This document shows, piece by piece, positions 1 to 64,000 of a stretch of 64,000 nt of DNA. A program made the translations under genes and the position numbers. The DNA is taken from the NCBI GenBank assembly GCA_963790475.1, contig CAWBOS010000011.1, positions 244,602-308,601 on the forward strand. The letters run 5' to 3'. The stretch is from an uncultured delta proteobacterium. Lineage in GTDB: Bacteria; Desulfobacterota; RBG-13-43-22. Under the pieces are notes generated by a model. That model was not told the DNA's origin. It was given only the letters and a program-made list of their open reading frames with translations, and made no database searches. The first letter of the stretch is position 1, and the number at the start of each line of letters is the position of its first letter.

Positions 1-293
1 AGCCTACAATCAGAGAGCTAAAAACCGTCTTCGCGAATTACGGGGATAAGATCGCCGTTTCCTGGTACGACATCGATACCGGAGAGGCACAACAATTCGC
101 CGCCAGGAAGGGCCTCCACGAACATATCCCCTTAAACATCTGGATAGACGGGTCCCAGACCATCAAACTGGCCCAGAGGACGGTAAGATTCTCCGGTTTC
201 CCTTCAGGCTCGGGGCCTAAACCTTTTCAGGGAGATTGGACCATGCAGGATCTGAGGGCCGCGATCGACCAGGCAATTTCAAGAAAGAGGTAA
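1..293 (+). CDS. 5'-truncated hypothetical protein, possibly thioredoxin-like fold
   Basis: Frame 3 is open from the window edge (PTIRELKTVFANYGDKIAVSWYDIDT...WTMQDLRAAIDQAISRKR) to TAA at 291-293, 3 bp before the next gene. Confidence 0.6.
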   Translation, partial: PTIRELKTVFANYGDKIAVSWYDIDTGEAQQFAARKGLHEHIPLNIWIDGSQTIKLAQRTVRFSGFPSGSGPKPFQGDWTMQDLRAAIDQAISRKR

Positions 294-296
294 CCC

Positions 297-1562
297 GTGT
301 TTAGGACGAAAATTGAACAGATAATAACAAGGATCACCGCACGCATCAGCATAGTTGTCTTCTTCGTGATGGCCTTCGAAATCATGATCATGATAAGCCC
401 CTTTGCCTTTTTCTTTTATTCTGTTTTCAATCCCATTTTCCACTTTCTTGACAGTTGGGCGGCCACAAGGTGGCTGACCACGTTCTTCCTGCCCCACATG
501 ATTTTGCCCCCGACTCTGTTCCTCAAGGCGGTGCGCGTTTTCGGCTCCATCTGCTTTGTAGCAGGCTCCCTGACCTTTGTCATCTGCGCCCTGCAGGTAT
601 ATCTGGGGAAAATCTTTAAATGGGGGATAGTTTCCAAGGGCCTTTATCGTTATATCCGTCATCCCCAGTATACCGCCCTGGGTGTATGGGGCATTGGGAT
701 GAGCATACTGTGGCCCCGATACATCGTCCTGGCCAGCTTGTCCGTCATGTTTATTCTTTACTATTTTTTGGCCAGGGACGAAGAGAAGAGAATGATAAAT
801 CAGTACGGCAGGTCCTATGAAGTCTATAAGGACCGGACGGGCATGTTTGCACCGAAAGGGATTGAGAGATATTTCCCGGTTTTCCCTGGAAATTCGTTGC
901 GGTACGCGGTTATTCCATTGTCGGTATTACTCGTGGTCATTGGATGTGGTTTCGTTCTTCGCGAGGTTACGCTGCACTCGCTTGCCTTCGAAGCCAGAGG
1001 CAATATTACCCTTGTCCCTGTTCTTCCCGAGGACAGAGCGCTGAGCGGCGCCATATTATCCGGCCTGCTGAGAAATAATCGGGTCACCGAAGCTGGCCTT
1101 GCGGCAGATAGAGACTACTTAGGATATGTCATGCCGGGGGATTACATCATGCAGGGTATGATTGCCGACACTGGGAGCGAATTCCATCTCTACAAGAAGC
1201 ATCACACCGTGGCCATGATTACCGAATGGGTACTCCATCCCTTCCAGCATTTGAGGAGCTCGCCTTCGCTCCACATGGCGCAGATGTTCCATGTTGATCC
1301 CGCCGTTGCCAGGAGGCACCACTGCCCGATCCCTGTCAAAGAGAATAATGGGGTCTGTGATACCTGTAGTTACCGAAGGGTGGCTTTGGTTGAAATCGAC
1401 CACCCTGGAGGACATATTTCCGGCTACCGGCTCCTGGGTGTGAATGCTACCAGGGTGCCGATAAGCTTCGTGGACATCAACGTGAAGACTGGCGAGATCG
1501 CCGAAATCGTGCGCGTCAAGAAGGCAACGGCCTGGGAAGAGGTGCCGACGCCGGCCATTTAA
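297..1562 (+). CDS. Isoprenylcysteine carboxyl methyltransferase/PEMT-family membrane protein with extended C-terminus
   Basis: Several TM helices, GLYRYIRHPQY motif and EE(K)..M...YG..Y..Y motif. Confidence 0.75.
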   Translation: MFRTKIEQIITRITARISIVVFFVMAFEIMIMISPFAFFFYSVFNPIFHFLDSWAATRWLTTFFLPHMILPPTLFLKAVRVFGSICFVAGSLTFVICALQVYLGKIFKWGIVSKGLYRYIRHPQYTALGVWGIGMSILWPRYIVLASLSVMFILYYFLARDEEKRMINQYGRSYEVYKDRTGMFAPKGIERYFPVFPGNSLRYAVIPLSVLLVVIGCGFVLREVTLHSLAFEARGNITLVPVLPEDRALSGAILSGLLRNNRVTEAGLAADRDYLGYVMPGDYIMQGMIADTGSEFHLYKKHHTVAMITEWVLHPFQHLRSSPSLHMAQMFHVDPAVARRHHCPIPVKENNGVCDTCSYRRVALVEIDHPGGHISGYRLLGVNATRVPISFVDINVKTGEIAEIVRVKKATAWEEVPTPAI

Positions 1563-1631
1563 TGCCTCCCTCCTCGAAAATTTGGCTTCGGCACAGGCAG
1601 GCTTAAAAGATAATTTGTCGTAAATTCAACA

Positions 1632-2783
1632 ATGATCTCTCCTTCCCTATCCACCCTTTTTCTGTCATTTCTTCGATTAGGCCTGACCGCTTTTGGCGGT
1701 CCGGCCATGATCGCCCACATTAAGGAGCTTTCGGTTAAAAAGAAAAAGTGGTTGAACGATGGAATTTTCAACCAGGGGATAGTCCTCTGTCAATCCATCC
1801 CCGGGGCCACGGCCATGCAAATGGCAGGCTTTGTGGGACTGAGGATAAAGGGGATCAGGGGAGCCCTGGCCTCTTATCTCGGTTTCGGACTGCCGGCCTT
1901 TGCCTTAATGCTGGCCTTTTCCATTTTATACGTCACTTATCATGATCTTCCCTTTGTCCACTCTTTTTTCTCTGGACTTCAGGTCATTGTGGTGGCCATT
2001 ATTGCCCAGGCCACCTATTCCTTCGGGAAAAGTATCTCCAATCGTTATCAAAATATTATAATTGCCATAGCCGCAGCCGGCTCCCTGGGGATCGGGATCA
2101 GCCCCTTTTTGGTCATACCAGGAGCCGGATTGGTCAGTATTTTTTTATATAGAAATACCAAGCACCCACCAGTGTCGGATCGAAAAGCGGAGCCCTGGAA
2201 GATCAAACCCATCATCTTCCTTTTATTAATCCCAATAGCCGGGTTGATAGCCCTTTATTTTTTGAACATCAAGTCGTTGGGTTTGTCCCTCCTGATGATG
2301 AAGATCGATCTATTCGCCTTCGGGGGCGGGTTCACTTCCCTGCCTTTGATGCTGCATGAGGTGGTGGAGGTGCGGGGTTGGATTGACGAAAAAACTTTTA
2401 TGAACGGTATTGCCCTGGGCCAGGTCACCCCCGGGCCGATTGTTATTACGGCTACATTTGTGGGCTACCTATTGTTTGGTTTATTGGGCTCTCTGGTCGC
2501 CACCATCTCCATATTTACCCCCTCCTTTTTAATAATGGTAATCATAAATCCAGTATTCGATCGATTAAAATCATCGCCCCTATTTTTGAAGGCCACTCAG
2601 GGCATCCTGGCCTCCTTTGTCGGACTGCTTTTTTATGTCCTTATTAAATTTGCCCTGGCCGTTCCTTGGGATATCCTTCGAATCCTCTTTTGCCTTGCCG
2701 CTTTGATAGCCCTGATTAAAAAAATAGATCTCCTCTATATCGTCCTAACCGGGGGTATCATTTCTATCTGGTTGTTTTCTTAA
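1632..2783 (+). CDS. chrA: Chromate efflux transporter (CHR family, long chain)
   Basis: Duplicated motifs LGLTAFGGP...CQSIPGAT and FAFGGG...GQVTPGP. Confidence 0.92.
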   Translation: MISPSLSTLFLSFLRLGLTAFGGPAMIAHIKELSVKKKKWLNDGIFNQGIVLCQSIPGATAMQMAGFVGLRIKGIRGALASYLGFGLPAFALMLAFSILYVTYHDLPFVHSFFSGLQVIVVAIIAQATYSFGKSISNRYQNIIIAIAAAGSLGIGISPFLVIPGAGLVSIFLYRNTKHPPVSDRKAEPWKIKPIIFLLLIPIAGLIALYFLNIKSLGLSLLMMKIDLFAFGGGFTSLPLMLHEVVEVRGWIDEKTFMNGIALGQVTPGPIVITATFVGYLLFGLLGSLVATISIFTPSFLIMVIINPVFDRLKSSPLFLKATQGILASFVGLLFYVLIKFALAVPWDILRILFCLAALIALIKKIDLLYIVLTGGIISIWLFS

Positions 2784-2802
2784 CGTATTTCCCTACACGA
2801 AG

Positions 2803-2985
2803 TTGCAATCGAATAGAAAAAAGGAAGTTCTTTTGACTTTGACCGCAAGTTTTTTCATTTTCGGAATAACCTTAATGGCTTCCGGGTTTTATTACCGGAC
2901 CCCCATCCCGATCCAGCCCATGAAAGCCATCGGAGCTGCGGCCATAGCCGGAGGCATCAGCCCGGGAGCCCATGAACCTTTTTAA
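2803..2985 (+). pseudogene. Fragment of a MOT1-type molybdate/sulfate transporter
   Basis: GFYYRTPIPIQPMKAIGAAAIA signature in a 60-aa ORF; the rest of the protein is absent. Confidence 0.6.
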
Positions 2986-3348
2986 GCAATATTATAGCCA
3001 GTAATGGTCAATTTTATGATATACCTTCTTGAAACATTTGTAGAGGGTTAATTGGGAGGAGAAGACAATTTTTCAAGTAATTTAAAGTACTTCTTCCTTG
3101 TAATCCTCAAACTTCCATTCTTGAAAAACACAAGAGTTCAAAACTAATCGTCGATAAGAGGGCCTTAATATTTGGTGAACTTAGAAACGGCAGCGGCATG
3201 GTGTAGCGGGTCATATTTTCTATGGCCTTTTTTTTTGAGATAGATTCTTGGACCATAGAAGACTTGAAAACCGGAGTGTTTCCAGTATTTCAGCAGATTT
3301 ATATAATGGGGTATGATTTTACCTTTTCTGAATTATACTATGCCAGTC

Positions 3349-3378
3349 TGCGGGACCCCTTTTTGATGGGGTCCCGCA
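3349..3378 (-). terminator. Hairpin terminator after the DUF35 gene
   Basis: Perfect 11-bp inverted repeat tgcgggacccc / ggggtcccgca just past the stop at 3386. Confidence 0.65.
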
Positions 3379-3385
3379 TTAACCA

Positions 3386-3976
3386 CTAAAAAGAAAATCC
3401 CTTCGGCAATTGGTTCTCTTTCGTACCGTCAGGTACCCAGGCCATGTCCAAAATGGTATAGGTCGGGTCCAGCTTCTGGAAGATAGGGACCACGCGCATG
3501 CCGATTTCCGGCTCGCCGACCGCCAGATAACTGAACAGAATCGTGACTACTCCGTCAAATTCGATATTGACGAATTTAATGGGTTTATCCAAAAAATTGA
3601 AGGCTCCCGACCGTTCGCATACCATGAAGGTGTGCACCTTAGCTGTTTTCTTGGCAAGATCGGTCATGTCGATGACCGTGTTTTTGCTAAGGCAATCCGG
3701 GCAATAGATTCTGAAGGGCTGGTAAATAGAGCCTGTGGTCTCGCATTTTGGGTTTTCACAGCGCGTACCCATCAGTTTTCCTTTGCTCAAATTCTCAAAA
3801 AAAGGAGCTTCACCACCGTAGGAATGGATGTGGGTCAACTGCCGGGGATTAGTGATCCCGATCAGCCGCCAGTCTTCTTCAGCGAGGCGGATGGGTTGAC
3901 CCAACTCAAGGTGGTGAAAATCACCTTTTATCTTATACTGTCCTTTTTTAACATATACTTGTCCTATCATGCTCAT
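3386..3976 (-). CDS. DUF35-type Zn-ribbon/OB-fold protein (thiolase partner)
   Basis: CENPKC...YCPDC Zn ribbon followed by an OB-fold-like region; directly downstream of the thiolase. Confidence 0.85.
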   Translation of the reverse strand: MSMIGQVYVKKGQYKIKGDFHHLELGQPIRLAEEDWRLIGITNPRQLTHIHSYGGEAPFFENLSKGKLMGTRCENPKCETTGSIYQPFRIYCPDCLSKNTVIDMTDLAKKTAKVHTFMVCERSGAFNFLDKPIKFVNIEFDGVVTILFSYLAVGEPEIGMRVVPIFQKLDPTYTILDMAWVPDGTKENQLPKGFSF

Positions 3977-3989
3977 AGTCGTTTCTCCT

Positions 3990-5426
3990 CTACGCGTCCT
4001 TTTTAATTAATTTATCGGGGTCCATCAATATCGTGCAGGTTACATGAGACCCAACACCGGCATGGCTGATGGCCAGTGCCCGCTTGGCGCCCTTGACCTG
4101 CAGGTCGGTCCAGTCCGCAGGTTTCTGACGATTAAACTCCTTCCATCTCTTCTCATCGCCGTGGATCTCCCCCCAACGGTTCCAGAGGTGGCAGGCGATC
4201 TCGAAGACTTGCATGATACCCGTCGCGCCGACTGCGTGCATGCAGCCGATGAGCCCGCCGGAAAGGTTGGATGGAAGCTTGCCCGGTTTTCCGGTTTTCG
4301 GGTTCGTGTGATAACAGTCGCCCGACTCGACGTAGTCCCGACCGTAGCCGTAGGGCCTGAGACCGATGTCCTCATAGGTCTGCATGTCGCTGATGGTGAA
4401 GGCGTCATGGAGCTCGATCACGTCCAGGTCTTCCGTCGGATCTTTAATGCCGACCTGATTATAGGCGTAATAGGCTGCCATACGGGCTGCGAGGAAACCG
4501 GTGAAACCGGGATAGCGCTCGCCGCCGGGAAACTTCTTGCCCAGATCCTTATATTGATCCGCCGTCTCGTTAGGCAGGAGGGGGATTTCCATGTCTCGCC
4601 GGTCTGCCGCCCGCAGGGTATGCGAGCCCGCGGTAACCCACATCCGCAGAGGCTTGTTGGGCGTATTCTTGGTCAGTTTCATCGCCGTTGCCTCATCGCA
4701 GATGATCGTACAGGCGACGCCGACACTCATGAGGCAGCAGTCCAGGGTACGCAGGGGGTAGGCCACAATCGGTGATTTCAACACGTCTTCCACGGTGATC
4801 TTCATCGGCGCCTGGGCGTAAGGGTTCATGCGCGCGTATCCGTGGTGCTTCACGGCAATCTCCGCCATGGTCCTCCGGAATGAGTCCTCTTCCTTACCGA
4901 AGACCTTCCAGTATTTCTGGGCCATGACCGCGTAATATCCGGCATAGATATGGCCCAGGGGCCCTTCCCAGTCCTTGTCAGCCGCACAGGAAATATAAAA
5001 GTTACCTTCATCGGTGGGGACCTCGTCCATCCGCTCCCAGCCCATGGCCAGGCAGCAATTGGAGTATCCGGAGGCGACCGCCTTCAAAGCTTCCCACATG
5101 GTCGTTCCGCCGGTGGCCCCGCCGGTCTTGACCCCGCAGTTGCCAAGCGGGTCGAGCCCAAGCCGGTCATGGATCAAGGCTTCGCCCAGGAGCTGATCAC
5201 CGAAGTGGTCGGCAAAGTGTCCGTAGTAGCAGGTGTGGATGTAGCTCTTCAACTCGGCGGGGGTCATGTTGATCAACTCCGCCGCCTGGGTCAGGGCGTC
5301 GATAGCGAGTTCCTCGGTCCGCTTGTCCGGAAAAGCCCGGTCGAATTTCGACTGGCCGGCGGTTACCAGGTAGACCGGCCTCATCAGTTTTGGAATTGCT
5401 AATTGTTTGTCGCTGAATTTAATCAT
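3990..5426 (-). CDS. Thiolase-family protein (SCP-x-like)
   Basis: IELHDAFT, NLSGGL..CMHAVGATG and LDCCLMS motifs. Confidence 0.9.
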   Translation of the reverse strand: MIKFSDKQLAIPKLMRPVYLVTAGQSKFDRAFPDKRTEELAIDALTQAAELINMTPAELKSYIHTCYYGHFADHFGDQLLGEALIHDRLGLDPLGNCGVKTGGATGGTTMWEALKAVASGYSNCCLAMGWERMDEVPTDEGNFYISCAADKDWEGPLGHIYAGYYAVMAQKYWKVFGKEEDSFRRTMAEIAVKHHGYARMNPYAQAPMKITVEDVLKSPIVAYPLRTLDCCLMSVGVACTIICDEATAMKLTKNTPNKPLRMWVTAGSHTLRAADRRDMEIPLLPNETADQYKDLGKKFPGGERYPGFTGFLAARMAAYYAYNQVGIKDPTEDLDVIELHDAFTISDMQTYEDIGLRPYGYGRDYVESGDCYHTNPKTGKPGKLPSNLSGGLIGCMHAVGATGIMQVFEIACHLWNRWGEIHGDEKRWKEFNRQKPADWTDLQVKGAKRALAISHAGVGSHVTCTILMDPDKLIKKDA

Positions 5427-5593
5427 AGATCAATTACCTCTTCTTTCTAGTTTCTACTTTTTATCGTTTTATTTGTCTCTTCTTGCCATTTTGCCTACTA
5501 CGGCCTTCCTTGCTCTTCTTCCATACCGCCGGCCACCATAAAAACCCTTCGATTCCATTTGGGAGCCCGCAAATTTCCTTTCTAAAAATGTTA

Positions 5594-6214
5594 TCATCCC
5601 TGATTCTCCTTTTCAATTTTTAGTTGACTAATATAAAATTTAAGTTGACTAATGGTTTGCTTCCATATGTCCGGATCTCTTCCAGCTGAATAGAGTGTAA
5701 CGGCCCCATTAATGGAAATCACGATGAAATCGGCGATTTCCTTAAAGTTAAGTCCTTTTTTCACCAGACCCTTTTTATCCGCCTCCTCCAGCCAGGAGTG
5801 AAACAACCGGGAAAAACGGATAAATCCCCGGAGGACCTTTTTACTCATGGGGGCTGATTGCCCCGAAAGCTCAACCAGCATATTAGCAAAAAAACACCCC
5901 CCCTCGAAAACATCGGCTCCCAGATAGTTTTTCAAGGCGTTTTCAATGGTTTTTTCTATGCGTTTAAGGGGATCGGCGGTCTTTCTGACATCCTTGAACA
6001 CAATGCCTCTCCAAATCATTACGGCCTCTTCATAAACGGCATTCCAGATGGCTTCCTTGCTCCGGAAATGACCGTAGAGTCCTCCCTTAGTTAGATGGGT
6101 GGCCTCCAAGATATTGCAAATGGAGGTATTGAAATATCCTTTAACGGAAAAGAGCTGCAGAGATTTATTTACAATCTGTTGGCGGGTTTGGATTCCTTTG
6201 GTTCCCATATTCAA
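5594..6214 (-). CDS. TetR/AcrR family transcriptional regulator
   Basis: N-terminal HTH (LFSVKGYFNTSI...LTKGGLYGHFRSKE). Confidence 0.92.
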   Translation of the reverse strand: MNMGTKGIQTRQQIVNKSLQLFSVKGYFNTSICNILEATHLTKGGLYGHFRSKEAIWNAVYEEAVMIWRGIVFKDVRKTADPLKRIEKTIENALKNYLGADVFEGGCFFANMLVELSGQSAPMSKKVLRGFIRFSRLFHSWLEEADKKGLVKKGLNFKEIADFIVISINGAVTLYSAGRDPDIWKQTISQLKFYISQLKIEKENQG

Positions 6215-6588
6215 TTGATCTCCTCAATAAAAAGCAGAACGGTTGGTATATTTTTGCATAGGAAGAAAATTTGTCAAGAAAAAATCGGCCTCAGGAATTT
6301 AATGAAAGTATAAATCGTAATTCGGAAGGATAACCAAATAAAATGGACCCGTCCAAGCCTACTCCCTGATAGACCAGGTTCATGAGTTGCTCATCCATAT
6401 GGTTAAACTTTCCCTAATTTCTATAGGAAGGATTAGGAGAATAATTTGACAGAAGGGGTTTTGTTATAAGATAATTGCTCAAGGGATCAATGGGGTAATC
6501 GCCGAGCAATGAGGCCGGTACAGGTGAAAGCGGTATCTGCTCAAGGCGAGAGGTTTATTAATCCACATCCAAAAGGAGGAGGAAACCC

Positions 6589-7809
6589 ATGAGAAGCAAA
6601 CGAATTATTAGTTTTTTGTGCCTTGTTTTAGGTCTTTTTTTGATTAACGGCCCGGCCTTTGGCAAAGGCCAATACGGCCCCGGGGCAAGCGACACCGAAA
6701 TCAAAATCGGTAACACGATGGCCTACAGCGGCCCGGCCTCGGCCTATGCAACCATCGCTAAAGCGGAAGGGGCTTATTTCAAAATGATTAACGACCAAGG
6801 CGGGATCAACGGGCGGAAAATCATTTTTCTCAGCTATGATGACGCCTACAGCCCTCCCAAATGTGTGGAACAGGTGCGCCGACTTGTGGAGCAGGATCAG
6901 GTCCTATTATTGTTTCAGGTTTTAGGCACCGCTAATAACAAGGCCATTTGGAATTATTGTAACATGAAAAAGGTGCCCCAACTATTTGTGGGTTCCGGGG
7001 CCACTATGTGGGCGGATCCCAAGGGGCACCCCTGGACCATAGGTTCACAGCCCGACTACCAGAGTGAAGGACTCATCTATGCCAAGTACATCCTTGAGCA
7101 TCTGCCCAAGGCCAAGATAGGAATTTTATATCAGAACGATGATTTCGGAAAGGACTTGAGGAAAGGCATATTGGACGGCCTGGGCAGCAAGGCGAAAAGT
7201 TTAATTGTTGCCGAACAGTCTTATGAAGTTTCTGATCCCACCGTGGATTCACAAATTGTCAATTTAAAAAACAGCGGGGCCAATGTCTTTCTCAATTTTA
7301 CCACCCCCAAGTTTGCCGCCATGGCCATCAAAAAGGCCTATGAAATCGGCTGGAAACAGGTCCAATTCATCGCGCGGGTATCCAACTCTGAGGGTTCGGT
7401 GCTGAAACCGGCCGGGCTTGAGGCCTCTGAAGGCGCCTTGTCCCTCTTCTATCTGAAAGACCCGGACGACCCCGAGTGGAAAAATGATCCGGCCATTAAA
7501 GAATGGCAGGCTTGGATGAAGAAATACTACCCCGAGGGAAACATTCACGATATTTTCAATGTTTTTGGTGTCACTCAAGCCCAGGCCATGGTCCAGGTCC
7601 TCAAACAGTGTGGCGATGACCTGACCAGAGAAAATGTCATGAGACAGGTGGCCAATCTCAAAAACCTGGCGTTGCCCCTGTTTCTGCCGGGGATAAAGAT
7701 CAATACCAGCCCGACGGACTTTACCGTTTTTAAGCAAATGCAGTTTGGTAAATTTAATGGGCAGCGGTGGGTATTATTCGGCAGAATACTTGAGACCTCA
7801 TCGAGATAG
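6589..7809 (+). CDS. ABC transporter substrate-binding protein, branched-chain amino acid family
   Basis: Signal peptide; EIKIGNTMAYSGPASAY, GGINGRKI and YDDAYSPPK motifs; AGGAGG RBS. Confidence 0.92.
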   Translation: MRSKRIISFLCLVLGLFLINGPAFGKGQYGPGASDTEIKIGNTMAYSGPASAYATIAKAEGAYFKMINDQGGINGRKIIFLSYDDAYSPPKCVEQVRRLVEQDQVLLLFQVLGTANNKAIWNYCNMKKVPQLFVGSGATMWADPKGHPWTIGSQPDYQSEGLIYAKYILEHLPKAKIGILYQNDDFGKDLRKGILDGLGSKAKSLIVAEQSYEVSDPTVDSQIVNLKNSGANVFLNFTTPKFAAMAIKKAYEIGWKQVQFIARVSNSEGSVLKPAGLEASEGALSLFYLKDPDDPEWKNDPAIKEWQAWMKKYYPEGNIHDIFNVFGVTQAQAMVQVLKQCGDDLTRENVMRQVANLKNLALPLFLPGIKINTSPTDFTVFKQMQFGKFNGQRWVLFGRILETSSR

Positions 7810-8143
7810 CTTAAAGGCGCGGGCCATTATTTGGCCCGCTATCATTTCTAAAGAATATGAGTGAAGGTGAATGAAATTCTGGATTCACAAAAAGATGAGG
7901 AAGAGAAAGAGGAAGGGAGACTTAAGCGGAAAAATTTTATAACAAGAAGTGTTAGAAACGACCAAAAATGTAACTTGTTTTCCTTCCCTTTTCCGGCTCA
8001 TGCGTTGGGGTAACAGGTTAACAGGTAATGAGTTATAACAAAATAGGTGAAGTCCTCTCCCATTTAGAATCTACCAGCTCTTCTCATACCTCCTGCAAAT
8101 AGAACCTATCCGGGCTAATCTTGTCCATCTTGCGGAGGTCAAA

Positions 8144-8370
8144 ATGAAAAGACCAATTCTCCTTTTTTATCTTTTTACGGTTCTTGTTTTATTGCTCATC
8201 CCTTCTTTGTATATTCCCTAAACCTGACCTTTAACAATACCCCCACCCAAGTCTATTTCAGCCCTAACGGGGGATGCACTGAGGTTGTTATTCGGGAGAT
8301 CGACCGAGCCAAGTCAGAAATCGTAGTCCAAGCCTACTCCTTCACCTCCCAGCCAATAGCCAAGGCCCTA
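8144..8370 (+). pseudogene. 5' fragment of a PLD-family (Nuc-like) endonuclease
   Basis: GGAGG RBS + ATG at 8144, then after a frame disruption QVYFSPNGGCTEVVIREIDRAKSEIVVQAYSFTSQPIAKAL; truncated before the HKD motif. Confidence 0.7.
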
Positions 8371-8378
8371 CGAGCGCC

Positions 8379-8725
8379 GACGACCGCCTGGCTGATGGCA
8401 TTATGCAGGTCCGCCGGGTCCTCGTCCAGGTCAGGCCCGGTTATGACGGGGTTTACGGGCAGGTAAAAATATTCAAAAATGATGTTCCCCCTCCCAAACC
8501 TTCCTGTTAACTAAATCTTTTTTAGCCGCATTACTTACCAGAGCCTTTCAAAATCCCTTCAATCCCCGGAGATCCTATCTTTCAATGGTCCTAGTTCCGC
8601 CCTCCCATGTTCTTTCCTGTGTAATAGTTTTCTCTTAACGATGAATGCTCAACGCCAAACCTTCTTCCTCTCTTTCCCCTCTTTTCTTTTTTAGTAAACT
8701 TTCTGGCCAACTGAAGGGTTTAGGT
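8379..8725 (+). repeat. Mosaic repeat copy: EndoQ-like C-terminal fragment (module B, 8379-8525) + non-coding module C
   Basis: DRLADGIMQVRR..VQVRPGYDGVYGQVKIF also at ~20601 and ~30660; module C also at ~22340, ~27662 and ~30810. Confidence 0.85.
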
Positions 8726-8859
8726 GAAAACTGAGCAGATATCCTTTTTTTGAATAAATAAGCATTCGGCCCTTTTAGCTGTTTTAACAAGTTTATTTTA
8801 TGCGTCAATTTGTAAGATCAAAATTCAAAAATAGACTTGAGCCTTTCACAGAAGTAAAA

Positions 8860-8945
8860 CCCAACCCCTTTATAGGAAACTTATCGCGCTTTTGTAAAAA
8901 GAAATACTCAATAAGAGAAAAGGGAGAGCCAATAAGAATAATTCA
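8860..8945 (+). promoter_or_regulatory. Conserved upstream block, candidate enhancer-binding-protein site
   Basis: cctttat(a/g)ggaaacttatcgcgctt..gt.aaaa.aaatac shared with 27851-27935; both lie ~165-175 bp upstream of a -24/-12 box. Confidence 0.6.
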
Positions 8946-9048
8946 AGGAGCAAAACCGGAAGGGAGATTGTCTAATCAACTACCTATCAGATGTATAACA
9001 TAATAAAATAATTGTATATATTTACAAATTATTTGGAAAACAACCGAA

Positions 9049-9064
9049 TGGCATAAAGATTGCT
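9049..9064 (+). promoter_or_regulatory. Sigma-54 -24/-12 promoter
   Basis: TGGCATA-AAGA-TTGCT matches TGGCAC-N5-TTGCW spacing; upstream of the RHS gene. Confidence 0.75.
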
Positions 9065-9375
9065 TTATCAACTAACTTGTTTGTTTGATATTTTTTAGGT
9101 CTTAAGCTTTCTTCCCTTTAAATACCCTTCACTCATATTTTGTGAAGTTAACATTTCTTTGCTTGTTGATATAGGTTTCCGGGCCTTATTGCCGATTGAA
9201 GTGATAGCTTAGCAAACATTTCTTTTTTTGAAAGAATAAGTATTAAATTTTTGTTGTTTTGATTAGTAAGTTTTCCCAGGGCTGGAGCAAAAGCAGGAAA
9301 ATTCTATTAATCCTGATGGACAGATTTTTCTTCAGTTCAAGCAATTTAAATTTATTTTTTTTAAAGCGAGGTCCT

Positions 9376-12300
9376 ATGAAACTGTCTCGAAAATTGCCCG
9401 TCCTAATATTCATTTCCTTATCTTTCCTTCTCATCCTCGGCTACGTATCTTCCACAGCGGAAGATACAGAAATTTCCATCGAGGGAGATCCACGCAGCCT
9501 GGCCATCAATCCTACCACGAATCAGGCCTTGGTAGGCAGCGTTAAGCCTAATGAGATTTCGCTGGTGGATCTGGACACGGAACAGGTCATTTCCACTATC
9601 GGGGTCGGGAAAAAACCTTTGGGAGTGGCCGTGGATTTAAGCAGAAACCTCGCCCTGGTCGTCCAAAAACCCAGCCATACCTTGTCGATTGTCAGCTTGG
9701 ACACCCACCAAGTCCTGGCCAATATATCCGTTGGGAAGTCTCCCTCCAGTGTGGCTGTTTATGAAAGGGATAGCGGCCCCCATCTGGGCCTTACCGCCAA
9801 TTATAAGGATAATACGGTTTCGGTGGTCGATTTAAAACAGTTTATTGTCCTCCAAACGATCCCGGTGGGCCAGGGACCAAGGGATTTGGCCGTCGATTCC
9901 AATCTCGGTCTGGCCCTGGTGGTCAATGAAAAAGATGATACGGTATCGGGTATAGACCTGGGAAGCTTTCAGGTTACCTGGATGATTCCGTTGGGAAACA
10001 AGCCCCGGGCAGTCAGCATCAATTCGGAGACCCATCTGGCCGCCACAGCCAATACCAAAGGGAACTCTATTTCCATCATCAACCTGACTCAGTGGCAGAC
10101 CCAGACGATCCCAGTGGATAAAAACCCAGTGGACCTGACCATGAATCCCTTAGACAATACGGTCCTGGTGGCTTGTGATAAAACCCAAAGCCTTCTTCGG
10201 ATAGATTTGAATACCAACACGGCCCTTCAGGAGTATCCCTTGAACAAGAGAACTCGGGGGTTGGCCGTCAATCCCTTTACCAATATAGCCGCTGTGGTGG
10301 ATGGTCAAACAGACAGCCTGACCCTGATTCAGCTTCCCAATCCTGTGCCGGTAATTGATGCAATCAATCCCACGACTGTTGCCAGAGGCAGTCTTGGGAC
10401 CACGCTGACGATTCAGGGTTCGGGTTTTCTTAAGACCTCGTCCGTATCTGTCCACCCTTCTCCGGATTTATTGCCGGTCACCTTTATCGACAATCATCAT
10501 CTGAGCATCACAATTCCCCAGGGATTCCTGGCCAAAGCCGGGACCTGGCAGGTTGTCGTTGCCAATCCTATCCCGGAAGGGGGTGTTTCCAATTCCGCAG
10601 TCCTTACCGTAATAAATCCGGTCCCGGCCATAACCACCATTGATCCTGCTTCCACTCCGGCGGGTGGCCAAGGATTGACCCTCACGGTTTACGGCACCGG
10701 CTTCTTTCCGGACACAAGTGTTTCGGTCAATGGGGCAATCAGACCCAGCACCTATATCAGCGGAACAGAGCTTCAGGTAACCCTTGCATCAACGGATATA
10801 GCCTCTGGTGGCATCCTTTCGATCGCCGCCTCAAACTTGGCACCGGGTGGAGGGATATCGAACCCCATGTCCTTAACGGTCATGAACCCTGTACCGATTC
10901 TTTCTTCAATAGATCCGAATTCCATCAAGGCCGGCAGCCCTGGTTTTACCTTGAACTTGGCTGGCAGTAACTTTGTCACCGGCTCATCCATCCTGTTCAA
11001 CAACACATCGGTAACGGTCACCTATGTGGACAGCGCTCACCTTACGGCCTTCGTCCCGGCAACAGCCGTTGCCGCAAAAGGAACTTATCCGGTGGTGGTC
11101 ACCAATCCTGGACCGGGAGGAGGGGCTTCCGGGTCCATCGATTTTACCGTAACCCCTTCTTCCAACGTCACCCCTTTGCCGGAAGGGGCCTATGGGAAGC
11201 AGTATGAAGACCTCTTCCCTTCTGATGCCACTATTCCCGGCTATGACCCCAAACGATTCTCCTTGATCACCGGGCTGGTCAATGATGCCACCGATAATCC
11301 ATTGTCCAATGTGGTAGTAGGCATCCACAGCCATCCGGAATATGGAACGGCCCAGACCGATCCTGCGGGTAGGTTTTCCATCCCCTTGGACGGAGGGGGA
11401 ACCGTCATAATGACCTATCAGAAAGCAGGATATCTTCCTGTCCACCGCCAGGTCAATATCGGCTGGAATACCATTGCCAATACCGAGACGATTATCATGA
11501 TCCCTGAGGATGCCGCATCAACGGCTATCAGCTTTGATGGTAATGCCTCAACCATTCTGACCCACCGAAGCACTCCGACCACCGATTCCTTCGGCACCCG
11601 GTCCCTGACCATGGTTTTCACCGGTGATAATCGGGCCTTGGTGAAAGATGACCAGGGCAATGAACAGCCCCTGACCAAAATCACCGTCCGGGCCACAGAA
11701 TATCCCACTCCGAAATCCATGCCGGCCAAGCTCCCGCCCACCTCGGCCTTTACCTACTGTGCTGAGCTGGCTGTAGATGGAGCCAAGAGCGTCAGGTTTG
11801 ATAAACCAGTAGTGGTTTATGTGGATAACTTTCTAGGCTTCAATGTTGGCGAAATCGTGCCTGTGGGTTACTATGATCGGAACCGGGCTGTCTGGGTGCC
11901 CCAGAATAACGGCAAGGTGGTCCGGCTTCTCGATACCAATGGAGATAGAGTAGTCGATGCTTATACGGATGGGATTAATCAATATCCTGCCCCGGGCCTG
12001 ACCGATCCGACTCAATACCCGCCCAATGCCACCTTTTGGCGGGTGGAACATACCCATTTTACCCCCTGGGATTATAACTGGCCATATGGTTTCCCATTAG
12101 ATGCCATTTCCCCGAATCCGGAATATCCCCCTATTACTGATGGTCAATGCGCAAACGATGATAATTCTTGTATCAGCTCCTATGTAGAGAACAGAAGTCG
12201 AATCTTCCATGAAGATATCCCGATACCCGGCACGAACATGACCCTCCATTATGCGAGCAATCGGACCAAAGGACATAAATCAGTTATTACAATTCCGGCG

Positions 12301-15300
12301 AGCGGTTCGAGTGTACCGGCGACCCTGTTACGGATCATAGTCCGTATGACGGTTGCCGGCCGGACCTTTGAGACCTCGCTTTCTCCACAGCCGAATCAGA
12401 GAGGGGAATTTATTTGGGATGGCTTCGATTATTTGAACAAACCGGTTTTTGGTTCGACCATTGCCAATATCAGTATCGGGTTTGTCTACCCGACAATATA
12501 TTATTCTTCCCCAAGCAGTTTTGAACAATCATTTGGTCAAGTAGGTACTTTCATAACCGGATTCCCTGTTGCCCGTCAGGAAATGACATCCTGGAAGCAG
12601 AGCGCGGTAATAATCTATCAGGGGAACACCGAAGAAATTGCAGAAGGCTGGACGCTCTCATCTCATCATTACTTTCAACCCGCTGATCCTTATACCCTGT
12701 ATAAAGGAGACGGGACAACTCTTAAAAATAATGCCAAGGTTATCACCACCATTGCCGGTAATGGTCAGGCGGGTTTTAGTGGAGACGGAGGCCCTGCTAT
12801 TCAGGCAAATCTTTACGCCCCGGGAGGGGTAGTATTGGATGGGGTGGGGAATATTTATATAGCAGATAGTTGGAATGACCGGATAAGAAAGGTGGATTAC
12901 AACGGAATTATTACTACCGTTGCCGGTAATGGTCAGCGGGGGTACAGTGGAGACGGAGGACCTGCTACTCAGGCAAGCCTTTTCGAGCCCAGTTATGTAA
13001 CAGTAGATAATGCTGGAAATCTCTATATCGCAGACTTAGCCAACCATCGTATAAGAAAGGTAGATACAAATGGGATTATTACCACCATCGCCGGGAATGG
13101 TCAGGGGGGTCAGTATGTGCAGTTTTCTGGAGATGGAGGTCCGGCGACCCAGACGCCTCTTGGCTATATAAATGGAATAGCAGTAGATAATGCCGGGAAT
13201 CTTTACATTGCAGATGGTTGGTATAACCGTATACGGAAGGTAGATGTAAATGGAATTGTCACCACTATTGTCGGCAATGGCCAGTATGGCTACAGCGGGG
13301 ACGGAGGTCCTGCCACGATGGCACAACTTGGTGGGCCTAATGGCGTAGCAGTAGATAATGAAGGAAATCTTTTTATAGTGGATGGATACAATACGAATCG
13401 GATAAGGAAGGTGGATGCAAGCGGAATTATTACTACTATTGCCGGGAATGGGCAGGCGGGTTACAGTGGAGATGGGGGACCCGCTATCCAGGCCAGTCTC
13501 AGTGGGGCAAGTGGTATAGCAGTGGACAATTCAAAGAACATTTATATAGGAGATAGTTGGGGCAACCGCATAAGAAAGATCGATACTAACGGGATTATTA
13601 CCACCTTTGCCGGCAATGGGCAGGCAGGCTTTAGTGGAGACGGAGGTCTGGCTATTCAGGCAAATCTTCTCGGGGCAAATTACATAGCAGTCGATAGTGC
13701 AGGTGCTGTATATATAGGAGATACTGGAAATCAACGGATACGAAAGGTTTCCTATCCGGAAGCATTCAGTTCCGTCGTCAATGCCGGCGACACCGCCTTC
13801 TCCGATGAAAATGGCCAAGGTTATATCATGTATAGCACTGGTCTCCATAAATCCACTATCGACCTGGAAACAGGAAAGACCCTGCTGACCTTCGGCTATG
13901 ACTCGGAAAACAGGCTTATTTCTATTACCGACCGATTCGGCAACCAGACCACGATTCAGAGGGATGGAAACGGGGTGCCCTTGTCGCTCGCTTCACCGGA
14001 TGGGATTATTACTCGTTTGACTGTTAACAGCAGCAACCATCTTACCGCCGTCACCTACCCGGATAATTCCGCCAATACCTTTACCTACACCTCAGACGGC
14101 CTCTTGACCGATAAATACGATCCCAAGGGAAACCATTTTGTCCATCAATTCGATACCAACGGGAGGATCTCCAACGTCTTCGATCCGGAAGGCGGATCCT
14201 GGAGTTTTTCAAGAAGTGTGGATAATTCCGCGACGGTCACAGCTACCACGCAGACCGCCGAAGGGAACACCACCACCTATCAGGACCGGACCGATTCTAC
14301 CGGGGCTTATACTTCGATCACCACCAGCCCCTTTGGTTCGGTGAGCACTTTTACCCGTTCCGCCGATGGTCTGACCGAAACCGAACAGCCGGCCTGTGGT
14401 CTAAACCAGACTATGAAATACGATCTCGATCCGGCCTTCAAATATAAATATCTCAAGGAATTCGCCCAGCGCTCACCCGCCGGGCTCACCCTGCTAACCG
14501 CCGACACCAGGAATTATCAAGACACCAATGCCGATAGTGTGCCTGATTTGATAACCAAAACCCTCGGTATAAACGGCAGGAACTGGACATTGATCAACAA
14601 CACCCATACCGGTATCCTGACCAGCACCTCGCCCTTGGGGAGGACCATAACCCGGAACTACAATCCTTTGAATCTGCTTACGCAGAACATGACAGTGACC
14701 GGTCTTCTCCCCTTAACTTTGGGATATGACACCAGAGGAAGGCTGACCACCACCACAACCGGAAGCAGGGCATCGACGATCACCTATGACAATCGGGGCA
14801 ATATCGAAAGCCTGGCCACCCCGGATGGGAAGACATTCCATTATACTTATGATTCAATGGGCAGATTGAAAAACCAGACCCTGCCTGACACTACGATGAT
14901 AAGTTATGATTACGACTCAAACGGCAACATGACCGTGCTGACCAATCCCCGAACCATCAGTCATGGCTTCGAATACACCGGCGTCAACCTGCGCAGGACC
15001 ATGACCACGCCCTTGTCCGGGAATTATCAGTACACCTATGACAAGGAACGAAATCTGAAGTCAATCCTCTTCCCTTCCGGTAGACAAATCAAAAATACTT
15101 ATCTGAATGGTCTTCTATCAGCAACGACCACCCCGGAAGGAGTGACCAGCTATACATATACCTGTGGCACAAACCTTCAGGATGCGACCAGAGACACAGA
15201 GAAGGTAGCCTATACCTATGATGGCTCTTTGTTGAAAACCGATACGCGGACAGGATTGCTTAATCAGATCATCGAATATGGTTATGACAACGATTTCCGT

Positions 15301-16665
15301 CTTATCTCTTTAAACTATGCCGGCGCATCTCAGATCTTAACTTATGATAATGATGGTCTGTTAATCGGAGCCGGGTCATTCACCATCACCCGCAACGCCC
15401 TGAATGGATTAGCAGGAACTGTATCTGGCGGTACCCTGACCAATACCCGGACCTTCAGTGGTTATGGAGAGCTGGATGGCTCTGTATACCTGGTAGGAGG
15501 GATGAGCAAGTACAGCTATTCTTTGACCCGCGACCTGGCCGGCAGGATTACACAAAAGATTGAGAACGTTGATGGGATAACCGATACCTACGATTATTCT
15601 TACGATACCAACGGCAGGCTGAACGAAGTCAAAAAGAATAACATGGTCGTGGAATCCTATACCTATGATCCCAATGGCAATCGCCTCACTGAAATAAACA
15701 CTCTCCGTGGTATTAACCGTCCCTATACTTTTTCGGATGAAGACCATATAATCAATGCAGGAGGTGAACCCTATCAGTTCGATGTTGATGGATTTATGAC
15801 CCAGAAGACGACCGCCGCCGGGAGCTTGGGAACTTCCTTTTCGTCAAGAGGCGAACTCCTCTCTGCTGCTTTACCTTCCGGTACCGTCATCACTTACGAC
15901 CACGACCCCATGGGCCGGAGAATAGCCAAAAGGGTGAACGGATCTATAATCGAGAAATATTTATGGAAAGACGCCATCACTTTATTGGCCGTCTATGATT
16001 CCTCCAACAGCCTGATAATACGTTTCAACTATGCCTATGGACGACTGCCGGTATCGATGACTTACAATGGCATCACCTATTACCTCGCCTATGACCAGAT
16101 CGGATCTCTTAAAGCGGCTATCGATACCTCAGGTAACGTCGTTAAAAAGATTGACTACGATTCCTTCGGCAGTATAATTTCAGACACGAATCCATCAATG
16201 AGCATTCCATTTGCATTCGCCGGAGGCCTTCATGACCGCGATACTAATCTCGTACGCTTCGGCGCCCGCGACTATGATCCTTCTATTGGCCGCTGGACCG
16301 CCAAAGACCCGATTGATTTTGGGGGAGGGGATACAAATCTGTATGGGTATGTGATGAATGATCCGGTGAATATGAATGACCCCTTTGGCTTATATTGTGG
16401 AAGCGGTATTTCTGAGTATTTTGTCCCAGATTCATGGTGGGGACAGTATAGTTTTAGTAATGCATGCAAAAAACATGATGATTGTTATGATACTTGTGGA
16501 AAAAAGAAACAAGAATGTGATAATAATTTTCTAAGAGACATGCGCCAAGAATGTTCTAAACTGGGAGGATACTGGCGGCAAGATTGCTCCGCTACATCAT
16601 ACATATACTATCAAGCAGTCGATAAGCTTGGTGGCCCAGCTTATAAATCTTCGCAAAACAAATAA
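9376..16665 (+). CDS. Secreted teneurin-like YD/RHS-repeat protein (YVTN propeller, 3x IPT/TIG, NHL propeller, YD shell, RHS core, PLA2-like C-terminal toxin)
   Basis: ATG at 9376 with GAGG RBS and signal peptide (the ORF track starts at 9259); NPVP..(S/T)I.P IPT repeats; ITTIAGNGQAGFSGDGGPA repeats; many YxYD repeats; core ARDYDPSIGRWTAKDPI...NDPVNMNDPFGL. Confidence 0.9.
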   Translation: MKLSRKLPVLIFISLSFLLILGYVSSTAEDTEISIEGDPRSLAINPTTNQALVGSVKPNEISLVDLDTEQVISTIGVGKKPLGVAVDLSRNLALVVQKPSHTLSIVSLDTHQVLANISVGKSPSSVAVYERDSGPHLGLTANYKDNTVSVVDLKQFIVLQTIPVGQGPRDLAVDSNLGLALVVNEKDDTVSGIDLGSFQVTWMIPLGNKPRAVSINSETHLAATANTKGNSISIINLTQWQTQTIPVDKNPVDLTMNPLDNTVLVACDKTQSLLRIDLNTNTALQEYPLNKRTRGLAVNPFTNIAAVVDGQTDSLTLIQLPNPVPVIDAINPTTVARGSLGTTLTIQGSGFLKTSSVSVHPSPDLLPVTFIDNHHLSITIPQGFLAKAGTWQVVVANPIPEGGVSNSAVLTVINPVPAITTIDPASTPAGGQGLTLTVYGTGFFPDTSVSVNGAIRPSTYISGTELQVTLASTDIASGGILSIAASNLAPGGGISNPMSLTVMNPVPILSSIDPNSIKAGSPGFTLNLAGSNFVTGSSILFNNTSVTVTYVDSAHLTAFVPATAVAAKGTYPVVVTNPGPGGGASGSIDFTVTPSSNVTPLPEGAYGKQYEDLFPSDATIPGYDPKRFSLITGLVNDATDNPLSNVVVGIHSHPEYGTAQTDPAGRFSIPLDGGGTVIMTYQKAGYLPVHRQVNIGWNTIANTETIIMIPEDAASTAISFDGNASTILTHRSTPTTDSFGTRSLTMVFTGDNRALVKDDQGNEQPLTKITVRATEYPTPKSMPAKLPPTSAFTYCAELAVDGAKSVRFDKPVVVYVDNFLGFNVGEIVPVGYYDRNRAVWVPQNNGKVVRLLDTNGDRVVDAYTDGINQYPAPGLTDPTQYPPNATFWRVEHTHFTPWDYNWPYGFPLDAISPNPEYPPITDGQCANDDNSCISSYVENRSRIFHEDIPIPGTNMTLHYASNRTKGHKSVITIPASGSSVPATLLRIIVRMTVAGRTFETSLSPQPNQRGEFIWDGFDYLNKPVFGSTIANISIGFVYPTIYYSSPSSFEQSFGQVGTFITGFPVARQEMTSWKQSAVIIYQGNTEEIAEGWTLSSHHYFQPADPYTLYKGDGTTLKNNAKVITTIAGNGQAGFSGDGGPAIQANLYAPGGVVLDGVGNIYIADSWNDRIRKVDYNGIITTVAGNGQRGYSGDGGPATQASLFEPSYVTVDNAGNLYIADLANHRIRKVDTNGIITTIAGNGQGGQYVQFSGDGGPATQTPLGYINGIAVDNAGNLYIADGWYNRIRKVDVNGIVTTIVGNGQYGYSGDGGPATMAQLGGPNGVAVDNEGNLFIVDGYNTNRIRKVDASGIITTIAGNGQAGYSGDGGPAIQASLSGASGIAVDNSKNIYIGDSWGNRIRKIDTNGIITTFAGNGQAGFSGDGGLAIQANLLGANYIAVDSAGAVYIGDTGNQRIRKVSYPEAFSSVVNAGDTAFSDENGQGYIMYSTGLHKSTIDLETGKTLLTFGYDSENRLISITDRFGNQTTIQRDGNGVPLSLASPDGIITRLTVNSSNHLTAVTYPDNSANTFTYTSDGLLTDKYDPKGNHFVHQFDTNGRISNVFDPEGGSWSFSRSVDNSATVTATTQTAEGNTTTYQDRTDSTGAYTSITTSPFGSVSTFTRSADGLTETEQPACGLNQTMKYDLDPAFKYKYLKEFAQRSPAGLTLLTADTRNYQDTNADSVPDLITKTLGINGRNWTLINNTHTGILTSTSPLGRTITRNYNPLNLLTQNMTVTGLLPLTLGYDTRGRLTTTTTGSRASTITYDNRGNIESLATPDGKTFHYTYDSMGRLKNQTLPDTTMISYDYDSNGNMTVLTNPRTISHGFEYTGVNLRRTMTTPLSGNYQYTYDKERNLKSILFPSGRQIKNTYLNGLLSATTTPEGVTSYTYTCGTNLQDATRDTEKVAYTYDGSLLKTDTRTGLLNQIIEYGYDNDFRLISLNYAGASQILTYDNDGLLIGAGSFTITRNALNGLAGTVSGGTLTNTRTFSGYGELDGSVYLVGGMSKYSYSLTRDLAGRITQKIENVDGITDTYDYSYDTNGRLNEVKKNNMVVESYTYDPNGNRLTEINTLRGINRPYTFSDEDHIINAGGEPYQFDVDGFMTQKTTAAGSLGTSFSSRGELLSAALPSGTVITYDHDPMGRRIAKRVNGSIIEKYLWKDAITLLAVYDSSNSLIIRFNYAYGRLPVSMTYNGITYYLAYDQIGSLKAAIDTSGNVVKKIDYDSFGSIISDTNPSMSIPFAFAGGLHDRDTNLVRFGARDYDPSIGRWTAKDPIDFGGGDTNLYGYVMNDPVNMNDPFGLYCGSGISEYFVPDSWWGQYSFSNACKKHDDCYDTCGKKKQECDNNFLRDMRQECSKLGGYWRQDCSATSYIYYQAVDKLGGPAYKSSQNK
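12740..13750 (+). repeat. Six ~170-bp intragenic NHL-type tandem repeats
   Basis: ITT(I/V/F)AGNGQ.G(F/Y)SGDGG.A.QA.L repeated six times in the RHS protein. Confidence 0.9.
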
Positions 16666-16774
16666 TCTAAAATGCGAAAAATTTCGCAAAATTTGAGTAT
16701 ATACAATAAAAAAACATTTTATTAAGTTATTGTTATTTAAAAAAATAAATATTGATTGTAAGTTTGAGGACAAT

Positions 16775-17056
16775 ATGAAAGGGTTTATTGGTTTTATAGT
16801 TTTTATTTTTTTAGATATTATTTTTTGTGTTGCTATTAGCATAAAAAGAAAGAAAATTTCACAAAAAATTGATTTTGTGGCCATTTTTTTATCGGCAATT
16901 GCAACTACTATTTTATTTCATATCATCGCTGTGATCGAAGATTTTAAGAGCAGCCAATGGGTTATGATTTCGATTCCAGTAGCTTTCATCTTTGGCTTAC
17001 TTATCTCAAGCTTAACATCTATTATCTATCAAGGCTTTTTGCAGAAAACAAAATAA
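16775..17056 (+). CDS. Small AT-rich membrane protein, candidate immunity protein
   Basis: GAGGA RBS + ATG at 16775; about three hydrophobic helices; follows the toxin tip and shares its low GC. Confidence 0.65.
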   Translation: MKGFIGFIVFIFLDIIFCVAISIKRKKISQKIDFVAIFLSAIATTILFHIIAVIEDFKSSQWVMISIPVAFIFGLLISSLTSIIYQGFLQKTK

Positions 17057-17130
17057 GAATCCAAGGATCGAAGGAGTATACTACTTATTTCCCTTGCTAT
17101 GGCGGTTTTTTATTAATAGTAAAGTCTAAA

Positions 17131-17390
17131 GGGGTCACCCATCAAAAGGCCACCGTCGTGAGAAAAAGGTCGTCCGTATGGAAGAAAGTAAAGGAGGCAA
17201 GTCTCCGTTTGACTTATTAAACCGACACCGGCACTAAAGGAATATGAGCAGGTCAATGAGCATAGAATATGAGGGAGCCTGATATCATGCGATGAACCGG
17301 GGGAGGAGATCGGATCGGATTTTTAAAGACCGGATCGATTATCGGTCGTTCATCGACTTGATGGAGGATATAACCCGGTTTTGGGGTGCC
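17131..17390 (+). repeat. Mosaic repeat copy: module A (17131-17187) + RAYT transposase 5' remnant (module D)
   Basis: ATG at 17244 gives MSRSMSIEYEGA*YHAMNRGRRSDRIFKDRIDYRSFIDLMED, matching the RAYT N-terminus MSRPLRIEY.GAWYHVMNRG; copies at 22225 and 27317. Confidence 0.8.
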
Positions 17391-17466
17391 ATAATTCATA
17401 AGGGTTTTGTTTTCTTGGAGCAATAACCATGAAGGGTTAAAAAAAGTTGAAAGGCAGGGGCAGGAA

Positions 17467-17907
17467 TTAAAGAGTCTCGATAGCGGGATAGGTCTCAAGA
17501 ACCGTTGACCAAATTAATTCGGCGATAAGTAGATTAATTCCATTATTTCCTGAGAAACCCCAGATGCCACAATGCGAGTCATCGGACTCTGTAGGTTCAT
17601 GGGTCACTCTCAAATGATAGCCTCCTTGGCTCCCTTCCTCAACATTCATACACATATCCCCCACATTTAATATTGCAATCAGATCTTTCTTTTTTAAATT
17701 GAACGGTATAGCGGCATATCGAATTCGAAGTTCGGCAATCTCTAATAGTCGATCCGGACAACTAAGAAATTCAAGCCAATTGACTGAGAGGTGATTATCT
17801 GTATTACGGGGCAAAAAGGCTACACCAAGGATCTGGCCATCTTCTACTCCCTTGCCATAGCAAAGGCGAGCAATATGGTCAGTAGGGGGGACTTTATCGC
17901 CCTTCAC
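17467..17907 (-). CDS. Hypothetical protein, possible ADP-ribosyltransferase/RES-like fold
   Basis: HIARL...AF.PR...HLSVNW...EP....SHCGI pattern; start overlaps the upstream stop. Confidence 0.6.
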   Translation of the reverse strand: MKGDKVPPTDHIARLCYGKGVEDGQILGVAFLPRNTDNHLSVNWLEFLSCPDRLLEIAELRIRYAAIPFNLKKKDLIAILNVGDMCMNVEEGSQGGYHLRVTHEPTESDDSHCGIWGFSGNNGINLLIAELIWSTVLETYPAIETL

Positions 17908-18640
17908 GCCCAGCCCATTTTAGTACTCCCCATGGCTTGACCTTCTCTAAGAGGGTATCGGGGTTGACTGTGCCAGATATACAAATTTTTTTCTCTATCC
18001 GAGGAGAGGGAGAGGGGGCAATAATCGCGAAGTGAGCGAACCCTGAAGCCAAAAAATGAATGCTGAAGACCGATGCCTGGCTTTCTTTCCATGAGGCATA
18101 AATCTCATTAGTAGGTGTTAACCCAATTGCTGGCTTCTTAAGGTAATAGCTATGCATCTGTAAAAAACTATAGAAATTTAGCAAAGACTTTAAAGAAATT
18201 CCGTTACTTACTGGGTCTTCTTCCTTTACATCTTCTAACAACTCAAAAAGTCGCTGAGCAACAACCTCTCGTTCCGGAATTGATTTAGTATCTCTAATAT
18301 TCCTGATTATGTCTGACACCTGGTTTTCATTGCTTTCTTGTGTACTCAATTCTGTGGTAGGGTTTTCAACTCTTGAATAAAATTGCCATCTTGGCGCTTC
18401 TGCTGTTTCTTGGACAGTTGGAGTAGAACTTTCAATCCTAAGGTTTTTGGGAAGTGTCGTTTTAAGGAATATACTTGTCGCATCGGCAGAATACAAGAGT
18501 GAGGGGGAGTTTAATTCTTGAACAGTCCCAAATTGACCATTTGATATAGGCTCCGTCCAACTTCCCACAGCTTTCAAACTAAATATGGCTGCTGGATTTT
18601 CAAATTTTTTTTCTGACTGGTTGACCCCATACTTATACAT
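17894..18640 (-). CDS. Hypothetical protein (low-complexity N-half, folded C-half with KPAIGLTPTNEIYASW)
   Basis: ATG at 18640 overlaps the TIGR04255 stop (ATGTATAA); long ORF inside a coupled operon. Confidence 0.7.
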   Translation of the reverse strand: MYKYGVNQSEKKFENPAAIFSLKAVGSWTEPISNGQFGTVQELNSPSLLYSADATSIFLKTTLPKNLRIESSTPTVQETAEAPRWQFYSRVENPTTELSTQESNENQVSDIIRNIRDTKSIPEREVVAQRLFELLEDVKEEDPVSNGISLKSLLNFYSFLQMHSYYLKKPAIGLTPTNEIYASWKESQASVFSIHFLASGFAHFAIIAPSPSPRIEKKICISGTVNPDTLLEKVKPWGVLKWAGREGR

Positions 18641-19451
18641 GTTCTCGTTCCCATTCTTCCTGTTGAATCGTATCGGTTGTGATATCAGCAAAACCGGATA
18701 CTATCCATTCATGTGCTGTATCAAACCAGTCACGTATTCCAGTCCGGTCTTTAGTCGTACCAATCCCCCTTGCCGTGAAATCTAAAACAAAGATAGGGAC
18801 GTTGCCTTCAATAAGTTTAGCTTGTTTGATTGTTGCAACAAGCTCCCCTTTCTTTGCTGGAAGTGCAAATTTTAGGTTCCAAGAGATATCGATAGGGTTA
18901 GACAAAAAACGTGGAGGCTGATTCCAAAAGAAGTCTCTAAAAATTCTTTGTAACTCCTCTACTGTCTCGCGCTCAGCTTTTTTGGGGATATGATTGATGT
19001 AGGTAAGCTCACACTCAATTGGGGTAAACTCCCCAAGTTGGAATTCCTCAAAAAAAGCCTGTAGCGTTCCGAGAACCTCTTCGAATCTTAAAATAACATA
19101 TTCGTATCGAGGATAGATATCATCACGTTGACGCCAGTTGAAATAGATGCGGTCAGGTTGGAATTGAACAAGTTGATTCCCCGGCTGATTAATAAACCAT
19201 ACTCTGGGAAGGGGGGCTCCAGTAACCTTATCTAATAAAAGCTCACCATGAACTGAGACTAAGGGAGCTGCGTGCTGAACTTGCGGATATTCTCCTCTAA
19301 ATTTATCCCAAAGAAGACCAATATGGGGTAAAGTAAAATTTTGAGAAGGATTAAATCGAATTCCACATACCACTTCCGTGACAGGGGGGCGCTTATAGCT
19401 AGGGAGCTTTCTATTAAAAGGAGATACCAACTTGTTATCTCGTGGATTCAT
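18633..19451 (-). CDS. TIGR04255-family protein
   Basis: LPSYKRPPVTEVVCGIRF, RVWF, LVQFQPDRIYFNWR, YPRY, ELTYINHI and WFDTAHEWI...F.DIT motifs. Confidence 0.85.
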   Translation of the reverse strand: MNPRDNKLVSPFNRKLPSYKRPPVTEVVCGIRFNPSQNFTLPHIGLLWDKFRGEYPQVQHAAPLVSVHGELLLDKVTGAPLPRVWFINQPGNQLVQFQPDRIYFNWRQRDDIYPRYEYVILRFEEVLGTLQAFFEEFQLGEFTPIECELTYINHIPKKAERETVEELQRIFRDFFWNQPPRFLSNPIDISWNLKFALPAKKGELVATIKQAKLIEGNVPIFVLDFTARGIGTTKDRTGIRDWFDTAHEWIVSGFADITTDTIQQEEWEREHV

Positions 19452-19630
19452 ATGCTAAAATTATAATTATGAAAGATCAGCATGTCAAATAAATTCGTTT
19501 AGTCGGTTAAACAGAGTTAGGCCATACGAAGTCTTTGATCTCACATAGGATACGGAAAATCTGCCGCTTGTGAGGGCATAGGTCGGGCCAAGTTAATGGA
19601 TGAAATTGTGACTAATTTATTGTAGTCATA

Positions 19631-19750
19631 GGGCCACCCATTAAAAGGCGACGGTCAAGATGAAAAGGGTCCCCGTATGCAAGAAAGAACATTTTTCTTG
19701 CAGTGCAAGGACTGTTAGAGCTGCCCCAGGTTTCCAACGTTTTCACTCTT
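19631..19750 (+). repeat. Mosaic repeat module A copy
   Basis: gggccacccattaaaagg...ccgtatgcaagaa...ttttcttgcagtgca...ctgccc..g.tttccaacgt shared with 30468-30588 and partly with 17131-17187. Confidence 0.75.
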
Positions 19751-20002
19751 GCTGAAATTTCAAAGGTTAATGTGTCAGCGATAACTTCACTGCACCAATC
19801 ACTCATCAGGATCAAGAAATCTTTTGCGGTTTCCTGATGATTTTATGTTCTCCCTTACCCATCAAGAGGTTAGAAACTTGAGGCCTTTTCAGAGCAAGTC
19901 GTGGGTCTTGGGGTCGCATATTGAAGGTACACAAGTTTAGGAAATGAAGGGGACGTGGCCTTTATCCCCAGTGAGCATTGCATTAGCCCGTTGAAAAATA
20001 GC

Positions 20003-20032
20003 TTGACATGTGCATACGAATGTACATATACT
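20003..20032 (+). promoter_or_regulatory. Sigma-70 promoter of brnTA with palindromic operator
   Basis: TTGACA-N18-TATACT; the spacer holds the inverted repeat tgtgcat-acga-atgtaca. Confidence 0.75.
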
Positions 20033-20038
20033 TTTCTT

Positions 20039-20305
20039 GTGTTCGAGTGGGACCCAAACAAAGACCGACTGAACCAGAAAAAGCACGGAGTGGGTTTCGC
20101 GGATACCTTCGCCGTATTTGAAGATCCGAACGCTCTCACCATGGAAGACTACGAACACGGTGAAGAACGTCAGGTGACTGTCGGAATGGATTGCTTCGGC
20201 AGAATTCTTGTCGTGGTTTATCGGTGGCGTGACGAAAACATCCGAATCATATCTGCGAGGAAAGCAACAAGATCAGAGGTAAAAGGCTATGAAACTCAAT
20301 TATGA
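20039..20305 (+). CDS. brnT: BrnT family type II toxin (RNase)
   Basis: FEWDPNKDRLNQKKHGVGF...IRIISARKAT..E..Y; GTG start at 20039 preferred over the track start. Confidence 0.9.
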   Translation: MFEWDPNKDRLNQKKHGVGFADTFAVFEDPNALTMEDYEHGEERQVTVGMDCFGRILVVVYRWRDENIRIISARKATRSEVKGYETQL

Positions 20306-20543
20306 TTTTAGTAAGGCTCGGCGGGGAGCAGTGATTCCTCCCTCGGGCAACAAAGTCAGGATTACCATTCGACTGGACAGGGACATTATAGAATGGTTCA
20401 AGTCGCGGGTGGAAGAATCTGGGGGCGGAAATTATCAGACCCTGCTTAACAATGCCCTCCATGAATACATCACGAATCGGGACGAGACTATCGAAAAGGT
20501 CCTTCGACGAGTTGTCCGCGAGGAATTGCATGCTGTCCGCTGA
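20289..20543 (+). CDS. brnA: BrnA family antitoxin
   Basis: YDFSKARRG...KVRITIRLD.DII.WFK...NYQTLLN.AL; overlaps brnT. Confidence 0.9.
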   Translation: MKLNYDFSKARRGAVIPPSGNKVRITIRLDRDIIEWFKSRVEESGGGNYQTLLNNALHEYITNRDETIEKVLRRVVREELHAVR

Positions 20544-20600
20544 GGCAAAGGCGAACCAAGGCAGAAAACAAAGGGGACCGACCCCTTCTACAATTGTTAC

Positions 20601-20735
20601 ATGTACGACTGTCTGACCGATGGAATTTTGCAGGTCCGCCGGGGCCTGGTCCAAGTCAGGCCCGGCTATGATGGGGTTTATGGGCAGGTAAAAATTTCCC
20701 GAAATGATAGACCTTCCATAAAATCCTCTCCGCAA
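20601..20735 (+). repeat. Mosaic repeat module B (EndoQ-like C-terminal fragment)
   Basis: DCLTDGILQVRRGLVQVRPGYDGVYGQVKIS. Confidence 0.8.
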
Positions 20736-20999
20736 CACCAAGAGTGGCTTTACGCGGGGAGCCGATGGCTGGCGGCAACGGGTCGGCCTGATAGGCGCGT
20801 AGAAGGCCAAGCAGACCCTGACCTCTGTAGGAAACATTTGTTATTTCCTCTGTTTTTTTGTATAATTAAAATGGCTTAAAATCGGGAGGTTAGGATAGTC
20901 AAAATTAGGAGGGTTTTTCCCGCACGAATGTGGTAAAAAATGAAGGACATTGTCATTAATAAAATTATGGCTTAAAACTTGACGGAGGAGGTTATCTAA

Positions 21000-21185
21000 A
21001 TGGAAGACCTTACGCCCAAACAGATTCGTCAAATGTTCCGAGATTTCGGCCTGGAAGGAGAAGAGCAACGAGAATCATTTCGCCCACTGGCCCCACCCAC
21101 AGGAGAAGACACTAAAGCGTCGGGGCAATTGTTCATTCGTATCGTGCCGTCGACTTCTCTCGAAGAGGAGCAAGAGTATGCCTAA
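21000..21185 (+). CDS. Small acidic hypothetical protein coupled to the Clp-fold protease
   Basis: GGAGG RBS; stop overlaps the ATG at 21178. Confidence 0.65.
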   Translation: MEDLTPKQIRQMFRDFGLEGEEQRESFRPLAPPTGEDTKASGQLFIRIVPSTSLEEEQEYA

Positions 21186-22119
21186 CTGGAACACCATCCT
21201 GGAAGATATTAGAAAACGCGGTGGTACTCATGACGTTGTACGACGTGAGTATTTGTACAAACTACATAAATTGACCGGACGCAATGTCATTGTGTACTAC
21301 TCAGGATGGCTCCAGAAGCCTGGGTTATTGGGTTCTGACATCAACGACGCAGACAAAAATGGGTTTATGACTGCAATCCATCAACTGGATCGCTCAAAAG
21401 GACTTGATCTTATCTTACATACGCCTGGCGGAGGAACGGCAGCTACAGAGTCTCTGGTTGATTATCTCTACTCTATGTTCAATACGAATATAAGAGCTAT
21501 TGTCCCGCAGATTGCATTGTCCGCTGGCACAATGATCGCTTGCGCCTGTCGCGAGATTCTTATGGGTAAACATTCTAGCCTCGGACCAATTGATCCCCAA
21601 TTTGGCAACGTTCCTGCCCATGGAATCATTGAAGAATTTAAGCGCGCCCACGAAGAAATCAAAGCCGACCCCTCCAAAATCCCAGTATGGCAACCTATCA
21701 TTGCAAAGTACCAGCCCACCCTAGTTGGCGAGTGTGAGAAGGCTATTAAATGGTCTATCAATATGACCCGGGAGTGGTTGCTCCGGGGCATGCTTGCAGG
21801 AAAGCCTGATGCTGAAGCAAAGGCTGATGCCATCTTAAATGAACTCGTTGATCATTCGCTCACATTATCTCATGCACGGCACCTTTCCGCGAGCAAATGT
21901 AAAAGTATCGGTCTTGAAGTTGTCATGCTTGAAGATGATCATAAACTCCAGGAAGCGGTGCTTTCAGTGCACCATGCCCTGATTCACACACTTTCCGCAA
22001 CCGGGGCATTCAAAATTATCGAGAACCATAAGGGTGTAGCTTTTATTCTGATATTTCAGCCTGCTATCGTTCAAGGTCCCGGGGGTAAACAACAATTAGC
22101 AGAAGCTCCAATGGCATAA
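21178..22119 (+). CDS. SDH-family Clp-fold serine protease (S49-like)
   Basis: GLDLILHTPGG, VPQIALSAGTMIA, MGKHSSLGPIDPQ and SHARH motifs. Confidence 0.85.
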   Translation: MPNWNTILEDIRKRGGTHDVVRREYLYKLHKLTGRNVIVYYSGWLQKPGLLGSDINDADKNGFMTAIHQLDRSKGLDLILHTPGGGTAATESLVDYLYSMFNTNIRAIVPQIALSAGTMIACACREILMGKHSSLGPIDPQFGNVPAHGIIEEFKRAHEEIKADPSKIPVWQPIIAKYQPTLVGECEKAIKWSINMTREWLLRGMLAGKPDAEAKADAILNELVDHSLTLSHARHLSASKCKSIGLEVVMLEDDHKLQEAVLSVHHALIHTLSATGAFKIIENHKGVAFILIFQPAIVQGPGGKQQLAEAPMA

Positions 22120-22218
22120 CGATAACGCCCACTCTACCGCCCTATAAGCCCTTGAGCCTTGAGGCGCCCTACTACTTTTCTAAAATTTACCTCAATTAAA
22201 CATGAAAAATAAAACTGT

Positions 22219-22503
22219 AAAGGGGTCTCCGATTGACTTATTAAACCGATACAGGGACTAAAGGAACATGAGCAGGCCACTGTGGATAGAATATGAGGGA
22301 GCCCGATATCATGTGATGAACCAAGGGAAGGCGGTTGCATCCCCCGGAGATCCTTTCTTTCAATGGTCCCAGTTCCGCTCTCCCATCTTCCGTCCCTGTC
22401 TAATTTTTTTGCCACCGGACGATGAACGCTCAACACCGAACATCTTCTCCTTTTTTCCTTGCCCCTCTCCCCTCTTTTCTTTTTAGTAAACGTTCCTGTC
22501 AAA
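22219..22503 (+). repeat. Mosaic repeat copy: RAYT left end / 5' remnant fused to module C
   Basis: MSRPLWIEYEGARYHVMNQG, then from ~22340 cccggagatcct..ctttcaatggtcc.agttccgc...gatgaacgctcaac...ttttagtaaac. Confidence 0.8.
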
Positions 22504-22534
22504 CGGCGGACTTCAAAAAAAAATTTCTTAGGGC

Positions 22535-23401
22535 TCAATATTTCTTTTTAGCCTGTTCATTGAAAGGACCGTCACGAAATTCCAGCCAGCCCTTGAATCC
22601 CTTTTCCCGGGAGTGTTTGGATGCTTCGGCATTCCAGTCTGCGGACTCCTTGGTGGCATGGGTCATCTGGTGCCAGACATATTGATATTCAAAAGCCATG
22701 GCCATTCCCATAAAGTCCTGGGCCTTGTTCATGGCGCGTTTGGTCAGGGCCACGGAAACCGGGGGCATCAGGGCAATCCGCTCAGCCAGTTTCAGGGCCT
22801 CGGCATCCAACCGATCATTCGCCACGATCCGGTTAATCATGCCCAGGCGCTCTGCCTCTTCCAGAGGAATAATATCCCCGGTCCACAGGTATTCCTTGGT
22901 CTTCCGGAAGCCTATCTCAAAGGGAAGAACCATCACTTCCCCGCCGCTGCCGCAATGGCGGATCGAGGGATTCCATAGCCGGGTATCCTCGGCCGCAATA
23001 ATGATATCACACATACAGGCCAGCATGATTCCCCCCAGCACCACGTTGCCTTTGATAGCGGCGATGGTAGGTTTTTTCAGATTTCGGATGGCCAGGCATT
23101 TACTCAAATAATATTCATCCTCCAACTCCAGACGATCTTCAACACTTCTGCGGTGACGTTCCCGATAGTCCTGCTGGAGTTCATCACCGGGGATAGGACT
23201 CAAATCATGCCCGCTGGAAAAGGATTTTCCGGCCCCGCACAGGATAATCACCCGGATGTTCGGATCCCGATCCGCCTTTTGGGCCGCCTCATCGAGCTCC
23301 AGAATCAACCTGGCGTTCTGGGCATTGTGGGTCTCCGGCCGGTTGAGCGTAATCCGGACCACAGGACCTATTTCCTCATAAAGTATAGCCTGCCTTTCCA
23401 T
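22535..23401 (-). CDS. Enoyl-CoA hydratase/isomerase (crotonase) family protein
   Basis: ITLNRPETHNA, FSSGHDL, KPTIAAIKG...GG motifs; ATG at 23401 with AGGAGG RBS. Confidence 0.92.
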   Translation of the reverse strand: MERQAILYEEIGPVVRITLNRPETHNAQNARLILELDEAAQKADRDPNIRVIILCGAGKSFSSGHDLSPIPGDELQQDYRERHRRSVEDRLELEDEYYLSKCLAIRNLKKPTIAAIKGNVVLGGIMLACMCDIIIAAEDTRLWNPSIRHCGSGGEVMVLPFEIGFRKTKEYLWTGDIIPLEEAERLGMINRIVANDRLDAEALKLAERIALMPPVSVALTKRAMNKAQDFMGMAMAFEYQYVWHQMTHATKESADWNAEASKHSREKGFKGWLEFRDGPFNEQAKKKY

Positions 23402-23778
23402 CGTTTTCCTCCTTTGATTATTAGATTTACCCCCCCTGGAGTTGATCACCGAATCGACAGGCTCGGTTGTCTGTCCGTCCCGCGCCGCCGAAAACTCGCC
23501 GGTGCATCTTTTCTCCTACACATCAGCTATATACCTTTGCAAGGTCCTCTGTCACGACAATTTATAGAGGCCGCAAGGCATGGTGGCCTTCATAAAACCT
23601 CTCATAATAAAGCGGACCATTGCAGGCCATATTGCCGGTGGCTTCCAGACGCAATCTGCCGACGGGCCCGTCCTTATTCGCAAAACATTTCGGATTTATC
23701 ATCCTTCCAGATGCTATCAAAGGATTGTTTTGATGAGTGAAGGTGGTCCCCAACAATTGGTCAATGTTCACGTTTCCC

Positions 23779-24687
23779 CTATTTTATTTTCCAGTTTCGG
23801 TAGGCCCGGAGGGGCAGGATAAGACCAAAGAATGGAATCATATACATGGCGGCCACTGTGGGCTCCAGGGGTGTGAAGAATTGAGAGCTAAAAACGATTA
23901 CGAGCACATTGTTCATGATGCCAAGGCTAATGATTGCGGCCAATTGATCCTGCAATGGCCTCCCCCAAGCCAGAATAAGGCCTGATAATAGATAGAGGCC
24001 GCCGAGAATGATCGCCACCAGGATCGATACCGCGATTGTCCCAGGTCTTTGATAGAAAAAGTCAGAGTATTTGGAAAATATTCCCAAGTTGGTCAAAGCA
24101 AAAAGAACCAAAGCGATATAATACTGGTTCTTCATCAATGTCTGAGTAAGTCCCTCCGAAAACTTTCTAACCCCTTCAGCCAGTAAAATGGGAATGAAGA
24201 TGACCATAGACAAAAGCCTGATCATGCTTAATAGAGAAATATCCAGCGCCTTTCCGAAAAGAAAATCCACGAGCGCAGGGAGAGTGAAAGGAACCAGGAG
24301 CGACGATATGATGACCATGACGAGAACGACGGATGTGTTGGCTCCAAGAAGATTCGAGATGAAGGGCGCAACAACACCAGTGGATATCCCGCTCAAAAGC
24401 AAGGCAGACAAAGCATATTCGGGCCATATAATTTTGAATAGGATAGCGATCGTCAATGGCAGGAGGATCATTCGTATGACCAGAAAAAGCGAGATTTCCC
24501 CGAGAGATTCTGTCAGGGTCTTCTTAATGTCGGCAATGCGAAGAGGAAGAAAACTAAGAAATAGGAGGGTCATCATGGAATAAAAAGGGACGGGCTGAAA
24601 AATAGAGCTAAAACCAGGGGAAAAGATTCCTGTAAGAATGGATGAATAGATCACCACTAAGAGAATCGCATCTTTTGCACGAAACAT
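23779..24687 (-). CDS. Bile acid:sodium symporter (BASS)-like membrane transporter
   Basis: About 10 TM helices; STGVVAP...LGAN...SSLLVPFTLP pattern. Confidence 0.7.
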   Translation of the reverse strand: MFRAKDAILLVVIYSSILTGIFSPGFSSIFQPVPFYSMMTLLFLSFLPLRIADIKKTLTESLGEISLFLVIRMILLPLTIAILFKIIWPEYALSALLLSGISTGVVAPFISNLLGANTSVVLVMVIISSLLVPFTLPALVDFLFGKALDISLLSMIRLLSMVIFIPILLAEGVRKFSEGLTQTLMKNQYYIALVLFALTNLGIFSKYSDFFYQRPGTIAVSILVAIILGGLYLLSGLILAWGRPLQDQLAAIISLGIMNNVLVIVFSSQFFTPLEPTVAAMYMIPFFGLILPLRAYRNWKIK

Positions 24688-24938
24688 CCTTTAACCTCTC
24701 CCTCCTCTATCCAACGACAATAGAAGAGCGATTTCCGACCTTTGTTCAGACAATAAGGAGTCTTTTTGGGGAGTCAGAGATTACGGGATTGGGTCTTGTG
24801 TGTCAAGACAAAATCAATCCACGATGTCGGGCGGTTTTACCTATCGAGATATTAGTCATTTGTTGGGTGTTGATTTTCTCAAACTGATATTTAGTAAAAT
24901 TCGCTTACTACATTGAAGGAACCCCAAACCATCGATTC

Positions 24939-25060
24939 TCATTCTTCTTTTGATGTCCTTCTTCCAGGGCAAAATGGACATTCAGTTCCATGGCTTCTGT
25001 TGTTGATAATCGCTTTCCATTCATGACCTCTCGAACAGATCCACCAAACTATTATGGAAT
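24939..25060 (-). pseudogene. Isolated DUF4379-type zinc-ribbon fragment
   Basis: Minus strand reads IVWWICSRGHEWKAIINNRSHGTECPFCPGRR (not in the ORF track). Confidence 0.6.
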
Positions 25061-25152
25061 GACTTAGGATTAAAGCAAAGGGAATCTCTGGCGATTAAAA
25101 GCGAAATAATCGAAAAAGGATGTTAAGAGATTGAGTTGCAAGAGCAGGAAAT

Positions 25153-25186
25153 TAAAAAAGGGGGAATAGTTTAATATCCCCCCTTT
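25153..25186 (-). terminator. Rho-independent terminator
   Basis: aaaggggga ... tcccccttt stem with a U-tract on the minus strand, after the stop at 25208. Confidence 0.7.
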
Positions 25187-25207
25187 GTGGAAATTTATGA
25201 AAAGAGA

Positions 25208-25426
25208 TTATTTCTTTTCCGCAGGAGCTGCAGGAGCTTCTTCTTTCTTTTCTTCCTTCTTCACTTTGGCTTTCTTTACCACCTTTTTCTTTGCTGCCTT
25301 TTTCTTCACCGGGGCCTTTTCTTCAGCCTTGGCCGGTTCAGAAGCAGCCTTTTCCTCAGCGGCGAAAGCAAAGGAAACCGTCATCGCGAAAGCCATTGCC
25401 ATAAGCAACGTAATCATCTTCTTCAT
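25208..25426 (-). CDS. Small secreted Lys/Ala/Glu-rich protein (Asr/histone-like composition)
   Basis: Signal peptide ending AFA; KKKAAKKKVVKKAK tract; GGAGG RBS; own terminator. Confidence 0.8.
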   Translation of the reverse strand: MKKMITLLMAMAFAMTVSFAFAAEEKAASEPAKAEEKAPVKKKAAKKKVVKKAKVKKEEKKEEAPAAPAEKK

Positions 25427-25766
25427 ATCGATTCACCTCCTTATTTAGTAAAATTTATCAGCAATTTTTTGATATTTTTTTGAATGCTTATATTTTATTA
25501 AGGCATAATTCATGCCAATATAATTAATAACGTTTTTACAATAAGTTGGATAAAATAGGGTTTTTTTGAAAGGGAAATATTGCAAATCTTGGGAAATATC
25601 TGGAAACTTATCTTAGAATTTATAATTTCTGGAAAGTAATTATTATAAGACCGCCCCGGGGATTGGAATATACGGCCGTGGTCATTCCCATTCTCATTCA
25701 GCACTATATCTCCTTTCAGAGAAACAGGACCTATACCGGGGCTACCAGGGGGAAAAAGTTGGTATT

Positions 25767-25873
25767 AAAAGGGTCAACTCTCCGGTTCCTGAAAAACAAG
25801 AGGTTAAAAAAGAGCTATGAGATTTTAAGGAAAGGTTTAATAATAGGTCAAATGGAGAACCTGACCCCTTTTT
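25767..25873. mobile_element. Mini RAYT-derived element with terminal inverted repeats
   Basis: Left aaaagggtcaactctccggtt; right aataggtcaaatggagaacctgacccctttt, an imperfect inverse of the motif preceding the RAYT remnants. Confidence 0.55.
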
Positions 25874-25912
25874 AACACCATAAATTCAAATGCTAAATAC
25901 AAGGAGGTAGAA

Positions 25913-26122
25913 ATGGGCAATCGTCTTAAGGATAAAATTGCCATCATAGAAAAGAAAACGATCAGAGAAATTCGGGATGGTCTTGTCCCATTGAAGGGCG
26001 GGCAGGGAACTGCCTGGGACACGGCCTATGCCGCTCTTTTCCTGGCATCCGATGAAGCAAAGTTTATTACTTCAATCTATCTGCCTGTCGACGGGGGACA
26101 ATGTGCGAAAATCGGGTCATGA
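25913..26122 (+). pseudogene. Internally deleted SDR oxidoreductase
   Basis: N-terminus [12 protein letters not shown] joined in frame to the C-terminus [25 protein letters not shown]...VDGG; Rossmann and catalytic core missing. Confidence 0.8.
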
Positions 26123-26247
26123 AACGGGTTGGGAGTTGATTGGAGATTAAGAATATTATAATGATGTGTTAAAATCAAAGACCTTGAAGGGGTTGGTCTC
26201 GTCCGCCCCCCCCCAGGATCCAAGACCCAAGAACATAAGGAGATAGG

Positions 26248-27291
26248 ATGGGCAAACAGCAGCAAATTACCGAACCATGTGAACTTCTCGACGAAAACGG
26301 GTTGTTGACAAAACCGGGGTATGCCACAAGGGCCTTCTGGCGCTATGACCGAAACAAAATCAAGGCTGGCTGGTATCGGATTAAGGAATGGGATTATTAT
26401 GCGGTCCTTTGCCAGGAAGAAGGATTCGGTATCAGCTTTGCCATGGCCGATCTGGGTTATATCGGGTCGGCCGGCGTCGGTTGGCTTGATTTTAAGGAAA
26501 AAAACTACAGGCATATCGGATCGACGTTGAATTTACCCAAAGGGAAAATGGGATTCCCTTCAACCCCGGATAAAGGAGAAGTGGCCTTCGCCGACAAAAA
26601 GATAAGGCTCAAGTATATCGTGTCCGGCCCCGAAAGGATTATTCAGGTTGAAGCGCCGGGGTTCATCGATAATAAAGGGCGAAAGGGTCTCAAAGGAGAG
26701 CTGAGATTATACCAAGACCCGGAAATGGACAGCATGGTCATCGCCACTTCCTGGGAGGAAAATCGAAAGGCTTTTTATTACAATCAAAAAACTAATTGTA
26801 TGCCGGCCAGGGGAACCATTACCATAGGCGACCGGCCGTACGAGTTCAATCCGCAATCCTGTTTCGGGGTACTGGACTGGGGGCGGGGGAACTGGACCTA
26901 TAAAAACAGGTGGTATTGGGGATCGGCCTCGGGTCTGCTCAATGGGCACCCCTTCGGCTGGAATATCGGCTATGGTTTCAGCGATCGTTCACCGGCCACG
27001 GAAAATATGCTGTTTTATGATAATAAGGCTCACAAACTGGAAGAGGTGGCTTTTCATATCAACACCGACGATTACCTGGCACCCTGGAAATTTGCCAGCA
27101 ACGACGGGCGGTTTGAGATGGACTTCACTCCTATTCTTGACCGGCATGCCGCTTCGGAAATTTTGTTTTTAAAGACCGTTCAACACCAAGTCTTCGGGAC
27201 CTTCGATGGTAAGGCGGTGCTTGACGACGGAACGGTACTTCAAGTCTCCAATTTCCTCGGGTTTGCCGAAGATGTATTGAACTGGTGGTGA
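26248..27291 (+). CDS. DUF2804-family protein
   Basis: RIKEWDYY, FYYNQK, LDWGRGNW...WYWGS and TVQHQVFG.F.G motifs. Confidence 0.85.
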   Translation: MGKQQQITEPCELLDENGLLTKPGYATRAFWRYDRNKIKAGWYRIKEWDYYAVLCQEEGFGISFAMADLGYIGSAGVGWLDFKEKNYRHIGSTLNLPKGKMGFPSTPDKGEVAFADKKIRLKYIVSGPERIIQVEAPGFIDNKGRKGLKGELRLYQDPEMDSMVIATSWEENRKAFYYNQKTNCMPARGTITIGDRPYEFNPQSCFGVLDWGRGNWTYKNRWYWGSASGLLNGHPFGWNIGYGFSDRSPATENMLFYDNKAHKLEEVAFHINTDDYLAPWKFASNDGRFEMDFTPILDRHAASEILFLKTVQHQVFGTFDGKAVLDDGTVLQVSNFLGFAEDVLNWW

Positions 27292-27310
27292 TTTTTTACA
27301 TAGTAATAAT

Positions 27311-27733
27311 TGGGTTAAGTCTCCGGTTGACTTATAAACCGATATGGATACCAAAGGAATATGAGGGAACCTGGTATCATGTGATGAACCAGGGGAGGAG
27401 ATCGGATCGGATTTTTAAAGACCGGAACGATTATCGGTTGTTGATTGACTTGATGGAGGATATAACCTGGGGTGCCCTGCTTTGACGAGATTGACGATTT
27501 AGCTGAGGGAGGGAAGACAAAAACAAAATGCAAAAAAATGGACCCCCGACTGTGAACTTCATTGAACGGCTGTCTCGGCCCCTGCCAGAAACCAAGACAA
27601 GGCCGTCTTCAAAGACCGCCAAGACTGTGAATTTTTTCTTGAGGTAAAAAGCTAAACATTATAGATCCGCCCTCCATGTTCTGTCCCGGTGTTAAGATTT
27701 TTTCTCCTGACGACGAACGATGAACGCGCAACG
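27311..27733 (+). repeat. Mosaic repeat copy: RAYT 5' remnant, a second RAYT-like scrap (27570-27645) and partial module C (27662-27733)
   Basis: EYEGTWYHVMNQGRRSDRIFKDRNDY; SRPL..NQDKAVFKDRQDCEFFLEV; tccgccctccatgttct...acgatgaacgc. Confidence 0.75.
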
Positions 27734-28029
27734 GTGAGCGTCTCAGATTTTCCTGGCTTTTCCGTTTCCTTTGTTGTTTAATAAGTTTGTTTTCTTGAAT
27801 ATAAAGAAAAAAATTACCCGGAGATTCTTCATCCTTTTTTGGAGGCAAATCCTAACCCTTTATGGGAAACTTATCGCGCTTATGTGAAAAAAAATACCCC
27901 AAAGAGAGAAAATGAGGAGACAAAAAAAGTAATTCAGGACCGAGACTTGAAAGGGGATGATTCATTTTATGAACCTATTTGATACGTAAGACTTTAAAAA
28001 AAGTTTAAGTTTTTTGAAACAGAGATAAA

Positions 28030-28045
28030 TGGCATAAAAACTGCT
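28030..28045 (+). promoter_or_regulatory. Sigma-54 -24/-12 promoter
   Basis: TGGCATA-AAAA-CTGCT, near-identical to 9049-9064 and with the same upstream block. Confidence 0.65.
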
Positions 28046-28238
28046 TTATTAATTAGTATCTATCTTCAGAGGTTTCCTTTCCGAATGAATAAGTATTCAG
28101 CCTTTTTAGCTGTTTTTAATCTGTTTTATTTTGGATTAGCAGTAGCAAGAGTCAAACGTAAGCTTAATCCCTTTATTGGCACATTAGGTCTCCCGCCTGT
28201 TATGAATAGACATAGTCGGGGGAGATTGTTCTGCCCAT

Positions 28239-30398
28239 TTGGAACCTATTAAATTATTAATGAATAAGCCAGGAATCAGACCAGGGATCGGTAAGATCAT
28301 TGAGGTCCGGAATTTATTGGAGGAAGAAGAAACCAAGGGCCGTGATCTGACCTATGGGAATTTATTTGAATTGGTCCGATTATTAACCGAAGGAGAACTG
28401 GAGAGAGGATTCAACAATGCCAAAAAGATCCCCCGCAAAAAACTGATCGACCTTCTCAATTATTTCAATTTCTCTGAGAGAGAATTTTTAGTTGTTTTCA
28501 GTCATCCCCAATACGATGAGATCGTAACCCGGGCCATCAAACCCCAGCCCTGTCAGGAAGGCACCATTTCCGGCCTATGGGCCCGCCCGGGGGACTATAG
28601 TGAATCTTTGAAAGATTTCGAAGTGCTTTGTTTTCTGATTGAAAACGAGAGAGAAATCCTTTTGGCCCAATCGCGGCGCGTCGAAATAGATGAGCAGGGG
28701 ATTGGGTTGACCTTGCCGGAATTCGGTTTTGAAATCATTATACGGAAAACCAATCGATACCCCTGCCATCAGGTTCAGGCGGAATTGATTCAAAACGGGA
28801 TTCTTTTCCCAGGGCGTCTGGATGTCTTCAGCGTCAACTCTTTTCGGGTGGAAGTCTTTTCCGAAGAAGGAAAATCTTTAAAATGGATTAATTCCGAATA
28901 TCCTGTCCAAATCATTCTAAAGGATCGAGAAGAAATTTTATATTCCCGGCAGTGTAAAATAGTCAAGCAGAGGGAAAATCTTAATACGAAAACTTTAGTA
29001 TTGGAACCCAACCATGAACCTATCCATAGATTCAAACGAAGAGAGTTTCGTGCCTCGAGAACAACCCTGCATCCGTCCCCCGGGGTTTATTGCCTTCACC
29101 CATTGATTAAGAGACTAATAAAATTTAATGTCTGCGATATATCGACTTCCGGTTTCTCCGTGGAAGAAGAAGGGGGATCCTCCACACTTCTGCCGGGAAT
29201 GATCATTCCCGACCTTCAAATCGAGCTGGCCAATACCGCCACCTTATCCTGCAAAGCCCAGGTCATTTATCAAAATAAAATGGAAGACACGGTTGTCAAA
29301 TCCGGCTTTACTATTTTAAATATGTCCAATGAAGACTATATTAAATTAACCAACCTGGTCAATAAATCCATGAATATTAATCTGGATATTTGCGGGACCA
29401 TTGAACAGGAATCTTTGTGGCAATTTTTCTTCCAGGCCGGATTTATCTATCCGCAAAAATATCATTATATCCAGCAAAATAAAGAAGATTTTAAAAACAT
29501 TTATAAAAAGATCTATCAAAGTCCGACGGAAATCGAGAGACATGTTACCTACCAGGAGAGGGGAAGCATACTGGGACATATCTCCATGCTCCATGTTTAC
29601 GGTGCCACCTGGATGCTTCACCACTTTGCAGCCACCCCCAGTTCCAGACACAAGAAAGTGGCCTTGACCCTGTTGCAGCAGATCGAACAGTATATCATCG
29701 ATTCCCATTATCTTGAATCTACCCGGATGGATAACATCATCTGTTATTTCCGGCCGGAAAACAAGTTCCCCAATCTGGTTTTCGGAGGAGCGGCCAGGGC
29801 GTTAAAAAACCCGAAGATCTGTTCGCTGGATCGTTTTGCCTATATCTCCTACCCCATGATCCTGAGCCCCCATCAAGGGGAACTTCCCGAACCCTGGACT
29901 ATGACCCCGACCGGGCCGAACGATTTGGACGAACTGGCCCATTTTTATAACCATACCTCCGGAGGGCAAATGATCCAAGCCCTTGATCTGTATCCGGATA
30001 CATTGAAAGACGATCGTTTAAACCAAACCTATCATCGCCTGGGTTTTAAACGGGAACGTCATCTTTTTTCGATCAAAAAGAAAGGCAAGGTCAAGGCTAT
30101 CATAAGCCTGATCAAAACCGATACCGGCTTGAATTTATCGGAATTGACCAATTGTGTAACGCTGTTTGTTTTGGAACCGGAAAGTTTTCCTTTTGAGGTG
30201 TTCTTAAAGACTTTTTCTCAGTTGGGGGTCCATGATGAACGTCAAACGATCCCTGTTTTAATTTATCCTGCCCAATATGCCGAACGTCATGCCATGGCCT
30301 GTGACCGTTTTTATGACCTCTGGGTTTTTGGGGTGGAAAACAGCGATCATTATTTCAATTACGTCAATAAGATCTTTTCGCGCCTTGTTTCTTTATAG
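28239..30398 (+). CDS. PilZ-domain protein with a C-terminal GNAT-like region
   Basis: RKTNR and RREFRASR (RxxxR) plus CDISTSGF (DxSxxG) motifs; C-terminal GHISML...WMLHHFAA...CYFRPENKFP; start may be the ATG at 28260. Confidence 0.75.
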   Translation: MEPIKLLMNKPGIRPGIGKIIEVRNLLEEEETKGRDLTYGNLFELVRLLTEGELERGFNNAKKIPRKKLIDLLNYFNFSEREFLVVFSHPQYDEIVTRAIKPQPCQEGTISGLWARPGDYSESLKDFEVLCFLIENEREILLAQSRRVEIDEQGIGLTLPEFGFEIIIRKTNRYPCHQVQAELIQNGILFPGRLDVFSVNSFRVEVFSEEGKSLKWINSEYPVQIILKDREEILYSRQCKIVKQRENLNTKTLVLEPNHEPIHRFKRREFRASRTTLHPSPGVYCLHPLIKRLIKFNVCDISTSGFSVEEEGGSSTLLPGMIIPDLQIELANTATLSCKAQVIYQNKMEDTVVKSGFTILNMSNEDYIKLTNLVNKSMNINLDICGTIEQESLWQFFFQAGFIYPQKYHYIQQNKEDFKNIYKKIYQSPTEIERHVTYQERGSILGHISMLHVYGATWMLHHFAATPSSRHKKVALTLLQQIEQYIIDSHYLESTRMDNIICYFRPENKFPNLVFGGAARALKNPKICSLDRFAYISYPMILSPHQGELPEPWTMTPTGPNDLDELAHFYNHTSGGQMIQALDLYPDTLKDDRLNQTYHRLGFKRERHLFSIKKKGKVKAIISLIKTDTGLNLSELTNCVTLFVLEPESFPFEVFLKTFSQLGVHDERQTIPVLIYPAQYAERHAMACDRFYDLWVFGVENSDHYFNYVNKIFSRLVSL

Positions 30399-30467
30399 CT
30401 TGGGGGTCCCCCTCCCCTTTCTCAAGACCTTTGAACAAAGTCCCCAGACCAGAAAATCTTTGGCCAT

Positions 30468-31015
30468 GGGGTCACCATTAAAAAGCCACCGTCTAGAGAA
30501 AAGGTTTTCCGTATACAAGAAGAAGCTTTTTTCTTGCAGTGCATAGGCATGATAGAACTGCCCAAGATTTCCAACGTCCTTACCTTTCGTCAGATAGAAC
30601 GAGGCCGGTCCGAGTTTTGGATTTTAATGGATCTTGAGGAAAAAGAAATGCGGTCTTTATGGACGGCCGCCTGGCCGATGGAATTATGCAGGTCCGCCGG
30701 GGCCTGGTCCAGTTCAAGCCCGGCTATGACGGGGTTTACGGGCAGACAAAAATTTCCCGAAATGATGTCCTCCTGCCAAAACCTTCCTCCCAACTCACAC
30801 TTTCTTACCGCCATATTTACCAGAGCCTTTCACAAGCCTGGCATTCCCCGGAGGTCCTTTTTTCATGTAACAAATCCCGACCTCCATGTTCTTTCCCTGT
30901 GTAATGGTTTTCTCTGAACGATGAACGCTCAACGCCGAATGTCTTTTCCTTCTCCCTTGCCCCCCTTCCCCTCTTTTTTTTTGGTAAACTTTCCGGCCAT
31001 GGCCCGGTTTAGGAT
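30468..31015 (+). repeat. Longest mosaic repeat copy: modules A + B + C
   Basis: Module A 30468-30588; EndoQ-like IERGRSEFWILMDLEEKE..GRLADGIMQVRRGLVQFKPGYDGVYG..KPSSQLTL; module C to ~31015. Confidence 0.85.
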
Positions 31016-31255
31016 GGGTTAAGATTAAGATGGGGGAAAGCCCGTGGTCAGAAATCGATTTTTTCCTGTACTCGCCCAAATCCAATTTTAGATAAAATAG
31101 AATAGTTGAAACAGTAATCAAATCTTAAATACGCCTTTTCCCCCCACAAAATACTCTCCTGCCTGTATTTCATTATCAACTTAGTTAGCGTAAGTTGAAT
31201 GCTACCCTCACATATCGCCTTGGCATTTGCGGTATGATTCAGGAAGGAGTCAAAA

Positions 31256-31858
31256 ATGAATCCCCCAATTAAAATCCTCCACATTGACCAAGATTATAGA
31301 GTTATCTATTTTATTAAGTATCCTGGGAGCATAATCCGTTCCCCTATTTCACTCCAACAGGCCTTAGATCTCTTAAAAACCGAGGAATTCGATTTGATTC
31401 TTTCAGAACCGCATAATAAGGCGATCCTGAACCCTCAAGCTAGTTCTTTAACTGAGGACAATAAGATCCGCATCCTGATCGTCGATGACAATCCCATTCT
31501 CAGAGAGGGACTAAAGTCCGTTCTTTCCCATTCCCCGATTTTCGATATCGTTGGTCAAGCCGGCGATGGTCTTGAGGCCATTGATTCCGTTGAAAAATTT
31601 CACCCCGACCTGGTTTTGATGGATATAGCCATGCCCCGGATGGACGGTATAACTGCAACTAAGGAAATTAAGAAACAATGGCCGGAGACTAAAATCCTGG
31701 TTTTTAGCGTTCATAAATCTTCCGAATATCGGACAGCCGCTTTAAATGCCGGAGCTGATGGTTATATCAGCAAAGATTCTTTCTCAGTCGAATTGGTTCA
31801 ATCCATCCAAGATATTCTTAATAAAAATCAAGAGTTCCATTCTAACATTATGAAATAG
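31256..31858 (+). CDS. Response regulator: degenerate N-terminal REC-like segment + NarL-type REC, no output domain
   Basis: IRILIVDDNP..PDLVLMDIAMP.MDG..GADGYISKD; protein ends after the REC domain. Confidence 0.85.
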   Translation: MNPPIKILHIDQDYRVIYFIKYPGSIIRSPISLQQALDLLKTEEFDLILSEPHNKAILNPQASSLTEDNKIRILIVDDNPILREGLKSVLSHSPIFDIVGQAGDGLEAIDSVEKFHPDLVLMDIAMPRMDGITATKEIKKQWPETKILVFSVHKSSEYRTAALNAGADGYISKDSFSVELVQSIQDILNKNQEFHSNIMK

Positions 31859-31988
31859 TCTGGTATAGATCCTTTCTTTTTTCTCGTTGCCGCTCTTTGG
31901 GCTTACTTAAATATTCCCTTAATCCGAAGGGAGCCATCCAGGCAGACTATCTTAGTTGAACTCGTAATCGATAAGATAAGCACATGCG

Positions 31989-32273
31989 TCAGATGAACAG
32001 TTGGTGAAGTCGATCACAATTTAAGTTAGGACCGTTTAGAGGAATTGGGCCTGTTTGGTTATTCCCGTCTTTGTCATGATAAATCAATTTTCCTGAGGAA
32101 TAAGGTAATGCCTCGATTTCTTCATTGGAAGCCGCTTTAATCTGTTTTTTTATCAAATGAACGGCATCAGCAATTTTTTTTGAAAATTCTTGAAATTCCC
32201 GGAAAACCTGTTTAACCTCTCTTTCAGTTGGCCCATAATAATACCCAAAATGGTATCCATGAAAGACATCCAA
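31989..32273 (-). CDS. Hypothetical protein
   Basis: 94-aa ORF only, no recognised motif. Confidence 0.35.
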   Translation of the reverse strand: MDVFHGYHFGYYYGPTEREVKQVFREFQEFSKKIADAVHLIKKQIKAASNEEIEALPYSSGKLIYHDKDGNNQTGPIPLNGPNLNCDRLHQLFI

Positions 32274-32292
32274 TTATGACATACAGGGAACT

Positions 32293-33051
32293 ATGATCAT
32301 TAAGGAAATTCAAGCCAAGGCCATCCTTTCAAAATCCCAGGTCTATGACTATGCCTTGAACGCGTATGTGGGATGCGGGCATAACTGCAGCTACTGCTAT
32401 GCGCGGTTCATGAAGAGATTTACCGGGCACAGTGAACCATGGGGTGAGTTTGTGGATGTAAAAATGAATGCGGCGGAACTCTTAGCCCGGGAGGTCAAGA
32501 AAAAGAAAAAAGGAACCGTCTGGATAAGCGGGGTGTGTGACGCCTATCAACCCTTAGAAGGAAAGTATAGACTCACCAGGAGATGTCTTGAGATCCTCGT
32601 GGAGAACGGCTGGCCGGTTGTGATTCAGACAAAATCTCCATTGGTCCTGCGGGACATTGAGATATTGAAGAGGGCAACGGATAGTGAGGTCGGGTTCACA
32701 ATAACTACCGCTGATGAAAGGATGCGGAGGATCTTTGAACCGGGTGCCCCTCCGATAGAAAAACGCCTAAAGGCATTGGGGATCCTTCATGGAGAGGGAA
32801 TCAGGACTTATGTCATGATCGCCCCCATGCTTCCAGGGGCTGACAGGCTCGCTGAGATGCTGAAGGGAAAGGTGGACCATGCCCTGATTGACAGATATAA
32901 TTATCATTATGCCGACCGGGCCTATAAAAAATACGGAATGGAATGGGCCATGGATGAGGCCTTCTTTCAGGAAGAAGGTGAGGAATTGAGGGCCTCGTTT
33001 GAAAAGGCTGGGATATCCTGTTCGATTTCGGTCCCGGGCAACAACAAATAA
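32293..33051 (+). CDS. Radical SAM protein (spore photoproduct lyase-like / Rv2578c family)
   Basis: NAYVGCGHNCSYCYA (CxxxCxxC), DAYQPLE and QTKSPLVLRDI motifs. Confidence 0.9.
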   Translation: MIIKEIQAKAILSKSQVYDYALNAYVGCGHNCSYCYARFMKRFTGHSEPWGEFVDVKMNAAELLAREVKKKKKGTVWISGVCDAYQPLEGKYRLTRRCLEILVENGWPVVIQTKSPLVLRDIEILKRATDSEVGFTITTADERMRRIFEPGAPPIEKRLKALGILHGEGIRTYVMIAPMLPGADRLAEMLKGKVDHALIDRYNYHYADRAYKKYGMEWAMDEAFFQEEGEELRASFEKAGISCSISVPGNNK

Positions 33052-33983
33052 ATGGAATGGGATAAAATTTTCACCTTATTCGGGGTTCTTCTTTTACTTC
33101 CAGGAATGGTCCAGGGAGGGACCTCTTTCCATCCCCTTTTTCAAGAAAGCGATGAGAAAAGGGGTTACTGGGTATATCTGCCCGACCGCCATCAGGGTTC
33201 CAATTTGTTGCCGGTGGTTTTGGTCCTTCACGGAGAGGAGATGGACGGTGAGTCTATGATCCGCCTCTGTAATCTCAATGAAAAGGCTGATGAAGCCGGC
33301 TTTTTGGCAGTCTATCCGAACGGCACAGGCCAGAAGGATAAGAAATTGACCTGGATGCAGGGCGGTGCTGCGGCTCGGCCCAATTCAACAATAGAGAGGA
33401 TGTTGCCTTTATCGAAAATGTCCTGGATAACGTGGAGGAACGTTATCCGGCGGACCGGTCAAGAATTTATGCGACCGGCATATCGAATGGGGCCATGATG
33501 GCCTACCGGTTGGCAGCAGAAATTCCCTACCGCATTGCTGCTGTGGCGGCTGTAGCTGGAAGCCTTGAGGTGGGACCTTCCACCATTGAATGGCCTGTCC
33601 CGGTGTTGCACTTTCACGGTACGCGGGATGAGTTTGTCCACTTCGACGATGGACATGGAGGCCGATCCAAAACAAGAATCGGCATCAATTCGGCGATGGA
33701 CACCATACGGACCTGGGTCTGGGTTAACGGGGCTAATATAGAACCTGAAACAGCAGAATTGCCGGATCAAGCGGACGACGGCACCAGGGTGGTACGATAT
33801 ATCTACCGGGCTCCTAAATCAGGAGCCGATGTTATTTTATATAAGATTCAAGGAGGAGGCCACACCTGGCCCGGCAGGCCGAGCGGGGAGATAATTCTTG
33901 GCCCCTCCACCCGGCAAATCTCAGCCAATGATCTAATCTGGGAGTTCTTTAAGAAACATAAATTAAATAATCCACACCCCTAG
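33052..33983 (+). CDS. PHB-depolymerase/LpqC-like esterase, frameshifted near 33355
   Basis: VLVLHG and AVYPNG in the first ORF; TGISNGAMM (GxSxG), HFHGT.D and GGGHTWPG in the second; one extra base restores TWNAGRCCG. Confidence 0.8.
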
Positions 33984-34151
33984 GAGCCTGTCGGACTTAA
34001 ATTTGTCCGGTTAAATTTTCGTTTAAAAAATCTATTAAAAATGTGCTCAAAAGACAAGATTTCTCTTGGCATAAGTTGGATTATATGATAAAATATAAAT
34101 TAATTCAATTAGTTAAATATATTCGACTTTAAAATTACGTAGAGAGAAAAT

Positions 34152-35506
34152 ATGAATCCTCCACGATTTAAGTGTTGTGACCGCGATACCCTATACCTGA
34201 TGCCTCCCTCTATTCATGATTGGCTACCACGAAATCACTTGGCCAGATTTATTGTGGAGGTGGTCACCAAACTTGACTTGAGGCCCATCGAAAACGCCTA
34301 CGACGGCCGGGGTTCCGAGGCTTATTCTCCGACCATGCTGGTGGCATTGTTGTTTTACGGTTATGCCACGGGCGTCTTCTCCAGCCGCAAACTGGAATTG
34401 GCCACCCATGAGTCGGTAGCTTTTCGTTATATTACGGCCAATCAACACCCGGATCATGACACGATAGCTGCCTTCCGCAAACGTTTTCTGGAAGAGTTAA
34501 AGCCTCTATTCGCCCAGATCCTGATGATTGCTCAAACAATGGGTATAGCCAAACTGGGCCAAGTGGCCTTAGACGGAACTAAGATCAAGGCCAATGCCTC
34601 CCAACATAAGGCCTTGAGTTGGGATCATGCCTGTAAACTGGAACAACAGATTCAGGCAGAAGTTGACTCGCTCTTACGTCAGGCCGAAGTAGCGGACCGG
34701 GAAGCGGTTCCCGAAGGGATGAGTATCCCGGAGGAACTTTCTCGAAGAGGGAAACGGCTTGAAACTATAGAACTGGCCAAGCGAGAGATTGAACGTCGAG
34801 CCGCTGAGCGTTATGCCAAAGAGCAAGAAGTCTACGACCAAAAGATGGCCGAACGTTATGCCAAGGAGCAAGAGGGTGGTAAGAAACCCCGAGGACGTGA
34901 ACCTAAACCACCCGAGTCCGGCCCTAAAAAAACCGATCAAGTGAATCTGACCGATGAAGATTCCCGGATTATGCCCGCTGCCGGCGGGACCTTTGAACAA
35001 GCTTACAACGCCCAAGCCGGGGTGGATCTTTCAACCATGCTTATTGTCGAAAATCATGTTACCCAACACCCCAATGACAAGCAAGAAATCCAGACGACCT
35101 TGGAAAACCTGATTTCCCTACCAGACCAGTTAGGCACGGTGGACACCCTAGTGGCCGATTCAGGCTATTTTAGTGAGGCCAACCTGGATAAGTGCGCAGC
35201 CGAGCAGATTACCCCCTATATTGCTGTAAATCGTGAAAAACACAATATTCCCTTAGAAGAACGTTTCGCCCAGCCCGAACCTTTGCCGGAAGAGGCTGAT
35301 GTGCTTACCCGAATGAAGCATCGGCTAAAAACATCAGAGGGCAAAAAGATATACGCCCAGCGGAAGAGTACGGTTCGAACCGCTATTCGGCATTATCAAG
35401 GCCATTATGGGCTTTCGACAATTTTTCCTTCGCGGGTTAGAGATGGTCAGCGGCGAATGGAATTTAGTCTGTATGGCCTACAACTTAAAAAGAATGTATG
35501 CCCTAG
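34152..35506 (+). pseudogene. IS1182-family transposase (outer), frameshift at ~35374 and interrupted near its C-terminus
   Basis: DUF772-like N-terminus, ALDGTKIKANAS and ADSGY motifs; the corrected frame continues RMYAL|AAK* after the inner IS. Confidence 0.85.
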
Positions 35507-37165
35507 GAGTCTGTCGGACTTAAATGTTTTATAGTCAAAATTTTATTTAAGAAGAGAAAAATCTCTTGGTTAAATCTAAGTTTTATGGTAGAATATAAAA
35601 CTAATTCAATAAGTTAAATTAACATTTTTTATAATTTTATGACCACACCAAGAGAGCCACATGAACCCTCCACGATTTAAGTGTTGTGACCGTGACACCC
35701 TATACCTTTTGCCTCCCTCTATCCACGATTGGCTTCCGGAAAATCATCTGGCCCGTTTTATTGTGGAGGTAGTAATCAAACTTGATTTAAGGCCTATTGA
35801 AAATGCGTACAATGGCCGGGGTTCCGATGCCTATTCTCCTGCTATGATGCTGGCCTTGCTTTTTTACGGTTATGCGACCGGGGTTTTCTCCAGCCGCAAA
35901 CTGGAATTGGCCACCTATGAGTCGGTAGCTTTTCGTTATATTACCGCCAACCAGCATCCGGATCATGACACCATTGCTGGTTTCCGGAAACGTTTTTTGG
36001 AGGAATTAAAGCCGCTATTCACCCAAATCCTGATGATTGCCCAAACTATGGGTATAGTCAAGTTGGGCCAGGTGGCTTTAGACGGAACCAAAATCAAAGC
36101 CAATGCCTCCAAACATAAGGCCTTGAGTTGGGATCATGCCTGTAAACTGGAACAACAGATCCGGGCCGAGGTCGATGCGCTCTTACGTCAGGCCGAAGCA
36201 GCGGAACGAGAAGAGATTCCTGACGGGATGAACATCCCGGAGGAATTGGGTCGAAGAGAAAAACGCCTTCAGACTATTGACCTGGCCAAGCAAGAGATCG
36301 AACGTCGCGCTGCGGAGCGTTATGCCAAAGAACAAGAAATCTACGACCAGAAGAGGGCCGCCCGTAAAGCCAAAGAGCAAGAAAGTGGTAAAAAACCCAA
36401 GGGACGTAAACCTGAACCACCCGAGCCCGGTCCTAAAAAAAACGACCAAATGAATCTAACCGATGAAGACTCCCGGATTATGCCTGCTGCCGGAGGAACC
36501 TTTGAACAAGCTTACAACGCTCAAGCCGGCGTGGATCTGAATACCATGCTCATCGTAGAAAATCATGTCACTCAACAACCCAATGACAAGCAAGAAATTG
36601 AAAATACCTTGGGAAATCTGACTTCCTTACCAAACCAGTTAGGCACGGTTGACACATTAGTAGCCGACTCAGGCTATTTTAGCGAAACCAATCTGAATAA
36701 GTGTGAAGCCGAGCAGATCACCCCCTATATTGCTGTAAATCGTGAAGAACACAATATTCCCTTAGAAGAACGTTTTGCCCGGCCTGAACCTTTACCGGAA
36801 GATGCTGATGTGCTGACCCGAATGAAGCATCGGCTAAAAACACCCGAGGGCAAAAAGATATACGCCCAGCGGAAAAGCACGGTCGAACCGGTATTTGGCA
36901 TCATCAAGGCCATCATGGGCTTTCGACAATTTTTCCTTCGAGGGTTAACAGCGGTCAGTGGTGAATGGAACTTAGTCTGCATGGCCTACAATTTAAAAAG
37001 AATGCATATCTTAGCCCATTAATAATAATGACCGAGCAATTGCAAGGAAAAATTGTCGAAAAAAGCTTGATATCTTTATTGTTGAACTAAAAACCCCTTT
37101 GATCCTCTAAGAAAAAATCCGATCCCTTTTGTATAATAATTATGAGTTTCAAGACCGACAAACTC
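35507..37165 (+). mobile_element. IS1182-family element (inner, nested), CTAG target duplication
   Basis: IRL gagtctgtcggactt at 35507; IRR aagaccgacaaactc 37151-37165; CTAG at 35503-35506 and 37166-37169. Confidence 0.9.
35661..37022 (+). CDS. IS1182-family transposase (intact)
   Basis: DDE motifs ALDGTK, ADSGY, RKSTVEPVFG.IK; AYNLKRM C-terminus. Confidence 0.93.
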   Translation: MNPPRFKCCDRDTLYLLPPSIHDWLPENHLARFIVEVVIKLDLRPIENAYNGRGSDAYSPAMMLALLFYGYATGVFSSRKLELATYESVAFRYITANQHPDHDTIAGFRKRFLEELKPLFTQILMIAQTMGIVKLGQVALDGTKIKANASKHKALSWDHACKLEQQIRAEVDALLRQAEAAEREEIPDGMNIPEELGRREKRLQTIDLAKQEIERRAAERYAKEQEIYDQKRAARKAKEQESGKKPKGRKPEPPEPGPKKNDQMNLTDEDSRIMPAAGGTFEQAYNAQAGVDLNTMLIVENHVTQQPNDKQEIENTLGNLTSLPNQLGTVDTLVADSGYFSETNLNKCEAEQITPYIAVNREEHNIPLEERFARPEPLPEDADVLTRMKHRLKTPEGKKIYAQRKSTVEPVFGIIKAIMGFRQFFLRGLTAVSGEWNLVCMAYNLKRMHILAH

Positions 37166-37325
37166 CTAGCTGCCAAATAAAAAAATCCACAAAGAAAAAT
37201 TACAAAAAAAGGCCTTATTCTATTATCTTGAACTTACTATAACCCTTTGGAGTCCTCAAAATAAAATCGGACCTCTTGGGAGACAATATCTTTAGCTCAA
37301 GATCGACAGGCTCCTAGTCCGGTTT

Positions 37326-37910
37326 TTATTTTACAGTATAACCCCGGCCTTCGAGGCAGGCACCCATGGCCCGCCGGAAATCAAGCTCCCTTTGTACCAA
37401 TTGGGAGTAGCGGGCCTGATCCATCCGGGCATAGGCCTCTTCCTGTCTTCGGGCTTCCTCTTGTCTGGCCGTATCCGAGACAGCCCCGGCAACGGCTCCT
37501 CCGGCCGCTCCGATCAAGGCCCCACCGGCCGCATGTCTCCCGCCCAGGATAGCTCCCAGTACCGCTCCGACCACGGCGAAGGCGGCTGTGTCATGGCCTG
37601 GCGGAGGTAAAGGTACCACCCTGACCCGTTGCTCCGGCGGAAGAGGCGAAAGACTTGGATCAAAACCGGTCTCCTTGATGGCCCAGTTATAGCATTCGTA
37701 ATGGTCCCGCGATTGTTGTTCGACGGTTTGACCCTTTTGGGGATAAAAATAGACCTGAGGGAGGGATGGTCGAGGGGGCCCGGCCACAGGTTGTGAAACC
37801 ACCAATTCCTGCCTAGGATAACAGGCAACCAACCCGAAAAGGGTTAAAAGAAACAAAAGCCCAAGACTGACCCTGGCCGATTTATTCAAATTTTGTTCTG
37901 GAATTTTCAT
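37326..37910 (-). CDS. Glycine-zipper lipoprotein
   Basis: LVAC lipobox; YPQKGQT.EQQ.RD.YEC..WA; GAVLGAILGG..AGGALIGAAGG; CLEGRGYTVK. Confidence 0.85.
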   Translation of the reverse strand: MKIPEQNLNKSARVSLGLLFLLTLFGLVACYPRQELVVSQPVAGPPRPSLPQVYFYPQKGQTVEQQSRDHYECYNWAIKETGFDPSLSPLPPEQRVRVVPLPPPGHDTAAFAVVGAVLGAILGGRHAAGGALIGAAGGAVAGAVSDTARQEEARRQEEAYARMDQARYSQLVQRELDFRRAMGACLEGRGYTVK

Positions 37911-38493
37911 TTTCTTTCTCCTTAATCAGTAAACCTGCTAAATTTTACCTCTAATTACGAATACTCCGGTTGTCAATCGTGGGCTTATAATTTTATTAAA
38001 ATTTTATCATAGCTGTCAAATGAAAGGCAAAAAGCACCAGTAATAGCCAGGCGAGTGGAAATAAACTAATGAGAATCACTTTTTTCATAGCAAATCCTTT
38101 GTCTTCAACGCTGTACTCTTCCTGCTGAATGCCCAGCTACAGCCTTAGGGGGTTTAGTTTTCGATACCGGTTGCCAAGGGTATAATAGTGTCGAATTTAA
38201 TACCCTGACCGAAAGAGACTCATTTGAAAAAATATTTCGATTTAGGCATTCTGGACCTCCTGTCTACCGATCTGCAGTTAAAGGGCCGCTTTTTTCTCTT
38301 TTCCCGGGGAGAGGCTGGTATTCTCTTCGGTTGATAAAATTATCAAAAACCTTTCAATCAAATTATCTCAAAGAAATTTGATTTTCTAAGAGCTCCCATT
38401 CACTTGAAAGAGGCTCTGTCGGCATCCACTGTATTTCCTCTCCCCGGAACAAAGGATCGTACTCTACTCACAACAGCTCTAGTGAAAGCCAAC

Positions 38494-38940
38494 CTACATC
38501 CTACTGGCCATATGAATATGCGCCCGGTGCCACATCTCCGGCCCCCACATCCCAACCTGGGCGGCCTGGTCCGGGGTGAGATAACCCCTGGCTGCCAGCC
38601 GAAAGTCGATGAATTTCATTTGTAATTGGGTTCTTAAATCGTTAAGCTCTTTTTGCTTGGCTATGATCTTGTCTTTTTCCGGTTTCGGGACAGTCCAAAG
38701 GGTTTTAAGCTCCAGCCTTTTAACTTTAATGTTGTTGCGTAGAAAAACCGTGTCCTTATGGAAATTATCCCGCAAAGTCTGGAGCTGGGTTTTTTGTTCC
38801 GGAGTGAGATTCAACAGGTTATGATGAAAGTCCTTAAAACCTTCTCTTGGACCTCCATCTCCCGGAGTCATGGCATAAACGCTGCCGGTCATTAAAAGTA
38901 AAGCGAATAAAAACGCCAAAGTCTTAGTTGAACTGATCAT
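38494..38940 (-). CDS. Spy/CpxP/ZraP-family periplasmic protein
   Basis: Signal peptide; LNLTPEQ...YLTPDQ (LTxxQ motifs). Confidence 0.85.
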   Translation of the reverse strand: MISSTKTLAFLFALLLMTGSVYAMTPGDGGPREGFKDFHHNLLNLTPEQKTQLQTLRDNFHKDTVFLRNNIKVKRLELKTLWTVPKPEKDKIIAKQKELNDLRTQLQMKFIDFRLAARGYLTPDQAAQVGMWGPEMWHRAHIHMASRM

Positions 38941-39309
38941 TTTTTCCTTCCTTTCGTAATTTTTTTGATAAAGTTAAGACAAATTCTAAAAGACCGCCTA
39001 ATATCCTTGTTGCTTATTACCTCCCCCCTTTCGCTTTTTTCTTTGTCTCTCCAAGGACTTTTCTTGAAGAGGCCGATCTAAATGGTCCGGATAGCCAAGT
39101 TAGACCAAAGGATTTTTCTTAAGTTAAAAATAAAAAAATCCTTTCGATCAGACAATTATCTATTAGTCCTTTTGCCTCACTGAATGGTTAATAAAATATT
39201 TAACCTTGAAGAAATACTCCGGTTTGCCGGAAAACAATCTCCCCCTTAAAATAAAAGGGAGGACAATCTAAGCATGCGATAAAAAGAATCCCCTAATGAA
39301 ATCGAACCC

Positions 39310-39639
39310 ATGCCTCGGCTAAGAAAGAATAAACCTTTTGAAGAAGATATCTGCAGGCATCTTTTTTCGGTATCCGCCGCCATGGTCGGTGTATGCCTGA
39401 CGGTGATCGGCTTTATCCCCATTGCTATCTCCGCCCAGCAGATCGACACCTTGGCCGACGATCTTCTTTCTGTAGTGGCCCTTTTCTTTATCTGTTCATG
39501 CCTTTGTGCTTATTACGTTTTGCGGATGCGCAGTATTCGCCGAATTCATTGCCTGGAACGAATTGCCGATGGGTTCTTCATCCTGGGTTTGATTTTGATG
39601 GTCGATGTTTGCGGTATTATTGGCTGGGCTATTATTTAA
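39310..39639 (+). CDS. Hypothetical membrane protein
   Basis: Three hydrophobic segments; SAAMVGVCLTVIG...DDLL...LERIAD..F. Confidence 0.6.
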   Translation: MPRLRKNKPFEEDICRHLFSVSAAMVGVCLTVIGFIPIAISAQQIDTLADDLLSVVALFFICSCLCAYYVLRMRSIRRIHCLERIADGFFILGLILMVDVCGIIGWAII

Positions 39640-39787
39640 CGAAAATAGAAGTTTTACTAAAAATAAGGAAGGACCTTTTGGACCCCCCCTCCGTACCTAT
39701 TGCTTTACGGTGAGGTGCTTACATGATTTAAAATTATTCTTTCTGTGAATCTAAGTCATCTTAAAGGTTTGTGGCGATTTCTATCGG

Positions 39788-41074
39788 TCATTCTAAAATG
39801 ATCTCTTTTTTAATGTATATCGGGCGCACTATTTTCCGTATCGAGTCAAGCTTTTTCGCAAAGAGGAGTGCGCCCGCTATACATGCGGTTCCGCCGAAAA
39901 TGAGGGTTGCCGGTGCGCCCAGACTGCTGGCCATCGAACCGGCCAATAGGCTGCCGAAGGGGGTCATGCCCCTAATGGCCATGGTATAAAAACTCATCAC
40001 GCGTCCTCGTTTATCATCCTCGACGATAGTCTGTATGACCGTATTGGAGGAGGCCATTTGGACCATCATCCCGAACCCGGTCAGAACCATCAAACCCAAA
40101 GAGAGCCATATAAGACGGGACAGGGAGAAGGCAATGAGTCCTATCCCAAAGATACTTGAAGCCATGACAATGATCCTCCCTAAGCCCAAGACACTTTTTC
40201 TCGAAGCCAGATAAATGGCACCGGCCAAGGCTCCGAGGCCCGAACATCCTACAAGAAAACCAAGGGTATGAGATCCCCCATGGAGGATATCTTTGGCAAA
40301 AACGGGCATGAGGATTGAGTAGGGCATTCCCATCAGGCTGACCAAAGCCAAAAGCAACAGCAAAGAACGGATGGGAATAAATCCAAAGGCATAAGAAAAC
40401 CCATCCTTCAACCCCTGCCACACCTGGGTGGTTTGATTCTTTCTTTGGAGGGGAGCAATTTTCATGGCCAACAGCGATGCGATAACCGCAAGATAACTCA
40501 GGCCATTGATAAGAAAACACATCCCCTCACCGACGACTCCAATCAATAGGCCGGCTATGGCGGGTCCAAATAATCGAGCGCTGTTTACCAGAGAGGAGTT
40601 CAGGGCGATGGCATTGCCCAAATCCTCCCTTTTTTCCACCATTTCAAGCACAAAAGACTGCCGTATCGGCATGTCAAAGGCATTAACCAATCCAAGAGCG
40701 GCTGAGAGAATCATGATCTGGATTACATCGATCAGGCCTTCAAGGGTGAGGAAGGCTAATAGCAAGGCCTGGACCATGGCCAGTATTTGAGTAATCACCA
40801 GTGCCCGTCGAAGAGGCCACCGGTCGGCCAAAACCCCGGCCAACGGAGCTAACAGAAAGGTGGAGATGGACCCCATAAATCCGACCAGGCCCAGCATAAA
40901 GGGTGAATGGGACAAATGATACACCAGCCAGCTCATGGCGATTTGCTGCATCCAGGTCCCGATAAGAGAGATCCCTTGTCCGCCGAAAAAAAGGCGGTAA
41001 TTGCGATGTGACAAGGCCCTGAAGGTTCCCTTCAACCTACCGGGATTATATAGACGAACTTTTCTGGATATCAT
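39788..41074 (-). CDS. MFS transporter
   Basis: GQGISLIGTWMQ, GVLADRW and DDKRGRVMS motifs; about 12 TMs. Confidence 0.92.
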   Translation of the reverse strand: MISRKVRLYNPGRLKGTFRALSHRNYRLFFGGQGISLIGTWMQQIAMSWLVYHLSHSPFMLGLVGFMGSISTFLLAPLAGVLADRWPLRRALVITQILAMVQALLLAFLTLEGLIDVIQIMILSAALGLVNAFDMPIRQSFVLEMVEKREDLGNAIALNSSLVNSARLFGPAIAGLLIGVVGEGMCFLINGLSYLAVIASLLAMKIAPLQRKNQTTQVWQGLKDGFSYAFGFIPIRSLLLLLALVSLMGMPYSILMPVFAKDILHGGSHTLGFLVGCSGLGALAGAIYLASRKSVLGLGRIIVMASSIFGIGLIAFSLSRLIWLSLGLMVLTGFGMMVQMASSNTVIQTIVEDDKRGRVMSFYTMAIRGMTPFGSLLAGSMASSLGAPATLIFGGTACIAGALLFAKKLDSIRKIVRPIYIKKEIILE

Positions 41075-41342
41075 TTTTCCTATAGATCCATCTTCGGTTT
41101 TTTTCTGTAACCTTCTTGCTCACCGGGGAGGTGATCAATTTTTCAGAACCATTATTATTGAAGAAGATTTGGTTTTTATGGGAAAGAGTTTAAGGCATGG
41201 GAAATAAATGATCAAGAAGTAAAATCTCTCCCAATTTTTCAATTTGAATAATTCCCAGCAAAAGGTTATTCTGATAGTCTGGACCTTCAAAAATTGATTA
41301 CTCCTTTTTTAAATCCTTTATCCTGGGGATACAGAGGCCATA

Positions 41343-42050
41343 ATGCACTACTTTCCTGTAGCATTGCCTTTTCTGATTCTTTTTGCGGCCCTTCTCGCTG
41401 TTCTGATAGCGGTAGTTGAGGTAGGGGTTCTTCGCTACGCCTATCACAAGATCGGGATCGGGCCAAGGCACATGTTCCTCCTGTTGGCACTTTCTTTCCT
41501 GGGCAGCTACGTGAATATCCCCGTCTGGCAGCTTCCTCCCCATCCGATAGTTTTACCTGGTGTCGTATCCTTTTATGGTATACCTCAGGTCATTCCGATC
41601 GTACGAGACTGGCCGGGGACGGTTATTGCGGTCAATCTCGGCGGGGCTATCATTCCCGTTTTTCTTTCTATCTACCTGCTCATAAAGAATAGACTGCTTC
41701 AGAAGAGCCTCGTCGGTATAGGCATTGTAACCGTTTGCGTGCACCTCATCGCCGAGCCCATGAAAGGCGTGGGGATTGCCGTTCCGACCTACGTCCCGCC
41801 TTTGATCGCCGCCGTAGTCGGATTATTCCTTTCCCGACAGTATGCGCCCCCCCTCGCCTACATAGCAGGAAGCCTCGGCACTCTCATCGGGGCCGACCTT
41901 CTCAATTTGGGGAAGATCCAGGGACTGGGCGCTCCTGTTGCTTCCATTGGGGGGGCAGGAACGTTTGACGGCATTTTTCTCACCGGGATCCTCGCCGTTC
42001 TCCTGGCAGGCCTTGTTTCGAAAGAGGGGGCTTCCAGACGCCGGAGGTGA
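41343..42050 (+). CDS. DUF1614-family membrane protein
   Basis: GSYVNIP, AVNLGGAIIP, GTLIGADLLNL and SIGGAGTFDGIF motifs. Confidence 0.85.
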   Translation: MHYFPVALPFLILFAALLAVLIAVVEVGVLRYAYHKIGIGPRHMFLLLALSFLGSYVNIPVWQLPPHPIVLPGVVSFYGIPQVIPIVRDWPGTVIAVNLGGAIIPVFLSIYLLIKNRLLQKSLVGIGIVTVCVHLIAEPMKGVGIAVPTYVPPLIAAVVGLFLSRQYAPPLAYIAGSLGTLIGADLLNLGKIQGLGAPVASIGGAGTFDGIFLTGILAVLLAGLVSKEGASRRRR

Positions 42051-42183
42051 ATTGATGCCGGTATGGCCGGTTATGTAACAGGGTACTGCCAGGCCTGATT
42101 CAGAAACAACGACTCGAATTAAAGGATTGAACGGCGGAGATTGGATGAATTGCCGAAAAAAATGATTTTGAATTGAGGGAAAA

Positions 42184-42228
42184 AACGCCCGAAGGTCGAG
42201 CCTGGAACAACGTCTTCCTTCGGGCGTT
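42184..42228 (-). terminator. Hairpin terminator after degQ
   Basis: 12-bp stem aacgcccgaagg / ccttcgggcgtt with a U-tract on the minus strand. Confidence 0.7.
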
Positions 42229-42238
42229 CTCGGGGGGG

Positions 42239-43702
42239 CTAATTTGGTTTTACCGCGGCGAAGAGATGGTTTTCTCCTCTTTGAATAAAGAGCAGGATGT
42301 TGTCCTGACCTTTGATCTTTTCAATCTTCTGCAAAAAATCATCGGCATTCTTGACCGGTTTCCGGTTGACCTCCCGGATGACATCTCCGGGTTGGATACC
42401 CGCCTCGTCGGCCGCGCTCCCGGATTCAACCTCGGCCACGACCACACCTCCTGGTTTTTTTAACCCAAGTCCCCGAGCGATTTCCGGAGTAAGGTTCTGG
42501 ACTGTAATCCCCAGGGATGGCTGAGAAGAGGGCGCCCTGGCCGTAACTTCTTTTTCCTCCATTTCTCCAACTTTCAGGGAGCGATCCATGACTTTGCCTT
42601 CTCTGGACAGCTTCAAACCAACCAATTTCCCTATCGTTGTCGAAGCCACGATTCGGGGCAGGTCATTCGCTTCTGATATTTTTTTACCGTCAAACTCAAG
42701 GATGATATCCCCTTGCTCAATGCCGGCCTTTTCCGCCGGACTGCCCGGGTTTACCTGGGCCACCAGGGCGCCCCTATTTTCCTTGAGGCCGAATGACTTG
42801 GCCAAATCCGGGGTTACCTCCTGAATGGTCACGCCCAGCCAGCCTCGGGTCACATGGCCTTTATTCTGGAGTTGACCGGCAATGTTTTTGGCCATATTGA
42901 TCGGGATGGCAAAACCAATCCCCTGGCCTTGGGCCACAATGGCCGTGTTAATGCCGACCACTTCCCCTTTCATATTGATGAGGGGGCCTCCACTGTTGCC
43001 GGGGTTGATGGACGCATCCGTTTGAATAAAGTTATCATAAGGTCCGGATCCGATTACCCGACCCTTGGCGCTGACGATGCCCGCGGTCACGGTCTGTTCC
43101 AGTCCGAAAGGGCTGCCGATGGCCACGACCCAGTTGCCGACCTTCATATCCTCTGAGTTGCCAAGGTTCAGGGGGTGGAGATCCGAGGCCCCTTCGATCT
43201 TGAGCAAGGCCAGGTCGGTCTTGGGGTCCCGTCCGACGACCTTACCTGTATACTCCTTGCCGTTACTGAGTTTGACTTTAATCTGGTCGGCTTCTTCAAC
43301 CACATGATTATTGGTCAGGATATATCCGTCACGGCTGATGACAAACCCCGAACCAATGCCCCGCTGTTCGTACCCTCTTGGTGGGTTTCCATGGAAAAAA
43401 GGTCCGAAAAAATCACCGAAGGGGTCCTTTTCCCCAAAGGGAAACCCATGGAAACTGTGGGTGTTCAGACCAATGTTCTTTACTTTTTTGACGACCTGAA
43501 TGTTGACAACCCCGGGACGAACCTTTTCCGCCAAATCGCTGAAGGTAGCCGGGATCATAATGGGCTGGGAAATGGCGGGCTCCGGTGAAACTGCCGCATT
43601 GGAATGTTTGAATGCCTGGGACACTCCCAATCCTGTTCCAGTCAAGACCCCGATCAGGACCAGGGTGAGGAGAATGTTTTTGAATCGTTTTTTATGTTCC
43701 AT
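42239..43702 (-). CDS. degQ: DegQ/HtrA serine protease with two PDZ domains
   Basis: GSGFVI, TNNHVV, TDLAL and QTDASINPGNSGGPL motifs. Confidence 0.93.
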   Translation of the reverse strand: MEHKKRFKNILLTLVLIGVLTGTGLGVSQAFKHSNAAVSPEPAISQPIMIPATFSDLAEKVRPGVVNIQVVKKVKNIGLNTHSFHGFPFGEKDPFGDFFGPFFHGNPPRGYEQRGIGSGFVISRDGYILTNNHVVEEADQIKVKLSNGKEYTGKVVGRDPKTDLALLKIEGASDLHPLNLGNSEDMKVGNWVVAIGSPFGLEQTVTAGIVSAKGRVIGSGPYDNFIQTDASINPGNSGGPLINMKGEVVGINTAIVAQGQGIGFAIPINMAKNIAGQLQNKGHVTRGWLGVTIQEVTPDLAKSFGLKENRGALVAQVNPGSPAEKAGIEQGDIILEFDGKKISEANDLPRIVASTTIGKLVGLKLSREGKVMDRSLKVGEMEEKEVTARAPSSQPSLGITVQNLTPEIARGLGLKKPGGVVVAEVESGSAADEAGIQPGDVIREVNRKPVKNADDFLQKIEKIKGQDNILLFIQRGENHLFAAVKPN

Positions 43703-43774
43703 GTTATTCCTCCTTAGTTGAGATAATGGATTTTGGTTGACTATAAATCTTTCTGTTGAGGGAATGATAAATCA

Positions 43775-43807
43775 GGAAGATGATCGGAAGATGACCTGAA
43801 GATTACA
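43775..43807 (-). promoter_or_regulatory. Triple 11-bp direct repeat, candidate OmpR-family box
   Basis: ggaagatgatc-ggaagatgacc-tgaagattaca upstream of degQ. Confidence 0.6.
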
Positions 43808-43830
43808 AGTTGGTTAGGTTGGGGAGGATG

Positions 43831-45252
43831 TTAGCGCCCTGGTGGCGACGGGGATTTGGGAAGGATGACCTTGAAAGTGCTCCCCTCATTCGGTTCACTG
43901 ACGGCCATAATATCTCCGCCGTGGGCCCGGGCAATGGCCCTGGCCAGACTCAAGCCCAAACCGATGCCTTCCAGAGACCGGCTTTGGTCGCAGCGATAGA
44001 ACCGTTCAAATATCCTGGGAAGATCACTGGGGGAAATACCGATCCCGGTGTCTTTGACAATGAGGACCAGATTTTCCTCCTGTTCTACTATGGAAACGGT
44101 AACGGACCCTCCGGACGGGGTATATTTGATGGCGTTGTCCAGAAGATTGGAGAGCAGGCGCTGAATCATCCGGGTATCGGCTTTAAGAAGGCTTCTCTCC
44201 GGCACCTCACAGGTTAACTGAACCCCTTTATCCTCTGTGGTGGGTAAAAACAATTCGCAGGCTTCATGAACCAGGACAACCAGATCCACTTCTTCAACCG
44301 AAATGATGTCTACCCCCGATTCGGTTTTTGAAATCAGAAGCATGGTGTTAATCATTTCCAGGAGCCGGTCGCATTCCTCGATAGTATCAGCGGCCATAGT
44401 TTCATATTCAGTCAGGGATTTAGCTGTGGTCAGGGTTACCTCGGCATGGCCCCGAATTCGGGTCAGGGGGCTTCTCAGGTCATGGGCGATATGGTCGGTC
44501 ATTTCCTTGATCTCGGTGACCAGAATTTGAATGCGATCGAGCATCTGATTGAAGGTCTGGGCCAGTTGGTCGATTTCGTCCCCCTGACCTTTAATGAGGA
44601 CCCGTTCTTCCAGAGTGCCTCCGGATATTTTCCGGGCCGTCCGGGTCACCGCCTCCACTCCGGAGACGGCCCGCCGGGCCATAAACCAACCCAAGCCCGC
44701 GGCCGCCAAAATCAGGATGGACATAGTGATGATGAAGATCCCCTTGAAGGCGGCCAGAAAGCGGGAATAACTCTCCATGACCAATCCCACCTGTAAGATT
44801 ATGCTGGGATTGATCATGGCGTAGAGGATCCGGATCTTATCCGGTCGATCCTGAAAGATAATAGTTTCCAGAACAGGCCGTCCCGCACGAAGCAATTCCT
44901 GGATGGCCTTTTCTGAAATTTCAATATTCTTCCAATAGGACATGTTGGACGAGGAAAAAACCTGTCCCTCCAAAGAAAGGAACCGAAAGAAAACTTTCTT
45001 TTCACCGGCGGCCTTGGCCTCTACCAAGGCGACACTTTTCACGGCTTCGATCCCTTCGGTAGCCAGGAGGGTTGAGAAGCGGTTGACCTGTCCTAAAAGC
45101 TCCTGGTCGGTTTGATCTCGCATAAAAGAAGTGATGAGTGCATAGAACAAAAGAAAGGCTACAATGGATGAGAGGGCGAAGATCCCGGCATACCAGAGGG
45201 TCAGTCGAAAGGAGAGGGTATTCAAAAAATTAATGGGATTCCTTAAGGACAT
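43831..45252 (-). CDS. Sensor histidine kinase (HAMP-HisKA-HATPase)
   Basis: IAHDLRSPL, NLLDNAIKY, DTGIGI and GLGL boxes. Confidence 0.95.
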   Translation of the reverse strand: MSLRNPINFLNTLSFRLTLWYAGIFALSSIVAFLLFYALITSFMRDQTDQELLGQVNRFSTLLATEGIEAVKSVALVEAKAAGEKKVFFRFLSLEGQVFSSSNMSYWKNIEISEKAIQELLRAGRPVLETIIFQDRPDKIRILYAMINPSIILQVGLVMESYSRFLAAFKGIFIITMSILILAAAGLGWFMARRAVSGVEAVTRTARKISGGTLEERVLIKGQGDEIDQLAQTFNQMLDRIQILVTEIKEMTDHIAHDLRSPLTRIRGHAEVTLTTAKSLTEYETMAADTIEECDRLLEMINTMLLISKTESGVDIISVEEVDLVVLVHEACELFLPTTEDKGVQLTCEVPERSLLKADTRMIQRLLSNLLDNAIKYTPSGGSVTVSIVEQEENLVLIVKDTGIGISPSDLPRIFERFYRCDQSRSLEGIGLGLSLARAIARAHGGDIMAVSEPNEGSTFKVILPKSPSPPGR

Positions 45253-45907
45253 ATCCCACTCCCCGGATGGTATGGATCAGTTTCGTTTCAAAATCCCGGT
45301 CGATTTTATCCCTGAGCCGGCAGATCCGGGCTTCGACCACATTGGTCTGGGGATCAAAATTATAATTCCAGACATGTTCCATAATCATCGTTTTGGAGAC
45401 GACCCGGCCGGCACTGCGCATCAGATATTCGAGAAGCGAAAATTCAATGGGCTGAAGATCGATCTTCCGCCCTCCTCGGAGAACTTCCCGGGAAAGAAGA
45501 TTGAGGGATAAATCGCCTACGGCCAGACGGGTGGGTTCAGAGAGGCCGCTGGTTCTGCGGATCAGGGCCTGCACCCGGGCCAGGAGTTCGGAGAAAGCGA
45601 AAGGCTTGGTGATATAGTCATCGCTTCCGGTCTGAAGTCCTTTGACCCGATCGTCAATAGATCCTTTGGCACTGAGAATGATCACCGGGGTATGGACCTT
45701 TTCTTTCCGCATCTTTTCGATGAGAGATAACCCGTCCCGTTTGGGCAGCATGATATCGATGATGGCGGTATCGTAGGGCTCGGTCAAGGCCATATCGAGA
45801 CCCCTTTCCCCATCGGAGGCATGGTCCACGGCATAGCCGGCGGCCTTTAAACCCTTCATAATAAAAGAGGCAATTTTGAAGTCGTCTTCGACCACTAAAA
45901 TACGCAT
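45230..45907 (-). CDS. OmpR-family response regulator (CusR-like)
   Basis: REC domain + winged helix (TIRGVGY). Confidence 0.95.
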   Translation of the reverse strand: MRILVVEDDFKIASFIMKGLKAAGYAVDHASDGERGLDMALTEPYDTAIIDIMLPKRDGLSLIEKMRKEKVHTPVIILSAKGSIDDRVKGLQTGSDDYITKPFAFSELLARVQALIRRTSGLSEPTRLAVGDLSLNLLSREVLRGGRKIDLQPIEFSLLEYLMRSAGRVVSKTMIMEHVWNYNFDPQTNVVEARICRLRDKIDRDFETKLIHTIRGVGYVLKESH

Positions 45908-45997
45908 ACCAAACCCTCGACGAAACTGAAGCCGTTTTCGGCTACTTGGTCAACATAAAGTCAATATTTCCGGGCTCCGAGACATCTGTGGAATCTC

Positions 45998-46591
45998 CTA
46001 TTCTTTTCCACTCAACCTGGGTTTCAGATATCGGTATGCCGAATAAAAAAGAATGAAGAGAATGACAACCAGAATGGCAACGTGTTCAATTTTAACTATG
46101 CCTTGTTTTATGAATTTGATGCTGTTTCCTCCCCAATAGCCGGCCCCGATCATCAGGGTCATGGTAAAGAGGGAAGACACCGCATCGGTGACTAAAAATT
46201 TCAGGGCGGGCATTCTCATAATCCCGGAAACGAGAAATATCTGGGCCCTCAATCCGGCCACATGTCTTCCCAAGGCGATAATCAGGATTCCCCAACGGTT
46301 GAATTTTCCTTCCAGAAAAGAGAGCCGGTCCGCAGAAATCAATTTGTGGAAATGGCGATGGGAAACCACCTGGCGGCCGTATTTTTTACCAATAAAATGG
46401 AGGGTCAAATCGGCGATCAACAAACCCACATAGACGGTGATCAGAGCCGGGATGGGCTTTACCACCTGAGTGGAGATCAGAAACCCGCAAAGAATAAGCG
46501 TGGCATCTTCCGGAAAAGGCAGTCCTATTCCCCCGAGAAGGAGCAGGAGGAACAGCCCTATATAAGGGAAATGTTCGATGTTGGGTATCAA
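45998..46591 (-). CDS. DedA family membrane protein
   Basis: GLPFPED, GR..AGLR and SG..RMP..KF motifs. Confidence 0.9.
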   Translation of the reverse strand: MIPNIEHFPYIGLFLLLLLGGIGLPFPEDATLILCGFLISTQVVKPIPALITVYVGLLIADLTLHFIGKKYGRQVVSHRHFHKLISADRLSFLEGKFNRWGILIIALGRHVAGLRAQIFLVSGIMRMPALKFLVTDAVSSLFTMTLMIGAGYWGGNSIKFIKQGIVKIEHVAILVVILFILFYSAYRYLKPRLSGKE

Positions 46592-46672
46592 TAGTAATAT
46601 TTATCTCGGTATAGAGGAAAATAGAAAGCCCTTGACTCCCGATCCAAAAAAGAATTGTATTTGATACTGTCC

Positions 46673-46930
46673 CTATCCTGAGGTTTTAATGTTGGATACC
46701 AATTGGGCGACCTGGAGTCCCAAGTTGACGCATTGCTTTCCTTCCATACAGGAGTCGGCATCCTCTGAATCCAAATAGGTTTTAAGCTGATGACCTTCCT
46801 TTTTTAAGTCCACGACCCAGGCTTTTTTGGCCTCATCATATTCCGCTTTCACATCAATGCCGCATTGGCCGATCTCGGGATAAAGAGACTTGATACTTTG
46901 ACACAATTCTTCTTTGTTATGCATCTTCAT
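46673..46930 (-). CDS. Small conserved-looking hypothetical protein
   Basis: GGAGG RBS; LC..I..LYPEIG.CGID...AWVVDL...CMEGKQC. Confidence 0.7.
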   Translation of the reverse strand: MKMHNKEELCQSIKSLYPEIGQCGIDVKAEYDEAKKAWVVDLKKEGHQLKTYLDSEDADSCMEGKQCVNLGLQVAQLVSNIKTSG

Positions 46931-46995
46931 AACCTCCTTTTTTTAATTTTATTAAGGGTCCCTTGCAGCAAGATTTTAGTTTATTCTATATATTT

Positions 46996-48402
46996 GAACC
47001 TTTTGCAAAACTTATAAAAACTGCATGATGAAATATATCAGCAGGCGGTTATCCCAGTCGATTTAGGAATTTTGGGTCTTTCTTAACGACGATAGTCAGA
47101 TTTGAGACTTTGGTAACAATTTTCAGGCATAGTTCTCCTCCTGACCTGAACTTTTCACCCCGTTCTTTGAAAATTTACTCAGGAAGCCAACTTTATCAAC
47201 TGATCCGCAAAGAGCGCCAGGACGCCAAACATGAGATGGAGATTGACTTTCAAGGCTCCTCGGACCATGACATTCTTGGCACCGAACTCTTCTTTTAACC
47301 GGCTATTGAACCGTTCTGATGCTGTCCTTCCATTAAATCTTCTGGCCTCGTGGGGAGCCATAGGGATCACATCCTTACCGCGGAAGTTCTTGTCGATAAT
47401 GGGCACATGTCCCAGAGCTCTGCTGATTGCATAGATAGATCCAGCGTCATAAGCGGCATCCATCAAATCATAAAGATAATCCACCTTGGAACTAGTCATC
47501 TTCATTAACGGTATAGCGACCTGGCTGTCATGAAGCGATGCTGCGGTCAAGACGACACTCACCGGCAATCCGCAATCATTAACATCGGCATGGAGTTTAT
47601 ACCCGACCCAGGTCTCTTTGTACCCTTTGGAGTTCTTCTTGGTCCCTACGTCGCAGTAAACCGGCAATTCTTTTAAGGCCTCTTCAACTGATTGCTCTCG
47701 TTGCCTGGTCAAGCGTTTGTCTTCCTTGGAATCACGGAGTTCTCCCTTGACTGGACGTCCTCTCTTCTTCGGCGCAGGCTTTTCTTTTACAGGCTTCTTA
47801 GTCGGCTTTTCCCGACCTTCTATGGCCGTTGCGTCTCGGGATATATGACCAACCAGTTCCGGCTTTAAACAACGTTCCACCAGGGCTTCGTGAACTTTTT
47901 CGCCAAGCCCCCCTTCGGCAAACTCCGCAAAGGCCCTGGAAAAAGTGGCCTCAGAGGGAATGTCGGATACCTTTTCGAACCCGCAGATGCGTCTTACATT
48001 AGACGTCGTTTTCAAATGTTCAATGGTTGATCTGGTGAAGGAATGGTTATAGACCGTCTTGGCCACAAAAGCCCGCGCTATCGCTTGGCGCTCAAGGATC
48101 TTCCTCCCCATCCACTGATTTAAAGAACTCCGGGGAACATATCTTTCAACCTCAACCAGTTCCAATATCGTCACCAGCCGTTCCTCTTTTTCAGTCAAAG
48201 GCTGTTCCCAACATTCTTCTAAATCGGAAAATAAACCTTGTTGCAATCTACCCCTTAACCATGATACTTTTTTCCAGAGCTTCATCGGTGTCTCCTGTGT
48301 TTTTTTGTGTTCTTTCTAAACATCATCTTAACACAGAACCACCGCTGAGGCTCACTCTTTATGCTTGTCTATTCCCTAAAAATAGACTTTTGCAAGAGGC
48401 TC
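46996..48402 (-). mobile_element. Insertion sequence (IS5/IS1182-like DDE), ATTT target duplication
   Basis: IRs gaaccttttgcaaaact (46996) and acttttgcaagaggctc (ends 48402); ATTT at 46992-46995 and 48403-48406. Confidence 0.8.
47179..48285 (-). CDS. DDE transposase
   Basis: PSEATFSR, SRDATAI, GYKLH, MDAAYD and R...ERFNSRLK motifs. Confidence 0.9.
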   Translation of the reverse strand: MKLWKKVSWLRGRLQQGLFSDLEECWEQPLTEKEERLVTILELVEVERYVPRSSLNQWMGRKILERQAIARAFVAKTVYNHSFTRSTIEHLKTTSNVRRICGFEKVSDIPSEATFSRAFAEFAEGGLGEKVHEALVERCLKPELVGHISRDATAIEGREKPTKKPVKEKPAPKKRGRPVKGELRDSKEDKRLTRQREQSVEEALKELPVYCDVGTKKNSKGYKETWVGYKLHADVNDCGLPVSVVLTAASLHDSQVAIPLMKMTSSKVDYLYDLMDAAYDAGSIYAISRALGHVPIIDKNFRGKDVIPMAPHEARRFNGRTASERFNSRLKEEFGAKNVMVRGALKVNLHLMFGVLALFADQLIKLAS

Positions 48403-48589
48403 ATTTATATTGAGACCCTTAATAACTTCATTATAATTAAATATACCAGCTTGTTTGAACTAAAGCAAAACTTATCCTCTGTCCTCGGAAAATGGAATAA
48501 TAGGGCCGCTCCTTAATATCGGCAAAATTCAGCCAGCTTTTCTTGGCTTTTGTTGATTTTCTCAAGAAGTATTTGATATTCCCGCGGGG

Positions 48590-48960
48590 TTAGATGCCAT
48601 GATGCCATTCTCGCAGTATAACCGAAAGATATTTTACGATACCATCTGCAAATTTTTGTTTGTTATCTGTTGATAAATGCTTAGACCAGGCCCATAATTC
48701 TCCGAGGACATTTCTTTCTTCTTTTGGTGGCTTCAACCAACTCATTCCATTGCTCCCACTCTTTCTGGATGGTAATAGCGGCCACGATGCTGAAAATAAG
48801 AGATATGGCAGAGTAGAGCTAAGGGACACCCCCTAAGTCACGTAAGTCTACACTTAAAATATTTCCATGATCGATGGTGCCGGTCAACCAGAATGCTCTG
48901 ATGAAAAAACTACGAAAAAAAGAAATAGTTTTGGAATAGACTTCATCCTTGGGGTTTTAT
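48590..48960 (-). pseudogene. Degraded membrane-protein gene (DUF4239-like)
   Basis: Across frameshifts: FSIVAAITIQKEWEQWNELVEATK / NVLGELWAWS...IVKYLSVILREW. Confidence 0.35.
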
Positions 48961-49011
48961 CTGTCTTCAACATTGCCACCTGTTTCATTTTTTTAACGCC
49001 CTTATCTTCAA

Positions 49012-50442
49012 TCATAAAACCGAGGATAAATAAACGAAAAGTGTCGTTCCCATATTTAGGTTGCTTTTTATCTCTATTTTACCACCATGCAGTTTTGCTA
49101 TTTCATTTCCTATACTTAATCCCAGGCCCGCTCCTTTTATCTCTTTTGAACGGGATTTGTCAACCCGGTAAAAACGGTCAAAAACCTTCTCTAAATCTTC
49201 TTCCGGTATACCGATGCCGGTATCTTTTATTTCGCAGACAAACCAGGGCAATTCTTTTTTAAAAGAAATGGTGATCTCCCCCTGGGGGATATTGTATTTA
49301 ATGGCGTTCTCTATAAGATTGGTGAATAACTCCACCAGCAAGGCTCGGTCTCCGGGAAACGAAACAGGGTCATTGAAAAAGTTCTTGATAATGATGCCCC
49401 TCTGTTCCGCCACCGGGGTCAGCAGTTTAACTGATTCCCGGACGATTTCGTCCAATTTTACGGTTTCTATCTTAAGGATTTCTTTATCGGCCCCCATTCG
49501 CGCGATGGCCAGGAGTTTTCGAATTATTTCCGACATGAGGACTGCCGCCTGATCGATATCCTTGAGGGCCTTTTGATAATCCCCTGCAGTCCGTACCCGC
49601 CTGAGAGTGATTTCACACTGGCTTATAATAACCGATAATGGCGTCCGGAGTTCATGGGAGGCATCGGCGGCGAATTGTCTCTGACGGTTGAATGACCCTT
49701 CAAGACGGTTGAAGCTGCGGTTGAAGGAAATGGCCAAGGTCTTTAATTCCGTCGGAATGCTCGCAACCTGAATACGTTCGGAGAGGTTGGATTCTGAAAT
49801 TTTGTCTATGGTCGCTGAGATATCTTTTACCGGCTGGAGGGCATTCCTGGCAATGATAAACCCGCCCGAAGCGGAGATCAGTAAAATGGAAAGGATGGAA
49901 AGAGCAAGAACCAGGCTATAGCGTTCAAGGGAATCTATCCGGTCGTCTATATCTTCGCCACACTGGATGATAAGGCCGTGGTTATACCCTTCTATCGTAG
50001 AGCTTTTTCCATTTTCAGGCTGAGTGTTTTCCTCCGGCACAAAAAAATTGATGACTCTGATCGGGGCGTCGTTTAAGCGGATGGTCCTGAAATTGGTCCT
50101 GTTTTCTTTTTTCCCCAAAGGTAACTCCTGGTTCCCGAGGGAAGCCGATTTTTCGAGTGTGACCCCATCCCTTTGGCGAATCTGGAAAAAGTGTTTTGAT
50201 TTTGGCGAATTATACTCCCACATGACCTCGTCTGAAAAATTGAATTCGGCTTCTTTATTAACATTTTTATCACTACGGACCAATGTCGCCAGCGCCCTGG
50301 CCCTGGACGTCAGACTGGAATCAATGGAATGGTGGACGATTTTACTGAGGCTGAAATAAAGGAATAACCCCAATAACGATAAAGTAACAAATAAGACGGC
50401 CAAGTAGAAGACAATGATCCTGGCCTTCATAGAGGAGAACAT
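49012..50442 (-). CDS. Heavy-metal-type sensor histidine kinase
   Basis: ADASHELRTPL, NLIENAIKY, FYRVDKSRS and GLGL motifs. Confidence 0.95.
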   Translation of the reverse strand: MFSSMKARIIVFYLAVLFVTLSLLGLFLYFSLSKIVHHSIDSSLTSRARALATLVRSDKNVNKEAEFNFSDEVMWEYNSPKSKHFFQIRQRDGVTLEKSASLGNQELPLGKKENRTNFRTIRLNDAPIRVINFFVPEENTQPENGKSSTIEGYNHGLIIQCGEDIDDRIDSLERYSLVLALSILSILLISASGGFIIARNALQPVKDISATIDKISESNLSERIQVASIPTELKTLAISFNRSFNRLEGSFNRQRQFAADASHELRTPLSVIISQCEITLRRVRTAGDYQKALKDIDQAAVLMSEIIRKLLAIARMGADKEILKIETVKLDEIVRESVKLLTPVAEQRGIIIKNFFNDPVSFPGDRALLVELFTNLIENAIKYNIPQGEITISFKKELPWFVCEIKDTGIGIPEEDLEKVFDRFYRVDKSRSKEIKGAGLGLSIGNEIAKLHGGKIEIKSNLNMGTTLFVYLSSVL

Positions 50443-50445
50443 CGG

Positions 50446-51114
50446 TCACTCCTTCAGCATATAGCCGGCTCCCCGGATCGTTTGGATGAGCTTTTTATCA
50501 GATTCCCGGTCGATCTTATTCCGGATACGGTTGACGAATACATCGATGACATTGCTGTCAAGATCAAAATCCTGATCGTAAATATGTTCAGTCAAAACGG
50601 TCCGGCTGAGGACTTTATTTTTGTGGATAGCCATGTACTCCAGAAGGGCATACTCTTTGGCCGAAAGTAACACAGGATTTCCCCCCCGTTGGACCTGGTG
50701 AGCGGCCATATCTATCACCAGATCCTCTATTATGATCATCGAGGTCCCCGCCTGGGAATTCCTGCGCACTAAAGCCCGAATGCGGGCCAAGAGCTCATCG
50801 AAAGAAAAAGGTTTAGTAAGATAGTCGTCGGCACCGCCATCCAGCCCTGTTATTTTGTCGGTGATGGTGTCTTTGGCCGTCAGCATCAGGACCGGCGTAA
50901 GTATCCCCTTTTGGCGGACATTTTTTAAAATGGTGATTCCGTCAATAACGGGCAGCATAATATCCAGGATGATCAGGTCGGAAGCCTCATTTTCAGCCTT
51001 AAAAAGTCCGTCTTCGCCGTCATAAGCCACATCGACCGCGTAGCCTTCTTCCTCTAATCCCTTTTTAAGGATGTCGGCCAGGGATTTTTCATCTTCAACG
51101 ATCAATAACCGCAT
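50446..51114 (-). CDS. OmpR-family response regulator
   Basis: REC domain + winged helix (TIRGAGY). Confidence 0.95.
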   Translation of the reverse strand: MRLLIVEDEKSLADILKKGLEEEGYAVDVAYDGEDGLFKAENEASDLIILDIMLPVIDGITILKNVRQKGILTPVLMLTAKDTITDKITGLDGGADDYLTKPFSFDELLARIRALVRRNSQAGTSMIIIEDLVIDMAAHQVQRGGNPVLLSAKEYALLEYMAIHKNKVLSRTVLTEHIYDQDFDLDSNVIDVFVNRIRNKIDRESDKKLIQTIRGAGYMLKE

Positions 51115-51120
51115 CGTAGG

Positions 51121-54100
51121 TTATTCCTCTAAATTCGATGAATTCATCAAGGATTTTTTTGAAGATAATAAGTGATACAAGGTCGGCATAACAATCAAAA
51201 TCAGGGGGATCTGAATCAACAGCCCGGAAATAATGGCGATGGCCAGGGGTTGTTGCATGGCCGATCCCTGGCCGATGGCCAGGGCCAGGGGCAACAGGGT
51301 CAGGATGGTCACAAAGGTGGACATGACGATGGCCCGCATCCGGTTTTTGCCGGCCTCGATCAGGGCCGGAAGGGTCTCCCTGGTTTCTGAGATTAATAAA
51401 AGATCTCCATATTCCGAAAAATAAAAGATGGCCACTTCGGTGACGATGCCGACGATCATGGTCATGCCCATCATGGCAGAGATATTGAGTTCGATTCCGG
51501 TCAGCCATAAGCCAATAAATACTGCCGATAAGGATAATAAGGGAATGGCCATGATGGCCAGAACAATCCGAAAGCGTTCATATAAAAACAGGAGCAATAA
51601 AAAGACCAGGGCAATCGCGGCAACAAATACGGCCATGAGCCCTTTGAAAGCAATCTGTTGCTGTTTATACATGCCCCCTAATTCAAAGTAGACCCCCTGG
51701 GGGATTAGACCGGGTTCCTTCAAGACCCGGCCCACCTCACCCATAACCGACCCCAGGTCACGGCCGCTGATGCGGCCGGTAACGGCCACCATGGGTTTCA
51801 AGTTTTCACTGGTGATCTCCGGCTGTCCGGAGACAGGCACTAATTCGGCTATCCGCCTCAAAGGGAATGAATGACCATCAGGCGCGCGTAATAATAAATT
51901 GCCAATGGTGCTGGTCGATTCTCGTAGGCCCTGGGGAATCCAGACCCGAACCCCGATCATTTTAACCTCCTTTTGAATTCTCGTGGTTACCGTACCCGTC
52001 AGGTAGTCGTTCAGCATACGGGTAATACTCTCGGGATCGACGCCCTCCAGGGCGGCCTTGATCCGATCCACCTTGATCTCCAGGGCATCCCCGGCCAGGA
52101 CGATACCGTTTTTGACATCCACCACGCCCCGAACACGGTTGATGACCGCCGCTACCCTGGGCGCCAGGGACCGGAGTTGGGAAAGATGGTCCGAATAGAG
52201 CTTGATTTCTATGGGTTGGGGAACGGCGGTTAAATCCCCGATCAGGTCTTCCATGAGCAGGGCCAGTTCAATTTTAACCCCGGGCACCGTCTGCTCGATT
52301 TTACCTCGAATTTCATCCATAATCTGGTCGATGGGACGTCTGGGCAAGGGTTTCAGACGAATAAAAAAATCGCTGGAATTGGCTTCGGTCAGACCTCCGC
52401 CTAACTGGGTGCCGGTCCGCCGCGAATAAGTCCGCACCTCCGGGGTGGTTTTAATAATGTCCTCTATTTGCCGTAACAAACGATCGGTCTCCGAAAGGGC
52501 CGTTCCGGCCTGGGTACGGCAATCCAGGATGAAGCCGCCTTCATCCATGTGGGGCATAAAACCGGACCCCACCTGGCGATATCCCATAACCCCCGCCAGC
52601 AGCAGGGGAATAATCCCGAATAAAATAAATACAGGCCGTTTCAGAACCCGCTCCATCAGCCAGGCATATCGACCATGCACATAAGTTGTCCATCGGCCAC
52701 CCTCTTTTTGTTCGGCATCTTTTTTACCCAAGAGATGGTCGGCCAGAAGGGGAACGGCCAAAAAAGTGATCAGGTAGGAAAAAACCAGGGCCGCGGCTAT
52801 TGTCAGCGAGAGGGCCTTGAAAAAGGCCCCGGTAACCCCGCTTAAAAAGGCCAGGGGTAAAAAGATAATGATCGTGGCCGAAGAGGACCCGGAAAGGGGC
52901 TGGGCGAATTCACGGGCCGCGGCCATGACTCGGCCCCGATGCTCCCCCCCGCCGGCCCGCAAGCGGCGCATGATATGCTCGACCATGACGATGACATCGT
53001 CGATGATCAGCCCCACGGCCGCGGCCATGCCCCCCAGGGTCATAATATTGAAACTCATTTTCAGCACATAAAGCAGGAGGATGGTGGCGGTCAGGACCGT
53101 GGGCACAATGATGACGGCAATCAAGGTAATTTTGAAATTGCGCAGAAAAAGGAGTAAGACCAGTGCCCCGAGGAGGATGCCGATAATCAGGGCGTCGCGC
53201 ACGCTGCCGGCCGAGGCCAAAATCAATTCGCTCTGGTCATACCAGTTGCTGATATGGACATCTTTGGGGAGCTGGGAATGAAAGGCGGCCAGTTTGGCCT
53301 TGATATCTTGAGCGATCCGGACGGTATTGCCCCCCAATTGCTGGTAGATATTGACCAGCACGGCCTCATGACCGTCGGCAGTCACCCGCAGCCACTGGGG
53401 AACCGTATTGCTTTGGACGTCAGCCACATCTTCCAGGCGGACCAGACCGTTAGGACCGCTGCGCAGGATGGTTTGACGAATTTGATCCAGGCTGGTCAGA
53501 CGGGTGTCGGACATGACCAGGTACAATTTATAATGGTCCTCCAGGCGTCCTACGGCCGTGATCACATTGGCCGCGGTCAGGGCCTGGGCCACGTCATTCA
53601 GGGTCAGGCCATAGGTTTGCAGTCGGGCCGGGTCCACGGTGACCCGGTATTCTTCCCTGGCCCCACCCTGCACCTGGACCCGGGAGACCCCGTTCACGCT
53701 GGATAATAAGGGGACTAACTGGTATCTGGCCAAGTCATACAATTCGGTCAGGGAATGCCGGTCGGAAACAAGGCTGTAGGCTGATACGGGAAATACCGTC
53801 GGGTCCCTCCGGGTCACCTCGAAGGTCGTCCCTGCCGGCAATTGGGGTAAGACCCGGCTGACGGCCGACCCGGCCTGCAGCAGCGAAGCGACCATATCGG
53901 CCCCCCAATCAAAGTCGGCGAAGATTTCAGCGCTGCCGCGGCTGCTGGTGGAGCGTACGGATTTTACCCCGGGTACGGCCCTCAAGGCCTCTTCAACCGG
54001 CCGTGTGACCTCCAATTCCATCAATTCTGCGGCCCGGTCTCCGGCATCTAAGGAAACGACCACCCTTGGAAAATCAATCGTCGGGAATAAGGAAACGGGT

Positions 54101-54198
54101 ATTTTAAAAGACAGGACCGCACCGGCCACAGCCAGGACCAGGACGACAAACAAGATGGAGCGTCTGTGGTCTTGTATTTTGAGGATAATAGAGCTCAT
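51121..54198 (-). CDS. RND efflux permease (CusA/CzcA-like)
   Basis: 1025 aa; FNIMTLGG...GLIIDD and R.R.I.M.T...LLPLAL motifs. Confidence 0.93.
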   Translation of the reverse strand: MSSIILKIQDHRRSILFVVLVLAVAGAVLSFKIPVSLFPTIDFPRVVVSLDAGDRAAELMELEVTRPVEEALRAVPGVKSVRSTSSRGSAEIFADFDWGADMVASLLQAGSAVSRVLPQLPAGTTFEVTRRDPTVFPVSAYSLVSDRHSLTELYDLARYQLVPLLSSVNGVSRVQVQGGAREEYRVTVDPARLQTYGLTLNDVAQALTAANVITAVGRLEDHYKLYLVMSDTRLTSLDQIRQTILRSGPNGLVRLEDVADVQSNTVPQWLRVTADGHEAVLVNIYQQLGGNTVRIAQDIKAKLAAFHSQLPKDVHISNWYDQSELILASAGSVRDALIIGILLGALVLLLFLRNFKITLIAVIIVPTVLTATILLLYVLKMSFNIMTLGGMAAAVGLIIDDVIVMVEHIMRRLRAGGGEHRGRVMAAAREFAQPLSGSSSATIIIFLPLAFLSGVTGAFFKALSLTIAAALVFSYLITFLAVPLLADHLLGKKDAEQKEGGRWTTYVHGRYAWLMERVLKRPVFILFGIIPLLLAGVMGYRQVGSGFMPHMDEGGFILDCRTQAGTALSETDRLLRQIEDIIKTTPEVRTYSRRTGTQLGGGLTEANSSDFFIRLKPLPRRPIDQIMDEIRGKIEQTVPGVKIELALLMEDLIGDLTAVPQPIEIKLYSDHLSQLRSLAPRVAAVINRVRGVVDVKNGIVLAGDALEIKVDRIKAALEGVDPESITRMLNDYLTGTVTTRIQKEVKMIGVRVWIPQGLRESTSTIGNLLLRAPDGHSFPLRRIAELVPVSGQPEITSENLKPMVAVTGRISGRDLGSVMGEVGRVLKEPGLIPQGVYFELGGMYKQQQIAFKGLMAVFVAAIALVFLLLLFLYERFRIVLAIMAIPLLSLSAVFIGLWLTGIELNISAMMGMTMIVGIVTEVAIFYFSEYGDLLLISETRETLPALIEAGKNRMRAIVMSTFVTILTLLPLALAIGQGSAMQQPLAIAIISGLLIQIPLILIVMPTLYHLLSSKKSLMNSSNLEE

Positions 54199-55232
54199 CG
54201 GCCCTCCCGGACGGCCATTCCGTCTTTTAGTTCGTAGTTTCCCAAGACAACGACCCGGTCATTTTCCCGAAACGGCCCGGTGATACCGACCAAACCCTTG
54301 CTTTCAATGGCAGTCTTTACCCTGACTCGACGGGCCAGGCCCTCTCTGACCACGAAAACATAGGCCCCCTGATCATCCTTAAGAACGGCCTGACGCGGTA
54401 CGGCCGGACCACGGTACTCATTGAGAAAAATTTCTCCTCGGACGGACATACCGGGCAGTAAAGGAGCGGCCTGATTATTTTTAAAGTCAACCGTGACATC
54501 CACCAGTTTTGTCTGCGGGTTAACCTGACCATGGACCTTCCGGATCAGACCAGATCCCCGAATGGACCCATCAAATACTGAAGTCACGTAAACCAATGTG
54601 CCTGGTCTGACTTTGGACCGGTCTTCCGGCTCAATGCCCAGGACCACCAGCAATCCGTCAGTCCGGGCCAGTTGCAGGGCCGTCGTTCCCATTTGGATCC
54701 GTTCCCCCTGGACTGCCTTCAAATCATTCACCAGTCCGTCAAAGGGGGCCAGCAATAGTTCCTTTTTCCTGTCCGTTCCCAATTTCTTTTGGGCCGCCAA
54801 AGCAGCTTCGGCATCGATCAAGGTCTTTTGGGCCTGGGCAATCTGGGACCGGGTGGCCAATTGTTCGGAGGCCAGACTTTGCAGGCGGGTCAAATCGTGT
54901 CTGGCCAAGTCTACGGCCGACTGGGCCTGGACATAACCGACACTGTCCTGAGGACTGGTCTCGAATTCCAGGAGGGGCAGCCCCTTTTTGACCATTTCAC
55001 CCGTGCTGACCAAAATACGGGTGATCTGCCCGGCCCGGGGAAAATTGAGACTAAGGACCTTATCCGGATTCAGGGTTATTGTGCCGTAACAGGACAAATG
55101 GTCGGTAAGATGATATCGGCCCAAGGGCTGGGTTTGGACCAGGGCGCTGGGCTGGGCCTCAGCCCAGGCCGTCTGGAAAAGGCCGGAAATACAGAGGAGC
55201 CCTATGCTTAAAAGACAAAATATTTTCCTCAT
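54195..55232 (-). CDS. RND efflux periplasmic adaptor (MFP)
   Basis: Lipoyl-like halves, APFDG and LLPGM...VPRQAV motifs. Confidence 0.92.
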   Translation of the reverse strand: MRKIFCLLSIGLLCISGLFQTAWAEAQPSALVQTQPLGRYHLTDHLSCYGTITLNPDKVLSLNFPRAGQITRILVSTGEMVKKGLPLLEFETSPQDSVGYVQAQSAVDLARHDLTRLQSLASEQLATRSQIAQAQKTLIDAEAALAAQKKLGTDRKKELLLAPFDGLVNDLKAVQGERIQMGTTALQLARTDGLLVVLGIEPEDRSKVRPGTLVYVTSVFDGSIRGSGLIRKVHGQVNPQTKLVDVTVDFKNNQAAPLLPGMSVRGEIFLNEYRGPAVPRQAVLKDDQGAYVFVVREGLARRVRVKTAIESKGLVGITGPFRENDRVVVLGNYELKDGMAVREGR

Positions 55233-55292
55233 ATTATTCTCTCATTCCTGCTTTCGGCAATCGCCACGAATCATGAAAAGTGAAGAGTATTT

Positions 55293-55327
55293 ATTCTGAA
55301 TTCTGACTCCTGGATTCTGGATTCTTA
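55293..55327. repeat. Intergenic heptamer tandem repeat
   Basis: attctga attctga ctcctgg attctgg attctta. Confidence 0.7.
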
Positions 55328-55342
55328 TTTTATATTTTCATA

Positions 55343-56725
55343 CTAACGGGGCCTTTCTTCAAATTGAATTCCTGCCGGCGAAAGGGTGAAAGGAATTTTG
55401 CTCCCCAGCAGGATTTGTAAAGCGATGCGTTGTTCCAACAGGGTTTGTTCCAAGGTAATGGTTTCCAGGCGTTTATTGAGAAAGGCCGTCATAAATCGGG
55501 TGTAGGCCGGTCCATCCAGGTTGCCGGCCTCCAGGGCCTTTTGAGCACGCCCGGCGGAAACTTCCAGTTCGGGCAGAATGCCCCGGGCTGACTCATACTG
55601 CTTCATGCTCAGTTTCCATTCAGCCAACAGCCGAGCCACCTGAGATGCAGCTTCATTCAAACGGGCCTGGTATTCGTCATATAACCGTTGGCGGGTGGCC
55701 CGCTCTATGGCGATATTGCCCTGATTGCGATTGAAAATGGGTAAGGTTATGGCAATGCCGAAGCCGGCCGTGTATATCCCGCTGGTATCCCGGGCATGGG
55801 TAAAGCCGATGTTGAGCGCCGGGAATTGGGCTAAAATCGCCTGGCGAAAACGTTGTTCCTGACTGGCATAACCGGCTTGCAAGGCCAACAGGTCCGGCCG
55901 GCGCAGGGGCAAGCGGGAAAGAAGGGTTTCGATCTTTGACGGGTCCGGCTCCGGGAGGTCCATTGCCCCGGTCAGGTCGAGTAGGACGGTCGGTGCCAGG
56001 CCCAACAAGGCCTTTAGGTCATGACTGGTTTTACTGATTTGCCGTTCGAGGTCATTCAGACGTGAGGTAGCCTCCTGCCAGGCTATTAGATCGGCGCTGG
56101 ATGTTTCCAGGGTAAGATCCCCTTGGTTCAAGGCCTTTTGGGTTCGCTGATACTGGTCCGCAAAAAAGGCCTGGTACGATTGCAGGATAGGTCTCATTTT
56201 TTCTTCGGCCCGGCTTTTCACAAATAAAAGCCGCGCCTGCTGGACCACCTGCCATTCCTGCCACAAGACGGTCAAATCGACCTTAAGACTATCGGCCCGG
56301 GCGGCGTCGATGGCGGCATTTCGGGTTATCAAGGCATTAAGGTCGTAATTCAGTCCCATATTAAAGGCATTCACCAGGGCCGGATCGCCGTTGACGGGAA
56401 AATCCAACCCGCCGGTGAATTGGGGGTTGGGCAGAATACCGGCGGCCATCAATTGGGCCCTGGCTATCCCTTGCTCATCCCGGGCCGTTTTCAGATCAGG
56501 ATTGTTGAGGACTGCCAATATAGCAACTTCAGTCATATCCAAACCGTCATCGGGATTGAAGGGATGGGCGGCCAATTCCGGCCAGGGCATTTTTTGAGGC
56601 TGGATAACTAAATGCGGCACCCGGTCCAGCAAGGTCGGCTGAAAATTGAGTGGTTTGGGCTTATAATGGGCACAACCGCCCAGACCCGCAAAAATCAGCA
56701 GGAAAATCAGAAAAGACTTTTTCAA
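55343..56725 (-). CDS. TolC-family outer membrane efflux lipoprotein
   Basis: LGGC lipobox; NNPDL, RRPDL and LPIFNRNQG motifs. Confidence 0.92.
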   Translation of the reverse strand: MKKSFLIFLLIFAGLGGCAHYKPKPLNFQPTLLDRVPHLVIQPQKMPWPELAAHPFNPDDGLDMTEVAILAVLNNPDLKTARDEQGIARAQLMAAGILPNPQFTGGLDFPVNGDPALVNAFNMGLNYDLNALITRNAAIDAARADSLKVDLTVLWQEWQVVQQARLLFVKSRAEEKMRPILQSYQAFFADQYQRTQKALNQGDLTLETSSADLIAWQEATSRLNDLERQISKTSHDLKALLGLAPTVLLDLTGAMDLPEPDPSKIETLLSRLPLRRPDLLALQAGYASQEQRFRQAILAQFPALNIGFTHARDTSGIYTAGFGIAITLPIFNRNQGNIAIERATRQRLYDEYQARLNEAASQVARLLAEWKLSMKQYESARGILPELEVSAGRAQKALEAGNLDGPAYTRFMTAFLNKRLETITLEQTLLEQRIALQILLGSKIPFTLSPAGIQFEERPR

Positions 56726-57261
56726 AATTTTGCGGCCCCCTTTTTTCTCCTGAAGGCGATAAGCATAAATACAGTTCCCAGAACAATGGGTTCTCCCACG
56801 GCTACAGGAAGGACGTTGTTCGGGTTCAACCTGAGTATGCGTTTGACCTCAAGATGGGACATGACACTGCTTATTGGGGTATCATTATTTTTATCCACCA
56901 CTGTTATATAGGCCACATAACTTCCGGAATCGATCAGACGCATGGGCCATCGCCCTTCATAGGTCCCCCGGGGCGGAATGGTCTCTACTTTGATGGCCTT
57001 GTTGGCGCTCCAGTCCTCAAGATCCATGGGCGATTCTTTTCCTCGGGTCACATTGGCTAGTGAAATGTAAGCGATAATATTGTTAACAGCTTGGTCGGAA
57101 TTATTGGTTATTGTCCCCGTATAGGTTATTTTGTCCCCCATATTAGCCTGGAGGGAAGGCGGATTAATGAAGACCGAGATACGGCTTGCCGCCAGGGTAT
57201 TGGAATAATATACCATTATGGCCAGAAAACTGGTTGATAAAAATAATAGGGTGCGTTTCAT
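56722..57261 (-). CDS. Exported Ig-like protein with a C-terminal membrane anchor
   Basis: Signal peptide, beta-rich body, C-terminal TM followed by RRKK. Confidence 0.65.
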   Translation of the reverse strand: MKRTLLFLSTSFLAIMVYYSNTLAASRISVFINPPSLQANMGDKITYTGTITNNSDQAVNNIIAYISLANVTRGKESPMDLEDWSANKAIKVETIPPRGTYEGRWPMRLIDSGSYVAYITVVDKNNDTPISSVMSHLEVKRILRLNPNNVLPVAVGEPIVLGTVFMLIAFRRKKGAAKF

Positions 57262-57270
57262 TTTATTACC

Positions 57271-57888
57271 TCACATTTCCAGTCTGGATACACTTCTTTT
57301 CAAAAACCACAAGGAAAGAACGGTGTAGCCGCAGATAATGGCCACCCGACCGGCCTGAAAACTGAAGCCCTGGCTGTCGATGACCACGCTGTCAAAGGTA
57401 TTGAGGGCATCGGCCAGGGGATTTATAAAATCGAGGGCCAGCCCGAACCATGTCCCCCGCAAAGCGGCCGAGATGAAAATAGGGAACCCGGCCAGCAGAA
57501 AGATAAAGAAGGAGAGAATCAGGGAGTTTTTTATGGACTTTATCCTGGCTGAAAGCCCCAGAGAAAAGGCGGAAAAAATAACGGCCAGAAGCGTTCCGAG
57601 GACGGCCAGATAAATGATTCCGATAGTCACGTTCTGTCCCCCTTTCCCGACGACAAAAAGATAAGGCAGGGAAATGACCAAAATAATTCCCCAGTTGGTT
57701 AAGGCCGCTCCCAGCTTCCCCAGGGCAATTTCCATCTTGCTCACCGGGCTGCGGATGGTCGTGGTCTTCCCCGCCCCATTCGGACCCAGGAATCCGAAAA
57801 TGTCACCTTCTCCTACCTCGAAATCAAGGCCGTCCAGGGCCGTGTGGGACTCATATTTTTTAACCAGCCCCTCTACACTAATAATCAT
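57271..57888 (-). pseudogene. In-frame deletion fusion of an ABC ATPase N-terminus to an ABC-2 permease C-terminus
   Basis: [12 protein letters not shown] joined at ~57750 to [13 protein letters not shown]...; no Walker B or signature motif. Confidence 0.8.
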
Positions 57889-58006
57889 GGCTGCCCTCCT
57901 TATTTCATTATAATTGCCTCACGGTTACAAGGGATTACAATCCGGCTTGGAACTCCCTCCCTATTTTAGGGGGGAGGGGGCGGAAACAGTTCCGTCCCGA
58001 TGGTTA

Positions 58007-58408
58007 TTACTTTTCGTTTTCTTTATGGCCATTGTCGGAATCTTCTCTTTCATGGTCTTCATGGTCTTTCCGGTCGGTTTCGATCTTGAGAACCTCTCCG
58101 TTTCCGGCATCTACCTTTACATCCGCTATCTGCCGGTCGGCCTTGGCGACCTCAACCCCGTAGACAAGATAGCCGTCCTCATTTTCGAGTTCCGCCTTGA
58201 TCACCTTTCCCGGTACCGCCTTAAGGGCCTCGTTCATGGCCGAATCGAAGGAAATTTTGGCCATCTCGGCAAATCCGGCTTCGTCATCGCCTTTTATTGA
58301 CAGGCTGCCCGCAGGCTTTTCCTGAAGCGCGTAAACTCCGACAATGGCGAAAAGGGACACCAGAGCGATTCCTCCCATAATTGTTATTATCTTTTTCATA
58401 GTGATCAC
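58007..58408 (-). CDS. PepSY-domain protein
   Basis: AKISFDSA..EAL.AVPGKVIKAELE.E...VYGVE...VDAGNGEVL. Confidence 0.9.
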   Translation of the reverse strand: MITMKKIITIMGGIALVSLFAIVGVYALQEKPAGSLSIKGDDEAGFAEMAKISFDSAMNEALKAVPGKVIKAELENEDGYLVYGVEVAKADRQIADVKVDAGNGEVLKIETDRKDHEDHEREDSDNGHKENEK

Positions 58409-58880
58409 CTCCTTTCTTTTATAACGCTGTGTACTGCAAGCCTTCGTTTGATCTCAACTTACAGGCCCATTATAAGAAGGGAAGATTACAGGAAGATGAA
58501 CGCCCGAAATAAATCATCCGGACCAATGAATTTTTGATCAACTTCATTTACGGTTGGTTATGGTTTAAGGATGGGCGGCAAATACCCGCCCCCGGATCTG
58601 AGGGAGGATTTGGTATTGTTTTAGCCTGTCGCAACAAGTCGGTGGCTCGGGGTTGGCAAAGGACGAAAGGTTTCCTGGAGTGAAGGATCAGTCTAAAGGC
58701 ACCCAGCGGTGAGTGATTTCCCGGGGTCTGACCTGGACCAGGAGAAACCCATATTCCGGTTTCCCGAAATTGTATCTACTGTAGAGCTATTACAGTTAAC
58801 AATAAAAATTCTTGAGAATAAAGCTAATATAATATAAAGATTCTTTCAAATATTATTATTCCGCTCGCTGGAGTCAAAGA

Positions 58881-59870
58881 ATGAAACGAATTTTTATCCC
58901 TTCACTTATCCTGCTTATTCAAATTTTCCTGATCCCTGCCTCTCAGGCCTTGGTCACCCTCCCCGAAAAACCGGTCGAAGAGCACCCTCTGGACGTAGTC
59001 CTTCTCCGCGACTTTCCTCTTCCGGTATCCGAGCAGACTATCCGGGACGAAGGACTTAAAATCCTGGTTTTCGGGGACAGCGGCACCGGGGATGAGATTC
59101 AGTTCAAAGTCGCCCGGGCCATGCAGAATTTTTGCGCTCGACAGGGGTGCCACCTGGCCCTCATGCTGGGAGATAATATTCACCCTACCGGGGTAATGTC
59201 GATCAACGACCCGCAGTTCATCGAAAAATTCGAAAAACCCTACGCTACCCTGAATTTACCGGTATTCACCATCCTGGGGGAACACGACTGGGGGCGAAAA
59301 GGAAATATGTACAATTGGCGGGCCCAGATCGACTATACCAAAAAATCCAAGTACTGGCGTATGCCTTCAGACGTCTACTCCCTGACCATCGGCGATATAA
59401 AAATCATAGCCCTGAATACCAATTCCTTCCCGGTTTCCAAAGTACAGAAGAGTTGGCTGAAGAAGGAACTGGAAGATTCCCTGGCCCGGTGGAACGTGGT
59501 CATGGGGCACAAACCTATATTTTCCTATGGTTATCATGGTGACACCGACTTTCTCATTCAGGATGTCCTCCCCCTGCTCTGTGACAAGGTCGACCTCTAC
59601 CTTTCCGCCCATGAGCACAAACAACAGGTTTTGAAGGCCGACTGCGGCCTGCCGCTGGTCGTTTCCGGGTCGGCGGGTAAACTGCGACCCGAGGAGGAAA
59701 CCGGGCCCCGGGCCCTTTTCAATCTGCCGGAGCCGGGCTTTGCCTACCTTTGGATCAAGAAGGATGAAATGATCGTTCAGATACTGATCGGACCAAGGAA
59801 TCGTCCGTTATCAAATGGTGATCCCCAAAGAACCCTCAGACCGGAAGATATTGAAACCGGTATCTTCTAA
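58881..59870 (+). CDS. Secreted metallophosphoesterase (purple acid phosphatase-like)
   Basis: GDSG, LGDN, GEHD, GHKP and AHEH motifs. Confidence 0.88.
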   Translation: MKRIFIPSLILLIQIFLIPASQALVTLPEKPVEEHPLDVVLLRDFPLPVSEQTIRDEGLKILVFGDSGTGDEIQFKVARAMQNFCARQGCHLALMLGDNIHPTGVMSINDPQFIEKFEKPYATLNLPVFTILGEHDWGRKGNMYNWRAQIDYTKKSKYWRMPSDVYSLTIGDIKIIALNTNSFPVSKVQKSWLKKELEDSLARWNVVMGHKPIFSYGYHGDTDFLIQDVLPLLCDKVDLYLSAHEHKQQVLKADCGLPLVVSGSAGKLRPEEETGPRALFNLPEPGFAYLWIKKDEMIVQILIGPRNRPLSNGDPQRTLRPEDIETGIF

Positions 59871-59886
59871 ACAGTGAGGAAGGACC

Positions 59887-60613
59887 ATGGCTGATCGGAT
59901 TGACAAAAAGACGGCTTATACATTTTTTTGGATTGCCTTTTTGACGCTGTTCCTCACATCACCGGGATGGAAGTCGGCGATGGCCCAGCCGCCCGCCAGG
60001 GACCTTGATCCGTTGATCCGGGATTGGGGAATTCGGATTGGACGGTTCGGAGCCAGGCGGCCTCCGCTCTGGGAAAGATTAAAGACCCCCAGGCTGTCCC
60101 GGCCTTGATCAAGGCCCTTCAGGATCCGAAAGGCTACGTCCGCCGGCGAGCCGCCAGCGCCCTGGGGGAGATCAAAGACCCGCGGGCTGTCGAACCGCTG
60201 ATTCATGCCTTGCCAGACCCGGAGAGCTATGTCCGGCGCAAGGCCGCCGCCGCCCTGGGTAAATTCAATGATTCCGGGCCGTGGAACCACTCGTTAAGGC
60301 CCTGAGGGACAAGGAATCCGAAGTCCGGGCCGAGGCCGTCAGTTCGCTAGGCAAAATCAACGATCCGCGGGCCGTGGAAAAATTGATCCCGGCCCTGCAG
60401 GATGAAAAGGAAGAGGTCCGCCGTACCGCGGCCATCGCCTTGGGGAAGTTCAAAGACCCACGGGCCGTGGAACGGCTGATCGCCTCGTTTATGATGAACG
60501 CACCACCGTTCGGCGACGGGTGGCGGTGGCCCTGGAGAAATCCAGGACCCCAGGGTGGATTCGGTTTTAAACCTGGGACAGCTCGAAAAGCCCCGAACAT
60601 CGGGAAGAGATAA
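59887..60613 (+). CDS. HEAT-repeat protein, frameshifted in this sequence
   Basis: VR..AA.ALG.I.DPRAVE.LI.AL.D repeats split over three ORFs. Confidence 0.75.
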
Positions 60614-61052
60614 ATATTGGAGGCGGGAACGCTTAATCACCCAAGTCGGGGCGGCAAGCACCGGGGTGGGTATCCTTTGATCCGGTCCCTGCAGGATAAG
60701 GCTCTTCCGGATGGTCTGAAAACTATTCTCTTTGCGGAAAAGAGGTTCAGGGGCGGGCACCCTTAGCCCAAATTCAAAGGGCCGGGATTGGCCTAAGGAA
60801 TGCAAGCCGGTTGCAAGGTGAAATCCGGGGACAGGCCGAAAGACACTGTCTCAGCCAGCGTCGGGGAAGAGGTAAGTATTGGAGGCGGTGGCAGTGGCTT
60901 ATTCCCATATGGGCAGGAACCACGGCAAGCGGGGAGGTATCCTGGCGGGTCATGAAAGTCTTGGAGGAGATGGGAAAGTGGTAGCATTCCAGTGGAAGGA
61001 CCTAAGCTTCCTGGGCGTTCGTGATTCCTGTTAGGATCTGGGCGAGAGAAAT

Positions 61053-62250
61053 ATGAAGGTTATATTATCGCCGTTTTTACTTCTCTGTTTACGGGGGGGC
61101 TGGCACATCTTCAGCCCCCACCATTTCCAAAAGCCCTGTGCTGCCTCTTTTTGCCTCTCACCTCGGGGCCGATCCGGCCGGTATAGGTTTCGTTGCGGCC
61201 ATATCGGCTTTTACCGGGATAGTGGGTCAGCATTCTGGCTCGGACCTCGCTCTCGCGACCGCTGGGGCCGGAAAGGATGCTTCTGTTTTCCGCCTGGTTT
61301 TTTCTACTGCTCCCTTTTTATATCTGGCCGTTGCCCACCTGTGGCAACTGGCCTTAGTCCGCTTTTATCATGGGCTGGCCACGGCCATCTTCATCCCTGT
61401 GGCCATGGCCATGGTCTCTGACCTCTTCCAGCAGGGAAGGGGGAAAAATTAGGCTGGCTTTCCACCTCCACTTTACTCGGCCGGTTTATGGCCCCGATCA
61501 TCGGAGGGAGCCTGATTGGCTTTTTGGCCTTCAATCCTTCTTTGGGGTTTAAGGCCGTTTATCTGGTCTGCGGCTTAGCGGGCATCCTGGCCCTTCTTGA
61601 TGGTCTTTAAACTCCCCTATCCGTCCCCTTTGAAGAAAGAGAGGGAGCCTTTAGGGGAGACTTTAAAGATCCTCAAAAAGTCATGGCTCAACCCCGGAAT
61701 TTCCCTGACCAGCGGTATGGAAGCGGCCATCCTTTTTGCCTATGGGACTTTTGAAACCTTCCTGCCCATCTATTCCATAAAAATAGGGCTCAGTGCCTAT
61801 GAGGTGGGGGTTCTTCCTGTCCGCGCAGGTGATTACCCTGGCCTTGACCAAGCCTATTTTGGGCCGCTTTTCAGACCGCCATGGACGGAAACCCCAAGAT
61901 TTGGTCGGGGCCATGATGGGGGCCTTGTGCATAGGGAGCCTGTCGATTTTCAAATCTTTTTTCCCGTTGCTCCTTTTAAGTATATTATTTGGATTAAGCT
62001 TATCGATTGTTACCTCGGCTACTTCGGCCTTGGTAGCCGATTTCAGCCGGAAAGAAACTGTACGGTTTGGCTACGGGCATATACTCGGTTCCATTATGGA
62101 TATCGGCCACACTACGGGCCCGTGGTCTCCGGGATTGTCGCCAAGTATTTGGGTTTTACCCTGTCTTTTATAATCGCCTCGGTTATTTTAACTGCCGTGG
62201 CCCTTGTCTTTTGGGCGGGAGTTAAGTCTCCCAATAGGCAAAATTCTTAG
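61053..62250 (+). CDS. MFS transporter with multiple frameshifts
   Basis: Overlapping fragments: LPLFASHLGA, RFYHGLATAIF, GRFSDRHGRK, MDIGHTTGP. Confidence 0.75.
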
Positions 62251-62641
62251 AAGGAAGATTTATGAAAAAGAAATCAAGGTCGGCGATGCGAGGTCGTCCT
62301 TCGGTTTTTCTTCTTGAAAAGGCCGGTGAAGTTTTCTTTCAACTGAAGATGGGCGAGGCTGATAAAGCCCCCAGTTAAGGCGCATGCCTCCCAATCCGGG
62401 CCTAAAGTGCAAAATTCCCCTTTATTGATAAAATACCACTTCAACCACGAAAATATACTGTTCAACCATTATTTCCATTTCCCTCTCTTTTTGTTCATAA
62501 TAAAATAAGGTATTTATCTGCCCAAGAGACCGATTCCGCAGTAAGTCGTCGTGAAAATGGTCCTGCCGGGTTAAAAAGAAATTTCAGACTTTCTGCGGGA
62601 TGCAGAATTCATTCCCGGAAAAAGAGGCAAAGGAGTCTATT

Positions 62642-63043
62642 ATGCGTCAACTCTCGACTCGTATTGGCCATTTGCTTTATGCTGGCCACTTTTAATGCCC
62701 TATCAGGGTGTAGCTTCGTTACCGTTAATTCAAAACCCGTATCTGGGTGTGCCGGTATATCCCCCAACGGATCCCGGGCCAGTGTCCAAATACTTCGCGG
62801 GGAGCCATCGCGTCCCCACGAACGCTTGGGCGAGATCAGTCTTGAGCCGGAGGGAAATCCGCCGATGGCCGAAATGGAGGCAAAGTTGAAGGAGGCCGGT
62901 GCGCAAATGGGTGCGGATGCCGTGGTCATCGTGGCAGACACCACCAGGATTATGGCGGGTACGTGACAGGTCCCTGGTGGGACCGTCAGATATACCCTGT
63001 ATACGGACGAGTTATCATTGCCGTTGCCATCAGGTATGTGTAG
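62642..63043 (+). CDS. Hypothetical lipoprotein, frameshifted
   Basis: LSGC lipobox; P.RPHERLGEI...KLKEAGAQMGADAVVIV. Confidence 0.5.
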
Positions 63044-63260
63044 TACGAGAATGCCGTGTCAAGTGACCTTGGCCAGGGAAGGTGTTCAAGAGGTAAATTT
63101 CGAGCCTTGGCTTGAATTCTTGGCCCTTTCAGTCCCTGGCCTCTATTTTAGGCCTCATACTTCGAGAGAGGATTTCCATTCAAGGTCTATGGGTTACAAG
63201 GGTTAAGGGGACTTTTAAAAACGATCTCCTTTGTACCGTTGAAGAAAAAAGGAGGATGTT

Positions 63261-64000
63261 ATGAAGAAAGAGAATTATTTTAGCGGCATTAGTATTCGGG
63301 TTTTTGGGTTTATGGGTTTTTCAACTGTCTTTATTGGTCGCTCAGGGAAACCGGGGGTGGAAAGTAAATCACCGGAGCAAGGACTATTGAAAAAAATCGA
63401 ACAATTGACAGGTGCTAAAGGAGAGTACGTGTCCAAAGAAGGCGTTTACAAAGTCGGTTTCCCGCGTTCCGACCTTAAGGTGGAGATTTCAGGCACTAAA
63501 ATGGTTCCGGCCTGGCCTGGCGTCTGGGCGGGTTTTAAAATCACCGGTGGCAAGGCCATGGTAATGGGAGATACTGTTTTGACGGAAGATCAGGTTAATC
63601 CCGTCCTGGACGCGGCCTTGGGCAACGGTTTGGAAGTTACCGCCATACACAATCATTTTTTTTGGGATTCTCCTAAATCATGTTTATGTATATCGGAGGT
63701 TCTCGGGATGTGGAAAAATTAGCCGCCGGGGTGGGTAAGGTTTTTGCTGAAAATCAAGGAGACCGCCGGCGGAAAAGGTCAAAAACCCTTTGCCGACATA
63801 GATTCCGGCCAAGACCACTCTTGGATCCTACTAAAATAGATGCTATCCTGGGGGTAAAAGGGCCAGCTGGCCGCAGGCGTTTATAAGATTACCGTCGGTA
63901 GGACGACGAGCATGCACGGCCACGTAGCCGGGCAACGCCATGGGGATAAATACCTGGGCGGCCTTTGCCGGAAGCGATGAAAAATCGGTGGCTGACGGCG
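63261..64000 (+). CDS. DUF1259 (LppY/LpqO-like) protein, frameshifted, runs off the window
   Basis: PRSDL, VMGDTVLTEDQVNPV, VTAIHNHFF and FMYIGG motifs. Confidence 0.75.

Follow-up and report, generated by a model that had tools for sequence, protein, structure and literature searches.

The window, a 64,000-nt stretch of contig C11 from an uncultured delta proteobacterium, carries between positions 8379 and 31015 a series of accessory genes punctuated by short repeats (Table 1). An earlier note, made from the sequence alone, had described these repeats as five co-oriented modules, A–E, and we confirm them at positions that agree to within a few bases. All 13 module pairs found by BLAST of the window against itself are direct (+/+), with identities of 74.6–92.1% over 40–344 nt (E = 1e-5 to 1e-74), and a separate repeat finder returned the same families (its labels D4, D8–D12, D14 and D16–D19). 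Module coordinates were set by iterative nhmmer and BLAST. To these we add two features in the window, a TIRYT right end with a miniature doublet (25762–25873) and a second repeat family, denoted Lead, as well as an eighth site outside the window, where the intact source gene carries copies B0 and C0 (window −2199 to −1883; C11:242402–242719). In keeping with the note, the modules consist of gene-end fragments and spacers and lie where cassettes meet. Their local order stands in part: every adjacency seen in the window agrees with A<D<B<C<E, but the order is not fully conserved, because the E tail piece (8747–8846 and 28078–28173) precedes the sigma-54 region at site 1 and follows it at site 6. 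In the relative G012, the order is intact TIRYT, HDOD-like ORF, 16-nt B tail, C, E and RHS.

Table 1 Modules, relics and cargo genes of the array, with positions in the window
Feature	Position	Strand	Basis
PLD/NucT-like nuclease gene, N-terminal fragment, ends where B1 starts	8119..8378	+	
B1: displaced endoQ 3′ end, ~49 codons, premature stop	8379..8527	+	BLAST, alignment
C1: spacer after endoQ stop	8490..8795	+	nhmmer E 6.8e-81
E1: sigma-54-type promoter region, TGGCAT-N5-TTGCT at 9049–9064, upstream of RHS gene	8743..9100	+	
Lead: ~105-nt conserved element directly upstream of RHS gene	9136..9242	+	nhmmer, alignment
Cargo 1: RHS/YD teneurin-like protein, 2468 aa, and 108-aa putative immunity protein	9259..17056	+	Pfam
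A1: first 59 nt of repeat A, start GGGGTCAC	17131..17188	+	nhmmer
D1: TIRYT left terminal repeat and ~60 N-terminal codons, in-frame stop	17198..17391	+	nhmmer
Cargo 2: operon of three genes, TIGR04255-family protein first	17467..19451	-	NCBIfam E 3.8e-25
A2: full-length repeat A, 158 nt	19630..19785	+	nhmmer
Cargo 3: BrnT/BrnA toxin-antitoxin pair	19955..20543	+	Pfam
B2: displaced EndoQ 3′ fragment without tail, stop or C	20601..20736	+	BLAST, alignment
Cargo 4: SDH-type Clp-fold serine protease	21178..22119	+	Pfam PF01972 E 4e-22
D2: TIRYT left end and ~21 codons, fused to C2	22225..22341	+	nhmmer
C2: C copy without first 67 model positions	22334..22521	+	nhmmer hmm 68–240, E 1.2e-33
Cargo 5: enoyl-CoA hydratase and SBF-family transporter	22535..24687	-	Pfam
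Miniature TIRYT relic: left-end-like repeat (25762–25790), then right terminal repeat and gene end (25785–25873)	25762..25873	+	
Cargo 6: SDR gene, C-terminal fragment, and DUF2804 gene	25913..27291	+	Pfam
D3: TIRYT left end and ~45 codons, first 6 codons deleted	27316..27478	+	nhmmer
C3: partial C copy	27661..27787	+	nhmmer hmm 103–211, E 4.4e-19
E2: sigma-54-type promoter region (27760–28062), TGGCAT-N5-CTGCT at 28030–28045, and Lead-tail piece	27760..28173	+	
Cargo 7: 719-aa protein, weak GNAT match	28239..30398	+	Pfam
A3: repeat A cut at model position 131, abuts B3 directly	30467..30595	+	nhmmer
B3: longest displaced EndoQ 3′ fragment, ~72 codons, frameshift, stop lost	30593..~30810	+	
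C4: C copy upstream of response-regulator gene	30773..31039	+	nhmmer E 3.5e-56
Cargo 8: stand-alone response regulator, multi-copy paralogue family	31256..31858	+	Pfam

The tip of the RHS/YD protein gives a sub-threshold PLA2-like match, and the two ORFs behind the TIGR04255-family gene match no family in Pfam, NCBIfam or PADLOC. A supposed pair of Clp proteases is a single Clp-fold SDH protease gene (87 bits against NCBIfam NF047768, under its 250-bit cut-off). The 719-aa protein, taken for a PilZ protein in the earlier note, has only the weak GNAT match in Pfam and none in NCBIfam or PADLOC; RxxxR and DxSxxG motifs can be seen in it by eye.

Modules B and C at the end of endoQ

Alignment identifies module B as the 3′ end of an Endonuclease Q gene (endoQ), bearing out its description as an EndoQ C-terminus. 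An intact copy lies about 2 kb upstream of the window (C11:241326–242618); its 430-aa product matches PfuEndoQ (E = 7.9e-53) and TIGR00375 (E = 9e-49), B1, B2 and B3 align to its last 49–72 codons, and BLAST found no B copies elsewhere in the 6.34-Mb genome. B1 together with C1 is 79.8% identical to C11:242472–242717 over 252 nt, and B3 together with C4 is 82.4% identical to C11:242402–242719 over 319 nt. The nuclease fragment preceding B1 gives matches far under cut-off to NCBIfam NucT (E = 4.5e-4) and to Pfam PLDc_2 (E = 0.016); its positions 8300–8369 are 87% identical to C10:1568989–1569058, and its boundary with B1 at 8378/8379 is an illegitimate junction.

Module C is, by the same comparisons, the spacer downstream of endoQ, with a 3′ half that aligns as a diverged Lead copy; in C1 this half (8681–8764) matches the Lead-type promoter-leader with nhmmer (E = 2.1e-11) and by alignment. 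The same join of stop codon to spacer is found in B0–C0, B1–C1 and B3–C4, and the intact endoQ genes of six relatives diverge within about 15 nt past the stop, which indicates that the three B–C units share one ancestral junction. The pN/pS ratio (45–48 codons) is 0.39 for B1, which has a premature stop, 0.51 for B2, which has lost its tail, and 1.05 for the frameshifted B3, compared with 0.22–0.35 in six endoQ orthologue pairs. Decay thus seems to rise with distance from endoQ, a trend made up of only three fragments of under 50 codons.

The locus behind endoQ in relatives

Synteny with the genome of the window (G000) stops at the endoQ stop codon in all six relatives examined, and the genes behind it differ in each of them; the variable cargo and the fall of synteny breaks at modules both support that part of the earlier note's interpretation. 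Upstream, purD/E are kept in all three loci that reach that far (G004, G008 and G011), and in sister genera a conserved convergent sigma-54 activator takes the place of the variable genes. G011 carries the ortholog pair of Cargo 1 directly behind endoQ, in the order endoQ–HDOD–E–RHS–immunity–A–TIRYT right end, and in G005 and G008 BrnT/BrnA copies (91–93% identical) lie 2–5 kb past endoQ, with the opening 33 nt of A after them. In G004, the closest relative (EndoQ 94% identical), endoQ is not followed by C. In G008, a second species, post-endoQ arrays contain co-oriented endoQ-tail fragments (a single one on C16, a pair on C19) amid PIN/RHH, GmrSD and BamHI-like remnants. Since about 50 nt upstream of the B boundary are common to all three, these fragments are copies of one pre-existing junction rather than three insertions; B1 and B2, with 5′ limits at most about 10 nt apart, may likewise be copies of one junction.

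One explanation for displaced endoQ ends is a succession of classical integrative islands that encoded a tyrosine integrase, had the endoQ 3′ end as part of their attP and later lost the integrase genes by deletion. Phage e14/21 at icd is a precedent for integration using the 3′ end of a protein gene. Co-oriented partial target-gene 3′ ends inside the island in two species and the start of variability within about 15 nt of the stop in all relatives agree with this explanation, as does the same footprint in Prochlorococcus islands, where, as outlined in bioRxiv 10.1101/2020.12.28.424599, each new integration drives earlier elements further in, with partial tRNAs and fragmented integrases left behind. 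The endoQ region resembles these tycheposon islands in having a full-length target gene at the edge, co-oriented 3′ fragments inward between cargo, fragmented recombinase genes and cargo that varies among relatives. It differs from them, as far as that source describes them, in that the target is a protein gene and not a tRNA, there is no tyrosine integrase, recombinase relics are limited to HUH-type TIRYT fragments, the repeat unit includes a promoter-leader spacer and the fragment limits are uneven. We consider such islands unlikely: none of the arrays examined holds an integrase or integrase fragment (no recombinase suited to such gains was seen in those of G005, G008 and G011), the 5′ limits of B vary, at about 147, about 150–156 and 216 nt ahead of the stop codon for the G000 copies and about 75 nt for those of G008, and the repeated unit runs about 200–300 nt past the gene into C. 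A convincing duplicate was likewise absent from 51 metagenomic endoQ loci that are more distant and extend at least 1.5 kb beyond the gene; they gave only three matches, of 18–28 nt.

It is highly improbable that assembly strung strain variants of the post-endoQ region together in a single contig. The bin has an estimated contamination of 9.68%, and G008 has alternative contigs (C16, C19 and C20) for this region, but the repeats, at 344 nt or less and 92% identity or less, are too short and too diverged for mis-joining, and C11 is a 308-kb contig with unique flanks. Contigs from run X1 match pieces of the array at 0–1 mismatches, including 27013–27481 across the DUF2804/D3 junction; X1 may be the source sample and therefore gives no independent support.

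Modules A, D and E and the Lead family

Module A is a low-copy repeat beside TIRYT genes and at cassette 3′ ends: it lies just upstream of a TIRYT gene in G010, G001 and the window, after RHS–immunity in two species and after BrnTA in two others. An inverted partial copy (C11:209277–209355) lies about 5 kb from the edge of the block that G004 carries, inverted, behind endoQ. Module E is a duplicated sigma-54 promoter region and holds both of the sigma-54-type promoter matches that the window contains; regions homologous to E1 lie upstream of RHS in G011 and G012, and E2 is conserved upstream of the orthologous gene in G012. Lead is a dispersed family, with 18 copies in G000, members in 12 of 21 family genomes and up to 19 copies per genome, often three or four of them co-oriented inside 2–5 kb. 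The genes behind it are mostly toxin-antitoxin, DUF4143 ATPase, methylase/HerA-like and GmrSD genes, and its sequence is better conserved than the flanking DNA, with many columns at least 90% identical (29 copies, loci fetched). Apart from a single DDE gene in G004, genes near Lead copies showed no association with transposases. Beyond the window, both convergent and tandem copies of A and Lead are present. The idea of a single fragment-capturing element is not supported by the distributions: B, the 5′ half of C and D are limited to the locus, whereas A and Lead are dispersed families with distributions of their own.

Lead and C-3′ resemble putative mobile promoters, as outlined in PMC3575422, in being a near-identical upstream region of unrelated genes within and between genomes; they differ from that outline in that Lead clusters in arrays upstream of toxin-antitoxin and defence genes and runs about 105 nt past the putative promoter.

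The recurrence of Lead and A at cassette boundaries in several arrays and species, the predominance of toxin-antitoxin and defence-type genes behind Lead, the position of A after RHS–immunity and BrnTA, the synteny breakpoints at the endoQ end, the inverted A near the G004-inverted block and the conservation of Lead would all be expected if B–C, Lead and A were selected, portable homology or regulatory sites of a working cassette system, at which RecA-type recombination excises, reinserts and shuffles toxin and defence cassettes without an integrase, as the earlier note had suggested. We regard such a system as rather unlikely. Neither excision nor circle junctions appear in the sparse short contigs compared, identity among the copies in the window has dropped to 67–92%, A and Lead are also convergent elsewhere, cargo lies on both strands, and a promoter or leader function explains the conservation of Lead equally well. 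Chromosomal integron arrays and CALINs also have co-oriented repeats between small accessory cassettes and are rich in toxin-antitoxin genes. The window shares with them co-oriented repeats that separate accessory cassettes, but it lacks IntI, its repeats are by eye not imperfect palindromes with RYYYAAC/GTTRRRY cores, and its cassettes have their own promoters, lie on both strands and include units of 7 kb. An integron-like mechanism is not supported: there is no tyrosine recombinase within about 143 kb, no serine recombinase (PF00239) match in G000 and no visible palindromic attC-like site.

Module D can be assigned to the left end and N-terminus of a TIRYT (RAYT-like) element, in keeping with the earlier identification as a RAYT-type end: D1 is 84% identical to the intact G010 element, D3 is 92% identical to D1 over 114 nt (self-BLAST), and the piece at 25762–25873 is 82% and 74% identical to the right ends of the G010 and G012 elements. 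The intact genes in these two relatives encode 325–338 aa with Y1_Tnp (E = 2.1e-9) and Bac_DnaA_C (E = 2.3e-12) domains and score 73.5 bits against NF047646 (cut-off 80); in G010 the element is bounded by 30-bp terminal inverted repeats that start GGGGTCAA. Such elements correspond to the TIRtrons of Di Nocera et al. 2013 (PMC3733652), subclass 2.1 of Quentin et al. 2018 (PMC6006769), as characterized there: D and 25785–25873 match both ends, intact relatives share Y1_Tnp, Bac_DnaA_C, the 30-bp terminal inverted repeats and a GGGGTCA start, and the family is of moderate-to-low copy number. Unlike TIRtrons, the three copies in the window are N-terminal stubs of 21–60 codons fused to other modules within 10 kb.

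A TIRYT/RAYT-type HUH transposase acting in trans could have mobilized non-autonomous elements bounded by D ends, with A as the outer repeat, and captured gene fragments. This explanation, also raised in the earlier note, accounts for a genuine left end with intact genes in relatives, for A next to TIRYT genes, for the miniature left-end/right-end doublet and for C following D at two sites and in G012; the start of A, GGGGTCAC, moreover fits the GGGGWSAS motif published for TIRYT repeats (PMC3733652, PMC6006769). The cited portions of these two sources describe no TIRYT mobility or capture function. We judge capture decidedly unlikely. G000 contains no intact TIRYT or RAYT gene of the D type (best other match, 29.5% over 44 aa) and just three D copies by nhmmer, all in one 10-kb stretch; the 25-nt end has only nine matches genome-wide at up to five mismatches, and GGGGWSAS is not enriched at the junctions (18 in 64 kb against 12.6 ± 3.6 in shuffles, only 4 of them in intergenic sites). 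Neither A nor D lies beside the G008 B fragments. To our knowledge, HUH Y1 transposition, as in IS200/IS605, does not duplicate 70–216 nt of a target gene. With no integrase, attC-like site or intact transposase found, support for the integron-like and RAYT-capture readings is only partial.

A proposed accretion hotspot

The repeats look like leftover junction pieces, not one new kind of mobile element. We favour, with a probability of about 0.55, a genus-specific accretion hotspot in which repeated additive recombination displaced old endoQ ends and deletions later trimmed the junctions. The hotspot would start at the endoQ stop codon, behind which the genus would have repeatedly gained accessory cassettes (RHS toxin/immunity, toxin-antitoxin, restriction and other). 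Some gains would have been additive, by single-crossover (Campbell-type) or unequal-crossover events with the endoQ 3′ end and the downstream promoter-leader spacer as homology or attachment region, and every such event would leave a displaced, co-oriented endoQ end (B, with or without C) deeper in the array. Modules D, A and E would have origins separate from B and C, with D and the 25762–25873 piece representing decayed copies of a TIRYT ‘TIRtron’ (a gene for a RAYT-like HUH transposase, bounded by 30-bp terminal inverted repeats), and an ancestral A–D–B–C–E junction would have been cut by later deletions and illegitimate joins into the mosaics at seven sites. Module identities, their distribution, the variable cargo and the synteny breaks are direct observations; we infer the additive mechanism, the order of events and the status of the array as a fossil rather than an active system.

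Several observations count against accretion. No recombinase fit for additive gains was found, the nearest PF00589 match being about 143 kb away from endoQ, and the repeats, 67–92% identical and no longer than 344 nt, would be a poor RecA substrate today. The lack of C behind endoQ in G004 bears on the age and origin of the B–C unit, and the 10.5-kb B0–B1 segment, which encodes an ECF sigma factor, a transporter, a thiolase, a TetR protein and a binding protein (Pfam), lacks the appearance of a mobile element. D and B nowhere abut directly, so the common-junction model requires one more deletion at every site. In favour of accretion are the identity of B as the endoQ 3′ end, the shared B–C junction, the variable post-endoQ cargo, the same cargo behind endoQ in relatives, the same signature in G008, the module order, the decay that seems to rise with distance and the published Prochlorococcus analogue.

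Accretion would mean that toxin, defence and other accessory genes were gained repeatedly just behind one DNA-repair gene. Defence and accessory hotspots flanked by core genes have been described in E. coli (PMC10121019) and P. aeruginosa (PMC10250203). In the respects outlined there, the endoQ locus is similar, with a fixed spot by a conserved gene, toxin-antitoxin, restriction and toxin cargo that varies among relatives and, often, no recognizable mobile element; it differs in that copies of the endoQ end and its spacer recur within the island and members of one shared promoter-leader family stand between the cassettes.

Direct repeats between gene units

Self-alignment of the window by BLAST recovered 13 repeat pairs within 8379–31015, all direct and 74.6–92.1% identical over 40–344 nt, and a separate repeat-finding run on the window returned the same families. 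With copy limits set by iterative nhmmer models, the repeats form five modules (A–E) at seven intergenic sites, which flank the cargo units (RHS-immunity, TIGR04255 operon, BrnTA, protease and others) named in the earlier note and lie within a few bases of the positions it gave. Wherever modules adjoin in the window, they do so in a single order, A-D-B-C-E. The observation is thus confirmed, whereas the interpretation that accompanied it is supported only in part, as described below. Two cargo labels also change: the supposed PilZ gene encodes a 719-aa protein that has no PilZ match and only a weak GNAT match in Pfam, and the ‘Clp protease pair’ is one SDH-type Clp-fold protease. PADLOC gave no defence-system match for the cargo, apart from generic matches to the receiver domain of the response regulator.

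The response regulator is a stand-alone protein from a large paralogue family, with at least seven further copies in the genome under study (73–81% DNA identity); each genome of the genus likewise has many. It adjoins a radical-SAM gene at 32293, in a neighbourhood not kept in the relative G013.

The endoQ gene and its displaced ends

Searching the whole genome with the seven sites by BLAST located a further B–C copy on the same contig (C11), upstream of the window, which forms the end of an intact gene encoding 430 aa. The encoded protein matches Pyrococcus EndoQ (5zb8_A) over residues 16–413 (E 7.9e-53, phmmer against the PDB), a full-length homology to a solved EndoQ, and TIGR00375 with E 9e-49 and 166.8 bits, under the equivalog cut-off of 326.6. 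B1–B3, the three copies in the window, align to the end of this gene, which bears out the earlier assignment of B to an EndoQ C-terminus. BLAST found no B copy elsewhere in the genome beyond the intact end (B0) and B1–B3, and a protein search found EndoQ in 24 of 31 genomes, with additional C-terminal fragments in this genome alone. All copies that keep the tail (all but B2) share the last 16 nt of endoQ and ~15–20 nt past the stop, and B0, B1 and B3 run into C with an identical junction at the stop codon; the 5′ limits are not uniform, the fragments ranging from 16 to 216 nt.

Coordinates and contents of the main features. Positions without a contig or locus name are those of the window; C, contig; L, locus; G, genome of a relative.
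Feature	Location	Strand	Content
B0 and its spacer C0	C11:242402–242719	+	End of intact endoQ, ~2 kb upstream of the window
B1		+	Last 49 endoQ codons, premature stop
B2		+	~45 codons near the endoQ 3′ end, tail lost
B3		+	Last ~72 endoQ codons, frameshift, stop absent
Lead copies, window	9136–9242; 8681–8764
Lead, further loci	C12:143000–160000 (L106) and C12:189000–204000 (L107) in the genome under study; L102–L105
Sigma-54-type pattern	9049; 28030	+	Both inside module E
TIRYT right end	25762–25873		Left-end-like repeat before it
Intact TIRYT gene, G012	L022:1504–2484
Lead–A bracket	C12:468062–469068		Two gene stubs
Behind endoQ, G004			CopG antitoxin, fatty-acid genes
Behind endoQ, G005			HTH/M78 pair, PIN, BrnTA
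Behind endoQ, G008			BamHI-like restriction-modification remnants, PIN, BrnTA
Behind endoQ, G009			Unrelated genes
Behind endoQ, G010			992-aa unknown protein
Behind endoQ, G011			HDOD, RHS, immunity
Response regulator	31256–31858
RHS internal repeats	12712–13748		Six tandem ~168-nt units
Internal repeats, families D13 and D15	60057–60480		~93-nt units
DDE transposase genes	34152–35534; 35661–37022		DUF772 and DDE_Tnp_1, in tandem

Direct repeats of the 3′ end of a target gene, all on the same strand as the intact copy, are the arrangement expected of an integrative island, and a classical integrase-borne island at the endoQ 3′ end could account for them. Against it stand the variable limits of the endoQ fragments and the recombinase content of the genome, which has no serine recombinase and carries 19 PF00589 matches, of which the only one on C11 (98359–98871) lies ~143 kb from endoQ. 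Pfam scans of the arrays and genome recombinase searches found no site-specific recombinase adjoining the putative attachment site, and the Pfam-scanned open reading frames include no Y2 HUH transposase gene of the kind expected for rolling-circle capture (IS91/ISCR).

The earlier note had asked whether cargo varies among close relatives, and the sequence 3′ of endoQ proved different in all six relatives examined (Table), whose endoQ genes diverge no more than ~15 nt past the stop. Homologues of these flanks in the genome under study are dispersed over contigs C11, C12, C13 and C15. In the relative G012, the order is an intact transposase gene (TIRYT, described below), an HDOD-like open reading frame, a 16-nt endoQ tail, C, E and RHS. 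The arrays of G008 hold three endoQ-tail fragments in the same orientation, two of them on contig C19 and the third on C16; they share ~50 nt upstream and are therefore copies of one junction. Farther afield, 51 distant endoQ loci from metagenomes include none with a duplicated endoQ end, and a metagenome scan with EndoQ added no close strains, the others, beyond one close relative, being at most 79% identical. Sister genera keep a convergent NtrC-type sigma-54 activator of 457–462 aa behind endoQ (loci L130–L133; G014, G017, G018 and G015), which is found behind endoQ in no genus member examined; the array in the genome under study has sigma-54-type promoters.

A perfect palindrome, AAAGGGGTGACCCCTTT, lies between the endoQ stop and the HDOD gene in G011 (L018, ~1600–1645); it fits GGGGWSAS and has a terminator-like look.

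Origins of modules A, C, D and E

In its 3′ half, C is a member of a dispersed promoter-leader family, Lead. The genome under study has 18 copies, each with ~105 strongly conserved nt, and about half of them have a sigma-70-like promoter (TTGACT-N17-TATTTT) and variable short tandem repeats ahead of the conserved stretch. Across the family, Lead was found in 12 of 21 genomes, at up to 19 per genome. Lead copies are often arrayed in one orientation, and most of what is encoded 3′ of them falls into toxin-antitoxin pairs, DUF4143 ATPases, GmrSD and a Dam-type methylase accompanied by a HerA-like protein. Within the element, TGAAGT is directly repeated three times, and the centre is formed by a CCGGCC/GGCCGG palindrome. 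A structured RNA was considered for Lead: a 12-copy fold gave −10.6 kcal/mol but was not upheld, the 29-copy consensus being weak (−2.3 kcal/mol, 1 of 13 pairs covarying); covariation in the central hairpin does not exceed that of shuffles. No Rfam family reached its gathering score anywhere in the window, and a relaxed E-value gave two chance-level matches only in 8300–9300. Contig C5, which is small, may duplicate part of C12, because the Lead copies at C5:368–457 and C12:759491–759580 are identical over the ~420 nt extracted; such a duplication would fit the contamination estimate of 9.68%.

Module E holds the only two occurrences in the 64-kb window of the sigma-54-type pattern TGGCAY-N5-YTGCW, for which chance expectation is 0.20 (two matches were reached in 1 of 100 shuffles). 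In G011 and G012, E again precedes the RHS gene, and G012 has it in front of the orthologue of the 719-aa gene as well.

Module A spans 158 nt, starts with GGGGTCAC and is present in 10 copies in this genome and in 8 of 14 genus genomes, many copies being cut at position 50–60. A closely precedes the TIRYT gene at site 2 and in G010 and G001, and it comes directly after RHS-immunity in both the genome under study and G011; behind BrnTA, its first 33 nt are found in G005 and G008. As a coding sequence A was rejected, its short minus-strand frames being interrupted and shifted between copies, with no longer source gene in the genome. A matches no Rfam family, and relaxed E-values gave none in 19450–19960. 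Outside the window, A and Lead also occur in convergent orientation. On C12, one copy of each brackets two gene stubs, a SIR2-like N-terminus and an amidinotransferase-like C-terminus as judged by eye from the translation, so that junctions rich in fragments are found beyond the window too.

Module D consists of the left end and 21–60 N-terminal codons of a RAYT-like gene, as the earlier note had it, but the intact RAYT source sought in this genome was not found: the D model matches three copies only, and no intact close homologue of the gene is present. Intact genes of 325–338 aa occur in G010 and G012, to which the window stubs are 81–89% identical in DNA. They carry an HUH/Y1 domain (Y1_Tnp, PF01797, E 2.1e-9 in G012) and a C-terminal DnaA-like HTH (Bac_DnaA_C, PF08299, E 2.3e-12 in G012), the domain pair of a TIRYT, and the intact TIRYT scores 73.5 bits against NF047646 (REP-associated tyrosine transposase), just below the 80-bit cut-off. 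In G010 the gene is flanked by 30-bp inverted repeats starting with GGGGTCAA, the terminal inverted repeats of a TIRtron; both ends carry AAAGGGGTCAAGTCTCCG.TTGAC, inverted and ~1040 bp apart, with seven of eight GGGGWSAS positions fitting, and the right end in the window carries the same terminal repeat at 25838–25871. Terminal inverted repeats, many with the GGGGWSAS motif, are described for TIRYTs (PMC3733652, PMC6006769), and the layout here is the TIRtron/TIRYT arrangement (Di Nocera et al., PMC3733652), subclass 2.1 (Quentin et al., PMC6006769). In contrast to REPtrons and REPIN-RAYT systems, the flanks are terminal inverted repeats rather than REP hairpins, and an abundant genome-wide REP population is lacking, the end sequence having nine matches at up to five mismatches in 6.34 Mb.

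Capture by TIRYT could in principle build the array, D and the right end in the window being parts of such an element. However, this genome holds no intact gene and few copies of the end sequences, the GGGGWSAS motif is not enriched at junctions, and the endoQ fragments of G008 have neither A nor D alongside.

Proposed growth of the array behind endoQ

The modules have four separate origins and therefore do not make up a single mosaic element, which speaks against the fragment-capturing element proposed earlier. We favour serial additive insertion at the 3′ end of endoQ, or unequal crossing-over there. On this model, the order A-D-B-C-E would arise where one unit's right end (A, TIRYT) met the left end of its neighbour, made up of the endoQ end, the spacer and the promoter, and each junction would then have lost different parts, giving the varied mosaics. 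Three comparisons agree with either process: the same endoQ-following cargo in other species, the synteny break at the endoQ stop codon and the displaced gene ends in two species. Serial insertion at one site has been described for tRNA-seeded islands (bioRxiv 10.1101/2020.12.28.424599). The locus is best described as a hotspot for accessory genes, marked by displaced ends of the target gene.

Integron-like shuffling without an integrase, the other proposal of the earlier note, is supported only in part. An integron or CALIN would have an IntI-type recombinase beside the array and co-oriented, mostly promoterless cassettes; here, no such recombinase lies within ~143 kb, the TIGR04255 operon, the enoyl-CoA hydratase and the SBF gene are on the minus strand, and cargo genes are preceded by promoters, sigma-54-type and sigma-70-like. 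By eye, neither A nor Lead has the RYYYAAC...GTTRRRY arms of attC sites. Among Logan contigs the best run covers 37% of sampled words, and the aligned pieces are short and sparse; within these pieces, no excision junction joining repeats was seen. One contig, from run X2, skips 22436–23483, where it has 21 other letters instead, and two shorter skips span 44 and 282 nt; these contigs are probably from relatives, the runs being at 90–95% likeness.

If the array grew by serial insertion or unequal crossing-over, the locus would record accessory-gene gain at one fixed point in an uncultured lineage of Thermodesulfobacteriota without a recognisable integrase, and the displaced gene ends would mark successive events, as partial tRNAs do in better-known islands. 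If the repeats are merely scars, it would be an ordinary hotspot, though an unusually legible one. A bolder possibility, which we consider distinctly improbable, is that the genus has an undescribed, integrase-free way of building cassette arrays, in which Lead/C, A and displaced endoQ ends would serve jointly as portable sites for recombination and expression. TIRYT or host recombination would use them to pile up cassettes (toxin-antitoxin, defence and RHS) in one direction, both behind endoQ and at a few other loci. The leads that the locus offers are a possible part of TIRYT in island growth and the role of Lead upstream of toxin-antitoxin and defence genes.

Other repeats occur in the window. 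Those inside the RHS gene are of the NHL/teneurin type, and those of families D13 and D15 lie inside a coding region. The tandem DDE transposase genes, 3 kb right of the last repeat site, are ~85% identical over 1.4 kb; the first copy appears to be frameshifted, its C-terminus differing from that of the second.

Follow-up and report, generated by a model that had tools for sequence, protein, structure and literature searches.

A putative toxin–antitoxin-like gene pair with a TIGR04255 accessory gene, analogous in layout to toxin–antitoxin–chaperone systems

In toxin–antitoxin–chaperone (TAC) systems, the chaperone-addiction element of the antitoxin is located at its C-terminus. In other tripartite toxin–antitoxin (TA) systems, such as omega-epsilon-zeta and PaaR-PaaA-ParE, the first gene encodes a transcriptional regulator, and the DarTG and type VII TA systems have enzymatic antitoxins. 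A DNA-binding domain for autoregulation is common, but not universal, in type II antitoxins. The catalytic triad of the ADP-ribosyltransferase (ART) fold is R-S-E or H-Y-E, and the RNA 2'-phosphotransferases Tpt1/KptA are taken here to be members of the ART superfamily.

In the available portions of the sources cited here, HigC of the TAC system HigBAC is described as recognizing the ChAD element by 'aromatic molecular patterns' (10.1101/2024.02.24.581848, PMC11618068). RnlA/LsoA of the RnlAB anti-phage TA system contain two tandem TBP-like domains, which are described as substrate-binding modules (PMC8266594). BREX and the BREX-related DUF499/DUF1156 systems are reported to carry embedded 'auxiliary/backup effectors', and the catalogue of these effectors is composed of nucleases, including HEPN, PIN, Schlafen, TOPRIM, HNH, and others; the main text of that source contained 0 occurrences of 'ADP-ribosyl', 'TBP', 'DUF7680', and 'KptA' (PMC12839542). 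The three-gene locus analysed here appears to be a TA-like module of a new type, with a layout analogous to that of TAC systems but composed of unrelated parts.

Organization of the operon and its surroundings

The locus was located on the minus strand of the window, the whole 64,000-nt stretch of DNA that was analysed, and was composed of the accessory first gene p1 (18633–19451; 272 aa, ATG start), which belongs to the TIGR04255 family, followed by p2 (17894–18640; 248 aa) and p3 (17467–17907; 146 aa, GTG start), a candidate enzymatic effector or toxin. The listed open reading frame of p2 covered 17894–18691, and its start was taken at the ATG at 18640 because close homologues were 251 aa in length. 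The stop codon of p1 overlapped the ATG of p2 by 8 nt, and the stop codon of p2 overlapped the GTG of p3 by 14 nt. The sequence-only reading had described an AT-rich trio with overlapping stop and start codons. Both overlaps were found, whereas the three genes proved just modestly AT-rich: the GC content was 41.8% in the operon, 47.8% in the window as a whole, and 49.3% in the RHS gene located upstream. A sigma-70-type promoter (TTGACA-17 nt-TATAAT; 19460–19488, minus strand) was found by a pattern scan, with 12 of 12 consensus positions matched. The promoter ended 8 nt upstream of the p1 ATG, so the transcript may be leaderless or nearly leaderless. No terminator-like site was found 3' of p3, and no Rfam families or tRNAs were found in the window.

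The neighbours of the operon in the window were a BrnT/BrnA pair and an RHS toxin gene. A 58-nt repeat piece on the left side (17131–17188) matched a copy on the right side (19631–19687), upstream of the promoter, with 81% identity, and recurred at 30468–30521. The mosaic repeats described on both sides of the operon were partly confirmed. In addition, a 104-nt repeat (17201–17304, plus strand) recurred at 22225–22328 (88%) and 27357–27470 (92%) and spanned the 5' end of a short decayed gene fragment (17244–17426) with an in-frame TGA. This fragment and a second one (22268–22486) presumably resemble IS200-like or REP-associated transposases in their N-terminal part, a likeness that was not confirmed by the Pfam search.

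The p2–p3 pair and its predicted complex

In 78 of 79 related loci, the gene immediately preceding p3 was p2; the remaining locus ended at a contig edge at the start of p3. Because the same pair recurred in loci from many bacterial phyla, and also in one archaeal MAG, the association of p2 and p3 was judged to be beyond chance. Small, adjacent, and co-oriented genes conserved as a pair are a feature of type II TA systems. Tandem paralogous pairs were present in Dehalococcoidia, with three pairs in L040. An orphan p2 (L044) and a p3 with an in-frame stop (L056) were single cases, and one natural fusion of the p2 C-terminal domain with p3 was found (P0140). Two proteins represented longer forms of p3, neither fused to a toxin-delivery domain, a kind of evidence that the search tool rates as weak. 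The p3 family comprised 1860 cluster representatives at E ≤ 1e-3, and 196 matches to p3 were obtained in 185,579 species genomes.

The C-terminal domain of p2 (residues 108–248 and the stop codon; 17894–18319, minus strand), the predicted partner of p3 and candidate antitoxin, was modelled in complex with p3. The ipSAE values were 0.89, 0.89, and 0.88, whereas each of three controls gave 0.00. At least 97% of the contacts were common to the runs, and the pLDDT of the partner was at least 89. Of 80 solved complexes used in the calibration, 58 reached the ipSAE mark, as did 2 of 110 mismatched pairs; these counts are just rough here because the complex was built from custom alignments. The model predicts that the p2 C-terminal domain binds p3, in agreement with the interaction expected from the sequence-only reading. 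Of the conserved polar cluster of p3, only R34 was among the residues named in the interface, those left unnamed being uncertain, and a simple occlusion of the active site is therefore not evident from the model.

The invariant residues of the p2 C-terminal domain were mostly structural (R130, L134, S152, P170, W184, F196, and G223). Conserved polar residues were few, namely R130 and S152 besides W184, so the domain is not catalytic-looking. No HTH, RHH, or other domain was found in p2 by Pfam and NCBIfam, and the lack of a recognizable DNA-binding domain counts against a TA reading.

The p3 protein contained 11 invariant residues (C16, F31, S41, V42, N43, W44, L45, R53, D109, S111, and H112), and H11, R14, R34, E46, E56, H103, and others were nearly invariant. 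The motifs HIAR (residues 11–14), LSV (residues 40–42), and SHCGI (residues 111–115) were among the best conserved positions of the family. The R-S-H motif proposed from the sequence alone held up, with R14 nearly invariant and S41 and H112 invariant. In the confident α/β model, R14, S41, and H112 were located on strands 1, 2, and 5, respectively. The region of strand 5 contained D109, S111, and H112 with no conserved Glu and was preceded by a conserved polar loop. Judged by this conservation and the model, p3 looks like an enzyme.

When the p3 model was compared with the PDB by Foldseek, 10 of the 15 best matches were Tpt1/KptA chains from three organisms, although the similarity was weak (E 0.1–0.4, probability 0.5–0.8, TM 0.37–0.44, identity 3–12%). 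CC0527 (PDB code 2o0q) was matched with an E of 0.39, and Tse2 was absent among the matches listed. No Pfam match was found for p3 at E ≤ 1, nothing relevant and no ART-type family was found in 41 members at E ≤ 10, and the family profile was aligned with E. coli KptA at an hhalign probability of 0.4%. The ART fold suggested earlier for p3 is weakly supported by its structural matches to Tpt1/KptA, whereas no link at the sequence level was recovered, nor, among the matches listed, the likeness to Tse2. In a viral structure library, Foldseek matched the p3 model to one unnamed 149-aa viral protein (E 1e-4), and the other matches were weak.

Neither p2 nor p3 matched a model in Pfam, NCBIfam, PADLOC, or PHROGs, and the PADLOC check, which had been suggested as a test of a defence system, gave no model for p1 either. 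The lack of any match of p2 and p3 to known models of toxins, antitoxins, chaperones, or defence systems counts against a TA reading. Sequence searches of solved structures with p1, p2, p3, and the profiles A1, A2, and A3 gave chance-level matches only. In the ESM Atlas, the neighbours of p3 and of p2 residues 108–248 were unnamed clusters; the nearest named entries, DUF6098 (0.92) and Atu0565 (0.79), were probably chance neighbours. No match was found by tblastn for p2 in the plasmid collection or for p1 in the phage collection. For p3 both collections were searched with the same result, an observation against a TA reading. With a pI of 5.0 (family median 5.7), p3 was acidic, whereas the C-terminal domain of p2 was basic, with a pI of 8.7. 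This is opposite to the charge pattern of many type II TA pairs and also counts against a TA reading.

The accessory gene, the p2 extension, and the neighbouring genes

The p1 protein matched TIGR04255 of NCBIfam with 89.2 bits (cut-off 30, E 3.8e-25) over profile positions 2–250 of 252, and no family was found in Pfam at E ≤ 1. A full-text literature search for TIGR04255 found no paper. The predicted structure of p1 (pLDDT 90.3, pTM 0.88) was composed of two β-α-β4-α repeats, which, by the order of secondary structures, would correspond to a TBP-like pseudo-dimer. Among the Foldseek matches listed in the PDB, TBP and AdoMetDC chains predominated, together with a few others. The matches to TBP had probabilities of 0.92–1.0 and E values of 8e-5 to 2e-3, although the global TM was only 0.22–0.30 and the r.m.s.d. 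of superposition was approximately 10 Å. The SecB-like chaperone envisaged in the sequence-only reading was not borne out, since p1 resembled TBP and AdoMetDC-type repeats and SecB was absent among the matches listed. An RnlA chain was also absent among the listed matches. The strands of p1 carried the conserved polar residues E26, Q96, Q98, N105, R107, E148, Y151, and N153.

Across the 79 loci, the first gene belonged to TIGR04255 in 43 and to an unrelated family, p1b, in 17, and was mostly absent elsewhere. The conserved trio proposed earlier was thus found as TIGR04255–p2–p3 in 43 loci, whereas the conserved core was the p2–p3 pair, with a replaceable or dispensable first gene. The p1b proteins were also compared with TIGR04255 as possible divergent members; the hhalign probability was 1%, and the two were therefore treated as separate families, which may nevertheless share a common fold. 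Two p1b proteins had no match in PHROGs, PADLOC, Pfam, or NCBIfam.

The N-terminal extension of p2 (residues 1–107; 18320–18640, minus strand) had an S/T/E/Q content of 39%, compared with 24% in the C-terminal half, and was poorly conserved overall, with a few semi-conserved aromatic or acidic positions. This agrees with the division of p2 into a variable, S/T/E/Q-rich N-terminal half and a folded C-terminal half that had been read from the sequence. The p2 protein was long in all 59 pairs that carried an accessory gene and short in 18 of the 20 that lacked one, a link that comprises about three phylogenetically independent contrasts (sign test p 0.5–1). In the two exceptions, L025 and L049, p2 was long with no detectable accessory gene, and no upstream remnants of such a gene were found at E ≤ 0.01. 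When the extensions were compared across the accessory classes, they grouped only among close relatives, and no similarity was seen between those of the p1 and p1b classes.

A cassette on a Mycobacterium plasmid combined TIGR04255 with genes of 180 and 142 aa in a layout like that of p1–p2–p3. The two small genes gave no significant match to p2 and p3 (HMM E > 0.2; hhalign probabilities 2% and 0.1%). Their alignments nonetheless coincided with the expected p2 and p3 motifs.

The nearest neighbours of the module included 33 PADLOC matches among 141 proteins, in 28 of 79 loci, as a raw count with no matched control. These matches included type I, IIG, and III restriction-modification proteins, BrxA, and a CBASS cyclase together with its effector. 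A DUF499/DUF1156 operon enclosed the module in three Chromatiaceae loci (L025, L034, and L036), with DUF7680 on one side of the module and the DUF1156 methylase on the other. The expected defence context is supported to the extent that restriction-modification, BREX-type, or CBASS genes often adjoin the module, within that uncontrolled count. Many Chloroflexota copies were flanked by housekeeping genes, surroundings that count against a TA reading, and the copies in Dehalococcoidia were flanked by enoyl-CoA hydratase, hydrolase, and ABC-permease genes.

Proposed function and comparison with known systems

We propose, with an even chance of being right, that the locus is an operon around a TA-type p2–p3 module, to which p1 and the p2 extension have been added, and that it is functionally analogous to TAC systems. 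The p3 protein would be a small enzyme whose family has not been described before, and likely the effector that arrests growth. It would be bound, and most likely kept inactive, by the folded C-terminal domain of p2, as in type II TA systems. The additions carried in this window and by roughly half of the relatives would be p1 upstream and the probably disordered extension of p2. The TBP-like two-repeat β-sheet platform of p1 may hold, stabilize, or monitor p2 via the extension, and p3 would be released when this hold on p2 is lost, for example in phage infection. The whole would then represent a functional analogue of TAC systems assembled from unrelated parts. The analysis shows how the genes are arranged and conserved, confident folds, and a strong complex in silico; toxicity, the direction of neutralization, the contact between p1 and p2, any NAD-dependent chemistry, and any role against phage are inferences. 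A broader version is doubtful, in which a widespread tripartite abortive-infection family uses a TBP-like TIGR04255 protein or p1b to hold a disordered antitoxin tail and sense infection, and displacement of this protein frees a minimal Tpt1-like NAD+-dependent transferase that modifies nucleic acid or some other central target. In this version, TIGR04255 proteins could generally serve as sensor subunits across a larger range of three-gene cassettes, and the Mycobacterium plasmid cassette shares the layout.

The properties of p3 could also be those of a non-toxic housekeeping or stress enzyme, for example a Tpt1-like transferase acting on nucleic acids or NAD metabolites, with p2 as an obligate subunit for regulation or targeting and p1 or p1b as a substrate-binding accessory, in which case the locus would serve neither addiction nor defence. 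The best structural neighbours of p3, Tpt1/KptA, are repair enzymes and not toxins, most of its invariant residues are left uncovered in the named interface, and the protein is acidic. The metabolic and transport neighbours in Dehalococcoidia and the many conserved polar residues on the strands of p1, which resemble a ligand site, point in the same direction. We nevertheless consider this explanation unlikely in view of the sporadic distribution of p3, the tandem paralogous pairs within a single genome (L040), the frequent restriction-modification, BrxA, and CBASS neighbours, and the insertion in the DUF499/DUF1156 operon. The mosaic context of the window (BrnTA, RHS, and repeat fragments) and the overlapping stop and start codons, which are typical of TA pairs, also argue against it. 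If p3 were harmless, the locus would be just another conserved operon of unknown function.

Two other arrangements keep a TA system and assign the roles differently. A TBP-like saddle could sit on the promoter DNA of the operon, which would make p1 the transcriptional regulator of a tripartite TA system. Its position as the first gene right behind a consensus promoter, the predominance and high probability of TBP chains among its listed Foldseek matches, and the lack of a detectable DNA-binding domain in p2 are consistent with such a role. However, the pI of p1 lies on the mildly acidic side (5.9; family median 6.3) and that of p1b is lower still (median 5.2), the global similarity to TBP is low in both TM and r.m.s.d., and two-gene versions without the first gene exist. 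Furthermore, the presence of p1 or p1b follows a protein feature, the N-terminal extension of p2, and the regulator role is rated as distinctly improbable. Very improbable is a reversal in which p2 is harmful and p3 is an enzyme that neutralizes p2 or undoes its effect. The basic p2 C-terminal domain, the acidic p3, and the enzyme-like conservation of p3, as in enzymatic antitoxins, would suit this arrangement, but the p2 domain does not look catalytic, and the orphan p2 and the p3 with an in-frame stop, one case each, fit a dangerous p3.

If the proposal of a TAC-analogous operon around p2–p3 is correct, the p3 family, with 1860 representative clusters and no Pfam model, and its obligate partner would form a new TA family, and TIGR04255 would gain its first functional context. 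The TAC design of an antitoxin tail plus a guardian protein would have arisen at least two further times with different guardians, which bears on how infection sensing is wired to suicide effectors in bacteria. A minimal Tpt1-like transferase acting as a toxin would broaden the range of NAD-dependent effectors.

Tpt1/KptA were the best PDB neighbours of p3 among the matches listed, and, in common with them, p3 has a conserved Arg on strand 1, a conserved Ser on strand 2, and, ahead of strand 5, a conserved polar loop. However, the usual catalytic Glu is replaced by D109/S111/H112, and, in contrast to Tpt1/KptA, p3 is a single 146-aa domain. In the available account, RnlA combines its TBP-like domains and a HEPN RNase toxin in one fused protein (PMC8266594), whereas the TBP-like p1 is a separate gene beside an unrelated pair. 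The position of the module in L025, L034, and L036 resembles the backup-effector sites described in the accessible part of PMC12839542.

In contrast to TAC systems, the third protein here belongs to TIGR04255 with a TBP-like two-repeat model and is not SecB-like. In other loci an unrelated family takes its place or no such gene is present, and the gene order is accessory–partner–effector. PADLOC and Pfam models of TAC parts matched none of the three proteins. The p2 extension is N-terminal, in contrast to the C-terminal element of TAC antitoxins. The semi-conserved aromatic positions of the extension loosely recall the aromatic patterns described for ChAD. As far as the available text on HigBAC and CmdTAC extends, the likeness lies in three co-transcribed genes, the operon and the roles of its proteins here being predicted, with a small enzymatic effector, a neutralizing partner that has an extra, poorly ordered segment, a third protein that accompanies this segment, and defence-type neighbourhoods in both (10.1101/2024.02.24.581848, PMC11618068).

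Layout of the operon and its flanks

The operon was composed of three minus-strand genes, which encoded a TIGR04255 protein (p1, 18633–19451, 272 aa), a partner (p2) and a small candidate effector (p3, 17467–17907, 146 aa, GTG start). The reading frame of p2 spanned 17894–18691 from a TTG codon, and the ATG at 18640 was adopted as the start (248 aa), since the closest homologues were 251 aa long. The overlapping stop and start codons described in the sequence-only reading were confirmed, with 8 nt shared between the p1 stop and the p2 ATG and 14 nt between the p2 stop and the p3 GTG. The MKGD..P N-terminus of p3 was kept across the family alignment. The genes had also been called AT-rich, which was true although the difference was modest (41.8% GC, against 47.8% in the window and 49.3% in the upstream RHS gene). 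A sigma-70 consensus, TTGACA-17 nt-TATAAT (12/12), was located at 19488–19460 on the minus strand, 8 nt before the p1 ATG, and this spacing suggests a transcript that is leaderless or nearly so. No terminator-like site was found 3′ of p3.

The mosaic repeats on both sides were real but small. A 58-nt piece (17131–17188) recurred at 19631–19687 (81%) and 30468–30521, and a 104-nt piece (17201–17304) at 22225–22328 (88%) and 27357–27470 (92%). Three shortened plus-strand copies of one 45–70-codon gene start (..EYEG..YH.MN.G...), each preceded by a conserved leader, were found at 17244–17426, which carried an in-frame TGA, 22268–22486 and 27285–27485. Pfam did not recognize these copies, which may be akin to the N-terminal part of IS200-like or REP-associated transposases.

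The neighbouring genes were all on the plus strand. On the upstream side, an RHS/YD-repeat protein (9259–16665, 2468 aa) matched phospholipase A2 families with its last ~80 residues (PF06951, 2e-9; PF09056, 4e-7), and may have its immunity gene in the small hydrophobic membrane ORF that followed in a stretch of 29–34% GC (16730–17056, 108 aa). About 500 nt beyond the operon promoter, a BrnT toxin gene (19955–20305; PF04365, 3e-27) overlapped a BrnA antitoxin gene (20289–20543; PF14384, 5e-11). A ClpP-like SDH-type serine protease gene (21178–22119; PF01972, 4e-22) stood alone between this pair and a repeat copy.

The p2–p3 pair and its predicted complex

Neither p3 nor p2 was matched in Pfam or NCBIfam (E ≤ 1), in PHROGs (E ≤ 0.1) or among PDB sequences, and the PADLOC defence-system models, proposed as a check in the sequence-only reading, also gave no match (E ≤ 1). 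A word-indexed search yielded 104 p3 homologues among 128 candidates, all of ~140 aa and unnamed. An exhaustive profile search returned 1860 cluster representatives with E ≤ 1e-3, of which 973 had E ≤ 1e-10 and 162 had E ≤ 1e-30; nearly all of the 150 listed were stand-alone proteins of ~140 aa. One relative, P0141 (298 aa), carried an unmatched ~160-aa C-terminal extension after the p3 domain and was the only such form seen. In an alignment of 41 of the 104 homologues, residues Cys16, Phe31, Ser41, Val42, Asn43, Trp44, Leu45, Arg53, Asp109, Ser111, and His112 were invariant, and His11, Arg14, Arg34, Glu46, Glu56, His103, and Pro105, among others, were nearly so. Therefore, the HIAR, LSV and SHCGI segments singled out earlier are signature motifs of the p3 family.

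Conservation was scanned in one genome from each of 185,579 species, where 196 of 199 pattern matches encoded a relative. The best 80 provided 79 loci, which were spread over many phyla, among them Thermodesulfobacteriota, Nitrospirota, Planctomycetota, Chloroflexota, Acidobacteriota, and Pseudomonadota. With ORFs of at least 50 aa and iterated HMMs, 78 of the 79 loci had p2 immediately upstream of p3, the other (L051) starting inside p3, and 82 of 83 p3 copies had a p2 partner. The conserved unit is therefore the p2–p3 pair. A natural fusion of the p2 C-terminal domain with p3 was also found (P0140, 377 aa).

In Dehalococcoidia, two or three pairs with short p2 occurred within a few kb (L061, L066, and L044; three pairs in L040, 4561–8992), and p3 copies of the same genome were not mutual closest relatives on the p3 tree. 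L044 also contained an orphan p2 (2871–3368). The only archaeal locus, from a Nitrosopumilus MAG (L056), had a full-length p3 (1759–2202, E 1e-52) only when one in-frame stop was ignored, which may reflect a pseudogene or an assembly error.

The search with p2 yielded 35 homologues. In an alignment of 32 sequences, a conserved C-terminal domain (residues ~108–248) contained the invariant residues Arg130, Leu134, Ser152, Pro170, Trp184, Phe196, and Gly223, whereas the N-terminal half was barely alignable. In the p2 of the window, the Ser/Thr/Glu/Gln content was 39% in the N-half and 24% in the C-half, in agreement with the S/T/E/Q-rich N-half described before. No DNA-binding domain was found in p2.

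The complex of p2 residues 108–248 with p3 was modelled with ipSAE values of 0.89, 0.89, and 0.88, against 0.00 for each of three controls. In calibration, 58 out of 80 solved complexes reached the mark, compared with 2 out of 110 mismatched pairs, and these counts are only approximate here because custom alignments were used. At least 97% of the contacts were common to the runs, and the partner pLDDT was at least 89. The models support binding of p3 by the p2 C-terminal domain, through a predicted interface including the invariant Arg130, Leu134, and Gly223 of p2 and residues 17–35 and the conserved helix 122–135 of p3. Direct occlusion of an active site by p2 was not evident in the model, because Arg34 was the sole member of the conserved polar cluster among the named interface residues.

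The AlphaFold2 model of p3 was confident (pLDDT 94.4, pTM 0.89), with the order β1 (11–16), α, β2 (40–44), two helices, β3 (76–81), α, β4 (100–103), β5 (112–116), α, and β6. When compared with the PDB using Foldseek, 10 of the top 15 rows were Tpt1/KptA RNA 2′-phosphotransferases from three organisms, and CC0527 (2o0q), which we take to be a DUF952 member, was a further match. Both families are placed in the ADP-ribosyltransferase (ART) superfamily. The Tpt1/KptA-type matches were weak (E 0.1–0.4, probability 0.5–0.8, TM 0.37–0.44, identity 3–12%), and the remaining rows had probabilities below 0.15. The proposed likeness to Tse2 was not borne out, with no Tse2 chain among the 50 matches listed. 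A viral structure library gave one unnamed 149-aa protein at E 1e-4, with a Tpt1-like protein of a giant virus no higher than rank 21. Residues Arg14 on strand 1 and Ser41 on strand 2 occupied the places of R and S in the ART catalytic motif R-S-E, and the acid before strand 5 was replaced by Asp109, Ser111, and His112. The suggested ART fold drew weak matches in structure and found no counterpart in sequence: no ART-type Pfam family matched any of the 41 aligned members (E ≤ 10), and the p3 profile scored a probability of 0.4% against E. coli KptA in hhalign. An ART-like, NAD-dependent p3 is a lead rather than a finding, and somewhat doubtful.

The first gene and the p2 extension

The p1 protein belonged to the TIGR04255 family, scoring 89.2 bits where the cut-off is 30 (E 3.8e-25). 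Its model was confident (pLDDT 90.3, pTM 0.88) and contained two β-α-β4-α repeats, with conserved polar residues at alternate positions of the strands. AdoMetDC/prozyme and many TBP chains were matched in the PDB (probability 0.92–1.0, E 6e-6 to 2e-3), with global TM-scores of just 0.22–0.30; p1 may with caution be described as a TBP-like two-repeat β-sheet platform. It was not SecB-like, the fold to be checked for in the sequence-only reading, and no SecB chain was among the 50 matches listed.

The conservation anticipated for all three genes held in part. TIGR04255 was directly upstream of the pair in 43 of the 79 loci, of which phmmer found 41 and NCBIfam added L009 and L042, but only the pair was constant and the first gene varied. 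In 17 loci this position was taken by another family, p1b (~215–276 aa), without Pfam or NCBIfam matches among the 14 proteins scanned and without similarity to the TIGR04255 profile (hhalign probability 1%). Most other pairs, chiefly in Chloroflexota, had no first gene.

The length of p2 followed the class of the upstream gene: 171–289 aa after TIGR04255 (n = 43), 215–310 aa after p1b (n = 16, plus L055), and 136–165 aa in 18 of the 20 pairs with neither (exceptions, L025 and L049). The accessory protein may accordingly act by way of the p2 N-terminal extension. The association was clustered on the p3 tree, where at least 10 class changes were needed; the well-supported branches held only 3 independent contrasts (sign test p 0.5–1), a number with which this test cannot reach significance. 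The best argument for a functional link is that two unrelated accessory families both occur with an extended p2. Among 44 p2 proteins downstream of a TIGR04255 gene, semi-conserved positions of the N-half were only scattered: an aromatic near position 20 (most commonly Tyr, 28/44), Trp near 42 (25/44), Glu78 (30/44), and Phe95 (27/44).

Genomic context, proposed function and known systems

The nearest called gene on either side was surveyed in the 79 loci (141 proteins; PADLOC, E ≤ 1e-5). Matches were obtained for 33 proteins in 28 loci, a count that is only suggestive of the proposed defence-island enrichment because it has no matched control. They included type IIG restriction-modification (L004, L016, L020), type I (L011) and type III (L015, L027) methylases, BrxA (L014), a CBASS cyclase with a 2TM effector (L028) and type II restriction-enzyme models (L064, L075, L076, L078); among the rest were generic matches, for instance to RtcR-type activators and to helicases. 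Many Chloroflexota copies had housekeeping neighbours. In three Chromatiaceae (L025, L034, L036; ~1–8850), an operon with a DUF499 ATPase had the module inserted between DUF7680 and its DUF1156 methylase (PADLOC HmaB); in L025, a gap of ~490 nt took the place of the p1b present in the other two. DUF499/DUF1156-type systems are described as BREX-related, with loci that often embed backup effectors (PMC12839542, 2026). On a Mycobacterium paragordonae plasmid (NZ_CP025547.1; L080, 3986–5725), TIGR04255 was followed by overlapping hypothetical genes (products of 180 aa and 142 aa), the three lying between the genes of a MobF relaxase and a type IV coupling protein. The layout was that of the window, and the two small genes had no detectable homology to p2 or p3.

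The locus has about an even chance of being a toxin-antitoxin (TA)-type module. In such a module, p3 would be an enzymatic effector, and the p2 C-terminal domain its stoichiometric partner and probable inhibitor; p1 would engage the probably disordered N-terminal extension of p2 and thereby control p2 stability or sense a trigger. The gene layout, its conservation, the modelled folds and the in-silico complex are the observed part of this picture; p3 toxicity, the direction of neutralization, contact between p1 and p2, the chemistry and a role in defence are inferred. Against the TA reading, p2 lacks a DNA-binding domain, the predicted interface appears to miss the conserved cluster, and p3 is acidic while the p2 C-terminal domain is basic. 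A non-toxic heteromeric enzyme is the less probable alternative, and an exchange of the roles of p2 and p3 is improbable. In another reading, slightly less probable than the heteromeric enzyme, the TBP-like p1 would bind DNA as the regulator of a tripartite TA system of the omega-epsilon-zeta type; the acidic pI of both p1 and p1b tells against it.

As a TA-type module, the locus would represent a new TA-like family whose third component is also of a new type. Searches of the full texts covered gave no mention of TIGR04255, and those on TBP-like with antitoxin and on DUF1156 with DUF499 gave no description of this module. The membership in toxin-antitoxin-chaperone (TAC) systems that had been proposed did not hold for the chaperone or in any of the sequence tests, and no TAC part is related to p1, p2 or p3. 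The logic would be parallel: in TAC systems, a SecB-like chaperone stabilizes the antitoxin through its chaperone-addiction element (ChAD) and is displaced by phage proteins. The closest analogues are the TAC systems in logic, Tpt1/KptA through a weak resemblance to the fold of p3, and RnlA, in which TBP-like domains are part of a defence TA system (PMC8266594).
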